DNA of 64,000 nucleotides from Flectonema sp. DT1601 (taxonomy: Eukaryota): the NCBI GenBank assembly GCA_964019425.1, contig OZ025784.1:930001-994000 (forward strand), written 5' to 3'. Under the pieces are notes generated by a model. The model made no database searches, was not told the DNA's origin, and saw only the letters and a list, made by a program, of their open reading frames with translations. The first letter of the stretch is position 1; each line of letters starts with the position of its first letter. This document shows, piece by piece, positions 1-64,000 of the stretch. Both the position numbers and the translations under genes were made by a program.

Positions 1-853
1 AACCTCCTTTAGCTTTCATCAAGGTTAACTTGTTTTTATATTACTGTTTTCTCTGTATGGTTTTAAGATAACCTCAAATCTACGTGGGAAAAATTCTCCT
101 GCTTTGGTTTTATGTTCTTTATTCATGTTCTGCACCTTTATTATTTAAAAGAGAGACTTTCCAGTCTCTTTTATTGTTTCTTTCTTTCGTATGTTCGATC
201 ACTTTTCAGTGAATGTGATGTTCTTACGGCAATTGTGTTCATCGTAGGAAAAAAAAAAAAAAATTTCTGTTTATACATCGTCAGATTGTTTCAGACGATC
301 ATTCCAACGGTCATGAATTGTGTTCTCTGTTGTTGTGAATTACTCTCTCAGGGTACTTATAAATATACAGTAACGTTTTTTGGTTTAAAAAGTTGACTTA
401 AAACTTAGCGTTTATTCATGCTGCAGTTTAATATAATTGATGTGCGTTGGTGGGTTGAGGGTGGTAATCAGTTTGTGTTTCTACAGGCGGTTGTGCTCCT
501 CAATTGTGTCCTCTGTTGTTGTTAGTTCTTAGACAACTCGGAGTAATTTAAAGTTAAGAGCTATCCTTTTTGGGGTTTTTCTTTTATTATTTCAGACGAT
601 CATTCTGTTTTCTTTTTTTTTATTTATTTGTGTCATCCAACCTGTTGAGATGTCATAGTTTTGATCTTCTCAAGAAATATTTCAATGATAGAGATCCAAT
701 AAGGTGCAATAAAAAGTTAGCTCAATCAATCCGATGTATTTAGTTACACAGACACACACCCCAATGGATGATTAACCACTTTCGGTAGGACAGATTCCTA
801 TAAAAGTCATTTTACAATAATTCACACTTAAACTCAACAGTTAAATATAAACC

Positions 854-2914
854 ATGAGAGTACTCAGTCTCTTTATATTGTTATCCTTATTGGGTGTTGG
901 TAGTTCACAATGCACGGCTTCGACTCTGATTGTGACGGGAAGCACGACTTACGACTGCAGGATGGATTTGTCGTTGGAAGTAACCCTCCACTGGAACCGT
1001 GTAGCGAGTGGTATGGTTGCTGTTGCGGCCACCACGTCGGTCAACGGATGGTTTTCAGTGTCGTTTCCTAATGCTTTGGGTTCCATGGTGCCTGCTATTG
1101 GTGTCGCATCGACCAGTGCGACGGTTGCGGACATCTTCTCGATTACTGGAAGGTCAGCGGCTGGAATCACTTCAACGACGTCGGCAAACATCAACACCCC
1201 GACGACTGAGATCACGGGTGGCATGCGTATTCTGAGATTCAACGTCCCTTCGACTTTTTTGACGGCTGCCAAGCCAGTAAACTTCGCTTTCCATTCAAAT
1301 GAGATGGCATTTCCCATGAACGTCCATACTTTCCGAGGTACTTTGCTTGTGCATTTCGTAGATGTGACAGTTGCTCCTGCCCCGACTCCATTACCTACTC
1401 CACCACCGACTCCGCTGCCGACTCCACCGCCGCCTCCGCTGCCAACTCCGCCACCAACTCCACCACCGACTCCGCCGCCAACTCCGCTGCCAACTCCGCT
1501 GCCAACTCCGCTGCCAACTCCACCACCAACTCCACCACCGACTCCGCCGCCAACTCCGCCACCAACTCCACCACCGACTCCGCCGCCAACTCCGCTGCCA
1601 ACTCCACCACCAACTCCACCACCGACTCCGCCGCCAACTCCGCCACCAACTCCACCACCGACTCCGCCGCCAACTCCGCTGCCAACTCCACCACCAACTC
1701 CACCACCGACTCCGCCGCCAACTCCGCCACCAACTCCACCACCGACTCCGCTGCCAACTCCACCACCAACTCCACCACCGACTCCGCCGCCAACTCCGCC
1801 GCCAACTCCGCTGCCAACTCCGCCGCCAACTCCACCACCTCCAACTCTGCCACCTACGCCACCTCCAACTTCGCCGCCAACTCCGCTGACGACTCCACCA
1901 CCAACTACATCGGTGGTTCCAACTCCGCCTGCTGTTACTAACGCTCCAACTGATGACACAATTAACTTTGAAGTAGTCGCAGAATTGAGTGATCTGGTTA
2001 GTCAGATTGATACGTTGATAGCTGCCGCTTCCACATCATTAGGTGGTACTGCTCGTTGTAGTATGTTGTGTCAAGGTACTAACTGTGTTAATTGTGATGG
2101 TACTGCTGTTAATCAAAGATCTGTTTCTACACTAGTCAGAGCAAGTTGGAGAGTTGTTTTGATTATAATTAATAATGAAAATGGAAGCATTACGAAAACA
2201 GCTGTCGATAATTCTTTGAAGAATGTCTTGTCAAACAATGCGGTTATTGGATACGTTGAGGGAAGTGTTGCTGTTGTTGTTGCTGCTGCGAATAGTAACT
2301 TCCCACAAGTTGTCGTCGTTAACAGTGACTTTGACGATGCTCACACTCACGGAAGGATCATGGTGGCAATATGGGCGTACTGGGTTCCTTTGGCAGTTAT
2401 TATCAAGGTTCTTGGAGCTTTTGTGTGTAAGGGAGAAGTGTTTGGGTATCCAATACCAGTATTCATTCACATGGTCATGATGATTATTGCAATGTGTTTA
2501 ACTACTGTTTTCGCTTCTATTGCCTTGTCAGACTTTGACAACAGAGTGGACTATGGACATAGAGAACTTGGTGTTACTTTGTTAGCGATTGGTTGGATTC
2601 AAATTTTGAGTGGTATCATAAGGCCAAGCAAGGAATCTGGATACAGAAAGTACTGGGGATGGGGACACGTTCTGTTTGGTATTTCAGTTGTGGTAATTTC
2701 AATCGCTCAAATGGCGACTGGAGTTGAAAATATTAATCGTCTATTCACAAATGACTCGGAGGGGGTTAAGATTGCGATGATCGTTGGAGTGGTCACCATG
2801 GGTGTTATTTATATTATTGGGAAAATCTACGTCGCTGTTACGAAAAAGGAGGAGATTTCAATTGTGGAAGACACTAACGGAGCTAAACGCTGTGAGCCTG
2901 ATGAAGGAATGTAA
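854..2914 (+). CDS. DOMON-cytochrome b561 (CYBDOM/ferric-chelate reductase-like) protein, paralogue 1: signal peptide, 1 DOMON, long Pro/Thr stalk, Cys-containing SEA-like domain, cytochrome b561
   Basis: 686 aa ORF with a hydrophobic N-terminus. DOMON-like motifs GWFSVSFP..GSM and ..HTFRG. The C-terminal hydrophobic helices carry four spaced His (HTHGRIM, FIHMV, GHRELG, WGHVLFG), as in b561. Confidence 0.85.
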   Translation: MRVLSLFILLSLLGVGSSQCTASTLIVTGSTTYDCRMDLSLEVTLHWNRVASGMVAVAATTSVNGWFSVSFPNALGSMVPAIGVASTSATVADIFSITGRSAAGITSTTSANINTPTTEITGGMRILRFNVPSTFLTAAKPVNFAFHSNEMAFPMNVHTFRGTLLVHFVDVTVAPAPTPLPTPPPTPLPTPPPPPLPTPPPTPPPTPPPTPLPTPLPTPLPTPPPTPPPTPPPTPPPTPPPTPPPTPLPTPPPTPPPTPPPTPPPTPPPTPPPTPLPTPPPTPPPTPPPTPPPTPPPTPLPTPPPTPPPTPPPTPPPTPLPTPPPTPPPPTLPPTPPPTSPPTPLTTPPPTTSVVPTPPAVTNAPTDDTINFEVVAELSDLVSQIDTLIAAASTSLGGTARCSMLCQGTNCVNCDGTAVNQRSVSTLVRASWRVVLIIINNENGSITKTAVDNSLKNVLSNNAVIGYVEGSVAVVVAAANSNFPQVVVVNSDFDDAHTHGRIMVAIWAYWVPLAVIIKVLGAFVCKGEVFGYPIPVFIHMVMMIIAMCLTTVFASIALSDFDNRVDYGHRELGVTLLAIGWIQILSGIIRPSKESGYRKYWGWGHVLFGISVVVISIAQMATGVENINRLFTNDSEGVKIAMIVGVVTMGVIYIIGKIYVAVTKKEEISIVEDTNGAKRCEPDEGM
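1381..1925 (+). repeat. Coding 12-bp minisatellite (TPPP/TPLP)n, mucin-like stalk of paralogue 1
   Basis: Tandem actcc(a/g)c(c/t)(a/g)cc(a/g) units are directly visible. Confidence 0.95.
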
Positions 2915-3057
2915 ACATAAAAAGAAGGCTATCCTCACATTGAATAATCAGCTGTGGGCGAGTCTTTTGTCAAGTCAGCGCGTATAGCATGAATTAACAA
3001 AGATAAATTATTGCTTTTTTTTTTTTTTTTTAATTATTTTATTTACTACAATTTGAA

Positions 3058-3245
3058 ATCATTAATGACCAAATTCCACGGATAGAGTGAAAGTCCCCAA
3101 CAGTGTTTTTGTTCTTAACAAACAGAAGCACCTGCTGGTTTCAGTCTTTCACTCGTTTTTAGTTCCCGTGTATTGAGTTAATGATCAACGTTGTTTTTTG
3201 TGTTGTTTGTTTTTTGACGAGGGATCCACCCCGTCGAATAAGAAC
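3058..3245 (+). promoter_or_regulatory. Conserved structured element A downstream of CYBDOM gene 1 (long stem-loop plus short hairpin)
   Basis: Nested complementary pairs atcattaa/ttaatgat, cacgg/ccgtg and gagtgaaag/ctttcactc, then tttgacg..cgtcgaa. Homologues at 13498, 25892 and 41276. Confidence 0.5.
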
Positions 3246-3733
3246 TACACTCTTCCTCTCTCTCTCTTTATCTCTCTTCTTATTTTCATCTTGTTAAACA
3301 TAAAATTAATTTCTGAAGATGATTTTTTGATGAAATCGTAATAAAAATAATTTGTTAAAAACATATCAAATAATTGACGTATTCTTAACTATAGATATGG
3401 ACGTGAAGGAAGGGTATCGTTTTTGGATTTCTTTTTTTTTTTTTTCAATTTCAAAAAAACTAGCAAATCCATTGTTCCTTCATTTCCTTTCATATCCCTC
3501 TCCCTTATCCTTCCTTTTTATGAGCACAAGCATTTCCTTGAATCAGAGGAGATAGTCTTCATTCGTTGAAGGAGAAAAAGAAAGAATATAAATATAAATA
3601 TAAAAGATAAGTCTAGTCTTAGTTCTGAAGATGAAATTCGCAGGGCAAAAATATATATTTTGGACCTACTTTGATACTTAATGAAAACACTTGTACAACA
3701 CTTTCTTTATATGAAGTCACAACTTATGATGAA

Positions 3734-4169
3734 TTATGAGCTATCTGAGCCACATGAAGTGATATCATCATCATCATCATCATAGCTAGTGATGATGGAA
3801 GACTTCTCATACTCGGAAGAAGTGCTGTCTGACTCCTCAGTAGTGCTATCTGACCCCTCGGAGGTACTACTTGGCGGGTGAGATTTGACTATTTTATATC
3901 CAACAGATCCCTGTATTGTATGGTTCTGATGCCTCGGACATCCACCATTCGGTGATATCCTGAGTGAGGCTCCGGTTTCCTGATTTACACGAGGGAGTAG
4001 TTGATCATAGTGACACGTGACTCAGAAGTAACATTCTCAGCACGTCGAACCAATGTTTTGACAACTACTTCAGGGAAGCTTCTAACAAGTGGGCCATTAT
4101 CACCACAGATGCAACATTTTCCTTACATAATTGCTACTAGGGTTGATTAGTTAGTAAAAAGGTGCATAC
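3734..4169 (-). pseudogene. Possible degraded opposite-strand gene or element remnant ending in an acidic Ser/Asp tail
   Basis: Stop-free 95-codon frame 4021->3734 without a start codon (...PPSSTSEGSDSTTEESDSTSSEYEKSSIITSYDDDDDDITSCGSDSS*). An intron-like 33 nt GTATGC..TACTAAC..CTAG lies at 4169->4137. The intervening frames contain stops. Confidence 0.3.
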
Positions 4170-5716
4170 CTCTTGAGTGCGGGAGAAGCAAAAAAAAATA
4201 GTAAAAAGAAAAAATTAGGGGTGTTTTTTACTCAGATTTTCTCGATCTTTCCATTCCAGGTCTGGGATTAATATTTATCATTGAGTAGTACCAAGGAAAT
4301 CTTGCAAAGAGACGTTTATCTCTTTTTAGCAGCACCATGTTTAAAATCCGTTGTTGTTGAAGTTTCCGCTTCAGGGTATTTTTGTGAGGAAGAAACTAAT
4401 CACACACATCGAAAGGAAGACAAGTTTCTCGCTACTGGGTTCTGATGTGAAGGAATATGTTATGGAACTTATTGATAACGCTTATAAAGCTACCGATTTA
4501 AATGTTGTTATTGACGACCTTTCTATAGTTAATGTGCTGGTCAATCCTGATTGGTCGGAATCCAAGCTTTCTAAGTTCCTCTCTCGCTTGAGTCGCCTCC
4601 TGCGAAGTAATCCCCGAGGTAGATAATGAACGTCTCTTTCCTTTAGTGTAATTTCTTATCTTATTTATTAGTATCATTTCTCTTACTTATCATTACCTTA
4701 TTTCTTATTTTCTGATCTAATGTGGCGTGTTCTCCCTCTCTTTGGCGAAAATTGGCGTTATCAGCCGTCTCTAACACTGTCTGCTCGCGTGGACGGTGGG
4801 TTTAGGTAGTCATTTGTTCCAGGTTATTCTACGTCTCTTATCGTCTGTGAGAGTCTCACGGTTGCTGGTAGCGATATAACTGTTACTCTGTGAGCTTTTC
4901 CTGGCTTTTGGCTTCCTAGGCTTCGTAAATAAATAAATAAAATAAATAAAAGTATATCCCTATGCCTAATCTTACAGATCGCACCCTCCCCAATTCCAAA
5001 AAATAAAAAATCGAGCAAAAGTAACATATCGTGTAACCTTGCTCTGGCGGTGAGAAAATGGTGTTTTTTGTTCGCAAAAAAAAGAAATGACTGATATATT
5101 ATATTTTATTGTACCTCCCTGTTCGTAGTCGTTTTTTAGTATTATATTTTGTTTTCAATAACAACGTAGTGAAAACAAGTTGTTTTCCTCTTCTCGTATT
5201 CTTTTCTCCTCTCTCTCACTCTCTCTCTCTCTTTTCTTCATCTTCTCATCCTTTTACACGCAGAAACATATCCTTCATTGGGGGTAAGTGTTTTTCGAGC
5301 GTCTATATTTCTTGGAGTCATTTTTTCATTAAATATAAATTTAAAAATTCCAACATGATTAATTTATTCTCACTTTTCCAGCAAAGCATGCATTCGACAT
5401 TCGAAGTGATTACCTCAGTATGCCAACAGTGCAGCGTATTTAGCAGGACTTCCTTTTAATTTGATTAGGATACCTCACTGCTATAGTTGTAAAGTACCTC
5501 TTTAAGACTTACATGCTTTCGACAATATTTTGAATCTGTCTCTCTCTTTACGTGACTCGTCTGGTCTTTCTGCTCTCGATATCTACTTCTCGTTGACATC
5601 TTGAGTTCATATTTCTTAGATACTCACGCCCTTAGTTCAATTCGGAAGTTAACTTAAATTACTTTCCATTAAATCACTTTATTATAATTCACATCCTCAA
5701 CAGTTATATTTAAACT

Positions 5717-8700
5717 ATGAGATTACTCAGTCTCTTTATATTGTTATCTAATTATGCGGACGTTATAGCAGCTCCTGTCCCTGCTCCTGTTCCACCTTGC
5801 ACGGCTTCAACTCTGGTTGTGACGGGAAGCACGACTTACGACTGCATGATGACATTGGCACCGACTGTAAACATCCATTGGAACCGTGAAACGAGCGGAA
5901 TGGCTGCGGTTGCGGCGACGACGACGTCGGTCAACGGATGGTTTTCAGTGGCGTTTCCTGATGCTTTGGGTTCGATGATCCCTGCTGTTGGTGTCTCATC
6001 GACCAGTGCGACGGTTGCGGACGTCTTCTCGATTACCGCAAGGAATGCGGGTGGAATCACTTCAACGACGTCGGCAAACATCAACACCCCGACGACTGGG
6101 ATCACGGGTGGCCTGCGTATTCTGAGATTCAACGTCCCTTTTGCATTTTTGACAGCTGCCAAGCCGGTGAACTACGCTCTGCATGCGAGTGAAATGGCGT
6201 TTCCGATGAGCAAACATACCTCAGTAGGAAGTGTGGCAGTGAATTTCTTGGCTCCTGTCCCTGCTCCTGTTCCACCTTGCACGGCTTCAACTCTGGTTGT
6301 GACGGGAAGCACGACTTACGACTGCATGATGGCATTGGCACCGACTGTAAACATCCATTGGAACCGTGAAACGAGCGGAATGGCTGCGGTTGCGGCGACG
6401 ACGACGTCGGTCAACGGATGGTTTTCAGTGGCGTTTCCTGATGCTTTGGGTTCGATGATCCCTGCTGTTGGTGTCTCATCGACCAGTGCGACGGTTGCGG
6501 ACGTCTTCTCGATTACCGCAAGGAATGCGGGTGGAATCACTTCAACGACGTCGGCAAACATCAACACCCCGACGACTGAGATCACGGGTGGCCTGCGTAT
6601 TCTGAGATTCAACGTCCCTTTTGCATTTTTGACAGCTGCCAAGCCGGTGAACTACGCTCTGCATGCGAGTGAAATGGCGTTTCCGATGAGCAAACATACC
6701 TCAGTAGGAAGTGTGGCAGTGAATTTCTTGGCTCCTGTCCCTGCTCCTGTTCCACCTTGCACGGCTTCAACTCTGGTTGTGACGGGAAGCACGACTTACG
6801 ACTGCATGATGGCATTGGCACCGACTGTAAACATCCATTGGAACCGTGAAACGAGCGGAATGGCTGCGGTTGCGGCGACGACGACGTCGGTCAACGGATG
6901 GTTTTCAGTGGCGTTTCCTGATGCTTTGGGTTCGATGATCCCTGCTGTTGGTGTCTCATCGACCAGTGCGACGGTTGCGGACGTCTTCTCGATTACCGCA
7001 AGGAATGCGGGTGGAATCACTTCAACGACGTCGGCAAACATCAACACCCCGACGACTGAGATCACAGGTGGCCTGCGTATTCTGAGATTCAACGTCCCTT
7101 TTGCATTTTTGACAGCTGCCAAGCCGGTGAACTACGCTCTGCATGCGAGTGAAATGGCGTTTCCGATGAGCAAACATACCTCAGTAGGAAGTGTGGCAGT
7201 GAATTTCTTGGCTCCTGTCCCTGCTCCTGTTCCACCTTGCACGGCTTCAACTCTGGTTGTGACGGGAAGCACGACTTACGACTGCATGATGGCATTGGCA
7301 CCGACTGTAAACATCCATTGGAACCGTGAAACGAGCGGAATGGCTGCGGTTGCGGCGACGACGACGTCGGTCAACGGATGGTTTTCAGTGGCGTTTCCTG
7401 ATGCTTTGGGTTCGATGATCCCTGCTGTTGGTGTCTCATCGACCAGTGCGACGGTTGCGGACGTCTTCTCGATTACCGCAAGGAATGCGGGTGGAATCAC
7501 TTCAACGACGTCGGCAAACATCAACACCCCGACGACTGAGATCACGGGTGGCCTGCGTATTCTGAGATTCAACGTCCCTTTTGCATTTTTGACAGCTGCC
7601 AAGCCGGTGAACTACGCTCTGCATGCGAGTGAAATGGCGTTTCCGATGAGCAAACATACCTCAGTAGGAAGTGTGGCAGTGAATTTCTTGGCTCCTGTCC
7701 CTGCTCCTGTTCCACCTTGCACGGCTTCAACTCTGGTTGTGACGGGAAGCACGACTTACGACTGCATGATGGCATTGGCACCGACTGTAAACATCCATTG
7801 GAACCGTGAAACGAGCGGAATGGCTGCGGTTGCGGCGACGACGACGTCGGTCAACGGATGGTTTTCAGTGGCGTTTCCTGATGCTTTGGGTTCGATGATC
7901 CCTGCTGTTGGTGTCTCATCGACCAGTGCGACGGTTGCGGACGTCTTCTCGATTACCGCAAGGAATGCGGGTGGAATCACTTCAACGACGTCGGCAAACA
8001 TCAACACCCCGACGACTGAGATCACGGGTGGCCTGCGTATTCTGAGATTCAACGTCCCTTTTGCATTTTTGACAGCTGCCAAGCCGGTGAACTACGCTCT
8101 GCATGCGAGTGAAATGGCGTTTCCGATGAGCAAACATACCTCAGTAGGAAGTGTGGCAGTGAATTTCTTGGCTCCTGTCCCTGCTCCTGTTCCACCTTGC
8201 ACGGCTTCAACTCTGGTTGTGACGGGAAGCACGACTTACGACTGCATGATGGCATTGGCACCGACTGTAAACATCCATTGGAACCGTGAAACGAGCGGAA
8301 TGGCTGCGGTTGCGGCGACGACGACGTCGGTCAACGGATGGTTTTCAGTGGCGTTTCCTGATGCTTTGGGTTCGATGATCCCTGCTGTTGGTGTCTCATC
8401 GACCAGTGCGACGGTTGCGGACGTCTTCTCGATTACTGCAAGGAATGCGGGTGGAATCACTTCAACGACGTCGGCAAACATCAACACCCCGACGACTGAG
8501 ATCACAGGTGGCCTGCGTATTCTGAGATTCAACGTCCCTTTTGCATTTTTGACAGCTGCCAAGCCGGTGAACTACGCTCTGCATGCGAGTGAAATGGCGT
8601 TTCCGATGAGCAAACATACCTCAGTAGGAAGTGTGGCAGTGAATTTCTTGGCTCCTGTCCCTGCTCCTGTTCCACCTTGCACGGCTTCAACTCTGGTTGT

Positions 8701-11700
8701 GACGGGAAGCACGACTTACGACTGCATGATGGCATTGGCACCGACTGTAAACATCCATTGGAACCGTGAAACGAGCGGAATGGCTGCGGTTGCGGCGACG
8801 ACGACGTCGGTCAACGGATGGTTTTCAGTGGCGTTTCCTGATGCTTTGGGTTCGATGATCCCTGCTGTTGGTGTCTCATCGACCAGTGCGACGGTTGCGG
8901 ACGTCTTCTCGATTACCGCAAGGAATGCGGGTGGAATCACTTCAACGACGTCGGCAAACATCAACACCCCGACGACTGAGATCACGGGTGGCCTGCGTAT
9001 TCTGAGATTCAACGTCCCTTTTGCATTTTTGACAGCTGCCCAGCCGGTGAACTACGCTCTGCATGCGAGTGAAATGGCGTTTCCGATGAGCAAACATACC
9101 TCAGTAGGAAGTGTGGCAGTGAATTTCTTGGCTCCTGTCCCTGCTCCTGTTCCACCTTGCACGGCTTCAACTCTGGTTGTGACGGGAAGCACGACTTACG
9201 ACTGCATGATGGCATTGGCACCGACTGTAAACATCCATTGGAACCGTGAAACGAGCGGAATGGCTGCGGTTGCGGCGACGACGACGTCGGTCAACGGATG
9301 GTTTTCAGTGGCGTTTCCTGATGCTTTGGGTTCGATGATCCCTGCTGTTGGTGTCTCATCGACCAGTGCGACGGTTGCGGACGTCTTCTCGATTACCGCA
9401 AGGAATGCGGGTGGAATCACTTCAACGACGTCGGCAAACATCAACACCCCGACGACTGAGATCACGGGTGGCCTGCGTATTCTGAGATTCAACGTCCCTT
9501 TTGCATTTTTGACAGCTGCCAAGCCGGTGAACTACGCTCTGCATGCGAGTGAAATGGCGTTTCCGATGAGCAAACATACCTCAGTAGGAAGTGTGGCAGT
9601 GAATTTCTTGGCTCCTGTCCCTGCTCCTGTTCCACCTTGCACGGCTTCAACTCTGGTTGTGACGGGAAGCACGACTTACGACTGCATGATGGCATTGGCA
9701 CCGACTGTAAACATCCATTGGAACCGTGAAACGAGCGGAATGGCTGCGGTTGCGGCGACGACGACGTCGGTCAACGGATGGTTTTCAGTGGCGTTTCCTG
9801 ATGCTTTGGGTTCGATGATCCCTGCTGTTGGTGTCTCATCGACCAGTGCGACGGTTGCGGACGTCTTCTCGATTACCGCAAGGAATGCGGGTGGAATCAC
9901 TTCAACGACGTCGGCAAACATCAACACCCCGACGACTGAGATCACGGGTGGCCTGCGTATTCTGAGATTCAACGTCCCTTTTGCATTTTTGACAGCTGCC
10001 AAGCCGGTGAACTACGCTCTGCATGCGAGTGAAATGGCGTTTCCGATGAGCAAACATACCTCAGTAGGAAGTGTGGCAGTGAATTTCTTGGCTCCTGTCC
10101 CTGCTCCTGTTCCACCTTGCACGGCTTCAACTCTGGTTGTGACGGGAAGCACGACTTACGACTGCATGATGGCATTGGCACCGACTGTAAACATCCATTG
10201 GAACCGTGAAACGAGCGGAATGGCTGCGGTTGCGGCGACGACGACGTCGGTCAACGGATGGTTTTCAGTGGCGTTTCCTGATGCTTTGGGTTCGATGATC
10301 CCTGCTGTTGGTGTCTCATCGACCAGTGCGACGGTTGCGGACGTCTTCTCGATTACCGCAAGGAATGCGGGTGGAATCACTTCAACGACGTCGGCAAACA
10401 TCAACACCCCGACGACTGAGATCACGGGTGGCCTGCGTATTCTGAGATTCAACGTCCCTTTTGCATTTTTGACAGCTGCCAAGCCGGTGAACTACGCTCT
10501 GCATGCGAGTGAAATGGCGTTTCCGATGAGCAAACATACCTCAGTAGGAAGTGTGGCAGTGAATTTCTTGGCTCCTGTCCCTGCTCCTGTTCCACCTTGC
10601 ACGGCTTCAACTCTGGTTGTGACGGGAAGCACGACTTACGACTGCATGATGGCATTGGCACCGACTGTAAACATCCATTGGAACCGTGAAACGAGCGGAA
10701 TGGCTGCGGTTGCGGCGACGACGACGTCGGTCAACGGATGGTTTTCAGTGGCGTTTCCTGATGCTTTGGGTTCGATGATCCCTGCTGTTGGTGTCTCATC
10801 GACCAGTGCGACGGTTGCGGACGTCTTCTCGATTACTGCAAGGAATGCGGGTGGAATCACTTCAACGACGTCGGCAAACATCAACACCCCAACGACTGAG
10901 ATCACAGGTGGCCTGCGTATTCTGAGATTCAACGTCCCTTTTGCATTTTTGACAGCTGCCAAGCCGGTGAACTACGCTCTGCATGCGAGTGAAATGGCGT
11001 TTCCGATGAGCAAACATACCTCAGTAGGAAGTGTGGCAGTGAATTTCTTGGCTCCTGTCCCTGCTCCTGTTCCACCTTGCACGGCTTCAACTCTGGTTGT
11101 GACGGGAAGCACGACTTACGACTGCATGATGGCATTGGCACCGACTGTAAACATCCATTGGAACCGTGAAACGAGCGGAATGGCTGCGGTTGCGGCGACG
11201 ACGACGTCGGTCAACGGATGGTTTTCAGTGGCGTTTCCTGATGCTTTGGGTTCGATGATCCCTGCTGTTGGTGTCTCATCGACCAGTGCGACGGTTGCGG
11301 ACGTCTTCTCGATTACCGCAAGGAATGCGGGTGGAATCACTTCAACGACGTCGGCAAACATCAACACCCCGACGACTGAGATCACGGGTGGCCTGCGTAT
11401 TCTGAGATTCAACGTCCCTTTTGCATTTTTGACAGCTGCCAAGCCGGTGAACTACGCTCTGCATGCGAGTGAAATGGCGTTTCCGATGAGCAAACATACC
11501 TCAGTAGGAAGTGTGGCAGTGAATTTCTTGGCTCCTGTCCCAAGTATGCCAGCAACTCCACCACCAACTCCACCACCAACACCACTACCGACTCCACCGC
11601 CAACTCCGCCGCCAACTCCGCCGCCTACTCCACCGCCAACACCGCCACCAACTCCACCACCTACTCCGCCTCCTGTTACGAGCCCTCCAGCTGATGACAC

Positions 11701-13135
11701 GATTAATTTTACAGTTGTAGCGGAATTGAGTGATCTTGTTAACCAGATTGATACGTTGGTAGCTGCTGCTGCTACAGCTGTTGGTGGTACTGCTCGTTGT
11801 AGTATGTTGTGTCAAGGTACTAACTGTGTTAATTGTGATGGCACTGCTGTTAATCAAAGATCTGTTTCTACATTAGCCAGAGAAAATTGGAGAGTTGTTT
11901 TTGTCATTCTTAGCGATGCAAATGGAGAAACTCCGCAAGCAACTGTTGACAATGCTTTGAAGGATCTCTTGTCAAGTAATGCGGTCATTGCTTACGTTGA
12001 GGGAAGTGCTGTTGTTGTTGTAGCTGCTGCGAATAATAACAACCGTGCACAGAGATGTTTGCCATCTTCATTCATAAGAGAAGGAACAACAACTTTTGAT
12101 TGCATGATTGAATTATCTGGAACTGTATCTATGCATTGGACTACGGAGTCTAATGGAGCTAATACTCACATTGCCGTAACTGCTTCAGCTGTGTCTGGAT
12201 GGTTGTCAATCGGTTTCCCTGAAGTTGCGGCGTCAATGAGTCCCGCGACAGCCATTACGGGAAGTTCATCAGTTGCCAATGTGTATTCGATTACTGGAAG
12301 AAGTGCTGCTGGAATATCTCAAATCACGTCTGGTAGTTTCAATGGAATTTCAACAGAAGTTGTAAGCAGTCAGCGTATTCTCAGATTCTCAATGCTTAAA
12401 TCATTCTTGAGGAGCAGTATGCCTGTAAACTTTGCTTATCACGTTAGTAGTACAGCATTCCCAGATAGTAATGCTCAGCATACAACTAGGGGATCGGGTA
12501 TTGTGGATCTTCTTACTGGAACATCACAGGTTGTCGTCGTTAACAGTGACTTTGACGATGCTCACACTCACGGAAGGATCATGGTGGCAATATGGGCGTA
12601 CTGGGTTCCTTTGGCAGTTATTATCAAGGTTCTTGGAGCTTTTGTGTGTAAGGGAGAAGTGTTTGGGTATCCAATACCAGTATTCATTCACATGGTCATG
12701 ATGATTATTGCAATGTGTTTAACTACTGTTTTCGCTTCTATTGCCTTGTCAGACTTTGACAACAGAGTGGACTATGGACATAGAGAACTTGGTGTTACTT
12801 TGTTAGCGATTGGTTGGATTCAAATTTTGAGTGGTATCATAAGGCCAAGCAAGGAATCTGGATACAGAAAGTACTGGGGATGGGGACACGTTCTGTTTGG
12901 TATTTCAGTTGTGGTAATTTCAATCGCTCAAATGGCGACTGGAGTTGAAAATATTAATCGCCTATTCACAAATGACTCGGAGGGGGTTAAGATTGCGATG
13001 ATCGTTGGAGTGGTCACCATGGGTGTTATTTATATTAGCGGAAAGGTTTATGCCGTTGTTATTAAAAATGAAGACGTGATTGCGATTTCAGAAAACAACG
13101 GGGGTAAATCCAATGGTCCTGATCATGAGGCGTAA
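5717..13135 (+). CDS. Poly-DOMON cytochrome b561 protein, paralogue 2 (12 tandem + 1 divergent DOMON)
   Basis: 2472 aa uninterrupted ORF: signal peptide, 12 x 160-aa units, Pro/Thr stalk, SEA-like domain, divergent DOMON (GWLSIGFP..SM..QHTTRG), four-His b561. Confidence 0.88.
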   Translation: MRLLSLFILLSNYADVIAAPVPAPVPPCTASTLVVTGSTTYDCMMTLAPTVNIHWNRETSGMAAVAATTTSVNGWFSVAFPDALGSMIPAVGVSSTSATVADVFSITARNAGGITSTTSANINTPTTGITGGLRILRFNVPFAFLTAAKPVNYALHASEMAFPMSKHTSVGSVAVNFLAPVPAPVPPCTASTLVVTGSTTYDCMMALAPTVNIHWNRETSGMAAVAATTTSVNGWFSVAFPDALGSMIPAVGVSSTSATVADVFSITARNAGGITSTTSANINTPTTEITGGLRILRFNVPFAFLTAAKPVNYALHASEMAFPMSKHTSVGSVAVNFLAPVPAPVPPCTASTLVVTGSTTYDCMMALAPTVNIHWNRETSGMAAVAATTTSVNGWFSVAFPDALGSMIPAVGVSSTSATVADVFSITARNAGGITSTTSANINTPTTEITGGLRILRFNVPFAFLTAAKPVNYALHASEMAFPMSKHTSVGSVAVNFLAPVPAPVPPCTASTLVVTGSTTYDCMMALAPTVNIHWNRETSGMAAVAATTTSVNGWFSVAFPDALGSMIPAVGVSSTSATVADVFSITARNAGGITSTTSANINTPTTEITGGLRILRFNVPFAFLTAAKPVNYALHASEMAFPMSKHTSVGSVAVNFLAPVPAPVPPCTASTLVVTGSTTYDCMMALAPTVNIHWNRETSGMAAVAATTTSVNGWFSVAFPDALGSMIPAVGVSSTSATVADVFSITARNAGGITSTTSANINTPTTEITGGLRILRFNVPFAFLTAAKPVNYALHASEMAFPMSKHTSVGSVAVNFLAPVPAPVPPCTASTLVVTGSTTYDCMMALAPTVNIHWNRETSGMAAVAATTTSVNGWFSVAFPDALGSMIPAVGVSSTSATVADVFSITARNAGGITSTTSANINTPTTEITGGLRILRFNVPFAFLTAAKPVNYALHASEMAFPMSKHTSVGSVAVNFLAPVPAPVPPCTASTLVVTGSTTYDCMMALAPTVNIHWNRETSGMAAVAATTTSVNGWFSVAFPDALGSMIPAVGVSSTSATVADVFSITARNAGGITSTTSANINTPTTEITGGLRILRFNVPFAFLTAAQPVNYALHASEMAFPMSKHTSVGSVAVNFLAPVPAPVPPCTASTLVVTGSTTYDCMMALAPTVNIHWNRETSGMAAVAATTTSVNGWFSVAFPDALGSMIPAVGVSSTSATVADVFSITARNAGGITSTTSANINTPTTEITGGLRILRFNVPFAFLTAAKPVNYALHASEMAFPMSKHTSVGSVAVNFLAPVPAPVPPCTASTLVVTGSTTYDCMMALAPTVNIHWNRETSGMAAVAATTTSVNGWFSVAFPDALGSMIPAVGVSSTSATVADVFSITARNAGGITSTTSANINTPTTEITGGLRILRFNVPFAFLTAAKPVNYALHASEMAFPMSKHTSVGSVAVNFLAPVPAPVPPCTASTLVVTGSTTYDCMMALAPTVNIHWNRETSGMAAVAATTTSVNGWFSVAFPDALGSMIPAVGVSSTSATVADVFSITARNAGGITSTTSANINTPTTEITGGLRILRFNVPFAFLTAAKPVNYALHASEMAFPMSKHTSVGSVAVNFLAPVPAPVPPCTASTLVVTGSTTYDCMMALAPTVNIHWNRETSGMAAVAATTTSVNGWFSVAFPDALGSMIPAVGVSSTSATVADVFSITARNAGGITSTTSANINTPTTEITGGLRILRFNVPFAFLTAAKPVNYALHASEMAFPMSKHTSVGSVAVNFLAPVPAPVPPCTASTLVVTGSTTYDCMMALAPTVNIHWNRETSGMAAVAATTTSVNGWFSVAFPDALGSMIPAVGVSSTSATVADVFSITARNAGGITSTTSANINTPTTEITGGLRILRFNVPFAFLTAAKPVNYALHASEMAFPMSKHTSVGSVAVNFLAPVPSMPATPPPTPPPTPLPTPPPTPPPTPPPTPPPTPPPTPPPTPPPVTSPPADDTINFTVVAELSDLVNQIDTLVAAAATAVGGTARCSMLCQGTNCVNCDGTAVNQRSVSTLARENWRVVFVILSDANGETPQATVDNALKDLLSSNAVIAYVEGSAVVVVAAANNNNRAQRCLPSSFIREGTTTFDCMIELSGTVSMHWTTESNGANTHIAVTASAVSGWLSIGFPEVAASMSPATAITGSSSVANVYSITGRSAAGISQITSGSFNGISTEVVSSQRILRFSMLKSFLRSSMPVNFAYHVSSTAFPDSNAQHTTRGSGIVDLLTGTSQVVVVNSDFDDAHTHGRIMVAIWAYWVPLAVIIKVLGAFVCKGEVFGYPIPVFIHMVMMIIAMCLTTVFASIALSDFDNRVDYGHRELGVTLLAIGWIQILSGIIRPSKESGYRKYWGWGHVLFGISVVVISIAQMATGVENINRLFTNDSEGVKIAMIVGVVTMGVIYISGKVYAVVIKNEDVIAISENNGGKSNGPDHEA
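5771..11530 (+). repeat. Coding tandem array, 12 x 480 bp
   Basis: Exact 480-bp period (antisense shadow ORFs at 5836, 6316 ... 11116), with only a handful of SNPs. Confidence 0.97.
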
Positions 13136-13497
13136 ATATTCCTTTTTACTCAAAGTAAGTCATAACTGAACTGTATTTATATTTATATTCAGCCCCTCCT
13201 GCTTTGTTCACCTGAATCCTAAAACAGATTGTTGTTTATATCTTTTGCGTTAATGAGATACAAATACAGTTGGATTTTACAAACATAAATATTCTCTCTC
13301 CCACCCTACTACGTAGCTCCCCTCCCTACGTAGCTTACTACATGACGTGCGTAGTCCCCTTGCGGGTTGTGTAAAGACCTGCAGTATTTCCCCCAGATAA
13401 ATCTTTTCGTATCGTATCAAAGTCCCCCCCTACGTAGTTTACAACTGGAGTATTCTTCCAGATAAGAAAATTATAGAAGTATATTATAATTATAGAA

Positions 13498-13650
13498 ATC
13501 ATTAATTAGTACTCAAACTTGATAACGGATTGAGTGGAACGCCTGTTGGTTCTAATCACTCGTTTATGCTCCCCGTGTGTTGAGTTTGTGTATGTTTTGT
13601 GATTACAATCGTTTTTATGTTTTGACGAGTTTTGTACTTGTCAAATAGAA
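13498..13650 (+). promoter_or_regulatory. Structured element A, copy downstream of gene 2
   Basis: Pairs actcaa/ttgagt, acgg/ccgt, gagtg/cactc and gaac/gttc, then hairpin tttgacgagt..acttgtcaaa. Confidence 0.5.
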
Positions 13651-14152
13651 ACCATCTTCCTCTCTCTTTCTCTTTGTCTCAAATAAGTATTACATTGGAT
13701 GACATTTGGGTGTGGTGTTGAAGTTTGAAAAAGCTTTTTTTACGATTGCCTTAAATTATTCAATTCGTTCCTTCGTTTCGACTCCTCTTCCTCTCTACCT
13801 TATTTGAAGCATGCGATTCTGTGTAGGCGAGGGATCCAGTTATAATGAATTCATGTCTGTATCTCTATGTTGTTGTGTGTTAACCTTGATATACTTATCC
13901 AAGTCCCCTCCTTGAACGTTCTTAAATCATTTACTATACTTCGGTATCATATTTGGTGATCTTTCTCTCTTTTTTTTGCAACTTTTTATGCAACAAAACA
14001 AAGAAGCAGATTTGCATACATTGTTTTATTTTAATTAATTTCCTTGTGGCATGCGCCTCCTCTCATGGACCCGCTATCTACTATCTTATGTTCTCTAACA
14101 CTTTCTCTTAAGACTTATTAATTAAAATAAATATTTCTTCTTTGTGAACTTT

Positions 14153-14250
14153 TAAACATTGTTAACAAACAGACTATGGGAAGGGATCTTGCTCGCGATT
14201 ATTAAGGTCGCGTACAGTTGGTTCCTTCGTAGTTGTTATCGAGATGTTTA
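14153..14250 (+). promoter_or_regulatory. Conserved intergenic stem-loop element B
   Basis: Pairs taaacat/atgttta, gaaggga/ttccttc and cgcgat/gtcgcg. Copies at 26608-26705 and, diverged, at 41807-41905. Confidence 0.5.
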
Positions 14251-14554
14251 TTTTACGTTGAATTCATTTTTTTTTATACATGTTTTCTTTCACTCTCTCT
14301 CTTCTAATTATTAGCACGTTTCTTCCTTTATGTCACTAACAGTGGCAACTGTAGTCGTCAGGCTAACAATTAGAATCTTTCTCTTTACGTGACTCGTCTG
14401 GTCTTTCTGCTCTCGATATCTACTACTCGTTGACATCTTGAGTACATATTTCTTTAGATACTCACGCACTTAGTTCAATTCGGAAATTAACTTAAATTCC
14501 TTTCCCTTAAGTAACTTTATTATAATTCACATCCTCAACAGTTATATTTAAACT

Positions 14555-17500
14555 ATGAGATTACTCAGTCTCTTTATATTGTTATCCTATTATGCGGACG
14601 TTACAGCTGCTCCTGCTCCGACTCCACCACCTACGCCGCCACCAGCAACTTCTGCTCCATCTTGCACGGCTTCAACTCTGGTTGTGACGGGAAGCACGAC
14701 TTACGACTGCATGATGACATTGGCAGGGACTGTAATCATCCATTGGAACCGTGAAACGAGCGGAATGGCTGCGGTTGCGGCGACGACGACGTCGGTCAAC
14801 GGATGGTTTTCAGTGGCGTTTCCTGATGCTTTGGGTTCGATGATCCCTGCTGTTGGTGTCTCATCGACCAGTGCGACGGCTGCGAACGTCTTCTCGATTA
14901 CCGCAAGGAATGCGGGTGGAATCACTACAACGACGTCGGCAAACATCAACACCCCGACGACTGAGATCACAGGTGGCCTGCGTATTCTGAGATTCAACGT
15001 CCCTTTTGCATTTTTGACAGCTGCCCAGCCGGTGAACTACGCTCTGCATGCGAGTGAAATGGCATTTCCAGTGAGCGTACATACCGCGCGTGGAAGCGTG
15101 GCAGTAGATTTTGTGGTCGGAACGGCTGCTCCTGCGCCGACTCCACCACCAACTCCACCACCTACACCGCCACCTGCAACCCCTGCTCCATCTTGTACAG
15201 CTTCAACTCTGGTTGTGACGGGAAGCACGACTTACGACTGCATGATGACATTGGCAGGGACTGTAATCATCCATTGGAACCGTGAAACGAGCGGAATGGC
15301 TGCGGTTGCGGCGACGACGACGTCGGTCAACGGATGGTTTTCAGTGGCGTTTCCTGATGCTTTGGGTTCGATGATCTCTGCTGTTGGTGTCTCATCGACC
15401 AGTGCGACGGCTGCGAACATCTTCTCGATTACTGCAAGGAATGCGGGTGGAATCACTACGACGACGTCGGCAAACATCAACACCCCGACGACTGAGATCA
15501 CAGGTGGCCTGCGTATTCTGAGATTCAACGTCCCTTTTGCATTTTTGACAGCTGCCCAGCCGGTGAACTACGCTCTGCATGCGAGTGAAATGGCATTTCC
15601 AGTGAGCGTTCATACCGCGCGTGGAAGCGTGGCAGTAGATTTTGTGGTCGGAACGGCTGCTCCTGCGCCGACTCCACCACCAACTCCACCACCTACACCG
15701 CCACCTGCAACTCCTGCTCCATCTTGTACAGCTTCAACTCTGGTTGTGACGGGAAGCACGACTTACGACTGCATGATGACATTGGCAGGGACTGTAATCA
15801 TCCATTGGAACCGTGAAACGAGCGGAATGGCTGCGGTTGCGGCGACGACGACGTCGGTCAACGGATGGTTTTCAGTGGCGTTTCCTGATGCTTTGGGTTC
15901 GATGATCCCTGCTGTTGGTGTCTCATCGACCAGTGCGACGGCTGCGAACATCTTCTCGATTACCGCAAGGAATGCGGGTGGAATCACTACAACGACGTCG
16001 GCAAACATCAACACCCCGACGACTGAGATCACAGGTGGCCTGCGTATTCTGAGATTCAACGTCCCTTTTGCATTTTTGACAGCTGCCCAGCCGGTGAACT
16101 ACGCTCTGCATGCGAGTGAAATGGCATTTCCAGTGAGCGTTCATACCGCGCGTGGAAGCGTGGCAGTAGATTTTGTGGTCGGAACGGCTGCTCCTGCGCC
16201 GACTCCACCACCAACTCCACCACCTACACCGCCACCTGCAACCCCTGCTCCATCTTGTACAGCTTCAACTCTGGTTGTGACGGGAAGCACGACTTACGAC
16301 TGCATGATGACATTGGCAGGGACTGTAATCATCCATTGGAACCGTGAAACGAGCGGAATGGCTGCGGTTGCGGCGACGACGACGTCGGTCAACGGATGGT
16401 TTTCAGTGGCGTTTCCTGATGCTTTGGGTTCGATGATCCCTGCTGTTGGTGTCTCATCGACCAGTGCGACGGCTGCGAACATCTTCTCGATTACTGCAAG
16501 GAATGCGGGTGGAATCACTACGACGACGTCGGCAAACATCAACACCCCGACGACTGAGATCACAGGTGGCCTGCGTATTCTGAGATTCAACGTCCCTTTT
16601 GCATTTTTGACAGCTGCCCAGCCGGTGAACTACGCTCTGCATGCGAGTGAAATGGCATTTCCAGTGAGCGTTCATACCGCGCGTGGAAGCGTGGCAGTAG
16701 ATTTTGTGGTCGGAACGGCTGCTCCTGCGCCGACTCCACCACCAACTCCACCACCTACACCGCCACCTGCAACCCCTGCTCCATCTTGTACAGCTTCAAC
16801 TCTGGTTGTGACGGGAAGCACGACTTACGACTGCATGATGACATTGGCAGGGACTGTAATCATCCATTGGAACCGTGAAACGAGCGGAATGGCTGCGGTT
16901 GCGGCGACGACGACGTCGGTCAACGGATGGTTTTCAGTGGCGTTTCCTGATGCTTTGGGTTCGATGATCCCTGCTGTTGGTGTCTCATCGACCAGTGCGA
17001 CGGCTGCGAACATCTTCTCGATTACTGCAAGGAATGCGGGTGGAATCACTACGACGACGTCGGCAAACATCAACACCCCGACGACTGAGATCACAGGTGG
17101 CCTGCGTATTCTGAGATTCAACGTCCCTTTTGCATTTTTGACAGCTGCCCAGCCGGTGAACTACGCTCTGCATGCGAGTGAAATGGCATTTCCAGTGAGC
17201 GTTCATACCGCGCGTGGAAGCGTGGCAGTAGATTTTGTGGTCGGAACGGCTGCTCCTGCGCCGACTCCACCACCAACTCCACCACCTACACCGCCACCTG
17301 CAACCCCTGCTCCATCTTGTACAGCTTCAACTCTGGTTGTGACGGGAAGCACGACTTACGACTGCATGATGACATTGGCAGGGACTGTAATCATCCATTG
17401 GAACCGTGAAACGAGCGGAATGGCTGCGGTTGCGGCGACGACGACGTCGGTCAACGGATGGTTTTCAGTGGCGTTTCCTGATGCTTTGGGTTCGATGATC

Positions 17501-20500
17501 CCTGCTGTTGGTGTCTCATCGACCAGTGCGACGGCTGCGAATATCTTCTCGATTACCGCAAGGAATGCGGGTGGAATCACTACGACGACGTCGGCAAACA
17601 TCAACACCCCGACGACTGAGATCACAGGTGGCCTGCGTATTCTGAGATTCAACGTCCCTTTTGCATTTTTGACAGCTGCCCAGCCGGTGAACTACGCTCT
17701 GCATGCGAGTGAAATGGCATTTCCAGTGAGCGTTCATACCGCGCGTGGAAGCGTGGCAGTAGATTTTGTGGTCGGAACGGCTGCTCCTGCGCCGACTCCA
17801 CCACCAACTCCACCACCTACTCTGCCACCTGCAACCCCTGCTCCATCTTGCACGGCTTCAACTCTGGTTGTGACGGGAAGCACGACTTACGACTGCATGA
17901 TGACATTGGCAGGGACTGTAATCATCCATTGGAACCGTGAAACGAGCGGAATGGCTGCGGTTGCGGCGACGACGACGTCGGTCAACGGATGGTTTTCAGT
18001 GGCGTTTCCTGATGCTTTGGGTTCGATGATCCCTGCTGTTGGTGTCTCATCGACCAGTGCGACGGCTGCGAACATCTTCTCGATTACCGCAAGGAATGCG
18101 GGTGGAATCACTACGACGACGTCGGCAAACATCAACACCCCGACGACTGAGATCACAGGTGGCCTGCGTATTCTGAGATTCAACGTCCCTTTTGCATTTT
18201 TGACAGCTGCCCAGCCGGTGAACTACGCTCTGCATGCGAGTGAAATGGCATTTCCAGTGAGCGTACATACCGCGCGTGGAAGCGTGGCAGTAGATTTTGT
18301 GGTCGGAACGGCTGCTCCTGCGCCGACTCCACCACCAACTCCACCACCTACACCGCCACCTGCAACTCCTGCTCCATCTTGTACAGCTTCAACTCTGGTT
18401 GTGACGGGAAGCACGACTTACGACTGCATGATGACATTGGCAGGGACTGTAATCATCCATTGGAACCGTGAAACGAGCGGAATGGCTGCGGTTGCGGCGA
18501 CGACGACGTCGGTCAACGGATGGTTTTCAGTGGCGTTTCCTGATGCTTTGGGTTCGATGATCCCTGCTGTTGGTGTCTCATCGACCAGTGCGACGGCTGC
18601 GAACATCTTCTCGATTACTGCAAGGAATGCGGGTGGAATCACTACGACGACGTCGGCAAACATCAACACCCCGACGACTGAGATCACAGGTGGCCTGCGT
18701 ATTCTGAGATTCAACGTCCCTTTTGCATTTTTGACAGCTGCCCAGCCGGTGAACTACGCTCTGCATGCGAGTGAAATGGCATTTCCAGTGAGCGTTCATA
18801 CCGCGCGTGGAAGCGTGGCAGTAGATTTTGTGGTCGGGACGGCTGCTCCTGCGCCGACTCCACCACCAACTCCACCACCTACACCGCCACCTGCAACCCC
18901 TGCTCCATCTTGCACGGCTTCAACTCTGGTTGTGACGGGAAGCACGACTTACGACTGCATGATGACATTGGCAGGGACTGTAATCATCCATTGGAACCGT
19001 GAAACGAGCGGAATGGCTGCGGTTGCGGCGACGACGACGTCGGTCAACGGATGGTTTTCAGTGGCGTTTCCTGATGCTTTGGGTTCGATGATCCCTGCTG
19101 TTGGTGTCTCATCGACCAGTGCGACGGCTGCGAACATCTTCTCGATTACCGCAAGGAATGCGGGTGGAATCACTACGACGACGTCGGCAAACATCAACAC
19201 CCCGACGACTGAGATCACAGGTGGCCTGCGTATTCTGAGATTCAACGTCCCTTTTGCATTTTTGACAGCTGCCCAGCCGGTGAACTACGCTCTGCATGCG
19301 AGTGAAATGGCATTTCCAGTGAGCGTTCATACCGCGCGTGGAAGCGTGGCAGTAGATTTTGTGGTCGGAACGGCTGCTCCTGCGCCGACTCCACCACCAA
19401 CTCCACCACCTACACCGCCACCTGCAACTCCTGCTCCATCTTGTACAGCTTCAACTCTGGTTGTGACGGGAAGCACGACTTACGACTGCATGATGACATT
19501 GGCAGGGACTGTAATCATCCATTGGAACCGTGAAACGAGCGGAATGGCTGCGGTTGCGGCGACGACGACGTCGGTCAACGGATGGTTTTCAGTGGCGTTT
19601 CCTGATGCTTTGGGTTCGATGATCCCTGCTGTTGGTGTCTCATCGACCAGTGCGACGGCTGCGAACATCTTCTCGATTACTGCAAGGAATGCGGGTGGAA
19701 TCACTACGACGACGTCGGCAAACATCAACACCCCGACGACTGAGATCACAGGTGGCCTGCGTATTCTGAGATTCAACGTCCCTTTTGCATTTTTGACAGC
19801 TGCCCAGCCGGTGAACTACGCTCTGCATGCGAGTGAAATGGCATTTCCAGTGAGCGTTCATACCGCGCGTGGAAGCGTGGCAGTAGATTTTGTGGTCGGA
19901 ACGGCTGCTCCTGCGCCGACTCCACCACCAACTCCACCACCTACACCGCCACCTGCAACTCCTGCTCCATCTTGTACAGCTTCAACTCTGGTTGTGACGG
20001 GAAGCACGACTTACGACTGCATGATGACATTGGCAGGGACTGTAATCATCCATTGGAACCGTGAAACGAGCGGAATGGCTGCGGTTGCGGCGACGACGAC
20101 GTCGGTCAACGGATGGTTTTCAGTGGCGTTTCCTGATGCTTTGGGTTCGATGATCCCTGCTGTTGGTGTCTCATCGACCAGTGCGACGGCTGCGAACATC
20201 TTCTCGATTACTGCAAGGAATGCGGGTGGAATCACTACGACGACGTCGGCAAACATCAACACCCCGACGACTGAGATCACAGGTGGCCTGCGTATTCTGA
20301 GATTCAACGTCCCTTTTGCATTTTTGACAGCTGCCCAGCCGGTGAACTACGCTCTGCATGCGAGTGAAATGGCATTTCCAGTGAGCGTTCATACCGCGCG
20401 TGGAAGCGTGGCAGTAGATTTTGTGGTCGGAACGGCTGCTCCTGCGCCGACTCCACCACCAACTCCACCACCTACACCGCCACCTGCAACTCCTGCTCCA

Positions 20501-23500
20501 TCTTGTACAGCTTCAACTCTGGTTGTGACGGGAAGCACGACTTACGACTGCATGATGACATTGGCAGGGACTGTAATCATCCATTGGAACCGTGAAACGA
20601 GCGGAATGGCTGCGGTTGCGGCGACGACGACGTCGGTCAACGGATGGTTTTCAGTGGCGTTTCCTGATGCTTTGGGTTCGATGATCCCTGCTGTTGGTGT
20701 CTCATCGACCAGTGCGACGGCTGCGAACATCTTCTCGATTACCGCAAGGAATGCGGGTGGAATCACTACGACGACGTCGGCAAACATCAACACCCCGACG
20801 ACTGAGATCACAGGTGGCCTGCGTATTCTGAGATTCAACGTCCCTTTTGCATTTTTGACAGCTGCCCAGCCGGTGAACTACGCTCTGCATGCGAGTGAAA
20901 TGGCATTTCCAGTGAGCGTTCATACCGCGCGTGGAAGCGTGGCAGTAGATTTTGTGGTCGGAACGGCTGCTCCTGCGCCGACTCCACCACCAACTCCACC
21001 ACCTACTCTGCCACCTGCAACCCCTGCTCCATCTTGCACGGCTTCAACTCTGGTTGTGACGGGAAGCACGACTTACGACTGCATGATGACATTGGCAGGG
21101 ACTGTAATCATCCATTGGAACCGTGAAACGAGCGGAATGGCTGCGGTTGCGGCGACGACGACGTCGGTCAACGGATGGTTTTCAGTGGCGTTTCCTGATG
21201 CTTTGGGTTCGATGATCCCTGCTGTTGGTGTCTCATCGACCAGTGCGACGGCTGCGAACATCTTCTCGATTACCGCAAGGAATGCGGGTGGAATCACTAC
21301 GACGACGTCGGCAAACATCAACACCCCGACGACTGAGATCACAGGTGGCCTGCGTATTCTGAGATTCAACGTCCCTTTTGCATTTTTGACAGCTGCCCAG
21401 CCGGTGAACTACGCTCTGCATGCGAGTGAAATGGCATTTCCAGTGAGCGTACATACCGCGCGTGGAAGCGTGGCAGTAGATTTTGTGGTCGGAACGGCTG
21501 CTCCTGCGCCGACTCCACCACCAACTCCACCACCTACACCGCCACCTGCAACTCCTGCTCCATCTTGCACGGCTTCAACTCTGGTTGTGACGGGAAGCAC
21601 GACTTACGACTGCATGATGACATTGGCAGGGACTGTAATCATCCATTGGAACCGTGAAACGAGCGGAATGGCTGCGGTTGCGGCGACGACGACGTCGGTC
21701 AACGGATGGTTTTCAGTGGCGTTTCCTGATGCTTTGGGTTCGATGATCCCTGCTGTTGGTGTCTCATCGACCAGTGCGACGGCTGCGAACATCTTCTCGA
21801 TTACTGCAAGGAATGCGGGTGGAATCACTACGACGACGTCGGCAAACATCAACACCCCGACGACTGAGATCACAGGTGGCCTGCGTATTCTGAGATTCAA
21901 CGTCCCTTTTGCATTTTTGACAGCTGCCCAGCCGGTGAACTACGCTCTGCATGGGAGTGAAATGGCATTTCCAGTGAGCGTTCATACCGCGCGTGGAAGC
22001 GTGGCAGTAGATTTTGTGGTCGGAACGGCTGCTCCTGCGCCGACTCCACCACCAACTCCACCACCAACTCCACCACCTACACCGCCACCTGCAACCCCTG
22101 CTCCATCTTGCACGGCTTCAACTCTGGTTGTGACGGGAAGCACGACTTACGACTGCATGATGACATTGGCAGGGACTGTAATCATCCATTGGAACCGTGA
22201 AACGAGCGGAATGGCTGCGGTTGCGGCGACGACGACGTCGGTCAACGGATGGTTTTCAGTGGCGTTTCCTGATGCTTTGGGTTCGATGATCCCTGCTGTT
22301 GGTGTCTCATCGACCAGTGCGACGGCTGCGAACATCTTCTCGATTACCGCAAGGAATGCGGGTGGAATCACTACAACGACGTCGGCAAACATCAACACCC
22401 CGACGACTGAGATCACAGGTGGCCTGCGTATTCTGAGATTCAACGTCCCTTTTGCATTTTTGACAGCTGCCCAGCCGGTGAACTACGCTCTGCATGCGAG
22501 TGAAATGGCATTTCCAGTGAGCGTACATACCGCGCGTGGAAGCGTGGCAGTAGATTTTGTGGTCGGAACGGCTGCTCCTGCGCCGACTCCACCACCAACT
22601 CCACCACCTACACCGCCACCTGCAACCCCTGCTCCATCTTGCACGGCTTCAACTCTGGTTGTGACGGGAAGCACGACTTACGACTGCATGATGACATTGG
22701 CAGGGACTGTAATCATCCATTGGAACCGTGAAACGAGCGGAATGGCTGCGGTTGCGGCGACGACGACGTCGGTCAACGGATGGTTTTCAGTGGCGTTTCC
22801 TGATGCTTTGGGTTCGATGATCCCTGCTGTTGGTGTCTCATCGACCAGTGCGACGGCTGCGAACGTCTTCTCGATTACCGCAAGGAATGTGGGTGGAATC
22901 ACTACAACGATGTCGGCAAACATCAACACCCCGACGACTGAGATCACAGGTGGCCTGCGTATTCTGAGATTCAACGTCCCTTTTGCATTTTTGACAGCTG
23001 CCCAGCCGGTGAACTACGCTCTGCATGCGAGTGAAATGGCATTTCCAGTGAGCGTTCATACCGCGCGTGGAAGCGTGGCAGTAGATTTTGTGGGTGGGAC
23101 TGCTGCTCCTGCGCCAACACCACCACCAACTCCACCGCCTACTCCACCGCCAACACCACCACCAACTCCGCCGCCTACTCCACCACCAACACCACCACCG
23201 ACTCCGCCGCCAACTCCGCCGCCTACTCCACCGCCAACACCGCCACCAACTCCACCACCTACTCCGCCTCCTGTTACGAGCCCTCCAGCTGATGACAAGA
23301 TTAATTTTACAGTTGTAGCGGAATTGAGTGATCTTGTTAACCAGATTGATACGTTGGTAGCTGCTGCTGCTACAGCTGTTGGTGGTACTGCTCGTTGTAG
23401 TATGTTGTGTCAAGGTACTAACTGTGTTAATTGTGATGGCACTGCTGTTAATCAAAGATCTGTTTCTACATTAGCCAGAGAAAATTGGAGAGTTGTTTTT

Positions 23501-24733
23501 GTCATTCTTAGCGATGCAAATGGAGAAACTCCGCAAGCAACTGTTGACAATGCTTTGAAGGATCTCTTGTCAAGTAATGCGGTCATTGCTTACGTTGAGG
23601 GAAGTGCTGTTGTTGTTGTAGCTGCTGCGAATAATAACAACCGTGCACAGAGATGTTTGCCATCTTCATTCATAAGAGAAGGAACAACAACTTTTGATTG
23701 CATGATTGAATTATCTGGAACTGTATCTATGCATTGGACTACGGAGTCTAATGGAGCTAATACTCACATTGCCGTAACTGCTTCAGCTGTGTCTGGATGG
23801 TTGTCAATCGGTTTCCCTGAAGTTGCGGCGTCAATGAGTCCCGCGACAGCCATTACGGGAAGTTCATCAGTTGCCAATGTGTATTCGATTACTGGAAGAA
23901 GTGCTGCTGGAATATCTCAAATCACGTCTGGTAGTTTCAATGGAATTTCAACAGAAGTTGTAAGCAGTCAGCGTATTCTCAGATTCTCAATGCTTAAATC
24001 ATTCTTGAGGAGCAGTATGCCTGTAAACTTTGCTTATCACGTTAGTAGTACAGCATTCCCAGATAGTAATGCTCAGCATACAACTAGGGGATCGGGTATT
24101 GTGGATCTTCTTACTGGAACATCACAGGTTGTCGTCGTTAACAGTGACTTTGACGATGCTCACACTCACGGAAGGATCATGGTGGCAATATGGGCGTACT
24201 GGGTTCCTTTGGCAGTTATTATCAAGGTTCTTGGAGCTTTTGTGTGTAAGGGAGAAGTGTTTGGGTATCCAATACCAGTATTCATTCACATGGTCATGAT
24301 GATTATTGCAATGTGTTTAACTACTGTTTTCGCTTCTATTGCCTTGTCAGACTTTGACAACAGAGTGGACTATGGACATAGAGAACTTGGTGTTACTTTG
24401 TTAGCGATTGGTTGGATTCAAATTTTGAGTGGTATCATAAGGCCAAGCAAGGAATCTGGATACAGAAAGTACTGGGGATGGGGACACGTTCTGTTTGGTA
24501 TTTCAGTTGTGGTAATTTCAATCGCTCAAATGGCGACTGGAGTTGAAAATATTAATCGCCTGTTCACAAATGACTCGGAGGGGGTTAAGATTGCGATGAT
24601 CGTTGGAGTGGTCACCATGGGTGTTATTTATATTAGCGGAAAGGTTTATGCCGTTGTTATTAAAAATGAAGACGTGATTGCGATTTCAGAAAACAACGGG
24701 GGTAAATCCAATGGTCCTGATCATGAAGCGTGA
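14555..24733 (+). CDS. Poly-DOMON cytochrome b561 protein, paralogue 3 (16 tandem + 1 divergent DOMON)
   Basis: 3392 aa ORF with 16 units of 177 aa including a Pro/Thr linker. The C-terminal region is essentially identical to paralogue 2. Confidence 0.88.
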   Translation: MRLLSLFILLSYYADVTAAPAPTPPPTPPPATSAPSCTASTLVVTGSTTYDCMMTLAGTVIIHWNRETSGMAAVAATTTSVNGWFSVAFPDALGSMIPAVGVSSTSATAANVFSITARNAGGITTTTSANINTPTTEITGGLRILRFNVPFAFLTAAQPVNYALHASEMAFPVSVHTARGSVAVDFVVGTAAPAPTPPPTPPPTPPPATPAPSCTASTLVVTGSTTYDCMMTLAGTVIIHWNRETSGMAAVAATTTSVNGWFSVAFPDALGSMISAVGVSSTSATAANIFSITARNAGGITTTTSANINTPTTEITGGLRILRFNVPFAFLTAAQPVNYALHASEMAFPVSVHTARGSVAVDFVVGTAAPAPTPPPTPPPTPPPATPAPSCTASTLVVTGSTTYDCMMTLAGTVIIHWNRETSGMAAVAATTTSVNGWFSVAFPDALGSMIPAVGVSSTSATAANIFSITARNAGGITTTTSANINTPTTEITGGLRILRFNVPFAFLTAAQPVNYALHASEMAFPVSVHTARGSVAVDFVVGTAAPAPTPPPTPPPTPPPATPAPSCTASTLVVTGSTTYDCMMTLAGTVIIHWNRETSGMAAVAATTTSVNGWFSVAFPDALGSMIPAVGVSSTSATAANIFSITARNAGGITTTTSANINTPTTEITGGLRILRFNVPFAFLTAAQPVNYALHASEMAFPVSVHTARGSVAVDFVVGTAAPAPTPPPTPPPTPPPATPAPSCTASTLVVTGSTTYDCMMTLAGTVIIHWNRETSGMAAVAATTTSVNGWFSVAFPDALGSMIPAVGVSSTSATAANIFSITARNAGGITTTTSANINTPTTEITGGLRILRFNVPFAFLTAAQPVNYALHASEMAFPVSVHTARGSVAVDFVVGTAAPAPTPPPTPPPTPPPATPAPSCTASTLVVTGSTTYDCMMTLAGTVIIHWNRETSGMAAVAATTTSVNGWFSVAFPDALGSMIPAVGVSSTSATAANIFSITARNAGGITTTTSANINTPTTEITGGLRILRFNVPFAFLTAAQPVNYALHASEMAFPVSVHTARGSVAVDFVVGTAAPAPTPPPTPPPTLPPATPAPSCTASTLVVTGSTTYDCMMTLAGTVIIHWNRETSGMAAVAATTTSVNGWFSVAFPDALGSMIPAVGVSSTSATAANIFSITARNAGGITTTTSANINTPTTEITGGLRILRFNVPFAFLTAAQPVNYALHASEMAFPVSVHTARGSVAVDFVVGTAAPAPTPPPTPPPTPPPATPAPSCTASTLVVTGSTTYDCMMTLAGTVIIHWNRETSGMAAVAATTTSVNGWFSVAFPDALGSMIPAVGVSSTSATAANIFSITARNAGGITTTTSANINTPTTEITGGLRILRFNVPFAFLTAAQPVNYALHASEMAFPVSVHTARGSVAVDFVVGTAAPAPTPPPTPPPTPPPATPAPSCTASTLVVTGSTTYDCMMTLAGTVIIHWNRETSGMAAVAATTTSVNGWFSVAFPDALGSMIPAVGVSSTSATAANIFSITARNAGGITTTTSANINTPTTEITGGLRILRFNVPFAFLTAAQPVNYALHASEMAFPVSVHTARGSVAVDFVVGTAAPAPTPPPTPPPTPPPATPAPSCTASTLVVTGSTTYDCMMTLAGTVIIHWNRETSGMAAVAATTTSVNGWFSVAFPDALGSMIPAVGVSSTSATAANIFSITARNAGGITTTTSANINTPTTEITGGLRILRFNVPFAFLTAAQPVNYALHASEMAFPVSVHTARGSVAVDFVVGTAAPAPTPPPTPPPTPPPATPAPSCTASTLVVTGSTTYDCMMTLAGTVIIHWNRETSGMAAVAATTTSVNGWFSVAFPDALGSMIPAVGVSSTSATAANIFSITARNAGGITTTTSANINTPTTEITGGLRILRFNVPFAFLTAAQPVNYALHASEMAFPVSVHTARGSVAVDFVVGTAAPAPTPPPTPPPTPPPATPAPSCTASTLVVTGSTTYDCMMTLAGTVIIHWNRETSGMAAVAATTTSVNGWFSVAFPDALGSMIPAVGVSSTSATAANIFSITARNAGGITTTTSANINTPTTEITGGLRILRFNVPFAFLTAAQPVNYALHASEMAFPVSVHTARGSVAVDFVVGTAAPAPTPPPTPPPTLPPATPAPSCTASTLVVTGSTTYDCMMTLAGTVIIHWNRETSGMAAVAATTTSVNGWFSVAFPDALGSMIPAVGVSSTSATAANIFSITARNAGGITTTTSANINTPTTEITGGLRILRFNVPFAFLTAAQPVNYALHASEMAFPVSVHTARGSVAVDFVVGTAAPAPTPPPTPPPTPPPATPAPSCTASTLVVTGSTTYDCMMTLAGTVIIHWNRETSGMAAVAATTTSVNGWFSVAFPDALGSMIPAVGVSSTSATAANIFSITARNAGGITTTTSANINTPTTEITGGLRILRFNVPFAFLTAAQPVNYALHGSEMAFPVSVHTARGSVAVDFVVGTAAPAPTPPPTPPPTPPPTPPPATPAPSCTASTLVVTGSTTYDCMMTLAGTVIIHWNRETSGMAAVAATTTSVNGWFSVAFPDALGSMIPAVGVSSTSATAANIFSITARNAGGITTTTSANINTPTTEITGGLRILRFNVPFAFLTAAQPVNYALHASEMAFPVSVHTARGSVAVDFVVGTAAPAPTPPPTPPPTPPPATPAPSCTASTLVVTGSTTYDCMMTLAGTVIIHWNRETSGMAAVAATTTSVNGWFSVAFPDALGSMIPAVGVSSTSATAANVFSITARNVGGITTTMSANINTPTTEITGGLRILRFNVPFAFLTAAQPVNYALHASEMAFPVSVHTARGSVAVDFVGGTAAPAPTPPPTPPPTPPPTPPPTPPPTPPPTPPPTPPPTPPPTPPPTPPPTPPPTPPPVTSPPADDKINFTVVAELSDLVNQIDTLVAAAATAVGGTARCSMLCQGTNCVNCDGTAVNQRSVSTLARENWRVVFVILSDANGETPQATVDNALKDLLSSNAVIAYVEGSAVVVVAAANNNNRAQRCLPSSFIREGTTTFDCMIELSGTVSMHWTTESNGANTHIAVTASAVSGWLSIGFPEVAASMSPATAITGSSSVANVYSITGRSAAGISQITSGSFNGISTEVVSSQRILRFSMLKSFLRSSMPVNFAYHVSSTAFPDSNAQHTTRGSGIVDLLTGTSQVVVVNSDFDDAHTHGRIMVAIWAYWVPLAVIIKVLGAFVCKGEVFGYPIPVFIHMVMMIIAMCLTTVFASIALSDFDNRVDYGHRELGVTLLAIGWIQILSGIIRPSKESGYRKYWGWGHVLFGISVVVISIAQMATGVENINRLFTNDSEGVKIAMIVGVVTMGVIYISGKVYAVVIKNEDVIAISENNGGKSNGPDHEA
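14608..23100 (+). repeat. Coding tandem array, 16 x 531 bp (one 543-bp interval)
   Basis: Period read from shadow ORFs 14701 ... 22678. Confidence 0.95.
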
Positions 24734-25493
24734 ATTTCTTTTTGAGGTTTTAATTTTTTTTTTAGTTTTATTTTTATTTACTCGCGTTAAATGATTAGTT
24801 GTAGTATCTCATCATCAATAAGAAAAAAATTACATTTTTTTTCGTTGAACGACACTTTTACATCATCATTTTTGTATTTTTCTTTTATTTAAAAAAATAG
24901 AAGAACGAGCCACTTATAAATCTCGGGGGGTGTGGTATTTATTATTTCCCCTTAACCGAAAGAGAAGGTAAGCTTCACGAAGTAATTTCAATTCTTTGTA
25001 CCGACAGTCTGTCTAGATTGTACAAGACTTGTATCTCATGAGGCTTGATTTCTGACCCCTCGGTATCAGATTTACCTGAGGAAGTTACAGTGTTGTTGTT
25101 TGAAAGAATTAAATTTTGTTTTTCGTGACGTTGCATGTTTCTAGATGTGGCTTTACAATTACAATTTCTTTTGTTCTTTTTTTTTTTTTTAGACTGTCGA
25201 TTTCTTTTTTAAAGTTTGTTTCTGTTTTCTACATTAAAAAAAAAACCTGCAAGGAAAAATTATTATTATTTTTATTTCTTTCCCCGATGTTTCAATGAGG
25301 GAGTCTGTACCGTATCGTGTCAGACTGTTTTCATCACATGTGATGTTGGTCTTTTGATTAGTTAAGCGTTTAAATTAATGTTGTTCTTTTGAAGCCGCTT
25401 CCCTGATTCTTTTTATCATTATTCGGGGATGATTTAAGATGTGTTCCCCTCCAAAATGTAAACTTTATAATCGTGATGTCTAGTTGCCCGAAT

Positions 25494-25526
<33 letters not shown>

Positions 25527-25891
25527 CCTCGTTAGTATTAACGAAAAAAGAAGAAAAAAAAAAATAATTTGAAATCGTTGAAACAATAAACAATTAAAAA
25601 AAAAAAAAAAAAATCGGGCAATTTTAGATAGTCCAGCTCCTCCTACTTAGTTCATCTGCATCCTTAAGCAGATAGTTATTTTTATCGTTTAGGTTAATGA
25701 GATACAAATACAGTTAAATTTTACAAACATAAATATTCAAAACCCCTCCCTCGTACTATAAATCATTTCGTATTGTATCAAATTTCCCCCCTAGGACCAG
25801 CGATGTGATTGAATTTGCAGTGTTAGCGATGTATGGGCTCCCTTTTTTTTTTTTTTATTATTATTGGATAATAAAAAAGAATTATAAAACT

Positions 25892-26050
25892 ATCATTAAT
25901 TAATACTCAAACTTGATAACGGATTGAGTGGAACGCCAACACCTGTTGGTTCTAATCACTCGTTTATGCTCCCCGTGTGTTGAGTTTGTGTATGTTTTGT
26001 GATTACAATGGTTTTTATGTTTTGACGAGTGCTTCACTTGTCAAATAGAA
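25892..26050 (+). promoter_or_regulatory. Structured element A, copy downstream of gene 3
   Basis: Same stems, with a loop insertion (ccaaca) and second hairpin tttgacgagtg-ctt-cacttgtcaaa. Confidence 0.5.
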
Positions 26051-27009
26051 AAACTACAATCTTCCTCTCTCTCTCTTTGTCTCTTGTTTCTTATAAAATA
26101 AGACATAAACTTGGATGACATTGTTGTGTTTGGTGTTGGAGTTGGAAAATCTTTTTTACGATTGCCGCTGAGAATCTCACAGGCTGCATCGGGAAATAGA
26201 AGCTGTTTCTATTTCTCGTAAAAGATATTTTCCCCAGATTTTTCCCCCCCCCTTCTTCCCCAAGCATGCGATTCTGTGTAGGCGAGGGATCCAGTTATAA
26301 TGAATTCATGTCTGTATCTCTATGTTGTTGTGTGTTAACCTTGATATACTTATCCAAGTCCCCTCCTTGAACGTTCTTAAATCATTTACTATACTTCGGT
26401 ATCATATTTGGTGATCTTTCTCTCTTTTTTTTGCAACTTTTTATGCAACAAAACAAAGAAGCAGATTTGCATACATTGTTTTATTTTAATTAATTTCCTT
26501 GTGGCATGCGCCTCCTCTCATGGACCCGCTATCTACTATCTTATGTTCTCTAACACTTTCTCTTAAGACTTATTAATTAAAATAAATATTTCTTCTTTGT
26601 GAACTTTTAAACATTGTTAACAAACAGACTATGGGAAGGGATCTTGCTCGCGATTATTATGGTCGCGTACAGTTGGTTCCTTCGTAGTTGTTATCGAGAT
26701 GTTTATTTTACGTTGAATTCATTTTTTTTTATACATGTTTTCTTTCACTCTCTCTCTTCTAATTATTAGCACGTTTCTTCCTTTATGTCACTAACAGTGG
26801 CAACTGTAGTCGTCAGGCTAACAATTAGAATCTTTCTCTTTACGTGACTCGTCTGGTCTTTCTGCTCTCGATATCTACTTCTCGTTGACATCTTGAGTAC
26901 ATATTTCTTTAGATACTCACGCACTTAGTTCAATTCGGAAATTAACTTAAATTCCTTTCCCTTAAGTAACTTTATTATAATTCACATCCTCAACAGTTAT
27001 ATTTAAACT

Positions 27010-30000
27010 ATGAGATTACTCAGTCTCTTTATATTGTTATCCTATTATGCGGACGTTACAGCTGCTCCTGCTCCGACTCCACCACCTACGCCGCCACCAG
27101 CAACTCCTGCTCCATCTTGCACTGCTTCAACTCTAGTTGTGACGGGAAGCACGACTTACGACTGCATGATGACATTGGCAGGGACTGTAATCATCCATTG
27201 GAACCGTGAAACGAGCGGAATGGCTGCGGTTGCGGCGACGACGACGTCGGTCAACGGATGGTTTTCAGTGGCGTTTCCTGATGCTTTGGGTTCGATGATC
27301 CCTGCTGTTGGTGTCTCATCGACCAGTGCGACGGCTGCGAACATCTTCTCGATTACCGCAAGGAATGCGGGTGGAATCACTACAACGACGTCGGCAAACA
27401 TCAACACCCCGACGACTGAGATCACAGGTGGCCTGCGTATTCTGAGATTCAACGTCCCTTTTGCATTTTTGACAGCTGCCCAGCCGGTGAACTACGCTCT
27501 GCATGCGAGTGAAATGGCATTTCCAGTGAGCGTTCATACCGCGCGTGGAAGCGTGGCAGTAGATTTTGTGGTCGGAACGGCTGCTCCTGCGCCGACTCCA
27601 CCACCAACTCCACCACCTACACCGCCACCTGCAACCCCTGCTCCATCTTGTACAGCTTCAACTTTGGTTGTGACGGGAAGCACGACTTACGACTGCATGA
27701 TGACATTGGCAGGGACTGTAATCATCCATTGGAACCGTGAAACGAGCGGAATGGCTGCGGTTGCGGCGACGACGACGTCGGTCAACGGATGGTTTTCAGT
27801 GGCGTTTCCTGATGCTTTGGGTTCGATGATCCCTGCTGTTGGTGTCTCATCGACCAGTGCGACGGTTGCGAACATCTTCTCGATTACCGCAAGGAATGCG
27901 GGTGGAATCACTACAACGACGTCGGCAAACATCAACACCCCGACGACTGAGATCACAGGTGGCATGCGTATTCTGAGATTTAACGTCCCTTTTGCATTTT
28001 TGACAGCTGCCCAGCCGGTGAACTACGCTCTGCATGCGAGTGAAATGGCATTTCCAGTGAGCGTTCATACCGCGCGTGGAAGCGTGGCAGTAGATTTTGT
28101 GGTCGGAACGGCTGCTCCTGCGCCGACTCCACCACCAACTCCACCACCTACACCGCCACCTGCAACTCCTGCTCCATCTTGTACAGCTTCAACTCTGGTT
28201 GTGACGGGAAGCACGACTTACGACTGCATGATGACATTGGCAGGGACTGTAATCATCCATTGGAACCGTGAAACGAGCGGAATGGCTGCGGTTGCGGCGA
28301 CGACGACGTCGGTCAACGGATGGTTTTCAGTGGCGTTTCCTGATGCTTTGGGTTCGATGATCCCTGCTGTTGGTGTCTCATCGACCAGTGCGACGGCTGC
28401 GAACATCTTCTCGATTACCGCAAGGAATGCGGGTGGAATCACTACAACGACGTCGGCAAACATCAACACCCCGACGACTGAGATCACAGGTGGCCTGCGT
28501 ATTCTGAGATTCAACGTCCCTTTTGCATTTTTGACAGCTGCCCAGCCGGTGAACTACGCTCTGCATGCGAGTGAAATGGCATTTCCAGTGAGCGTTCATA
28601 CCGCGCGTGGAAGCGTGGCAGTAGATTTTGTGGTCGGAACGGCTGCTCCTGCGCCGACTCCACCACCAACTCCACCACCTACACCGCCACCTGCAACCCC
28701 TGCTCCATCTTGCACGGCTTCAACTCTGGTTGTGACGGGAAGCACGACTTACGACTGCATGATGACATTGGCAGGGACTGTAATCATCCATTGGAACCGT
28801 GAAACGAGCGGAATGGCTGCGGTTGCGGCGACGACGACGTCGGTCAACGGATGGTTTTCAGTGGCGTTTCCTGATGCTTTGGGTTCGATGATCCCTGCTG
28901 TTGGTGTCTCATCGACCAGTGCGACGGCTGCGAACATCTTCTCGATTACCGCAAGGAATGCGGGTGGAATCACTACAACGACGTCGGCAAACATCAACAC
29001 CCCGACGACTGAGATCACGGGTGGCCTGCGTATTCTGAGATTCAACGTCCCTTTTGCATTTTTGACAGCTGCCCAGCCGGTGAACTACGCTCTGCATGCG
29101 AGTGAAATGGCATTTCCAGTGAGCGTTCATACCGCGCGTGGAAGCGTGGCAGTAGATTTTGTGGTCGGAACGGCTGCTCCTGCGCCGACTCCACCACCAA
29201 CTCCACCACCTACACCGCCACCTGCAACCCCTGCTCCATCTTGCACGGCTTCAACTCTGGTTGTGACGGGAAGCACGACTTACGACTGCATGATGACATT
29301 GGCAGGGACTGTAATCATCCATTGGAACCGTGAAACGAGCGGAATGGCTGCGGTTGCGGCGACGACGACGTCGGTCAACGGATGGTTTTCAGTGGCGTTT
29401 CCTGATGCTTTGGGTTCGATGATCCCTGCTGTTGGTGTCTCATCGACCAGTGCGACGGCTGCGAACATCTTCTCGATTACTGCAAGGAATGCGGGTGGAA
29501 TCACTACAACGACGTCGGCAAACATCAACACCCCGACGACTGAGATCACAGGTGGCATGCGTATTCTGAGATTTAACGTCCCTTTTGCATTTTTGACAGC
29601 TGCCCAGCCGGTGAACTACGCTCTGCATGCAAGTGAAATGGCATTTCCAGTGAGCGTTCATACCGCGCGTGGAAGCGTGGCAGTAGATTTTGTGGTCGGA
29701 ACGGCTGCTCCTGCGCCGACTCCACCACCAACTCCACCACCTACACCGCCACCAGCAACTCCTGCTCCATCTTGTACAGCTTCAACTCTGGTTGTGACGG
29801 GAAGCACGACTTACGACTGCATGATGACATTGGCAGGGACTGTAATCATCCATTGGAACCGTGAAACGAGCGGAATGGCTGCGGTTGCGGCGACGACGAC
29901 GTCGGTCAACGGATGGTTTTCAGTGGCGTTTCCTGATGCTTTGGGTTCGATGATCCCTGCTGTTGGTGTCTCATCAACCAGTGCGACGGCTGCGAACATC

Positions 30001-33000
30001 TTCTCGATTACCGCAAGGAATGCGGGTGGAATCACTACAACGACGTCGGCAAACATCAACACCCCGACGACTGAGATCACAGGTGGCCTGCGTATTCTGA
30101 GATTCAACGTCCCTTTTGCATTTTTGACAGCTGCCCAGCCGGTGAACTACGCTCTGCATGCGAGTGAAATGGCATTTCCGGTGAGCGTTCATACCGCGCG
30201 TGGAAGCGTGGCAGTAGATTTTGTGGTCGGAACGGCTGCTCCTGCGCCGACTCCACCACCAACTCCACCACCTACACCGCCACCAGCAACTCCTGCTCCA
30301 TCTTGTACAGCTTCAACTCTGGTTGTGACGGGAAGCACGACTTACGACTGCATGATGACATTGGCAGGGACTGTAATCATCCATTGGAACCGTGAAACGA
30401 GCGGAATGGCTGCGGTTGCGGCGACGACGACGTCGGTCAACGGATGGTTTTCAGTGGCGTTTCCTGATGCTTTGGGTTCGATGATCCCTGCTGTTGGTGT
30501 CTCATCGACCAGTGCGACGGCTGCGAACATCTTCTCGATTACTGCAAGGAATGCGGGTGGAATCACTACAACGACGTCGGCAAACATCAACACCCCGACG
30601 ACTGAGATCACAGGTGGCATGCGTATTCTGAGATTTAACGTCCCTTTTGCATTTTTGACAGCTGCCCAGCCGGTGAACTACGCTCTGCATGCGAGTGAAA
30701 TGGCATTTCCAGTGAGCGTTCATACCGCGCGTGGAAGCGTGGCAGTAGATTTTGTGGTCGGAACGGCTGCTCCTGCGCCGACTCCACCACCAACTCCACC
30801 ACCTACACCGCCACCAGCAACTCCTGCTCCATCTTGTACAGCTTCAACTCTGGTTGTGACGGGAAGCACGACTTACGACTGCATGATGACATTGGCAGGG
30901 ACTGTAATCATCCATTGGAACCGTGAAACGAGCGGAATGGCTGCGGTTGCGGCGACGACGACGTCGGTCAACGGATGGTTTTCAGTGGCGTTTCCTGATG
31001 CTTTGGGTTCGATGATCCCTGCTGTTGGTGTCTCATCGACCAGTGCGACGGCTGCGAACATCTTCTCGATTACTGCAAGGAATGCGGGTGGAATCACTAC
31101 GACGACGTCGGCAAACATCAACACCCCGACGACTGAGATCACAGGTGGCCTGCGTATTCTGAGATTCAACGTCCCTTTTGCATTTTTGACAGCTGCCCAG
31201 CCGGTGAACTACGCTCTGCATGCGAGTGAAATGGCATTTCCAGTGAGCGTTCATACCGCGCGTGGAAGCGTGGCAGTAGATTTTGTGGTCGGGACGGCTG
31301 CTCCTGCGCCGACTCCACCACCAACTCCACCACCAACTCCACCGCCAACACCACCACCTACACCGCCACCTGCAACCCCTGCTCCATCTTGCACGGCTTC
31401 AACTCTAGTTGTGACGGGAAGCACGACTTACGACTGCATGATGACATTGGCAGGGACTGTAATCATCCATTGGAACCGTGAAACGAGCGGAATGGCTGCG
31501 GTTGCGGCGACGACGACGTCGGTCAACGGATGGTTTTCAGTGGCGTTTCCTGATGCTTTGGGTTCGATGATCCCTGCTGTTGGTGTCTCATCGACCAGTG
31601 CGACGGCTGCGAACGTCTTCTCGATTACCGCAAGGAATGCGGGTGGAATCACTACAACGACGTCGGCAAACATCAACACCCCGACGACTGAGATCACAGG
31701 TGGCCTGCGTATTCTGAGATTCAACGTCCCTTTTGCATTTTTGACAGCTGCCCAGCCGGTGAACTACGCTCTGCATGCGAGTGAAATGGCATTTCCAGTG
31801 AGCGTTCATACCGCGCGTGGAAGCGTGGCAGTAGATTTTGTGGTCGGAACGGCTGCTCCTGCGCCGACTCCACCACCAACTCCACCACCTACACCGCCAC
31901 CTGCAACCCCTGCTCCATCTTGCACGGCTTCAACTCTGGTTGTGACGGGAAGCACGACTTACGACTGCATGATGACATTGGCAGGGACTGTAATCATCCA
32001 TTGGAACCGTGAAACGAGCGGAATGGCTGCGGTTGCGGCGACGACGACGTCGGTCAACGGATGGTTTTCAGTGGCGTTTCCTGATGCTTTGGGTTCGATG
32101 ATCCCTGCTGTTGGTGTCTCATCAACCAGTGCGACGGCTGCGAACATCTTCTCGATTACCGCAAGGAATGCGGGTGGAATCACTACAACGACGTCGGCAA
32201 ACATCAACACCCCGACGACTGAGATCACAGGTGGCCTGCGTATTCTGAGATTCAACGTCCCTTTTGCATTTTTGACAGCTGCCCAGCCGGTGAACTACGC
32301 TCTGCATGCGAGTGAAATGGCATTTCCAGTGAGCGTTCATACCGCGCGTGGAAGCGTGGCAGTAGATTTTGTGGTCGGAACGGCTGCTCCTGCGCCGACT
32401 CCACCACCAACTCCACCACCTACACCGCCACCTGCAACCCCTGCTCCATCTTGCACTGCTTCAACTCTGGTTGTGACGGGAAGCACGACTTACGACTGCA
32501 TGATGACATTGGCAGGGACTGTAATCATCCATTGGAACCGTGAAACGAGCGGAATGGCTGCGGTTGCGGCGACGACGACGTCGGTCAACGGATGGTTTTC
32601 AGTGGCGTTTCCTGATGCTTTGGGTTCGATGATCCCTGCTGTTGGTGTCTCATCGACCAGTGCGACGGCTGCGAACATCTTCTCGATTACTGCAAGGAAT
32701 GCGGGTGGAATCACTACGACGACGTCGGCAAACATCAACACCCCGACGACTGAGATCACAGGTGGCCTGCGTATTCTGAGATTCAACGTCCCTTTTGCAT
32801 TTTTGACAGCTGCCCAGCCGGTGAACTACGCTCTGCATGCGAGTGAAATGGCATTTCCAGTGAGCGTTCATACCGCGCGTGGAAGCGTGGCAGTAGATTT
32901 TGTGGTCGGGACGGCTGCTCCTGCGCCAACTCCACCACCAACTCCACCACCTACACCGCCACCTGCAACCCCTGCTCCATCTTGTACAGCTTCAACTTTG

Positions 33001-36000
33001 GTTGTGACGGGAAGCACGACTTACGACTGCATGATGACATTGGCAGGGACTGTAATCATCCATTGGAACCGTGAAACGAGCGGAATGGCTGCGGTTGCGG
33101 CGACGACGACGTCGGTCAACGGATGGTTTTCAGTGGCGTTTCCTGATGCTTTGGGTTCGATGATCCCTGCTGTTGGTGTCTCATCGACCAGTGCGACGGC
33201 TGCGAACATCTTCTCGATTACCGCAAGGAATGCGGGTGGAATCACTACAACGACGTCGGCAAACATCAACACCCCGACGACTGAGATCACAGGTGGCCTG
33301 CGTATTCTGAGATTCAACGTCCCTTTTGCATTTTTGACAGCTGCCCAGCCGGTGAACTACGCTCTGCATGCGAGTGAAATGGCATTTCCAGTGAGCGTTC
33401 ATACCGCGCGTGGAAGCGTGGCAGTAGATTTTGTGGTCGGGACGGCTGCTCCTGCGCCGACTCCACCACCAACTCCACCACCAACTCCACCACCTACACC
33501 GCCACCTGCAACCCCTGCTCCATCTTGCACGGCTTCAACTCTAGTTGTGACGGGAAGCACGACTTACGACTGCATGATGACATTGGCAGGGACTGTAATC
33601 ATCCATTGGAACCGTGAAACGAGCGGAATGGCTGCGGTTGCGGCGACGACGACGTCGGTCAACGGATGGTTTTCAGTGGCGTTTCCTGATGCTTTGGGTT
33701 CGATGATCCCTGCTGTTGGTGTCTCATCGACCAGTGCGACGGCTGCGAACATCTTCTCGATTACCGCAAGGAATGCGGGTGGAATCACTACAACGACGTC
33801 GGCAAACATCAACACCCCGACGACTGAGATCACAGGTGGCCTGCGTATTCTGAGATTCAACGTCCCTTTTGCATTTTTGACAGCTGCCCAGCCGGTGAAC
33901 TACGCTCTGCATGCGAGTGAAATGGCATTTCCAGTGAGCGTTCATACCGCGCGTGGAAGCGTGGCAGTAGATTTTGTGGTCGGGACGGCTGCTCCTGCGC
34001 CAACTCCACCACCAACTCCACCACCAACTCCACCACCAACTCCACCACCAACTCCACCACCTACACCGCCACCTGCAACCCCTGCTCCATCTTGCACGGC
34101 TTCAACTCTAGTTGTGACGGGAAGCACGACTTACGACTGCATGATGACATTAGCAGGGACTGTAATCATCCATTGGAACCGTGAAACGAGCGGAATGGCT
34201 GCGGTTGCGGCGACGACGACGTCGGTCAACGGATGGTTTTCAGTGGCGTTTCCTGATGCTTTGGGTTCGATGATCCCTGCTGTTGGTGTCTCATCGACCA
34301 GTGCGACGGCTGCGAACATCTTCTCGATTACTGCAAGGAATGCGGGTGGAATCACTACAACGACGTCGGCAAACATCAACACCCCGACGACTGAGATCAC
34401 AGGTGGCCTGCGTATTCTGAGATTCAACGTCCCTTTTGCATTTTTGACAGCTGCCCAGCCGGTGAACTACGCTCTGCATGCGAGTGAAATGGCATTTCCA
34501 GTGAGCGTTCATACCGCGCGTGGAAGCGTGGCAGTAGATTTTGTGGTCGGGACGGCTGCTCCTGCGCCGACTCCACCACCAACTCCACCACCAACTCCAC
34601 CGCCAACACCACCACCTACACCGCCACCTGCAACCCCTGCTCCATCTTGCACGGCTTCAACTCTAGTTGTGACGGGAAGCACGACTTACGACTGCATGAT
34701 GACATTAGCAGGGACTGTAATCATCCATTGGAACCGTGAAACGAGCGGAATGGCTGCGGTTGCGGCGACGACGACGTCGGTCAACGGATGGTTTTCAGTG
34801 GCGTTTCCTGATGCTTTGGGTTCGATGATCCCTGCTGTTGGTGTCTCATCGACCAGTGCGACGGCTGCGAACATCTTCTCGATTACTGCAAGGAATGCGG
34901 GTGGAATCACTACGACGACGTCGGCAAACATCAACACCCCGACGACTGAGATCACAGGTGGCCTGCGTATTCTGAGATTCAACGTCCCTTTTGCATTTTT
35001 GACAGCTGCCCAGCCGGTGAACTACGCTCTGCATGCGAGTGAAATGGCATTTCCAGTGAGCGTTCATACCGCGCGTGGAAGCGTGGCAGTAGATTTTGTG
35101 GTCGGGACGGCTGCTCCTGCGCCGACTCCACCACCAACTCCACCACCAACTCCACCACCAACTCCACCACCTACACCGCCACCTGCAACCCCTGCTCCAT
35201 CTTGCACGGCTTCAACTCTAGTTGTGACAGGAAGCACGACTTACGACTGCATGATGACATTAGCAGGGACTGTAATCATCCATTGGAACCGTGAAACGAG
35301 CGGAATGGCTGCGGTTGCGGCGACGACGACGTCGGTCAACGGATGGTTTTCAGTGGCGTTTCCTGATGCTTTGGGTTCGATGATCCCTGCTGTTGGTGTC
35401 TCATCGACCAGTGCGACGTCTGCGAACATCTTTTCGATTACTGCAAGGAATGCGGGTGGAATCACTACGACGACGTCGGCAAACATCAACACCCCGACGA
35501 CTGAGATCACGGGTGGCCTGCGTATTCTGAGATTCAACGTCCCTTTTGCATTTTTGACAGCTGCCCAGCCGGTGAACTACGCTCTGCATGCGAGTGAAAT
35601 GGCATTTCCAGTGAGCGTTCATACCGCGCGTGGAAGCGTGGCAGTAGATTTTGTGGTCGGGACGGCTGCTCCTGCGCCGACTCCACCACCAACTCCACCA
35701 CCAACTCCACCGCCAACACCACCACCTACACCGCCACCTGCAACCCCTGCTCCATCTTGCACGGCTTCAACTCTAGTTGTGACGGGAAGCACGACTTACG
35801 ACTGCATGATGACATTAGCAGGGACTGTAATCATCCATTGGAACCGTGAAACGAGCGGAATGGCTGCGGTTGCGGCGACGACGACGTCGGTCAACGGATG
35901 GTTTTCAGTGGCGTTTCCTGATGCTCTGGGTTCGATGATCCCTGCTGTTGGTGTCTCATCGACCAGTGCGACGGCTGCGAACATCTTCTCGATTACTGCA

Positions 36001-39000
36001 AGGAATGCGGGTGGAATCACTACGACGACGTCGGCAAACATCAACACCCCGACGACTGAGATCACAGGTGGCCTGCGTATTCTGAGATTTAACGTCCCTT
36101 TTGCATTTTTGACAGCTGCCCAGCCGGTGAACTACGCTCTGCATGCGAGTGAAATGGCATTTCCAGTGAGCGTTCATACCGCGCGTGGAAGCGTGGCAGT
36201 AGATTTTGTGGTCGGGACGGCTGCTCCTGCGCCGACTCCACCACCAACTCCACCACCAACTCCACCACCTACACCGCCACCTGCAACCCCTGCTCCATCT
36301 TGCACGGCTTCAACTCTAGTTGTGACGGGAAGCACGACTTACGACTGCATGATGACATTGGCAGGGACTGTAATCATCCATTGGAACCGTGAAACGAGCG
36401 GAATGGCTGCGGTTGCGGCGACGACGACGTCGGTCAACGGATGGTTTTCAGTGGCGTTTCCTGATGCTTTGGGTTCGATGATCCCTGCTGTTGGTGTCTC
36501 ATCGACCAGTGCGACGGCTGCGAACATCTTCTCGATTACCGCAAGGAATGCGGGTGGAATCACTACAACGACGTCGGCAAACATCAACACCCCGACGACT
36601 GAGATCACAGGTGGCCTGCGTATTCTGAGATTCAACGTCCCTTTTGCATTTTTGACAGCTGCCCAGCCGGTGAACTACGCTCTGCATGCGAGTGAAATGG
36701 CATTTCCAGTGAGCGTTCATACCGCGCGTGGAAGCGTGGCAGTAGATTTTGTGGTCGGGACGGCTGCTCCTGCGCCAACTCCACCACCAACTCCACCGCC
36801 AACTCCACCACCAACTCCACCACCAACTCCACCACCAACTCCACCACCAACTCCACCACCTACACCGCCACCTGCAACCCCTGCTCCATCTTGCACGGCT
36901 TCAACTCTAGTTGTGACGGGAAGCACGACTTACGACTGCATGATGACATTGGCAGGGACTGTAATCATCCATTGGAACCGTGAAACGAGCGGAATGGCTG
37001 CGGTTGCGGCGACGACGACGTCGGTCAACGGATGGTTTTCAGTGGCGTTTCCTGATGCTTTGGGTTCGATGATCCCTGCTGTTGGTGTCTCATCGACCAG
37101 TGCGACGGCTGCGAACATCTTCTCGATTACTGCAAGGAATGCGGGTGGAATCACTACGACGACGTCGGCAAACATCAACACCCCGACGACTGAGATCACA
37201 GGTGGCCTGCGTATTCTGAGATTCAACGTCCCTTTTGCATTTTTGACAGCTGCCCAGCCGGTGAACTACGCTCTGCATGCGAGTGAAATGGCATTTCCAG
37301 TGAGCGTTCATACCGCGCGTGGAAGCGTGGCAGTAGATTTTGTGGTCGGGACGGCTGCTCCTGCGCCGACTCCACCACCAACTCCACCACCAACTCCACC
37401 ACCAACTCCACCACCAACTCCACCACCTACACCGCCACCTGCAACCCCTGCTCCATCTTGCACGGCTTCAACTCTGGTTGTGACGGGAAGCACGACTTAC
37501 GACTGCATGATGACATTGGCAGGGACTGTAATCATCCATTGGAACCGTGAAACGAGCGGAATGGCTGCGGTTGCGGCGACGACGACGTCGGTCAACGGAT
37601 GGTTTTCAGTGGCGTTTCCTGATGCTTTGGGTTCGATGATCCCTGCTGTTGGTGTCTCATCGACCAGTGCGACGGCTGCGAACGTCTTCTCGATTACCGC
37701 AAGGAATGCGGGTGGAATCACTACAACGACGTCGGCAAACATCAACACCCCGACGACTGAGATCACAGGTGGCCTGCGTATTCTGAGATTCAACGTCCCT
37801 TTTGCATTTTTGACAGCTGCCCAGCCGGTGAACTACGCTCTGCATGCGAGTGAAATGGCATTTCCAGTGAGCGTACATACCGCGCGTGGAAGCGTGGCAG
37901 TAGATTTTGTGGTCGGAACGGCTGCTCCTGCGCCAACTCCACCACCAACTCCACCGCCAACTCCACCACCAACTCCACCACCAACTCCACCACCTACACC
38001 GCCACCTGCAACTCCTGCTCCATCTTGCACGGCTTCAACTCTGGTTGTTACGGGAAGCACGACTTACGACTGCATGATGACATTGGCAGGGACTGTAATC
38101 ATCCATTGGAACCGTGAAACGAGCGGAATGGCTGCGGTTGCGGCGACGACGACGTCGGTCAACGGATGGTTTTCAGTGGCGTTTCCTGATGCTTTGGGTT
38201 CGATGATCCCTGCTGTTGGTGTCTCATCGACCAGTGCGACGGCTGCGAACGTCTTCTCGATTACCGCAAGGAATGTGGGTGGAATCACTACAACGATGTC
38301 GGCAAACATCAACACCCCGACGACTGAGATCACAGGTGGCCTGCGTATTCTGAGATTCAACGTCCCTTTTGCATTTTTGACAGCTGCCCAGCCGGTGAAC
38401 TACGCTCTGCATGCGAGTGAAATGGCATTTCCAGTGAGCGTTCATACCGCGCGTGGAAGCGTGGCAGTAGATTTTGTGGGTGGGACTGCTGCTCCTGCGC
38501 CAACACCACCACCAACTCCACCGCCTACTCCACCGCCAACACCACCACCAACTCCGCCGCCTACTCCACCACCAACACCACCACCGACTCCGCCGCCAAC
38601 TCCGCCGCCTACTCCACCGCCAACACCGCCACCAACTCCACCACCTACGCCGCCTCCTGTTACGAGCCCTCCAGCTGATGACACGATTAATTTTACAGTT
38701 GTAGCGGAATTGAGTGATCTTGTTAACCAGATTGATACGTTGGTAGCTGCTGCTGCTACAGCTGTCGGTGGTACTGCTCGTTGTAGTATGTTGTGTCAAG
38801 GTACTAACTGTGTTAATTGTGATGGCACTGCTGTTAATCAAAGATCTGTTTCTACATTAGCCAGAGAAAATTGGAGAGTTGTTTTTGTCATTCTTAGCGA
38901 TGCAAATGGAGAAACTCCGCAAGCAACTGTTGACAATGCTTTGAAGGATCTCTTGTCAAGTAATGCGGTCATTGCTTACGTTGAGGGAAGTGCTGTTGTT

Positions 39001-40119
39001 GTTGTAGCTGCTGCGAATAATAACAACCGTGCACAGAGATGTTTGCCATCTTCATTCATAAGAGAAGGAACAACAACTTTTGATTGCATGATTGAATTAT
39101 CTGGAACTGTATCTATGCATTGGACTACGGAGTCTAATGGAGCTAATACTCACATTGCCGTAACTGCTTCAGCTGTGTCTGGATGGTTGTCAATCGGTTT
39201 CCCTGAAGTTGCGGCGTCAATGAGTCCCGCGACAGCCATTACGGGAAGTTCATCAGTTGCCAATGTGTATTCGATTACTGGAAGAAGTGCTGCTGGAATA
39301 TCTCAAATCACGTCTGGTAGTTTCAATGGAATTTCAACAGAAGTTGTAAGCAGTCAGCGTATTCTCAGATTCTCAATGCTTAAATCATTCTTGAGGAGCA
39401 GTATGCCTGTAAACTTTGCTTATCACGTTAGTAGTACAGCATTCCCAGATAGTAATGCTCAGCATACAACTAGGGGATCGGGTATTGTGGATCTTCTTAC
39501 TGGAACATCACAGGTTGTCGTCGTTAACAGTGACTTTGACGATGCTCACACTCACGGAAGGATCATGGTGGCAATATGGGCGTACTGGGTTCCTTTGGCA
39601 GTTATTATCAAGGTTCTTGGAGCTTTTGTGTGTAAGGGAGAAGTGTTTGGGTATCCAATACCAGTATTCATTCACATGGTCATGATGATTATTGCAATGT
39701 GTTTAACTACTGTTTTCGCTTCTATTGCCTTGTCAGACTTTGACAACAGAGTGGACTATGGACATAGAGAACTTGGTGTTACTTTGTTAGCGATTGGTTG
39801 GATTCAAATTTTGAGTGGTATCATAAGGCCAAGCAAGGAATCTGGATACAGAAAGTACTGGGGATGGGGACACGTTCTGTTTGGTATTTCAGTTGTGGTA
39901 ATTTCAATCGCTCAAATGGCGACTGGAGTTGAAAATATTAATCGTCTATTCACAAATGACTCGGAGGGGGTTAAGATTGCGATGATCGTTGGAGTGGTCA
40001 CCATGGGTGTTATTTATATTAGCGGAAAGGTTTATGCCGTTGTTATTAAAAATGAAGACGTGATTGCGATTTCAGAAAACAACGGGGGTAAATCCAATGG
40101 TCCTGATCATGAAGCGTGA
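27010..40119 (+). CDS. Poly-DOMON cytochrome b561 protein, paralogue 4 (21 tandem + 1 divergent DOMON)
   Basis: 4369 aa ORF with 21 units and variable (TPPP)n linkers; same C-terminal module as paralogues 2 and 3. Confidence 0.88.
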   Translation: MRLLSLFILLSYYADVTAAPAPTPPPTPPPATPAPSCTASTLVVTGSTTYDCMMTLAGTVIIHWNRETSGMAAVAATTTSVNGWFSVAFPDALGSMIPAVGVSSTSATAANIFSITARNAGGITTTTSANINTPTTEITGGLRILRFNVPFAFLTAAQPVNYALHASEMAFPVSVHTARGSVAVDFVVGTAAPAPTPPPTPPPTPPPATPAPSCTASTLVVTGSTTYDCMMTLAGTVIIHWNRETSGMAAVAATTTSVNGWFSVAFPDALGSMIPAVGVSSTSATVANIFSITARNAGGITTTTSANINTPTTEITGGMRILRFNVPFAFLTAAQPVNYALHASEMAFPVSVHTARGSVAVDFVVGTAAPAPTPPPTPPPTPPPATPAPSCTASTLVVTGSTTYDCMMTLAGTVIIHWNRETSGMAAVAATTTSVNGWFSVAFPDALGSMIPAVGVSSTSATAANIFSITARNAGGITTTTSANINTPTTEITGGLRILRFNVPFAFLTAAQPVNYALHASEMAFPVSVHTARGSVAVDFVVGTAAPAPTPPPTPPPTPPPATPAPSCTASTLVVTGSTTYDCMMTLAGTVIIHWNRETSGMAAVAATTTSVNGWFSVAFPDALGSMIPAVGVSSTSATAANIFSITARNAGGITTTTSANINTPTTEITGGLRILRFNVPFAFLTAAQPVNYALHASEMAFPVSVHTARGSVAVDFVVGTAAPAPTPPPTPPPTPPPATPAPSCTASTLVVTGSTTYDCMMTLAGTVIIHWNRETSGMAAVAATTTSVNGWFSVAFPDALGSMIPAVGVSSTSATAANIFSITARNAGGITTTTSANINTPTTEITGGMRILRFNVPFAFLTAAQPVNYALHASEMAFPVSVHTARGSVAVDFVVGTAAPAPTPPPTPPPTPPPATPAPSCTASTLVVTGSTTYDCMMTLAGTVIIHWNRETSGMAAVAATTTSVNGWFSVAFPDALGSMIPAVGVSSTSATAANIFSITARNAGGITTTTSANINTPTTEITGGLRILRFNVPFAFLTAAQPVNYALHASEMAFPVSVHTARGSVAVDFVVGTAAPAPTPPPTPPPTPPPATPAPSCTASTLVVTGSTTYDCMMTLAGTVIIHWNRETSGMAAVAATTTSVNGWFSVAFPDALGSMIPAVGVSSTSATAANIFSITARNAGGITTTTSANINTPTTEITGGMRILRFNVPFAFLTAAQPVNYALHASEMAFPVSVHTARGSVAVDFVVGTAAPAPTPPPTPPPTPPPATPAPSCTASTLVVTGSTTYDCMMTLAGTVIIHWNRETSGMAAVAATTTSVNGWFSVAFPDALGSMIPAVGVSSTSATAANIFSITARNAGGITTTTSANINTPTTEITGGLRILRFNVPFAFLTAAQPVNYALHASEMAFPVSVHTARGSVAVDFVVGTAAPAPTPPPTPPPTPPPTPPPTPPPATPAPSCTASTLVVTGSTTYDCMMTLAGTVIIHWNRETSGMAAVAATTTSVNGWFSVAFPDALGSMIPAVGVSSTSATAANVFSITARNAGGITTTTSANINTPTTEITGGLRILRFNVPFAFLTAAQPVNYALHASEMAFPVSVHTARGSVAVDFVVGTAAPAPTPPPTPPPTPPPATPAPSCTASTLVVTGSTTYDCMMTLAGTVIIHWNRETSGMAAVAATTTSVNGWFSVAFPDALGSMIPAVGVSSTSATAANIFSITARNAGGITTTTSANINTPTTEITGGLRILRFNVPFAFLTAAQPVNYALHASEMAFPVSVHTARGSVAVDFVVGTAAPAPTPPPTPPPTPPPATPAPSCTASTLVVTGSTTYDCMMTLAGTVIIHWNRETSGMAAVAATTTSVNGWFSVAFPDALGSMIPAVGVSSTSATAANIFSITARNAGGITTTTSANINTPTTEITGGLRILRFNVPFAFLTAAQPVNYALHASEMAFPVSVHTARGSVAVDFVVGTAAPAPTPPPTPPPTPPPATPAPSCTASTLVVTGSTTYDCMMTLAGTVIIHWNRETSGMAAVAATTTSVNGWFSVAFPDALGSMIPAVGVSSTSATAANIFSITARNAGGITTTTSANINTPTTEITGGLRILRFNVPFAFLTAAQPVNYALHASEMAFPVSVHTARGSVAVDFVVGTAAPAPTPPPTPPPTPPPTPPPATPAPSCTASTLVVTGSTTYDCMMTLAGTVIIHWNRETSGMAAVAATTTSVNGWFSVAFPDALGSMIPAVGVSSTSATAANIFSITARNAGGITTTTSANINTPTTEITGGLRILRFNVPFAFLTAAQPVNYALHASEMAFPVSVHTARGSVAVDFVVGTAAPAPTPPPTPPPTPPPTPPPTPPPTPPPATPAPSCTASTLVVTGSTTYDCMMTLAGTVIIHWNRETSGMAAVAATTTSVNGWFSVAFPDALGSMIPAVGVSSTSATAANIFSITARNAGGITTTTSANINTPTTEITGGLRILRFNVPFAFLTAAQPVNYALHASEMAFPVSVHTARGSVAVDFVVGTAAPAPTPPPTPPPTPPPTPPPTPPPATPAPSCTASTLVVTGSTTYDCMMTLAGTVIIHWNRETSGMAAVAATTTSVNGWFSVAFPDALGSMIPAVGVSSTSATAANIFSITARNAGGITTTTSANINTPTTEITGGLRILRFNVPFAFLTAAQPVNYALHASEMAFPVSVHTARGSVAVDFVVGTAAPAPTPPPTPPPTPPPTPPPTPPPATPAPSCTASTLVVTGSTTYDCMMTLAGTVIIHWNRETSGMAAVAATTTSVNGWFSVAFPDALGSMIPAVGVSSTSATSANIFSITARNAGGITTTTSANINTPTTEITGGLRILRFNVPFAFLTAAQPVNYALHASEMAFPVSVHTARGSVAVDFVVGTAAPAPTPPPTPPPTPPPTPPPTPPPATPAPSCTASTLVVTGSTTYDCMMTLAGTVIIHWNRETSGMAAVAATTTSVNGWFSVAFPDALGSMIPAVGVSSTSATAANIFSITARNAGGITTTTSANINTPTTEITGGLRILRFNVPFAFLTAAQPVNYALHASEMAFPVSVHTARGSVAVDFVVGTAAPAPTPPPTPPPTPPPTPPPATPAPSCTASTLVVTGSTTYDCMMTLAGTVIIHWNRETSGMAAVAATTTSVNGWFSVAFPDALGSMIPAVGVSSTSATAANIFSITARNAGGITTTTSANINTPTTEITGGLRILRFNVPFAFLTAAQPVNYALHASEMAFPVSVHTARGSVAVDFVVGTAAPAPTPPPTPPPTPPPTPPPTPPPTPPPTPPPTPPPATPAPSCTASTLVVTGSTTYDCMMTLAGTVIIHWNRETSGMAAVAATTTSVNGWFSVAFPDALGSMIPAVGVSSTSATAANIFSITARNAGGITTTTSANINTPTTEITGGLRILRFNVPFAFLTAAQPVNYALHASEMAFPVSVHTARGSVAVDFVVGTAAPAPTPPPTPPPTPPPTPPPTPPPTPPPATPAPSCTASTLVVTGSTTYDCMMTLAGTVIIHWNRETSGMAAVAATTTSVNGWFSVAFPDALGSMIPAVGVSSTSATAANVFSITARNAGGITTTTSANINTPTTEITGGLRILRFNVPFAFLTAAQPVNYALHASEMAFPVSVHTARGSVAVDFVVGTAAPAPTPPPTPPPTPPPTPPPTPPPTPPPATPAPSCTASTLVVTGSTTYDCMMTLAGTVIIHWNRETSGMAAVAATTTSVNGWFSVAFPDALGSMIPAVGVSSTSATAANVFSITARNVGGITTTMSANINTPTTEITGGLRILRFNVPFAFLTAAQPVNYALHASEMAFPVSVHTARGSVAVDFVGGTAAPAPTPPPTPPPTPPPTPPPTPPPTPPPTPPPTPPPTPPPTPPPTPPPTPPPTPPPVTSPPADDTINFTVVAELSDLVNQIDTLVAAAATAVGGTARCSMLCQGTNCVNCDGTAVNQRSVSTLARENWRVVFVILSDANGETPQATVDNALKDLLSSNAVIAYVEGSAVVVVAAANNNNRAQRCLPSSFIREGTTTFDCMIELSGTVSMHWTTESNGANTHIAVTASAVSGWLSIGFPEVAASMSPATAITGSSSVANVYSITGRSAAGISQITSGSFNGISTEVVSSQRILRFSMLKSFLRSSMPVNFAYHVSSTAFPDSNAQHTTRGSGIVDLLTGTSQVVVVNSDFDDAHTHGRIMVAIWAYWVPLAVIIKVLGAFVCKGEVFGYPIPVFIHMVMMIIAMCLTTVFASIALSDFDNRVDYGHRELGVTLLAIGWIQILSGIIRPSKESGYRKYWGWGHVLFGISVVVISIAQMATGVENINRLFTNDSEGVKIAMIVGVVTMGVIYISGKVYAVVIKNEDVIAISENNGGKSNGPDHEA
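27061..38490 (+). repeat. Coding tandem array, 21 units of 531-591 bp
   Basis: Unit spacings from shadow ORFs: 531 x7, 555, 531 x3, 543, 567, 555 x3, 543, 591, 567, 567. Confidence 0.95.
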
Positions 40120-40879
40120 ATTTCTTTTTGAGGTTTTAATTTTTTTTTTAGTTTTATTTTTATTTACTCGCGTTAAATGATTAGTTGTAGTATCTCATCA
40201 TCAATAAGAAAAAAATACATTTTTTTTCGTTGAACGACACTTTTACATCATCATTTTTGTATTTTTCTTTTATTTAAAAAAATGGAAGAACGAGCCACTT
40301 ATAAATCTCGGGGGGTGTGGTATTTATTATTTCCCCTTAACCGAAAGAGAAGGTAAGCTTCACGAAGTAATTTCAATTCTTTGTACCGACAGTCTGTCTA
40401 GATTGTACAAGACTTGTATCTCATGAGGCTTGATTTCTGACCCCTCGGTATCAGATTTACCTGAGGAAGTTACAGTGTTGTTGTTTGAAAGAATTAAATT
40501 TTGTTTTTCGTGACGTTGCATGTTTCTAGATGCGGCTTTACAATCACAATTTCTTTTGTTCTTTTTTTTTTTTTTTTAGACTGTCGATTTCTTTTTAAAA
40601 GTTTGTTTCTGTTTTCTACATTACATTACAACCTGCAAGGAAAAATTATTATTATTTTTATTTCTTTCCCCGATGTTTCAATGAGGGAGTCTGTACCGTA
40701 TCGTGTCAGATTGTTTTCATCACATGTGATGTTGGTCTTTTGATTAGTTAAGCGTTTAAATTAATGTTGTTCTTTTGAAGCCGCTTCCCTGATTCTTTTT
40801 ATCATTATTCGGGGATGATTTAAGATGTGTTCCCCTCCAAAATGTAAACTTTATAATCGTGATGTCTAGTTGCCCGAAT

Positions 40880-40910
<31 letters not shown>

Positions 40911-41275
40911 TCCTCGTTAGTATTAACGAAAAAAGAAGAAAAAAAAAAATAATTTGAAATCGTTGAAACAATAAACAATTAAAAAAAAAAAAAAAAAATC
41001 GGGCAATTTTAGATAGTCCAGCTCCTCCTACTTAGTTCATCTGCATCCTTAAGCAGATAGTTATTTTTATCGTTTAGGTTAATGAGATACAAATACAGTT
41101 AAATTTTACAAACATAAATATTCAAAACCCCTCCCTCGTACTATAAATCATTTCGTATTGTATCAAATTTCCCCCCTAGGACCAGCGATGTGATTGAATT
41201 TGCAGTGTTAGCGATGTATGGGCTCCCTTGTTTTTTTTTTTTTATTATTGGATAATAAAAAAGAATTATAAAACT

Positions 41276-41434
41276 ATCATTAATTAGTACTCAAACTTGA
41301 TAACGGATTGAGTGGAACGCCAACACCTGTTGGTTCTAATCACTCGTTTATGCTCCCCGTGTGTTGAGTTTGTGTATGTTTTGTGATTACAATGGTTTTT
41401 ATGTTTTGACGAGTGCTTCACTTGTCAAATAGAA
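41276..41434 (+). promoter_or_regulatory. Structured element A, copy downstream of gene 4
   Basis: Near-identical to 25892-26050. Confidence 0.5.
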
Positions 41435-41806
41435 AAACTACAATCTTCCTCTCTCTCTCTTTGTCTCTTGTTTCTTATAAAATAAGACATAAACTTGGAT
41501 GACATTGTTGTGTTTGGTGTTGGAGTTGGAAAATCTTTTTTACGATTGCCGCTGAGAATCTCACAGGCTGCATCGGGAAATAGAAGCTGTTTCTATTTCT
41601 CGTAAAAGATATTTTCCCCAGATTTTTTCCCCCCCCTTCTTCCCCCCACCCCTCCTTGCAGGATATTTACATTCTCTTACGGTACTTTGGTATCACATTT
41701 TTTACATTTTTTTTTTTTTCAATTTTTCGCAAAAAAAAAAAAAAAAAAAAAAGAATAGCATTGAAATAATAATTTTCATCGCATTCTTTACTCTTCAGTG
41801 CACTTT

Positions 41807-41905
41807 TAAACATTGTTAATAAAAAAAACAACAAGAAGGGATCTTGCTCGCGATTGTTATGGTCGCGGACAGTTGGTTCCTTCGTAGTTGTTAGTCCCGT
41901 GTTTA
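41807..41905 (+). promoter_or_regulatory. Stem-loop element B, diverged copy between gene 4 and the myosin
   Basis: Stems retained (taaacat/gtgttta, aacaac/gttgtt, gaaggga/ttccttc, cgcgat/gtcgcg) while flanks differ from the other copies. Confidence 0.5.
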
Positions 41906-42298
41906 TATTACATTGAATTCATTTTTATTCCTCTCTCACTTAGTTATTCCCTCTCTTCCTCTCTTCCTCTCTTCTCTTTTTTTTATTTTTATTTTTTTTT
42001 GCTTACAGAATTTTTTTTGACACTTTTTTTCTAATGAAAACCATTTCAACATATCCTGTTCTCATTATGAGACGTGATCGACTTGAATTTTCGTTTGTTA
42101 TTTTTTTTTATTTCAAAATAATATCCGTCATAAGCATCCTGATGAGGATGTTTATTTTTTTGATATTTCTTTTGGTAATGAAAAAAGGGGTGTCGTATAA
42201 ATGGATTTGACTATAAATATATTTTTTTTTTTGTGTTTTCTTTTCCACACATTATGTCATTATAATTTTTTTCAAGATGCTCCCAATATAAATGGAAG

Positions 42299-45200
42299 AT
42301 GATCGAACCGGGAGCACTTTGCTACTTTGTACATAAAGAAGAACATAGTTGGTTGCTTGGAAATGTGAAATCATGGGATGGCAAGAAGGGAAGCTGTGTA
42401 AGTTCCGATCCCAAAGTCCCAAACATGGTATGCGAAAAGTTAAAAGAAGACGACATTTACCCGATTTCAAAAGACGTTTTGGGTGAAGACGTGAACGACT
42501 TGCTCTCTCTCACGATATTACACGACGCGACTCTTCTCAATTGTTTGAAAATGAGGTACTACAAAGATGTCATTTATACGAATATTGGAGCCATTGTAGT
42601 CGCATTGAACCCTTTCAACTTCAAAATACCGCACTACATGGATGCAGAGATGCCGAAATACCTCGCAGAGGGTGACAGGATAGAAACAAACATTCCTCAC
42701 TCTTGGGCAGTGGCTCACAATACTTACTACGAGATGATGAACGATCAACAAAATCAGTGTATTCTAGTTTCCGGAGAGTCGGGTGCGGGTAAAACAGAGG
42801 CTTCGAAAATTGTGATGAAATACTTGGGAGCGATCTCATCGAAGAGGGGTGAAGACCACCAAAAAGAAGCAGCTCAAGTAGTTGGAAAGAAAATTCAACT
42901 CGCATCTCCAATCCTTGAAGCATTCGGTAATGCGAGAACTGTTCGTAATGACAACTCTTCTCGTTTTGGTAAGTTCATGAAAGTTCAATTCAACGACACT
43001 GGATTCTTGGTAGGAGCGTTCGTTATAAAATACCTCCTGGAAAAGTCTCGAATTATAACAGCGGCGAAGGGTGAGCGGGTGTACCATTCATTCTACTTAG
43101 CGTGCAGGGCATCAACGGAGTTTAGAGAAAAATATAACATCGGAGAAGACAAGACCTACACCTCATTATCATCAGGTAAACAGTTTGATAATAAAGAATT
43201 CAACACACTCGATGACTTCACTGAAGTACTCGACGCAATGGGTGCCGTTGGAATGAACGAAACTGAAAAAGACGGAGTCTGGAGAGCTGTCTGCGGTGTT
43301 CTACATATTGAAAACACTCGATTTGTAGAAGACGGTGAAGGCTCAAAATTAGATGACAAAACAAGCTCATATGTCGATATGTGTACTCAGTGTTGGGATG
43401 TTGACACCGCCACAATGAGACAAGAATTTCATTTCACCACACTAATAGTTGCTGGAACTAAAGTAGTAAGAACTCTTAGACCTGTTCAGGCTTATGATGG
43501 AAGAGATGCCTTAGTAAAAACCTTATACGACGAAGTATTCGGTTGGCTTGTTGTAAAGATCAACGGAACTCTTGACGTGGAAGAGGATTGTTTTCAGTGG
43601 GTTGGGTTGTTGGATATATTTGGATTCGAAGATTTCGATACCGGGAATTACTTTGAACAACTTTGTATTAACTTAGCGAATGAAACAATTCAAGGTCACT
43701 ACAATCAGTTTATCTTTCAAAAAGACATGGACGAATGCAGAGCAGAAGGCATTGACGTTGCATGCATTCAATTTCCAGACAACACACCCTGTCTTCATAT
43801 GATAGCAGGTAAAGGTGGAATCTTAGCGTTACTCGATGAAGAGTGTTCACTCGGAAAAGGATCTGATTTAGGGTTTCTTGATGCTGTGTCCAGAACATTC
43901 GCTAAAACAGAATTCTTTTTAAAAAAAACTCTTGCGAAAAACAGTTTTATAATCCACCACTATGCTGGATCCGTTTCTTATGAAGTTACTGGTGCTTTGG
44001 ATAAAAACAGAGATACTCTGAAAGATGCTTATAAAATTATGATGAGAAACAGTAATCACGATTTTATAAAAGAGTTAATCGCTGCTCCAATTGAGAAGAC
44101 TGGGAAAAGAGTTTCAGTTGGAGGGTTTTTTAAAAACCAACTCAAAGATTTAATGGACCTCATCAACTCAACTAACCCGCATTGGATTCGATGTGTGAAA
44201 CCTCATCCAGCAAAGAAACCGTTAAACTTTCACGGTGTTTCAACTATGTCTCAACTTGGTAGTAGTGGAGTACTCGGTACTGTGAAAATCAGAAAAGCAG
44301 GATACCCCGTCAGACTTCAATTTGATCTATTCTGGCCACGTTATCGAGTCATAGCTCTCTCACATGGTAAGGGTTCTGACGTAACACTTTCCCAATCTCT
44401 GGATGGTTCCAAACTAGTAGTATTCGACATCCTAAGTTGGGACAATACGATGGTTCAAATGGGTAAGACACGTGTATTCCTAAAAGCACATGCTTACATC
44501 GCTCTTGAAAAAGCCAAAAAAGTGGCTCTTGGAGTCAGCGCTATCAAACTTCAAGCCGCAGCCAGATGGAAAACAGTTCTTCCGATAATTAGAAAGAAAC
44601 GATGGGAAGCGTCATGCAGACTGATTCAGTTTGAGTTCAGAGATTTCATGGTCAGGTGTGCAGAGATAAGAAAAGAGAGGGAGATTAGAAGAAAACAATT
44701 GCAAGCACAGCATGAGCAAGAGAGAGAACAATTAATAAGTGAAGGCCTCAATGGAATAGAACCAATATACGTCGAATTCGAAGCTCCACTTGCAAACTGG
44801 AAACATGAAATGGAACAGCAGGCTATTGACATTGAGAAGATGATTGAGCAGTTTGGTGATTCTCGTCAGCTCATCAGAACTGAACACGCATCCGGCGCTC
44901 AGGCGATTGAACTGCAATGTGAGAAAGAGTTTCAAGACCTTCAGAGATTACTACTCGAGATGCTACTCGATTGCATCAGTCTTTCTGAGAATGATGCTCG
45001 CAATGACGTCAAACGGATCGAACGCGTTGAAAGAGAACAATTATATCTCCGATTAGAAGAAGGATTTGCTTTCGTTGATGTGTTGTTGTACATCGAGTCT
45101 GAAGTCGTCGTTCGAGACTCCATCTCTCAACTTGAAAAGGGAGCTCGTCTCGAACTGACCCGTCGTTGGGATATAATGGAAGAAGAGAAGTGTGAATGGG

Positions 45201-46591
45201 ATTCTATGATGGGGGTTCTGTTACCGAAATGTCAGGGTGTTCGGAAGGAAATTCAAAAATATCAGCGTCGGTTGCAAAAACGCGAAGATATCGTCCGAGA
45301 ACGACAAAGTCTGGGAGGCGGTGGTGGCGGTGGTGGTGGAGGTCAATCTGTTGGCTCACCAAGTGGGTCGGGTAGACACTACGTTCAATGTATGCCTGGA
45401 GGTAAACCTGTAATGGTAGAAATAAGTAATCAATTCAAAGACACAAGTAAACCTGCCTGGGTAGGTTCTGGTAACGTCGCTGCATTAGATCAAACACAAC
45501 GAGCAACTGTTAGATCTCGTGAGGACTTAGCGAAGATGATGGCACCCAAAGCACCTCCTGGTCAGCCATCATCTCCTCTCTCAACCTCACCAAAGTTCGC
45601 AAATTCGAGTGTCAGTCCTCAGCGAGGTGTGACATCACCTAGTGGTTCCCCTCGTAGATCTGTTGCAGCGATGCAGTCTCGAATATCAACGACGTCAAAA
45701 ATAAAACCTGCGGCTTGGGAAGAAGCTCCTCGACTGACTTCTGTTGACCCATCGAGTAGTATTGATCATAAGGTATGAGTTATTGAGTTTTATTTATTAC
45801 ATTCTGCTGTCTTAACTTTAAAAAAAAAAAACAGATCGTGGGAGCAGCAGCAGACGCTCTACAAAAGATGGGAGACCAGAACCCAATGTTCAAACCGTTA
45901 TTTATAAGTTCGAGAACGGAAGTAGCTGCACAGCTAAGTTGGCTTAAGGAACAAGGAGCATACAAATCACTAAAATTCATAAATCCTCACGAAGTAAGAA
46001 CTTTGAAACAACTTCGGAGTGCTGAAGCAACTCTTCGAAAATATAAATTTGAACATTGTGAGAAAATGAGAATAGAATTAGCTCGGTTGGATGGGATTTG
46101 CAAGCTCTGTAAAGTACCTGAAAGGCATCCAGTCACAATGCAACACACGAGAATGACAGCTGTTCACAAATCACTAATTGTTAACTACCCTCCGACTACT
46201 GACGTCTTTCAAGTAGTTGAAGAAGTCACTCGACTCTCAACAGCTATCCATGAGCACAAAGAAGAGGTTCTCAGAGTACTTCTTTCAGCTATGAAACAAG
46301 GTCTCATCCCACCTCAGATCGAATAGTATGTACTCAGTCGTTGTCTTCTTTTTATATTATTATTACATCATAATAAACAACAACAGTAAACCATCAAAGT
46401 CTTCACCTCCAGTGACTGATGTCATCAGTGAGAAGGTTCCATATAAACATCTAAAGCTTCATTTAGATAAAAGTATTAATATAACAAAATATGACGTCTA
46501 TGTCAGGTGTACGTCGTGTAATACTTTTTACAGAGAGACTGTCGGGAGGTGTTGGTCATGCGGTGGAACAGCTGAGGAGGAGTTCGCTTAG
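42299..46591 (+). CDS. Myosin heavy chain (resembles euglenozoan class XIII-type), predicted join(42299..45772,45835..46325,46387..46591), 1389 aa, with C-terminal Zn ribbon
   Basis: P-loop GESGAGKT, switch I NDNSSRFGKF, switch II DIFGFE, IRCVKP, two IQ-like motifs and a coiled coil. Two GT-AG introns join three ORFs in frame. The last exon has CTSC-x10-CWSC. The motor domain is certain; the exon joins and class are inferred. Confidence 0.85.
45773..45834 (+). other. Spliceosomal intron, 62 nt, phase 0
   Basis: AAG|GTATGA...aaaaaaACAG|ATC GTG. Removal deletes the stop and fuses in frame to ORF 45838-46326. Confidence 0.8.
46326..46386 (+). other. Spliceosomal intron, 61 nt, phase 2
   Basis: TA|GTATGT...caaCAACAG|T AAA CCA. 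Removal converts TAG to TAT and continues in the frame of ORF 46328-46591. Confidence 0.75.
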
Positions 46592-46867
46592 TCGATTTCG
46601 TCATCTACTGACAGACGAAATAAACACATCGGTAGTATCGCTGGGCAATCTCCTTTCCTCGTATAGTTGTGTTGTGCGTTAGTTTATATATTTCATAGAT
46701 TTACGTCAGGTGTACGTCGTGTAATACTTTTTACAGAGAGACTGTCGGGAGGTGTTGGTCATGCGGTGATACAGCTGAGGAGGAATTTGCTTAGTTGTTT
46801 TCGTTATTTACTGACAGACGAAATAAACGTCAGTAGAAGTGATCCATCTCTGGCAATCTCCTTTCCT
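46499..46867 (+). repeat. Tandem duplication (period ~203 bp) of the myosin Zn-ribbon coding segment and start of the 3' UTR
   Basis: gtcaggtgtacgtcgtgtaatac... occurs at 46502 and 46705; similarity continues to ggcaatctcctttcct in both copies. Confidence 0.9.
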
Positions 46868-47657
46868 AAATTTGATGACCATCCTCCCTCTCAACTTTTT
46901 TCAAACAAATTGTGTAATAATAACAATTGGAAGGCAAACGTTAAAATCAGATTCTCTGTCTGGAGGGAAAAAAAAAATAAAAGAAAAAGTGGGGAAAAAA
47001 AAATAAATAAAGAAAAAGGTGCGATTTTATACCACACTTTTTTATATTTGTTCGTGTCCCTGCGTATAGTTTAAAGAAAAAACTGCAAGTCTTTTTTTTT
47101 TTTTTTTTTCCCCCTTTAGATTTTTTTTTTTTTTTTTTTTACTCTTAGAGCCCACCCATTCCTTTTTTAGGAAAGATGTTGCTTTAGTGTGTTTCTCCCT
47201 TTGTGTATTATGTAAGATCGTGTAACACCTTTCCATCTTATAGAAGTTGCAGTTGGTCCCCTTTACTGGGCGACTCGCAACATTTCAGTTGTGTTTGTTT
47301 TTCTTCATTGTACTCACTAAAATTGTTTTACCTGGGAGAGACAAGTCGAGGAGGGGGAAAAAAAAAAAAAAAAATAATAGAAAAACAGAAAAACAGAATA
47401 AACAGAAATCGTAGAACGAAAAAAAAAAAAAAACAAAAAAAACCAAAAAATAACCGACATCTGTTTGTACATCCGAAAGAAAATACATTCTGAGAAAAAA
47501 CAAAAAAAAAAAAAAAAGGATTCGAGTTAATTTTTATTATTATAAGGCAGGCAGTCCCTTCACTGTTGTAATGAACTCTTCTGATTAGTTCGTTGAATTT
47601 AAGTAAACAAAATTCCTGTCAAAAATGTATCTAAAATTTCTTTAATAAAACAGAAAC

Positions 47658-48302
47658 ATGACATCCACAACAAACAATGAACCAGATAATGAGGAGCTCA
47701 AAGAAGAAGAATGTTTCCGTTCGTTTGTTGGTTGGAAGGAATACATCGACAGATGGAAAGGAAAAGAAATTGGAAACAGTAATTATAAACCTGTCCTAGA
47801 GAGAGTTATAGATGGAAGCCTATCAGCTATCGGGGCTTTTATTGGACTTTTTGTTGTGTGTGTCCTTCACTACAAAAGTGATCCTCTCGAAGGAAATATG
47901 TTCGTCGCATCATTTGGAGCCAGCGCGGTATTGATCTACGCAGCTCCGGAGGCTCCGTTATCCCAGCCTTGGAATTTTATTTTTGGTCATTTGTTGGCTG
48001 CTTTCATTGGAGTGACATTTCGAAATATATTTGGAAACGACTCGGAGTATTATTACGTGTCGGCACCACTTTCTTGTGCAGTTACTATATTATTTCAGCA
48101 TGTGTTTCTTTGTGTTCATCCACCCGGAGGTGCCACTGCGATGATCGCTAATGCGTTGCCAATAACAGCTCGTTGGAGTGGATACTACTTCTTGGTAACT
48201 CCGATTGGTTTCGGTGTTGTCATTCTGACGGTTGTTGCTTTTGTTTTTAATAATATATTCCATCGTAGACAGTATCCTCACAGGTGGGCTGCTTTTTTTT
48301 GA
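47658..48302 (+). CDS. HPP-family integral membrane protein
   Basis: Motifs FGASAVLIYAAPEAPLSQPWN and HPPGGATA, with 4-5 hydrophobic segments. Confidence 0.9.
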   Translation: MTSTTNNEPDNEELKEEECFRSFVGWKEYIDRWKGKEIGNSNYKPVLERVIDGSLSAIGAFIGLFVVCVLHYKSDPLEGNMFVASFGASAVLIYAAPEAPLSQPWNFIFGHLLAAFIGVTFRNIFGNDSEYYYVSAPLSCAVTILFQHVFLCVHPPGGATAMIANALPITARWSGYYFLVTPIGFGVVILTVVAFVFNNIFHRRQYPHRWAAFF

Positions 48303-48934
48303 AAAAAAAAAAAAAAGAATTGGCTTTTTTTCTTAAACTTATACAGAAAACAGTAATATAACACTTGTTGATGTTTTTGTTTGTTTCTTACAATACTTGT
48401 TAAATTGCAAAAAAAAAAAACTTTTTTTAAAAAGTTTTTTTTTCGAGTTTTCGCATCTTATTTCAAATTGCAGTCTTATCATCTCTTCTGTGAGATGATT
48501 AACTTTTTTAATTCCACAAAACGTACAAAAAACATTAAGTTGTTTCGTGTTTTTTTTTTTTTTTTTTTAAATTATCAAAACAAAAAAAACTTCGCGTCTT
48601 TCTTCTGAAAGAATACGTGGAGTGCTTATCCGTATGCCCTTCCTCACATTTTATTCCGTAAAAGGTACTTATTTAAATGTAATCAATGTTTTTTTAAAAA
48701 AAAGAAACATAAATTTTCTTGGCTTCTTAAAAAGCGGAATTACTCTGGTTGGTCAAAATAAAAAAAAAAATAAAGACCCCCAGCAGACAACAGCTTTGTT
48801 CTGTGCGGAAGAGTTAGTTTTAATGCCCGTTGAAGGGTTCAAAAAATAATGTGGTTTTATTTAGAAGGTGAGTTTTTTTTTTATTTTATTAAATTTATAG
48901 TATTTCGTTCTTTACAAAAGAAGCTTTGTTGTTG

Positions 48935-51361
48935 ATGAATTCCGATAGTAAAGGAAGTGGAACTATCTTGGCTGAATCTCTGAAGAAGGGAACGTTACCG
49001 ATATGGTGTAAAGAGTTTGCAGAGGGGAGTTCAACTGGTCGAAGTATGGACAGAGTTCGTAATCTGTTAAAGCAATTGGGATATCGGAAATCATCATTGG
49101 AAGACGAGTCCTTGTTAATGGGATGTAAAATAACATTAAAATCCAATCTAATTCTCCAACTGTCAAACAAACTACTAAACATCGATGAGAACAATAACAC
49201 CTCTATCACCGCAGCAGCTTTATCAGAACTAACTTCCGATTTAATAAAATCGTTGTTGGTATCATCAAAAAACACTCAGCTGTCAGAAACCGCATCCAAA
49301 CTAATTCTACTCACAACAAGGGATATGTTTACTCACATTATTATTCCTGTTTTGGTGTCTGGATCTATTCCGGCACTGGTTGATGGATGTGATAAAATTG
49401 ACGTTCAAAAAAGATGTGAAAATAAAAACAAAACACCTCCATCAGATGCTAGTCAAGTAAAAAAAATAAAACTGAACACGAAAACTGAAGAAGAGCGTTG
49501 CTTGACATCAGTTTTGGAAAGATTTCCAATTCCGATTGGGGAGGTGAAAGGATTTAGTTTCGGAGATCATTTTGATTGTGTTCATCCAAAAAAACCAACT
49601 CATTGGAATACGATTATGGGAATCCAAGGACCCTTAATAGCCGATACAAAGTATGACGGTGAGAGACTCTTAATTCATAGAAAAGGTCAAAATGACTACG
49701 CGTTCTATTCTCGAAACCGATTTCCAATTCCGGAAAAGAAAACAAAAGACATAATAACAGTTCTTGATGATGCTTTACAAAAATTCTCAACTTGCGTGTT
49801 GGATTCGGAAATCATCTCAGAATTCACTTTCGGAGGTGCTGTCGGAGGTATTGACAAAACCACTCTAATAAAGAAACCGCTTCTATTCGTTTTCGACATC
49901 ATGTACTTATGTGAGACCTGCATATCACATGTCCCCTTAAGAGTTAGAAAAATGCTACTTAACCAACTTCTTACTGTCGTCAACGGAAGAATTCAAGTTG
50001 GTGAATACAAAACCGTCAGCGGTACCGCAACTCAAAAACGAGATGTTTTGATGCATTCAATGGATGGGTTGCTTAAAAAACGAATGGAGGGCTTGGTTGT
50101 TAAACCAGCAGACTCTCCTTATGTATTTGGTAACAAGACTACTTGGATAAAGATAAAAAGAGGATACCTTGATTTCACTGACAAGCTACCAACGATCCCA
50201 GCGCAACAAGCTTGTAAAGTTTTTCAAGAATTCATGGAAGGTGAGAGTGATCGATTGTTTGGTAAACGTAGTGATCCGATTGAAGTTGGAAATGTCATCG
50301 CACCGGCGTATGAAAAGGTTGGAAACCTTCCCAACACTGTCGACTGCGCTGTTGTGGGATGTCGATTTAACGATGGAGACAGTCTCCCTGAATCACTGCT
50401 ACTCGGACTCTGGGATCCAAGAAAGTCTAGATTTTGCACACTCTGTTACGCCTCGACTTCTAAGGTTAATATTTCTATTCTAAAATCCATGTGGAAGATA
50501 ATTAAGAAAACGATGTTTCGAATTGACAGGAAGAAATCAAAAGTTCCTCGGCATGCAGCGATTCACGAAAACAATCTCCCAGACATGTGCATTGAAAGTG
50601 CTAAGCGGTGTTCTGTCATTGAGATTGACGGTGAGCGATTTGAAGAGTCTTGGGAGCATAGTTGTGATTTCATCTCTGTTATAAAACCAATTATAGTCAG
50701 ACTCCGTGAAGACAAAGATTTAGGAACTCTAACGCCAATGAACGAACTAATTGAAATGTACACAAACTCCGCAGCAAACAAAACTACTTTCAATCCAAAC
50801 GCTCAGTGTGATGACATCGGTGGAATGAAACCGACTGCTAACCAGCTTCTACTACTGAAACCTGCCTCAGCTAAGCAACTATTAACACTAACGACTACCC
50901 CTTCAATCACTTCTATTAGAGTTCTTACTGTTAGTGTTGCTGTAGTCGGAAGATGGTCACAAAAAGGAGTCATGAAATCTATTAATAAATTATTCGGTCC
51001 TTCAGTTCAGAAATCATACGAACAGATTAGTACGAAATCAAAACTAGGCGACGTCCATTTCATCAAAGTATCAAATTCTGGTAGTGGTGGTGATGTTTTT
51101 GTTTGTTTGTTGTTATGTCAGAAGTACACAAACAACAATCCCGTGATACCTAAATTAGATATTCCGTCTTGGGAACTTTGTATCCGAAAACTCGGTCGAT
51201 TCTGTCAGCAGCAAACAGTTGCGGTAGAAGTCCATTTGGCTGCACCTGCTCCTCCGGTTCCAAATGCAAACTGGGAAGTTATGAAAGAAGTGGTTGAGAA
51301 ATTTATTCTTTCTAAAGAAGTTCGTATTGTGAACTACCTCCCAAGTGATATCGGAGTATAG
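48935..51361 (+). CDS. ATP-dependent DNA ligase with C-terminal macrodomain (ALC1/CHD1L- or TARG1-like)
   Basis: Ligase motifs I KYDGER, III VLDSE, IIIa FVFDIMY, IV EGLVVK, V WIKIK, and an OB-fold ending RLREDK. The C-terminus GRWSQKGV..LGDV..LLCQ..VHL..NW follows the ALC1-type macro pattern. The first ATG is at 48935; an upstream exon is possible. Confidence 0.8.
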   Translation: MNSDSKGSGTILAESLKKGTLPIWCKEFAEGSSTGRSMDRVRNLLKQLGYRKSSLEDESLLMGCKITLKSNLILQLSNKLLNIDENNNTSITAAALSELTSDLIKSLLVSSKNTQLSETASKLILLTTRDMFTHIIIPVLVSGSIPALVDGCDKIDVQKRCENKNKTPPSDASQVKKIKLNTKTEEERCLTSVLERFPIPIGEVKGFSFGDHFDCVHPKKPTHWNTIMGIQGPLIADTKYDGERLLIHRKGQNDYAFYSRNRFPIPEKKTKDIITVLDDALQKFSTCVLDSEIISEFTFGGAVGGIDKTTLIKKPLLFVFDIMYLCETCISHVPLRVRKMLLNQLLTVVNGRIQVGEYKTVSGTATQKRDVLMHSMDGLLKKRMEGLVVKPADSPYVFGNKTTWIKIKRGYLDFTDKLPTIPAQQACKVFQEFMEGESDRLFGKRSDPIEVGNVIAPAYEKVGNLPNTVDCAVVGCRFNDGDSLPESLLLGLWDPRKSRFCTLCYASTSKVNISILKSMWKIIKKTMFRIDRKKSKVPRHAAIHENNLPDMCIESAKRCSVIEIDGERFEESWEHSCDFISVIKPIIVRLREDKDLGTLTPMNELIEMYTNSAANKTTFNPNAQCDDIGGMKPTANQLLLLKPASAKQLLTLTTTPSITSIRVLTVSVAVVGRWSQKGVMKSINKLFGPSVQKSYEQISTKSKLGDVHFIKVSNSGSGGDVFVCLLLCQKYTNNNPVIPKLDIPSWELCIRKLGRFCQQQTVAVEVHLAAPAPPVPNANWEVMKEVVEKFILSKEVRIVNYLPSDIGV

Positions 51362-51482
51362 AATCTCTTCACACCTGTTGTTGTTGTCGTTGTCGTTGGT
51401 TTTCCACATTTATTTACCAAAACTTTTTATATTCACAGCCGATGAATCAAAATATATTATTTCACAAAATGTAATTAAAAAG

Positions 51483-54410
51483 ATGTACTCTGCCGTACCT
51501 AAAGGAGTTGGAGAAGGAGTTGGAGAAGGTTATAAAGAAGTTCTTCGCAGGGGGATCTCTGCGGGGAATAGAACTCCGAAAACCAAAAGGAAAACTCCTC
51601 AAAAAATACCAAAAAGAGAACCGATAAATACAAAGAAGACGGGAGTTAAGTTCTCACCGCATGACATTACAGTGCAGTCAGACGAAGTGAGGACGTCGCC
51701 AACTTCAGAAAGAAAATCAAGATTGAAATCTCCACCGTCACACAAGAGGAACACATCACTGACAGGCAATAAACCAACTCACAGAGTAGTCGACAACTTC
51801 AGTGGGTTGAGAACATTGCCCGTGGGAGCGACCTCTCAGTCAGCACTCTCTAACATTAATAATCCTCCTCACGTTGTTGTCAGAGATGATTTCTATGAGA
51901 AGCAATCCACTCCAACAAGAGAAGCGAGGAAGTTAAAAACAAAAACACAACACTCAAAGAGTAGTGACTACGATATGTTGTCAACAACTACTATCGGAAA
52001 TAATTGTTATGAGTTGGTAACAAATAGAAATCAAAACAACAAACTGATGTCATCTGCTGTGTCAACAATAAGATCGTCACCGTATCGTCATAATGATGAC
52101 TCTTTAAAAGATTCGAATGATGTTCGTAAACCTCATCGTCAGCAGAGAAAGACGATCGAAGACCCGAGAGATCAACTCACTCCTACAGCTTCTGAGAAGA
52201 GTCTTTATAACGTGAGAAGGCAGCAACGTCAACAGAGAACAGTTGAGAGAAGTGAGGACGAGTTTATTGCAATCGATGAAGATCCTCAGCAACTCAGAAG
52301 TACTTCCGCGTCTACGGCTACGGCTATGGCTGTGGGTAGTGAGAGGCCCTCAGCTATTATGATTGGTGACGATCTGTACGACATTAGGAAACCAGCAAAT
52401 AGAAAGTCGTTCTCTCAACAGAGAAATGACAACGAGTTTACGATAAGCGAAGCAGACACTCCTACGGCCACGACCATGACCACGGCTACGACTACTGAGA
52501 GGAGACCCTCGACTGTTACTTTCGGTGACGATCTCTACGACATAAGGAAGACACCGACGGTTGTGAGAAATGACTACCGCGATATGATACCAACACCAAG
52601 AAGAAGTGAGAAACCCTCCACAGTTGTAATCGATAATAATTATTACGACTTACGACAGCCACCACCGTCAGCAGTGAGACGATCGGAAAGTCTAATCGAA
52701 GACGATCACTACGACACGCGGGGAACACCAGCGAGGAAGCTGCACTTTCATCAGAGAAATATCGACGAGTTTGCGGCAATCCAATCAGATCCTCAACAAC
52801 AATACATAAATACTCTTACTCCTTCGACTGTTGCTTTCGGTGATGATCTCTACGACATGAGGAAGACACCGACGGTTGTGAGAAATGACTACCGCGATAT
52901 GATACCAACACCAAGAAGAAGTGAGAAACCCTCCACAGTTGTAATCGATAATAATTATTACGACTTACGACAGCCACCACCGTCAGCAGTGAGACGATCA
53001 GCAGCTTCTCGTCGATCAAGTCGCGAAGATGTTTTTGAAATGTCTGATGAAGAATGCGTCGACATCGTTCAGTTTGTTTTATCTGACAACCAAATAATGT
53101 TCGAAGAACAGTTCTCAGATGAAGAGTGTGTCTATTTAGTTCATAAAGCAGCTTGTTGCCTTCCATCAAATACAATAATATCTAACAATGAACTTCTACA
53201 CTTACTCACAACTGAATTAAAATATCATCTCCGACGATATACAAATCGTCATCCTCATCCCCAAAGAAAAATAACATTTAGCGATGTTGAAGATGAAGTA
53301 AATCGTCAGAAACAACGTCGACGGATATCATTTAAAGAAAGTAGTCTGCGGACCTCTTCAAATGATAATATTAATAAACAACTGTTTGATAGGAATACTA
53401 ATAGTGGTTATCGATATACTCCCCGAAAGGTAGCTCCGCGACCACATCAGTTGTCATCACCTCAGGAGAGTAATCGATATCCTCAAAAACGATTATCACA
53501 TAATGATGAGATGTTTGATAAAGAAGTGTTAGATCCAATGGACCCGGTTAGTACGTCAGGTTTTATTAAATTAAATCGAAACAACAATCAGACTTGCAAC
53601 TCACCAGTTGGAGTTGATGATCGGGAGACACCTTTTAGAAGGAAACCAATGACAGACAGTCACAGTCGTGATATTTATGAAAGAAAGAAACCAAAGTCAG
53701 ATGACTTCATCGATTCACCAATTCGATCAAAGGAATACTTTGAGACGTCAATTAGTGAAATCTACAGAAGGAAACCAGTGAGAGACAATCACCGTCAACA
53801 ACATTCTTCAAGGAATCGAAGTGATCATCAGTTTGATAACGACAAGTATAACAGTCGTGATGTTTATGAGAGAAGGAAACCAACGACACGAACTCACTCA
53901 GATGACTTCATCGATATACCAATCCGATCCCGAGATCTGAATACTGGTGAAGTAAGACACTCAAATAAACACAGCGATGGAATGACAGAGTTTGATCATC
54001 GTACTCATCTTTACGAAGGAAAACATCCAACGAGAGGAATTGAACTGGACGACTATCATCAAACAGGTGAATCACAAACTCAATTATACTGCACGATAGT
54101 CTCTGAGGGTTCTACTCGTAGAGAAGTGGAATTAAAACTACCACATCCCCCTCCTTGGAAACTACGAGACATTTCTTCGTATCTGTCACTAGCTGGTGTG
54201 ACTCCACCTGACGATAAGTGTCCCGACTCGGTTATATTTTGTGTTGAAAGGATGTCAGTTCGTACGGTTGTTGACACGCCTGATATGAATATACTTTTTG
54301 GAGATCGATTGTTTATTATTATCCTCTTACCTTATGATGGGTTTGTATCAAACGTTCAAAGAATTGATACGAGAAAACTTTGGAAACAACACAACAGAAG
54401 TTTTATTTAA
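51483..54410 (+). CDS. Hypothetical, largely disordered Arg/Ser/Asp-rich protein with internal repeats
   Basis: 975 aa from the first ATG. Recurrent (G/D)DDLYD(I/M)RK-like motif; small globular-looking segments in the middle and at the C-terminus. Confidence 0.75.
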   Translation: MYSAVPKGVGEGVGEGYKEVLRRGISAGNRTPKTKRKTPQKIPKREPINTKKTGVKFSPHDITVQSDEVRTSPTSERKSRLKSPPSHKRNTSLTGNKPTHRVVDNFSGLRTLPVGATSQSALSNINNPPHVVVRDDFYEKQSTPTREARKLKTKTQHSKSSDYDMLSTTTIGNNCYELVTNRNQNNKLMSSAVSTIRSSPYRHNDDSLKDSNDVRKPHRQQRKTIEDPRDQLTPTASEKSLYNVRRQQRQQRTVERSEDEFIAIDEDPQQLRSTSASTATAMAVGSERPSAIMIGDDLYDIRKPANRKSFSQQRNDNEFTISEADTPTATTMTTATTTERRPSTVTFGDDLYDIRKTPTVVRNDYRDMIPTPRRSEKPSTVVIDNNYYDLRQPPPSAVRRSESLIEDDHYDTRGTPARKLHFHQRNIDEFAAIQSDPQQQYINTLTPSTVAFGDDLYDMRKTPTVVRNDYRDMIPTPRRSEKPSTVVIDNNYYDLRQPPPSAVRRSAASRRSSREDVFEMSDEECVDIVQFVLSDNQIMFEEQFSDEECVYLVHKAACCLPSNTIISNNELLHLLTTELKYHLRRYTNRHPHPQRKITFSDVEDEVNRQKQRRRISFKESSLRTSSNDNINKQLFDRNTNSGYRYTPRKVAPRPHQLSSPQESNRYPQKRLSHNDEMFDKEVLDPMDPVSTSGFIKLNRNNNQTCNSPVGVDDRETPFRRKPMTDSHSRDIYERKKPKSDDFIDSPIRSKEYFETSISEIYRRKPVRDNHRQQHSSRNRSDHQFDNDKYNSRDVYERRKPTTRTHSDDFIDIPIRSRDLNTGEVRHSNKHSDGMTEFDHRTHLYEGKHPTRGIELDDYHQTGESQTQLYCTIVSEGSTRREVELKLPHPPPWKLRDISSYLSLAGVTPPDDKCPDSVIFCVERMSVRTVVDTPDMNILFGDRLFIIILLPYDGFVSNVQRIDTRKLWKQHNRSFI
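52508..53000 (+). repeat. In-frame ~175-bp direct repeat, 315 bp apart
   Basis: STV(T/A)FGDDLYD(I/M)RKTPTVVRNDYRDMIPTPRRSEKPSTVVIDNNYYDLRQPPPSAVRRS occurs twice. Confidence 0.92.
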
Positions 54411-54583
54411 TCTAATTTGTGAACTTCTTCTTCTTCTTCATCTTTCCTCAACTTGTTTTAACAATTTAAATAGATACGATAGATTACTGTTATTTTTTGG
54501 TTGTTTCTGTGTGTTGTATACTTAACAAAAAAAATCGTTTTTATTTTTATCAGAGAGAGAGAAAAATAATAACAGAAAACACC

Positions 54584-55078
54584 ATGAACAGACTCTCCAT
54601 AGTAATGGTTTCTGTAATGTGCCTGCTGGTGGCCGCTGAAGATGATGATATCGGGATAGAAGATGAGAGAGTTGAAGAGTTGGAGACTTTAAGTAAAGTA
54701 TTTTGGTATGAATCGACGTACGTCATTCACAAAGAAAATAAAAAAGGAAAATGTGTTTTAGTTTGGTTCTGTGATCCAGAGAGAGTAGAGTCTCAAATTT
54801 ATAGAGAGAAGGGTGATTGGGAACGACTGACCTCTTTATTTGATGAACATCAATCAAAGATACGACTTTTAGAAGTCGATTCCAACAATCCACATGCAGA
54901 AAACCCAGCCTTCTGGACACTACTTGAGCCATTCAGTCACAATTATTGGCATAATTTTATTCTCTTTAAACCTGATGGTAGACACCAACAGGTTGCTGTT
55001 CCCAGAACTGTTCCTCACATGTCAGATTTTATAAAGCTTTCCTGTCTGTTGGATACAAATCACGGTGGAGATTTGTAA
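54584..55078 (+). CDS. Secretory-pathway thioredoxin/PDI-like protein lacking CxxC
   Basis: 164 aa from the ATG, with a signal peptide. VLVWFCDP..WERL..LLEVD..ILFK..RT..FIK follows Trx-fold spacing. C-terminal GGDL resembles an ER-retention signal. Confidence 0.6.
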   Translation: MNRLSIVMVSVMCLLVAAEDDDIGIEDERVEELETLSKVFWYESTYVIHKENKKGKCVLVWFCDPERVESQIYREKGDWERLTSLFDEHQSKIRLLEVDSNNPHAENPAFWTLLEPFSHNYWHNFILFKPDGRHQQVAVPRTVPHMSDFIKLSCLLDTNHGGDL

Positions 55079-55205
55079 TTAGATATCGATTTTTAGAACT
55101 TTTTTTTTTATTTTTTTTAAATATTCAAATTCAACAACTATGGTAACCCTTTTCTTTTCCTTCATTACAGTAAGTGCAAAAAAAAAAAAAATAATAATAA
55201 TAAAG

Positions 55206-58200
55206 ATGAGAACATTGCTAATCATTACTTTGTTCTGTTTAACGACAGCTAGCAGTCCGTGGGATGGCTTTAATGAATTTATGAACGGAGTTGATATTGA
55301 GATTCCTCGTTTGGAACTCAACCTCAAAAAGAAAACAATTGAACTGACTAAATTAAGCATCAGTAAGATAAGCAGTCAAGGTATAGCAATATCACATACT
55401 AAAACAAAAGGCGGAATTGGAGTCACGGTCACTATCGATAACACCGCAGTTACTGTTGACACAACAGTGACGATCACTAAGAAGAAGAAACATGAATTGG
55501 AAAGCAAACCGACGTCAGGTGTTATAAAGATTGATGCGTTGATTGAAAAACTAACAATCGACTTAACTCTTGACACTGACAGCTCGTCAGTACCAACATC
55601 GATATCTGACATATCAGTCAAAGGAACTAACAAAATAAAAACAAAGTGTTCCTGTCCTTGCAGTGACACAATCATATGGTACACTGAATGTGATGTAATT
55701 TCTGGAGTCTTAAGTGGATCAGGTAGCGTTGCGACGCTACTCAGTACTGTGCTGTCACTTAAAAAGAAAGAAATATCATCGATACTAACAAACATCGCAA
55801 CAGTAATGGAGTCGTTTAATAGAACTGTACCGAAACCTCCTTCATCTGAAGGTTGGGAACCTCAATATGATGGATATTTAAATCTAAACAGCTCGGTTAC
55901 TAAGAATATTGGAATGATATTAAACAAAGTCTACGGAGTGAATGGAACAGGTCTAAACTCTGATAGGCTTGTCATCAATCAAGTAATCGACAAAATGATA
56001 TCAAAATTACAACTTCCGCAACTCGTATTTGATAAACTGATTTCAACTGATTACCTTCCAATTGACGGTATCAACATCAGAGTAAAAGGTTTGGATACTA
56101 TTTCTGTATTTAATCCATTAGTGATCGCAGGTAATCACACCGTTCATACCGAACTTGAAATCCACAATGTAACTTTAGAAGTCTCATTGCCTTTGACGTT
56201 ATTAAATAAAACTACTCCTCCTCACAAAATTGAAGTTACAGCGGAATTAAGAGGAGTCGATTTGTCTGTTGATTTGCTTCTCGCGTTGGGTATCAACGCC
56301 ACGCTTGCTAACAGTCTTGAGATTGGATCATTTTTTGAAAGTTGGGGAAACCTAATTCAATGCGCTGGGTATCCCGTTGGTAATGTCGAAGTTAAATACC
56401 TAAACGCCGCGATAAAGAAAATATCAAACATATCAGTGAGCAGTGAAGTCTTATCACCGAAGAACATCCCAACGACGGGTGGAGTCAATTCGTTGGTCGC
56501 AGATATTTTTAGTTTGGTGTCAGCGATGTATGGTTCTGAATTAGCTGTGGTATTCCCTTATGCTTTGTATGCTTTTGGTCCTCTTGAAATCAACAAGATC
56601 TTAAAAGAAACCATCGTGAAGACCAACAGCTGTCCAAGTCCTAAAACACATGACGGGATTGTCAACTTTACTAATTCAGATTTGATCTCCATAATTGATT
56701 TCGTAGCTCATGATGTTCTGGGTGATATTCCGAGTGATATGAGTTTTAATAAAGTTATTCACGTTTTGTTAACCGATGCGAACACTATTGTTTTGGGAAA
56801 TGGAAGTGTCATTGTGAATGCTCCGATCGTATCTACTCCTCAGAATATGGACATTGGATACTTTCAATTGACTACTAAGAATGGATTTATAAAAGGACTC
56901 GAATCGTTTTCAGACGTCAAAATACTACAATCCTCATCTGACAACAATTACAAACTAAGCACCGAGTTAGTGATGTCGAATTTGAATATCTCGTCTGACA
57001 TTAGTTTGTTGTGGGACGAGATGGGTCCTCACGTCGCTGATATTTTTCACTTAGCTCTTGACATGGAGAATGTTACTTTAAAATTAGATTTTGTAGTTCA
57101 TTTTGAGAAAAAAACTTTTGATCTGCTTCACACAAATCAACTAAGCGAACCTTGTCTGTTTTCAGCCATGTCACCACAGGCAGGTTTAAGAGTTCCAGTG
57201 AGTAAATTAACAACAGAAAAAGCACACATGGCAGCATCGTGTTACTCATGTACGTCGGGTACAATAGACGCGTGGGGTGCAAAACTTAAAAAACCAGAAG
57301 CGCATGTTGCTATTGCTAATACGTTAAATAATATAACAACGTACCTGCTTCAGACCTATCAAACTGACAAAGCAAACACTCAGTTGGATTTAAGACAGCA
57401 CAACGGAGCTCAGCAATGCATCAGTGAGACACCATCACCATCACCAGAAGTTGAAAGTGAGACTACTTTTGGATCTACGTTATTACTATTAGAAGTAGTT
57501 GGTATCCCAGCTCTGTTGTGTGTAGTGGTTCTGATATTTAGTGCAAAGAGAGCTAACGATGCTTTAGAAGCAGCAAAGAACTTAGACAACGAACCTCTTC
57601 TGAATGAACAACACAATGATGATGAAGATGACGCTGAGTCTGTCGTTTCGACGTCTCCGTCAGCATACGAGACGACTTGGTACAGAACTCTTCGATTCGA
57701 TGAAAGTATTTCAGGCCATGCCGTGACACCGAAATATATGAAAACGCTCGTCCCAATTGCTTTGGTCGGTTTGTTCGTTCTTCTCCTGACGTCTATGCTT
57801 TACTACAAGGCTATCGTTATTGCTAATGTTACCTGGATAGCTGGTCAGGGAAAAATTATTTCCGCATACGACTATACGACTTTTAAATTCACAAGAGACG
57901 GATTCAATCACGGAGGAGTCATTCGTTTGCTCGCTATTGGATTTGGTCTACTGGCGGGAAGTCTGTCGTACATTAAGTTATTAGCGATGTTTTACCTGTT
58001 CTACGTCCCTCCAACCATCCTAAGTCACAAATCGAGAACTACATGCATTGAATGGATCGACTACGGTGCTAAATGGTCACTTTTAGACATGTTTGTAATC
58101 TTATTCCTTTGTACTGTCGTTGATTGTAATTTAGCTCTGCCACCTGATTGGGTTGCTTGGGAAGATAGACTTATTGAGGCTGATTTAATAGTTTCGACTT

Positions 58201-59348
58201 GGTTTGGAATGCATGGGTTTGTACTAGCTCAGGTTGGAGGTATGACCATAGGTCAATTATTAGTAATAAAGAACAGAGATGTAATTGCGAGTATGAGAGC
58301 GACATTCAACGCAACGATGACCGCGAAGAAGAATGGAATGTCATCAGCTGGAAGTGCTATCTCGGGATACTCCAGAGCTAGTGTCGCTACTACTACTTGG
58401 TTTCAAGATGGAGCTGAAGATTTGAGACGTGAAGCTCTTCGAGTCCATCATTATCCAACTAGAAATACGATTCTTGGTAAAATATTCCTATCACCTGACA
58501 CACCAGTGACAGTACCTGGAAAGAATAAAGAACCAACAAAACAACGTAGTCACATTAATATTCTTGGAAGAGTTTTAGTTGTCTTCGCTCTGGTATTGTG
58601 CATCACTTTAGTTATCATCGGATTGAACATTCCGTTTATCGGAGTTCACAACACAGGATTTCTTATTCCAGTTTTAAACACCTCACCTGGAGAGGGGTAT
58701 AAGAGAAGTTGGTCATTTACGGGATTCGCAAAACAATTTCTAAACGTAGTCGGTGATTCCTCAACTCAGAAGGTGATTCATTATATTTTATTTTGTTTTG
58801 GGATCATCGTTGTTATTATCGTTCCGCTTTTACAGTTTATTCTGTTGGTTGTGGTTTGGGTTATGCCACTGACGTTGAAGGAGCATAAGAAGTTATTTTT
58901 TATAACTGAATGCCTGGCATCGTGGTCAGCACTTGAAGTATTCATCGTGGCATTGGGTGTAATCACACTAATGATGCATGATCTGATGAGTTTTGTGATT
59001 GGTAATAAGTTTGACGGAGTAACACCGATACTTCACTCTCTAGTAAATTGGGGTACGAGTGACTTGGAACCTCTTGCTGCTGGTGCTGAAGGAGATTGGT
59101 GTCTTGGATTTGTATTTCTAGCAACCGGATGCGTCTTATTTCACATCGCCTACTTCATGTTGCATAGAGCTAACAAAGCAGCAATTCGAGACAGAGAGCG
59201 AACTGCCGCATTAAACTTAGAAACTCATTCAAAACGAACATACGATGACTCCCTTTGTGATAGTGACAGTCAGTGTGTCAGTGATGTTGATATCGATATT
59301 AAAAACTTAACAACTCCTCCTGCTGAGGATATTCAAGTGACCGAATAA
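55206..59348 (+). CDS. Large membrane protein: signal peptide, ~750-aa beta-rich ectodomain (BPI/TULIP-like?), TM helix, two PqiA (paraquat-inducible protein A)-like domains
   Basis: 1380 aa from the ATG. Two hydrophobic blocks each carry a PqiA-type motif (KWSLLDMF, SWSALEVF). The ectodomain has internally repeated GL(D/E)(T/S)..(H/Y)...TEL segments and many N-glycosylation sequons. Confidence 0.7.
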   Translation: MRTLLIITLFCLTTASSPWDGFNEFMNGVDIEIPRLELNLKKKTIELTKLSISKISSQGIAISHTKTKGGIGVTVTIDNTAVTVDTTVTITKKKKHELESKPTSGVIKIDALIEKLTIDLTLDTDSSSVPTSISDISVKGTNKIKTKCSCPCSDTIIWYTECDVISGVLSGSGSVATLLSTVLSLKKKEISSILTNIATVMESFNRTVPKPPSSEGWEPQYDGYLNLNSSVTKNIGMILNKVYGVNGTGLNSDRLVINQVIDKMISKLQLPQLVFDKLISTDYLPIDGINIRVKGLDTISVFNPLVIAGNHTVHTELEIHNVTLEVSLPLTLLNKTTPPHKIEVTAELRGVDLSVDLLLALGINATLANSLEIGSFFESWGNLIQCAGYPVGNVEVKYLNAAIKKISNISVSSEVLSPKNIPTTGGVNSLVADIFSLVSAMYGSELAVVFPYALYAFGPLEINKILKETIVKTNSCPSPKTHDGIVNFTNSDLISIIDFVAHDVLGDIPSDMSFNKVIHVLLTDANTIVLGNGSVIVNAPIVSTPQNMDIGYFQLTTKNGFIKGLESFSDVKILQSSSDNNYKLSTELVMSNLNISSDISLLWDEMGPHVADIFHLALDMENVTLKLDFVVHFEKKTFDLLHTNQLSEPCLFSAMSPQAGLRVPVSKLTTEKAHMAASCYSCTSGTIDAWGAKLKKPEAHVAIANTLNNITTYLLQTYQTDKANTQLDLRQHNGAQQCISETPSPSPEVESETTFGSTLLLLEVVGIPALLCVVVLIFSAKRANDALEAAKNLDNEPLLNEQHNDDEDDAESVVSTSPSAYETTWYRTLRFDESISGHAVTPKYMKTLVPIALVGLFVLLLTSMLYYKAIVIANVTWIAGQGKIISAYDYTTFKFTRDGFNHGGVIRLLAIGFGLLAGSLSYIKLLAMFYLFYVPPTILSHKSRTTCIEWIDYGAKWSLLDMFVILFLCTVVDCNLALPPDWVAWEDRLIEADLIVSTWFGMHGFVLAQVGGMTIGQLLVIKNRDVIASMRATFNATMTAKKNGMSSAGSAISGYSRASVATTTWFQDGAEDLRREALRVHHYPTRNTILGKIFLSPDTPVTVPGKNKEPTKQRSHINILGRVLVVFALVLCITLVIIGLNIPFIGVHNTGFLIPVLNTSPGEGYKRSWSFTGFAKQFLNVVGDSSTQKVIHYILFCFGIIVVIIVPLLQFILLVVVWVMPLTLKEHKKLFFITECLASWSALEVFIVALGVITLMMHDLMSFVIGNKFDGVTPILHSLVNWGTSDLEPLAAGAEGDWCLGFVFLATGCVLFHIAYFMLHRANKAAIRDRERTAALNLETHSKRTYDDSLCDSDSQCVSDVDIDIKNLTTPPAEDIQVTE

Positions 59349-59801
59349 ATAAGTGAAAAAAAAAGGTTTAACTTTTTTTTGTTATGGTTTATATCTCGAG
59401 TGACTTACCCCAGTAACTACTGAGCCGTCGCATCGTACCTAATTACAAAAATGCATAACACGCGTTGCTACTTAAAAAGACATTTGTGTTGATATTTCTA
59501 TTTTTTTCCTTTTCTTAGCTATTTGTTGTTGTTGTTTTTTATATATCCAAAGGATTGACGCAGGTGTGTTATGTATGGCATCTGCGTATGAATTTAGTTT
59601 TGAAAATTTTTCACACGACTTTTCACAATTAACTGTTCAATAATATATCGAAAATACATTCATTCTTCTCTTTGATTCTATTCTTTCCTGTCCTTTTTTT
59701 CTTCTTTTTTTTTTCCTCAATTTGGTATTCCACCTTACCCATCCGTAAGACATCACATCCGTCCCTATCATGTTAAGAAAGAAGGGGAACTTGAGAGGGA
59801 G

Positions 59802-59835
<34 letters not shown>

Positions 59836-61865
59836 AGCAAGCTCTGAGTATCAATATTGAAAGAAGAGATACCTGTAATAAAGATGTTGTGAGTGAGCAG
59901 TTATTCAGGGGGTTGGTTGCCCCATTGACGGGTAGTCGAAATGCTGTTTATCATATTCTAATGGTATCTTTTTTTAAAAAAAATAAAATAATAATAATTT
60001 CTTTCCTCAAGCTCCGAGATTCGTTCCCAGTTTGCTCCATATTATCCAATCTTTGGAAAGTTGTGCCCTTTTTTTTCTGTGTATCCTCGTCTGTTGTCGG
60101 GTTTCATTTATTTTCAGTTTGTTTTTTTCGTCGTTTTACGTTAGTGTGGTTCCTACTGATTACGATTGAGCCTGTTTTATTGTTTTTTTTTTTATACCTT
60201 TTTTAAGTACTTGTTTTTTACGGAAGTAAAGTGCGTCGGGGGGGGGGCTGATTTTGTTAAAAAAACGAAATTCCTCGTTTTGGAATCTGGTAGTAGGAAA
60301 GGAAAAAAGAATTTAGTTTTTTTTTTTTTTTTTTTTAAAAACGGGTGCAAACAAATTATCCGTTATGTTGGATGGCTATGTTTTTCTATCAACAATCCCT
60401 CCCCTACAATATGAAAGCCGTGACTTCTATAAAAAAAAATAATTTTATCTATTTTACTTTAGGTATTTTTAATATTTCAGAGTTTTTGGCTGATGATTTC
60501 TTTTTTTTTTTTATTAATGTTGTTTGTCTGACTACGTCGTGGCGTTATATTACAAATTTACAATATTTTTATATTAATGTGCGACATCTCTCTGCTTCAG
60601 TAACAATTTTTTTTAAAAAAAAAATGAACTCAGAGATGGAAAGGCAGGGTGAGGTCTACTAAGCTAACTGCCGTCGCGCATTAATTTTTTTTTTGTCGTT
60701 TCATTATTATTTTTTTTTTTTTTTAAAAAATCGACTTTTTCGTGGCATCTTCTAAAAGTGTATATTTTGTTGAAAGGGAAAAAGGTGGGGAGGAAAAAAA
60801 AAAAAAAATAATAATAATAATAATAATAACCAAAACCCACATATGATCAACCAGGTTTCTTGTTACTCTAACCAACAGGGAGTACCCGAAAGTACGCACC
60901 CTGAGAGTTGAAAGCGTCAAGACGATATATATTATTGCATTACTTTGCTGTTGTTGTTAATTTTCAACGTTGATTTTTTTTTTTTTTTTTTTTTTTTTTT
61001 ACCGACGAAGTCGGAGAAACCATTCAGATTGAAAGCCGGTTATTTCTCATAGTCATGACAGGATTCTGTCTGCGCTCGACGAACTATAAGGTTAGTCTGA
61101 ATTTGGTCTGACTGGTTTTTATCGTTGCTTGCTGCTCACCAGCTGGCAAGCATCGTTTTTTCATCGTGTGTTTTTCTTAGTACTGAAGTCTTTAAGGGAG
61201 AAGAAGTAATTATCACATTAGGTACATGATACTGAGGAAAGGAGTAGTAATTTAAAGAAAGAACTCAACATCTGATTCGAGAACTCGAAATGATCGGTTC
61301 GATCGACTTCGAGAATAATAAAAAAAAAGAATACTCGAAAAGTAGCCTTTGTGTCAAAAAAAAAAAAAAAAAAATAGGTGCTCACCAAGGGTATAACTTG
61401 GTAGGCGTATAATTATCGTGTGCGGGATCTTACATCGTGTTATGCATTCTTGGAGTGCAACAATAAAAAAAAAAAAAAAAATACTACATCAAACTCTTCA
61501 TGGTCGAAATCATTCTTTTTTTTTTTTTTTTTTTTTTTTGAAATTCTGATGAAATTTCGGTTTCTTAAAAGTACCATCGAATGACCCTTTTTAAGACTGA
61601 TCGTAGGGTACAATGTCCTTAGTTAGACAGGTGGAGGATTAGAGCAACAAAGTTACCGTTCACTAACTACTTGAAGTTGCATTCTTGTTTGCGAGTTATT
61701 ATTTTATTTTAACTCTTGAAACTAATGCTCACCTGCAATGCTTGGCATGTTCTGCGATGACCATTTATGAGTTATTCCTTATTTTTTTTTTCCCCTACTC
61801 CTTTTCAATTTTATTGATATTCGATTTCTATTTAGTCTTTTCTTTTTCTATCCATCAGCAGCGTT

Positions 61866-61901
<36 letters not shown>

Positions 61902-62227
61902 ATCGATGAAGGCCAGTAGTACTCTCTGCGATCAAACAAAATATAAAAAAAAGGCTATTTTATCTGAATAGTTTTTTTTTTTTTTATAGTTTGAACCTTC
62001 TGTTATGTCGCATTTCAAGATTGAGTGAATTTCTTACTTCTCACAAAAAACTGCGGGACGAGATTTAAATAAAGACCATTTTTCGACATAGATGTTACAG
62101 AATTGCCGTTCGTATCGTAAAGAAAGGATTCGTGCGTGTGAAAAAGAAAGTGTCATGGATTGCTCTTTCTGTTTTTTAAATTTTATACCAAATAAAAAGA
62201 AGTAGATTTTCGTGTGTTAGACTGCCT

Positions 62228-62715
62228 GTTGTACATCGGAACTTTGTGTTTTGTGGACTCTTTGAGTTTTTCCATAATATGATAACAAAAAAAAAAAAAA
62301 AAAGTCTATAAAAAAAAATATTGTTTTTCGTAAGAACAACTATTTCGGATTTTCTTCTACGCGAGAGATTTCACATTCTTCGTGTTCCAAACCATATTGG
62401 GGTTGGATGTTGTACGTCGGAACTTTGTGTTTTGGGGACTCCAGAGTTCTTCAATATGATAACAAAATAAAAGTCTACTAAAAAGAATGTTTTGAAGATG
62501 TGTTGTTGTTCGTTAGATAACTGGAGTGTCTTTTCCTGACTTTTGGCTCGTAGGCTTCGAAGGCTTCGGAGATGAATAAAATAAGAAATAGAACATGTTT
62601 TGAAGATGTGTTTTTCGTAAGAAAAACTATTTCAGATTTTCTTCTACGTCGCTTTATTTTATTGGCCTTGCGACTAATTTTCAACTTCGAGAGATTTCAC
62701 ATTATTCGGGTTCGA
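62228..62715. repeat. Degenerate ~180-bp tandem repeat
   Basis: gttgtac(a/g)tcggaactttgtgtttt at 62228 and 62409; tgtttttcgtaagaa..ctatttc.gattttcttctacg and cgagagatttcacatt each occur twice. Confidence 0.7.
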
Positions 62716-63854
62716 TGTCTCTACTGCTCACAAAATTGAAAGACTTTTTTTTTCCTCTTCTTTTTATAAATTTTTTCTAATTTGGCTTCCTAGGCTTCGT
62801 AAATAAATAAATAATAAAAATGAATAAATTCTTTTCTTCGTGTATTGTTGCGGCAGAGTGGTATACTTGTGATGTTTTTTTCCCCTCCCTCTTTTTTTTC
62901 CCCCTTTTTTTCTATTAACTTTTTACATCACGGAGCTGATAACGTCGGTAGTCCTCCTTCTTAATACTTTCCTAGTACAACAATCTCGTGGGACGACGAC
63001 TTTCCAGCATACGATGTTTGATTGTTTTGTGATGGAGATGTTTGATTTTTTTGTCGGGTGAGTGGGATTGTTCAGGATTTTATGCTGTGTGGACCTTGCT
63101 GAAATTTTAAAAAAAAAAAAAAAAAAAATCAACTTTTCTTACGGTGGTGTAAGGATGTTATCAGAATATTTTTTCCCCCCCCCGTGATTTTTCTCGTGTC
63201 TATGGGCGATGTCTTTTAATAACAACAATGAGCAGATGAGCAGTCGACTTTTTTTTTTTTTTTTTGGTCTTTAATCGGTGCTTAATCAATAAATAGTACT
63301 TCTAAAGGGATCTTAAATGATGGGTTCTTTCCAACGGCTTGCATGCTCACAGCAAAAAACAAACTTTTTTTTTTTGTGTGTGTGTTGTGTTGTGTTGTGT
63401 TTTTTTTTTTTTTTGTTTTCTCCTGTTCACAAGAAGGTGTCGAACTTCTTCGGCTGCTGAAACTAACGGCATTGGTAAAAATTAGACAGCAGTTTTTGCA
63501 TTATACCTATATAAGAAGTGAAAGTTAGAGTGAGTTTAGAGTGAGTTTGCCTGAGTGGGTGCATTGAAGAAATATGAGGTGGCCTCTAAAGGGCCCTTTC
63601 TCCCCCACTCCCCTCCATCCCACAGCAGCTGACTTGAAATGGACAAGTTGCCTTCAATAATACAGCTGAGTAGTCAGATTAGGATAATAATGTTCTGAAG
63701 AACGGACTTTAATAATCAGTTTTTTGCAATTGAAAATATTATAAAATAGGTCAATTAATGGTGTTTTGTTTATTTTTTTATTTTTTCATCCCCTCACAAC
63801 AGTTCGACGTGGTGACGTCAGAGGGGGTCGTACGGCCCCCTCTCAACCACAACA

Positions 63855-64000
63855 ATGAATGAACCATTGAACTTAGAAACTGACAAGGTCCTAATGCCGA
63901 TAATAAACCCACCAATACCGCAATTAAATTTAAAGGGACTATACGCTTTGTGGCATGCACGAAAGATACACGCTGGTGGAGATGGCATTAAGGGAGTTGA
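63855..64000 (+). CDS. Probable 5' end of a gene running off the window (MNEPLNLETDKVLMPIINPPIPQLNLKGLYALWHARKIHAGGDGIKGV...)
   Basis: Frame open from the ATG to the window end. It is preceded by a poly-T tract and CAACAG (63802), resembling the acceptor upstream of the CYBDOM genes. Confidence 0.4.
   Translation, partial: MNEPLNLETDKVLMPIINPPIPQLNLKGLYALWHARKIHAGGDGIKGV

Follow-up and report, generated by a model that had tools for sequence, protein, structure and literature searches.

Giant poly-DOMON cytochrome b561 proteins of Flectonema sp. DT1601, candidate surface strings of predicted hemes

Three neighboring genes of Flectonema sp. DT1601, a likely diplonemid (marine protist), encode giant proteins in which 12, 16, or 21 tandem DOMON units, followed by one more divergent DOMON, precede a four-His cytochrome b561 domain. 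The genes lie in a 64,000-nt stretch of contig OZ025784.1 (hereafter, “the window”; all positions refer to it). By architecture, their products are CYBDOM-type reductases, with activity predicted. We favor, at roughly even confidence, the reading that the outer DOMON string of these reductases was recently enlarged and acts as a pool of flexibly tethered electron carriers, not as a fixed wire. The totals of 17 and 22 DOMONs in the two longest products are the highest found in the proteins surveyed.

Architecture of the genes and domains

The three genes, g1 (5717..13135; 2472 aa), g2 (14555..24733; 3392 aa), and g3 (27010..40119; 4369 aa), are all on the + strand. A sequence-only reading had described them as uninterrupted ORFs, and indeed they contain zero internal stops; its unit counts (12+1, 16+1, and 21+1) were also confirmed. 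Each product begins with a likely signal peptide, judged by eye, and continues with the array: 12.0 copies of a 480-nt unit in g1 (5771..11541), 16 units in g2 (14663..23089), and 21 units in g3 (27118..38475). Between the array and the membrane-proximal DOMON lie a Pro/Thr stalk (57 aa in g1, 11528..11698; 69 aa in both g2 and g3) and then a Cys-containing spacer domain of ~115 aa (in g1, 11699..12030 with approximate boundaries, and with four Cys). The proximal DOMON (12056..12535 in g1; from 23654 in g2 and from 39040 in g3) is, in g1, 44% identical to the repeat unit and ends 11 aa before the b561 domain (12560..13117 in g1; about 24158–24715 in g2; about 39544–40101 in g3). This order, with DOMONs N-terminal to a four-His b561, supports the CYBDOM-type architecture that had been claimed. 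A short paralog upstream of g1, g0 (854..2914, + strand; 686 aa), encodes a single Met/His DOMON (from 911) after a likely signal peptide, then a 200-aa Pro/Thr stalk, the spacer domain, and b561; it lacks a membrane-proximal DOMON.

The repeat units share a motif layout of FP..GSM/ASM, which supplies a Met, an xHT His 80–81 residues later, and a Cys1–Cys16 pair. The Met, the His, and the Cys pair had been said to occur in every unit, and 52/52 units of g1–g3 carry them all. More broadly, both the Met and the His columns are kept in 190/195 distinct DOMON sequences of the collected protein set, Pfam-positive ones included. The proposed DOMON identity is borne out by the predicted fold and by homologs. 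The repeat unit model has a pLDDT of 88–96 per 10-residue block, and the top rows of its VIA structure search were all DOMON-superfamily. The unit aligned with 4ZEL, the dopamine beta-hydroxylase DOMON, at Z 14.5 (rmsd 2.6, 136 aligned residues), followed by 6JT6 (Z 11.8, rmsd 2.9, 142 aligned), 4QI3 (Z 11.4, rmsd 3.1, 146 aligned), 1D7C (Z 10.9, rmsd 3.2, 144 aligned), and 2IVF_C (Z 9.8), as against Z ≤7.0 for unrelated Ig folds. Foldseek also ranked 4ZEL first, and the top ESM Atlas matches were CYBDOM clusters (0.93–0.94). Each DOMON unit is predicted to bind one b-heme via Met/His.

Profile searches supported the names DOMON and b561 weakly, with all Pfam matches below cut-off: E 4.4e-4 for DOMON in the divergent unit, 1.7e-3 for DOMON in the g0 unit, and 1.3e-3 for b561. 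The two repeat units examined had no Pfam DOMON match. With Pfam weak, the DOMON call is made because of fold and homologs. A single-sequence PDB search gave no match below E 0.36. No Pfam Reeler match was found in g1–g3, where the first DOMON comes after the signal peptide and a short linker. Five other Pfam families (Gp53-like_C, ATPgrasp_Ter, Tafi-CsgC, Herpes_US8A, and DUF2977) had high summed whole-protein scores with 0 passing stretches; they were rejected as artefacts of summing 12–21 weak repeats.

The four-His b561 domain was confirmed, with the g1 His residues at 2285, 2325, 2355, and 2391. The b561 family profile matches Dcytb 5ZLE (E 9.3e-5) and AtCytb561 4O6Y (E 1.7e-4), and the four His line up in both alignments. 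By hydropathy the domain has five segments, of which the third is weak and the other four are strong. The His spacing is 70/66 here and 67/69 in HYP1. An Arg at H4-7 (Arg2384 in g1) occupies the position of HYP1 R307, which has been modelled as an ascorbate contact (PMC10784544), and a Gly occupies that of N311, the second ascorbate contact. The spacer domain has the predicted order beta-alpha-beta-beta-alpha-beta, which fits the SEA order, at pLDDT 50–81; its match to an ESM Atlas SEA cluster reaches only 0.78, and a SEA-like assignment is a lead only. No fold match for the spacer domain was found with VIA or Foldseek, but their lists were filled by the DOMON, so this absence is no evidence for a new fold.

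Amplification of the repeat units and occurrence in relatives

The repeat period is 160 aa in g1 (a 150-aa DOMON plus the 9-aa linker APVPAPVPP), 177–181 aa in g2 (531 nt, with one unit of 543 nt), and 177–197 aa in g3; Pro/Thr linkers between units span 26–30 aa in g2 and 26–46 aa in g3. Within-gene DNA identity of units is 96.9–100% across g1–g3, and the g1 units are 98.9–100% identical. All 21 g3 unit cores are distinct at the DNA level. Variant patterns among units are mosaic, and unit length changes all correspond to whole 12-nt linker repeats. The C-terminal 1.45 kb is 99.7–99.8% identical among g1–g3. The near-identity of this region and of the units, together with the mosaic variants, points to very recent amplification or conversion. 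The g2 3′ flank (24734..26261, + strand) is 98.8% identical to that of g3 (40120–41645), probably a trace of recent whole-gene duplication, while the g2 and g3 5′ flanks share only 90% identity, with 71 gaps.

Distinct variants among the 37 g2/g3 units comprise 19 synonymous and 8 non-synonymous changes (19/27), an excess over the expected synonymous share of 26–30% (p 1.5e-6 to 1.4e-5). Per gene, synonymous:non-synonymous counts are 3:3 for g1, 6:5 for g2, and 18:6 for g3, i.e., the excess is small within g1 and g2 alone and the signal comes mainly from g3. Between the g1 and g2 unit consensus sequences, dN is 0.051 and dS 0.107. Read from the DNA, the array frame is under selection and the amplification of its units is recent. 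A pyrimidine-tract scan did not separate the units (best 15–17/20) from upstream sequence (14–19).

We consider it highly improbable that the arrays stem from an assembly artefact or false duplications, or that they are 5′ repeats absent from mature mRNA. The very high unit identity would suit such an origin, the near-identical 3′ flanks would fit g2 and g3 being haplotypes placed in tandem, and tandem 5′ gene extensions absent from mRNA are described in D. papillatum (PMC10161547). However, the divergence between the g2 and g3 5′ flanks speaks against such an origin, and the arrays consist of whole in-frame domains behind one signal peptide, unlike the degenerate, UTR-containing D. papillatum repeats. 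The restriction of length changes to whole linker repeats also argues against an artefact, as does the synonymous bias together with a unit contig from run X1. This 561-nt contig corresponds to the 531-nt unit with 30 nt of overlap, is taken to be circular, and is of g2/g3 type at 12/12 diagnostic sites. Its depth of 9.9, against no cover on b561, is suggestive only, and gaps in X1 prove nothing; the run may not be independent of the assembly, and the contigs listed included no unit of g1 type.

The named relatives are diplonemid. At least 10 DOMONs were counted in 1/83 relatives collected; proteins with more than 10 DOMONs are rare in this survey. The earlier suggestion that no CYBDOM has such a copy number holds insofar as the window proteins are exceptional, but they are not unique. 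The apparently uncharacterised Arcella intermedia protein (EukProt EP01124 P027227 = P0049; full-length form P0097; about 2560 aa) combines 12 DOMONs with b561. Its units are 24–42% identical, carry Met/His in 12/12 cases, and form their own group in a quick tree (SH-aLRT 81). Styela clava LOC120338002 (P0098; 2799 aa) has 13 Pfam DOMON stretches, with Met/His confirmed in 8/12 aligned units and the remainder poorly aligned; b561 was looked for in this protein and not found. Judging by such comparisons, DOMON arrays arose separately in several lineages, and the 12-copy version in Arcella, an unrelated amoeba, is a case of separate evolution. The Arcella protein and a Flectonema neradi protein with 4 DOMONs and b561 both come from transcriptome assemblies, so these relatives are transcribed. 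In a search for other giant DOMON proteins, 7986 candidates were scored and 63/67 matches were EGF-driven (tenascin, reelin); this census of proteins with >10 DOMONs is partial, and animals in particular may hold more. A metagenome contig scan yielded no relative among 117 pattern matches. The literature searched contains no description of such giant proteins, and further multi-DOMON proteins may appear in the supplements to PMC10691727 and PMC10161547.

Possible roles of the DOMON strings

In the reading we favor, tandem duplication would have enlarged the outer part of a CYBDOM into a string of 12–21 DOMONs, each predicted to bind one b-heme. Cytosolic reductant, probably ascorbate, would reduce the two b561 hemes, and these would then pass electrons to the proximal DOMON, 11 residues away from the membrane domain, both steps being modelled on the characterised CYBDOMs HYP1 and CRR. 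Linker anatomy suggests that distal units could be charged by transient collisions as the Pro/Thr tethers bend, much like the mobile cytochrome domain of cellobiose dehydrogenase. Distal units would then pass electrons to extracellular acceptors such as quinones, ferric/cupric chelates, or the iron of food particles. Such a string would offer greater reach and more stored electrons per membrane anchor; maximum array contours are estimated at about 90–100, 200–215, and 285–305 nm. In g0, P0009, P0010, and P0014, which have no proximal DOMON, the DOMONs are 150–323 residues from b561, so any electron transfer there must use a mobile domain. Stiff, glycosylated Pro/Thr tethers may, however, prevent the collisions on which tethered carriers depend. 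As for the acceptor, window units around the Met read FPDALGSMIPAV and FPEVAASMSPAT; the acidic SXDXXMGXD motif is absent from them. Also absent is an Asp at the fourth residue past the Met, which is retained in the units of Arcella and Styela. In insect CG8399 this Asp has been suggested to contribute to an iron site (PMC10691727), so iron as acceptor is without motif support.

The sequence-only reading had likened the arrays to bacterial multiheme conduits. This analogy is weakened by the 26- to 46-residue linkers of g2/g3 and by the stalk and spacer domain in all three proteins, which, short of the chain folding back on itself, would put most hemes well out of range for tunnelling in a single step; the heme-distance estimates use textbook constants. 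We regard as very unlikely an ordered heme wire, in which adjacent units pack with hemes in tunnelling range as a eukaryotic counterpart of those conduits. The g1 linkers have only 9 aa, relatives P0022 and P0023 have DOMONs with almost no linker, and the two-unit AlphaFold model (pLDDT 93.6) reaches pTM 0.67 vs 0.52 for a long-linker model, which may hint at a preferred orientation. Against packing, there is one predicted heme per ~150-aa domain, the g2/g3 linkers would span about 80–140 Å if extended, the 57- to 69-aa stalk and the spacer domain break the chain before the membrane core in g1, g2, and g3, and P0001–P0004 contain 0 CXXCH motifs.

Close relatives P0015, P0020, and P0022 have 2–6 such DOMONs, a single hydrophobic C-terminal segment, and no b561, which shows that an array need not share its chain with an electron source. 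These proteins and the Styela array would suit a heme-capture or storage coat, a role we think unlikely. In it, the repeated DOMONs would hold heme that is free or comes from prey, with high avidity, and the proximal DOMON and b561 would do no more than set its redox state or free iron for uptake. Retention of Met/His in all units is compatible with it, capture would be unhindered by long linkers, and Cenci et al. failed to find a heme pathway in the sparse data for Diplonema papillatum (PMC4870792). That hint of heme auxotrophy dates from 2016, however, and “heme” is absent from the main text of two later diplonemid metabolism papers; moreover, bis-axial Met/His ligation in the DOMON fold is known from electron-transfer cytochromes.

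Copy number among paralogs ranges from 1 to 22, and drift by unequal crossing-over fits this range as well as length selection does. Drift is part of a further account, which we find distinctly unlikely: only the membrane core (proximal DOMON and b561) matters, the arrays serve as a mucin-like spacer or as an adhesive coat, and their Met/His are kept for folding or by homogenisation. The near-identical, mosaic units and C-terminal regions are consistent with homogenisation, HYP1 trafficking is impaired by Met or His substitution (PMC10784544), and coral DOMON proteins have been classed as adhesion proteins (PMC3204972). Yet Met/His persist across the diverged Arcella units and the diverse collected domains, a retention that homogenisation cannot explain, and the separate origins of arrays also speak against a passive coat.

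A bolder extension of the electron-carrier reading, improbable in our view, is that giant heme antennae on the cell surface arose repeatedly, in independent events, among protists, namely in diplonemids and in testate amoebae. A single chain, with as many as 22 Met/His b-hemes and two more hemes in the membrane, would move cytosolic electrons outward over 0.1–0.3 micrometres as they hop from one flexibly tethered domain to the next. If so, this would be a eukaryotic version of extracellular electron transfer over long range, with particles or prey walls as its targets.

Significance and comparison with known systems

What the DOMON adds to CYBDOMs is treated as an open question in earlier work (PMC10784544, PMC10784552, PMC10691727). 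The proteins described here form a natural series of 1, 3, 4, 5, 6, 12, 13, 17, and 22 DOMON copies, with near-identical units in one organism, which makes it directly testable whether longer arrays extend reach, raise capacity, or improve heme capture. Few marine microeukaryotes are as abundant as diplonemids (PMC10161547), and no link between them and DOMON proteins was found in the literature searched. If the units are redox-coupled, these would be among the most heme-rich eukaryotic polypeptides, with up to 24 predicted hemes, and would offer protists a new route to reduce particulate iron. If not, they are a striking recent domain amplification within a known family.

Like g1–g3, known CYBDOMs (Arabidopsis HYP1 and CRR; human FRRS1/SDR2; Drosophila CG8399) have a signal peptide (a likely one in g1–g3) and a Met/His DOMON adjoining a four-His b561, with the same His spacing and the Arg at H4-7; they have about five helices, as g1–g3 may have too. 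They differ in carrying 1–2 DOMONs in characterised cases, as opposed to 13–22; even two are found in 19/888 insect CYBDOMs (PMC10691727). The window proteins add Pro/Thr linkers, a stalk, and a spacer domain, and they lack the reeler domain and acidic motif of FRRS1/SDR2/CG8399. The Arcella protein shares the signal peptide, the Met/His array, and the C-terminal b561, but its amplification is old, EGF modules lie between its units, and these are of the canonical M-x-x-x-D type. The Styela protein shares the many DOMONs, with acidic low-complexity spacers and no b561 found.

Cellobiose dehydrogenase's cytochrome domain is a linker-tethered mobile electron carrier. The cellobiose/pyranose dehydrogenase cytochrome domain (1D7C, 4QI3, 6JT6) shares its fold with the repeat unit (Z 10.9–11.8) and binds a Met/His b-heme (PMC10691727); there, one domain sits on a soluble flavo- or quinoprotein, whereas in g1–g3 an array sits on a membrane b561.

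Bacterial multiheme conduits (MtrCAB, OmcS) contain densely packed, covalent c-type hemes. They resemble g1–g3 in having many hemes (here predicted) in a surface-exposed chain tied to a trans-membrane electron path. Unlike them, g1–g3 are devoid of CXXCH, carry a single predicted b-heme for each 150-aa domain, and have linkers that are long and flexible.

Architecture and domain identity of the giant genes

On the + strand, g1 (5717–13135), g2 (14555–24733) and g3 (27010–40119) are long ORFs without internal stops that encode giant proteins; g0, a shorter paralogous ORF, lies upstream in the same orientation (854–2914). With each unit's first Cys as the anchor for counting, the translations of g1–g3 contain 13, 17 and 22 units; one unit in each protein is divergent, and the other 12, 16 and 21 are repeats. 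A Met, a His 80–81 residues downstream, and a Cys1–Cys16 pair are kept in 52/52 units, and each gene ends in a four-His hydrophobic domain (g1 His 2285, 2325, 2355 and 2391). The sequence-only reading had described the ORFs, unit counts, conserved residues and four-His domain accurately. In all three proteins, a likely signal peptide (judged by eye) precedes the array, a Pro/Thr stalk of 57 or 69 aa, a spacer domain of ~115 aa with four Cys, the divergent “proximal” DOMON, 11 residues, and b561. Units are joined by 9-aa linkers in g1 and by 26–46-aa Pro/Thr linkers in g2 and g3. The spacer domain (11699–12055 in g1, with counterparts in g0, g2 and g3) contains a CxxLCxxxxCxxC motif, after which comes a loop (NQRSVSTL) predicted to be disordered, and RAQR is immediately N-terminal to the proximal DOMON in g1–g3; we speculate that cleavage at the loop or at RAQR could release the array.

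The naming of these domains as DOMON and b561 drew a weak response from Pfam, with sub-cut-off matches for the proximal DOMON (E 4.4e-4), the g0 unit (E 1.7e-3) and b561 (E 1.3e-3), and no DOMON match for the two repeat units tested; the fold search supported it. The AlphaFold2 model of a unit is an all-beta sandwich (pLDDT 88–96; mean pLDDT 93.6 for two units). Against 48,161 solved chains, seven matches reached a Z of at least 8, the listed proteins being of DOMON type: dopamine beta-hydroxylase was best (Z 14.5, rmsd 2.6, 136 aligned), with heme-b cytochrome domains of pyranose and cellobiose dehydrogenase (Z 11.8, 11.4, 11.0 and 10.9), ethylbenzene dehydrogenase chain C (Z 9.8) and nitrite oxidoreductase chain C (Z 9.1). 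Ig folds scored 7.0 or less, and Foldseek agreed with the DOMON-type matches. An iterated local profile placed both Met and His, within two columns, in 190/195 distinct DOMON domains. For b561, a family profile had its four His aligned in matches to human Dcytb (E 9.3e-5) and to cytochrome b561 of Arabidopsis (E 1.7e-4); in the ESM Atlas the proximal DOMON plus b561 adjoins clusters of CYBDOMs (DOMON + cytochrome b561 proteins) at 0.93–0.94. By architecture, g1–g3 belong to the CYBDOM family, with predicted reductase activity. Membership of the FRRS1/SDR2 subfamily or of the bacterial conduits was rejected.

Genes for a myosin motor-domain protein (1159 aa; 42299–45778, + strand) and an HPP-family transmembrane protein (214 aa; 47658–48302, + strand), both from a Pfam scan, and for an ATP-dependent DNA ligase-domain protein (808 aa; 48935–51361; Pfam DNA_ligase_A_M, E 8.7e-25) adjoin g0–g3. 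They are co-oriented and apparently intron-free, which fits a euglenozoan-like arrangement. The C-terminal domain of the ligase-domain protein is unassigned, as is a large N-terminal part of a 1402-aa multi-pass membrane protein (55140–59348; weak PqiA match, E 2.2e-5).

Recent amplification of the arrays

DNA identity among units is 98.9–100% in g1, 97.8–100% in g2 and 96.9–100% in g3, with 7/12, 12/16 and 21/21 distinct unit cores, respectively, and mosaic variant patterns. All length differences amount to entire 12-nt repeats of the linker. Distinct variants among the 37 g2/g3 units comprise 19 synonymous vs 8 non-synonymous changes, exceeding the synonymous share expected from random single changes (26%, p 1.5e-6; 30% with transition bias, p 1.4e-5). 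Most of this signal comes from g3 (18:6), the ratios for g1 (3:3) and g2 (6:5) being weak alone; comparing the consensus unit of g1 with that of g2 gives dN 0.051 and dS 0.107.

The C-terminal 1.45 kb is 99.7–99.8% identical among g1–g3, and the g2 and g3 flanks are 98.8% identical on the 3′ side vs only 90%, with 71 gaps, on the 5′ side. The simplest reading is recent tandem gene duplication with conversion; g2 and g3 might also be falsely duplicated haplotypes. Between g0 and g1–g3, 550 nt of b561 DNA are 97% identical and spacer-domain DNA only 84%, and local conversion of the b561 part of g0 is likely.

We give very little credence to the arrays being an assembly artefact or not expressed. 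In a public sequencing run, X1, 7% of sampled window words are present, and a 561-nt contig (depth 9.9) passes through a unit and comes back to its own start. Mapped on a g2 unit, its loose ends give a 30-nt self-overlap (561 = 531 + 30), and 12/12 diagnostic sites are of g2/g3 type. Judged from 30 letters per loose end, this would be the pattern that a head-to-tail repeat leaves in a de Bruijn graph. The contig supports tandem repetition but not exact unit counts, and the independence of X1 from the assembly is uncertain. Tandem 5′ gene extensions absent from mRNA are described for Diplonema papillatum (PMC10161547); those are degenerate and include UTR, whereas the window units are whole in-frame domains.

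Rarity of giant arrays

Among named relatives, proteins of the diplonemid Flectonema neradi come nearest, with 65% identity across one unit; more distant ones belong to Lacrimia, Rhynchopus and Artemidia. A diplonemid is the probable source of the window genes. A four-unit window profile found 83 proteins among 1.84 billion representatives, and a Pfam scan of 44 proteins found DOMON in most and b561 in many. One DOMON is present in 29 of the 83, at least two in 54, at least five in 8, and at least ten in 1, an Arcella intermedia transcript. The full-length Arcella protein (P0097) has a signal peptide, 12 DOMONs, EGF spacers and b561; Met/His is kept in 12/12 DOMONs, whose mutual identity is 24–42%. 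It is a second, independent giant CYBDOM, recorded as P0049, P0096 and P0097 (transcriptome; one JGI/IMG member). A search with it recovered the Styela clava protein LOC120338002, in which Pfam marks 13 DOMON stretches and b561 was not found; its entries P0098 and P0099 (2.6–2.8 kaa, 12–13 stretches) have acidic spacers and a hydrophobic C-terminus. A quick tree was built from 103 domains of 27 of these proteins, omitting near-identical window units and short fragments. In it, Arcella units (SH-aLRT 81), Styela units (97) and window repeat units (99, nested among paralogs) each form a group of their own, so the arrays expanded separately. Recent expansions on a smaller scale recur: relative P0066 combines b561 with five near-identical units and a divergent one, and P0022 has six units without b561.

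The sequence-only reading knew of no described CYBDOM with this copy number. Counts of 17 and 22 are the highest found in our non-exhaustive searches, but the Arcella (12) and Styela (13) proteins make >10 DOMONs rare, not unique. Full-text searches of non-subscription papers showed no article describing arrays of this kind or DOMON proteins from diplonemids; in the literature searched, the extreme amplification of heme-type DOMONs, repeated independently, appears undescribed. The highest numbers reported there were two DOMONs, in 19/888 insect CYBDOMs (PMC10691727), and one or two on Naegleria and oomycete ferric reductases (PMC3591440).

The close relatives P0015, P0020 and P0022 have 2–6 DOMONs and a single C-terminal hydrophobic segment, without b561. 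P0023 (Lacrimia lanifica), P0045 (Artemidia motanka), P0035, P0038, P0042 and P0046 join 1–5 DOMONs to b561, cytochrome b5 and adenylate/guanylate cyclase; in several of these fusions, a desulfoferrodoxin or heme-peroxidase domain lies N-terminally on the extracellular side. Such proteins resemble receptor cyclases that sense redox state, and may be a greater novelty than the poly-DOMON arrays themselves. P0102 fuses four Met/His DOMONs and EGF modules with a ferric reductase of NADPH type (Ferric_reduct + FAD + NAD binding), so DOMON arrays occur on a second kind of membrane electron donor.

Possible function of the arrays

One function proposed from sequence was a heme wire. Assuming 3.1 Å per residue and 3.5–4.5 nm per domain, g2/g3 linkers would span ~80–140 Å if extended, and the stalk 180–210 Å plus one domain (calculated). 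The modelled DOMON-to-b561 distance in Arabidopsis HYP1 is 20.9 Å Fe–Fe (PMC10784544), so a static wire is unlikely in g2/g3, given their linkers, and would be broken at the stalk in g1–g3. For the units of g1, a two-unit model (pTM 0.67) neither shows nor rules out a fixed interface. An ordered heme wire is highly improbable.

A heme-capture coat is unlikely, although it deserves some weight: DOMON arrays without b561 exist, and Diplonema showed no heme pathway in the limited 2016 data of PMC4870792. The word “heme” has no match in the main text of PMC7052976 or PMC8611851. A drifting, mucin-like spacer is rather improbable as well.

In g0 and the relatives P0009, P0010 and P0014, the only DOMONs lie 150–323 residues from b561, so this lineage already uses tethered DOMONs. 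The best-supported reading, which we consider an even call, is that the array is a flexible string of predicted b-heme carriers. These would be charged by touching the core (proximal DOMON + b561) briefly, and would give the protein both more capacity and a longer reach, with a maximum contour of about 0.1, 0.2 and 0.3 micrometres. The acidic motif suggested as an iron site in insect proteins is absent from the window units, which leaves iron as the acceptor without a supporting motif.

For the core, HYP1 and CRR offer a comparison. In b561, His spacing is 70/66 here, matching the 67/69 of HYP1, and Gly occupies the position equivalent to HYP1 N311; the Arg at H4-7 is like R307 of HYP1 (PMC10784544). 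HYP1 and CRR take electrons from ascorbate in the cytosol and hand them to ferric or cupric acceptors outside the cell (PMC10784544; PMC10784552). Since the window core has the same anatomy as these two proteins, we infer that it would likewise transfer electrons from ascorbate to an extracellular acceptor.
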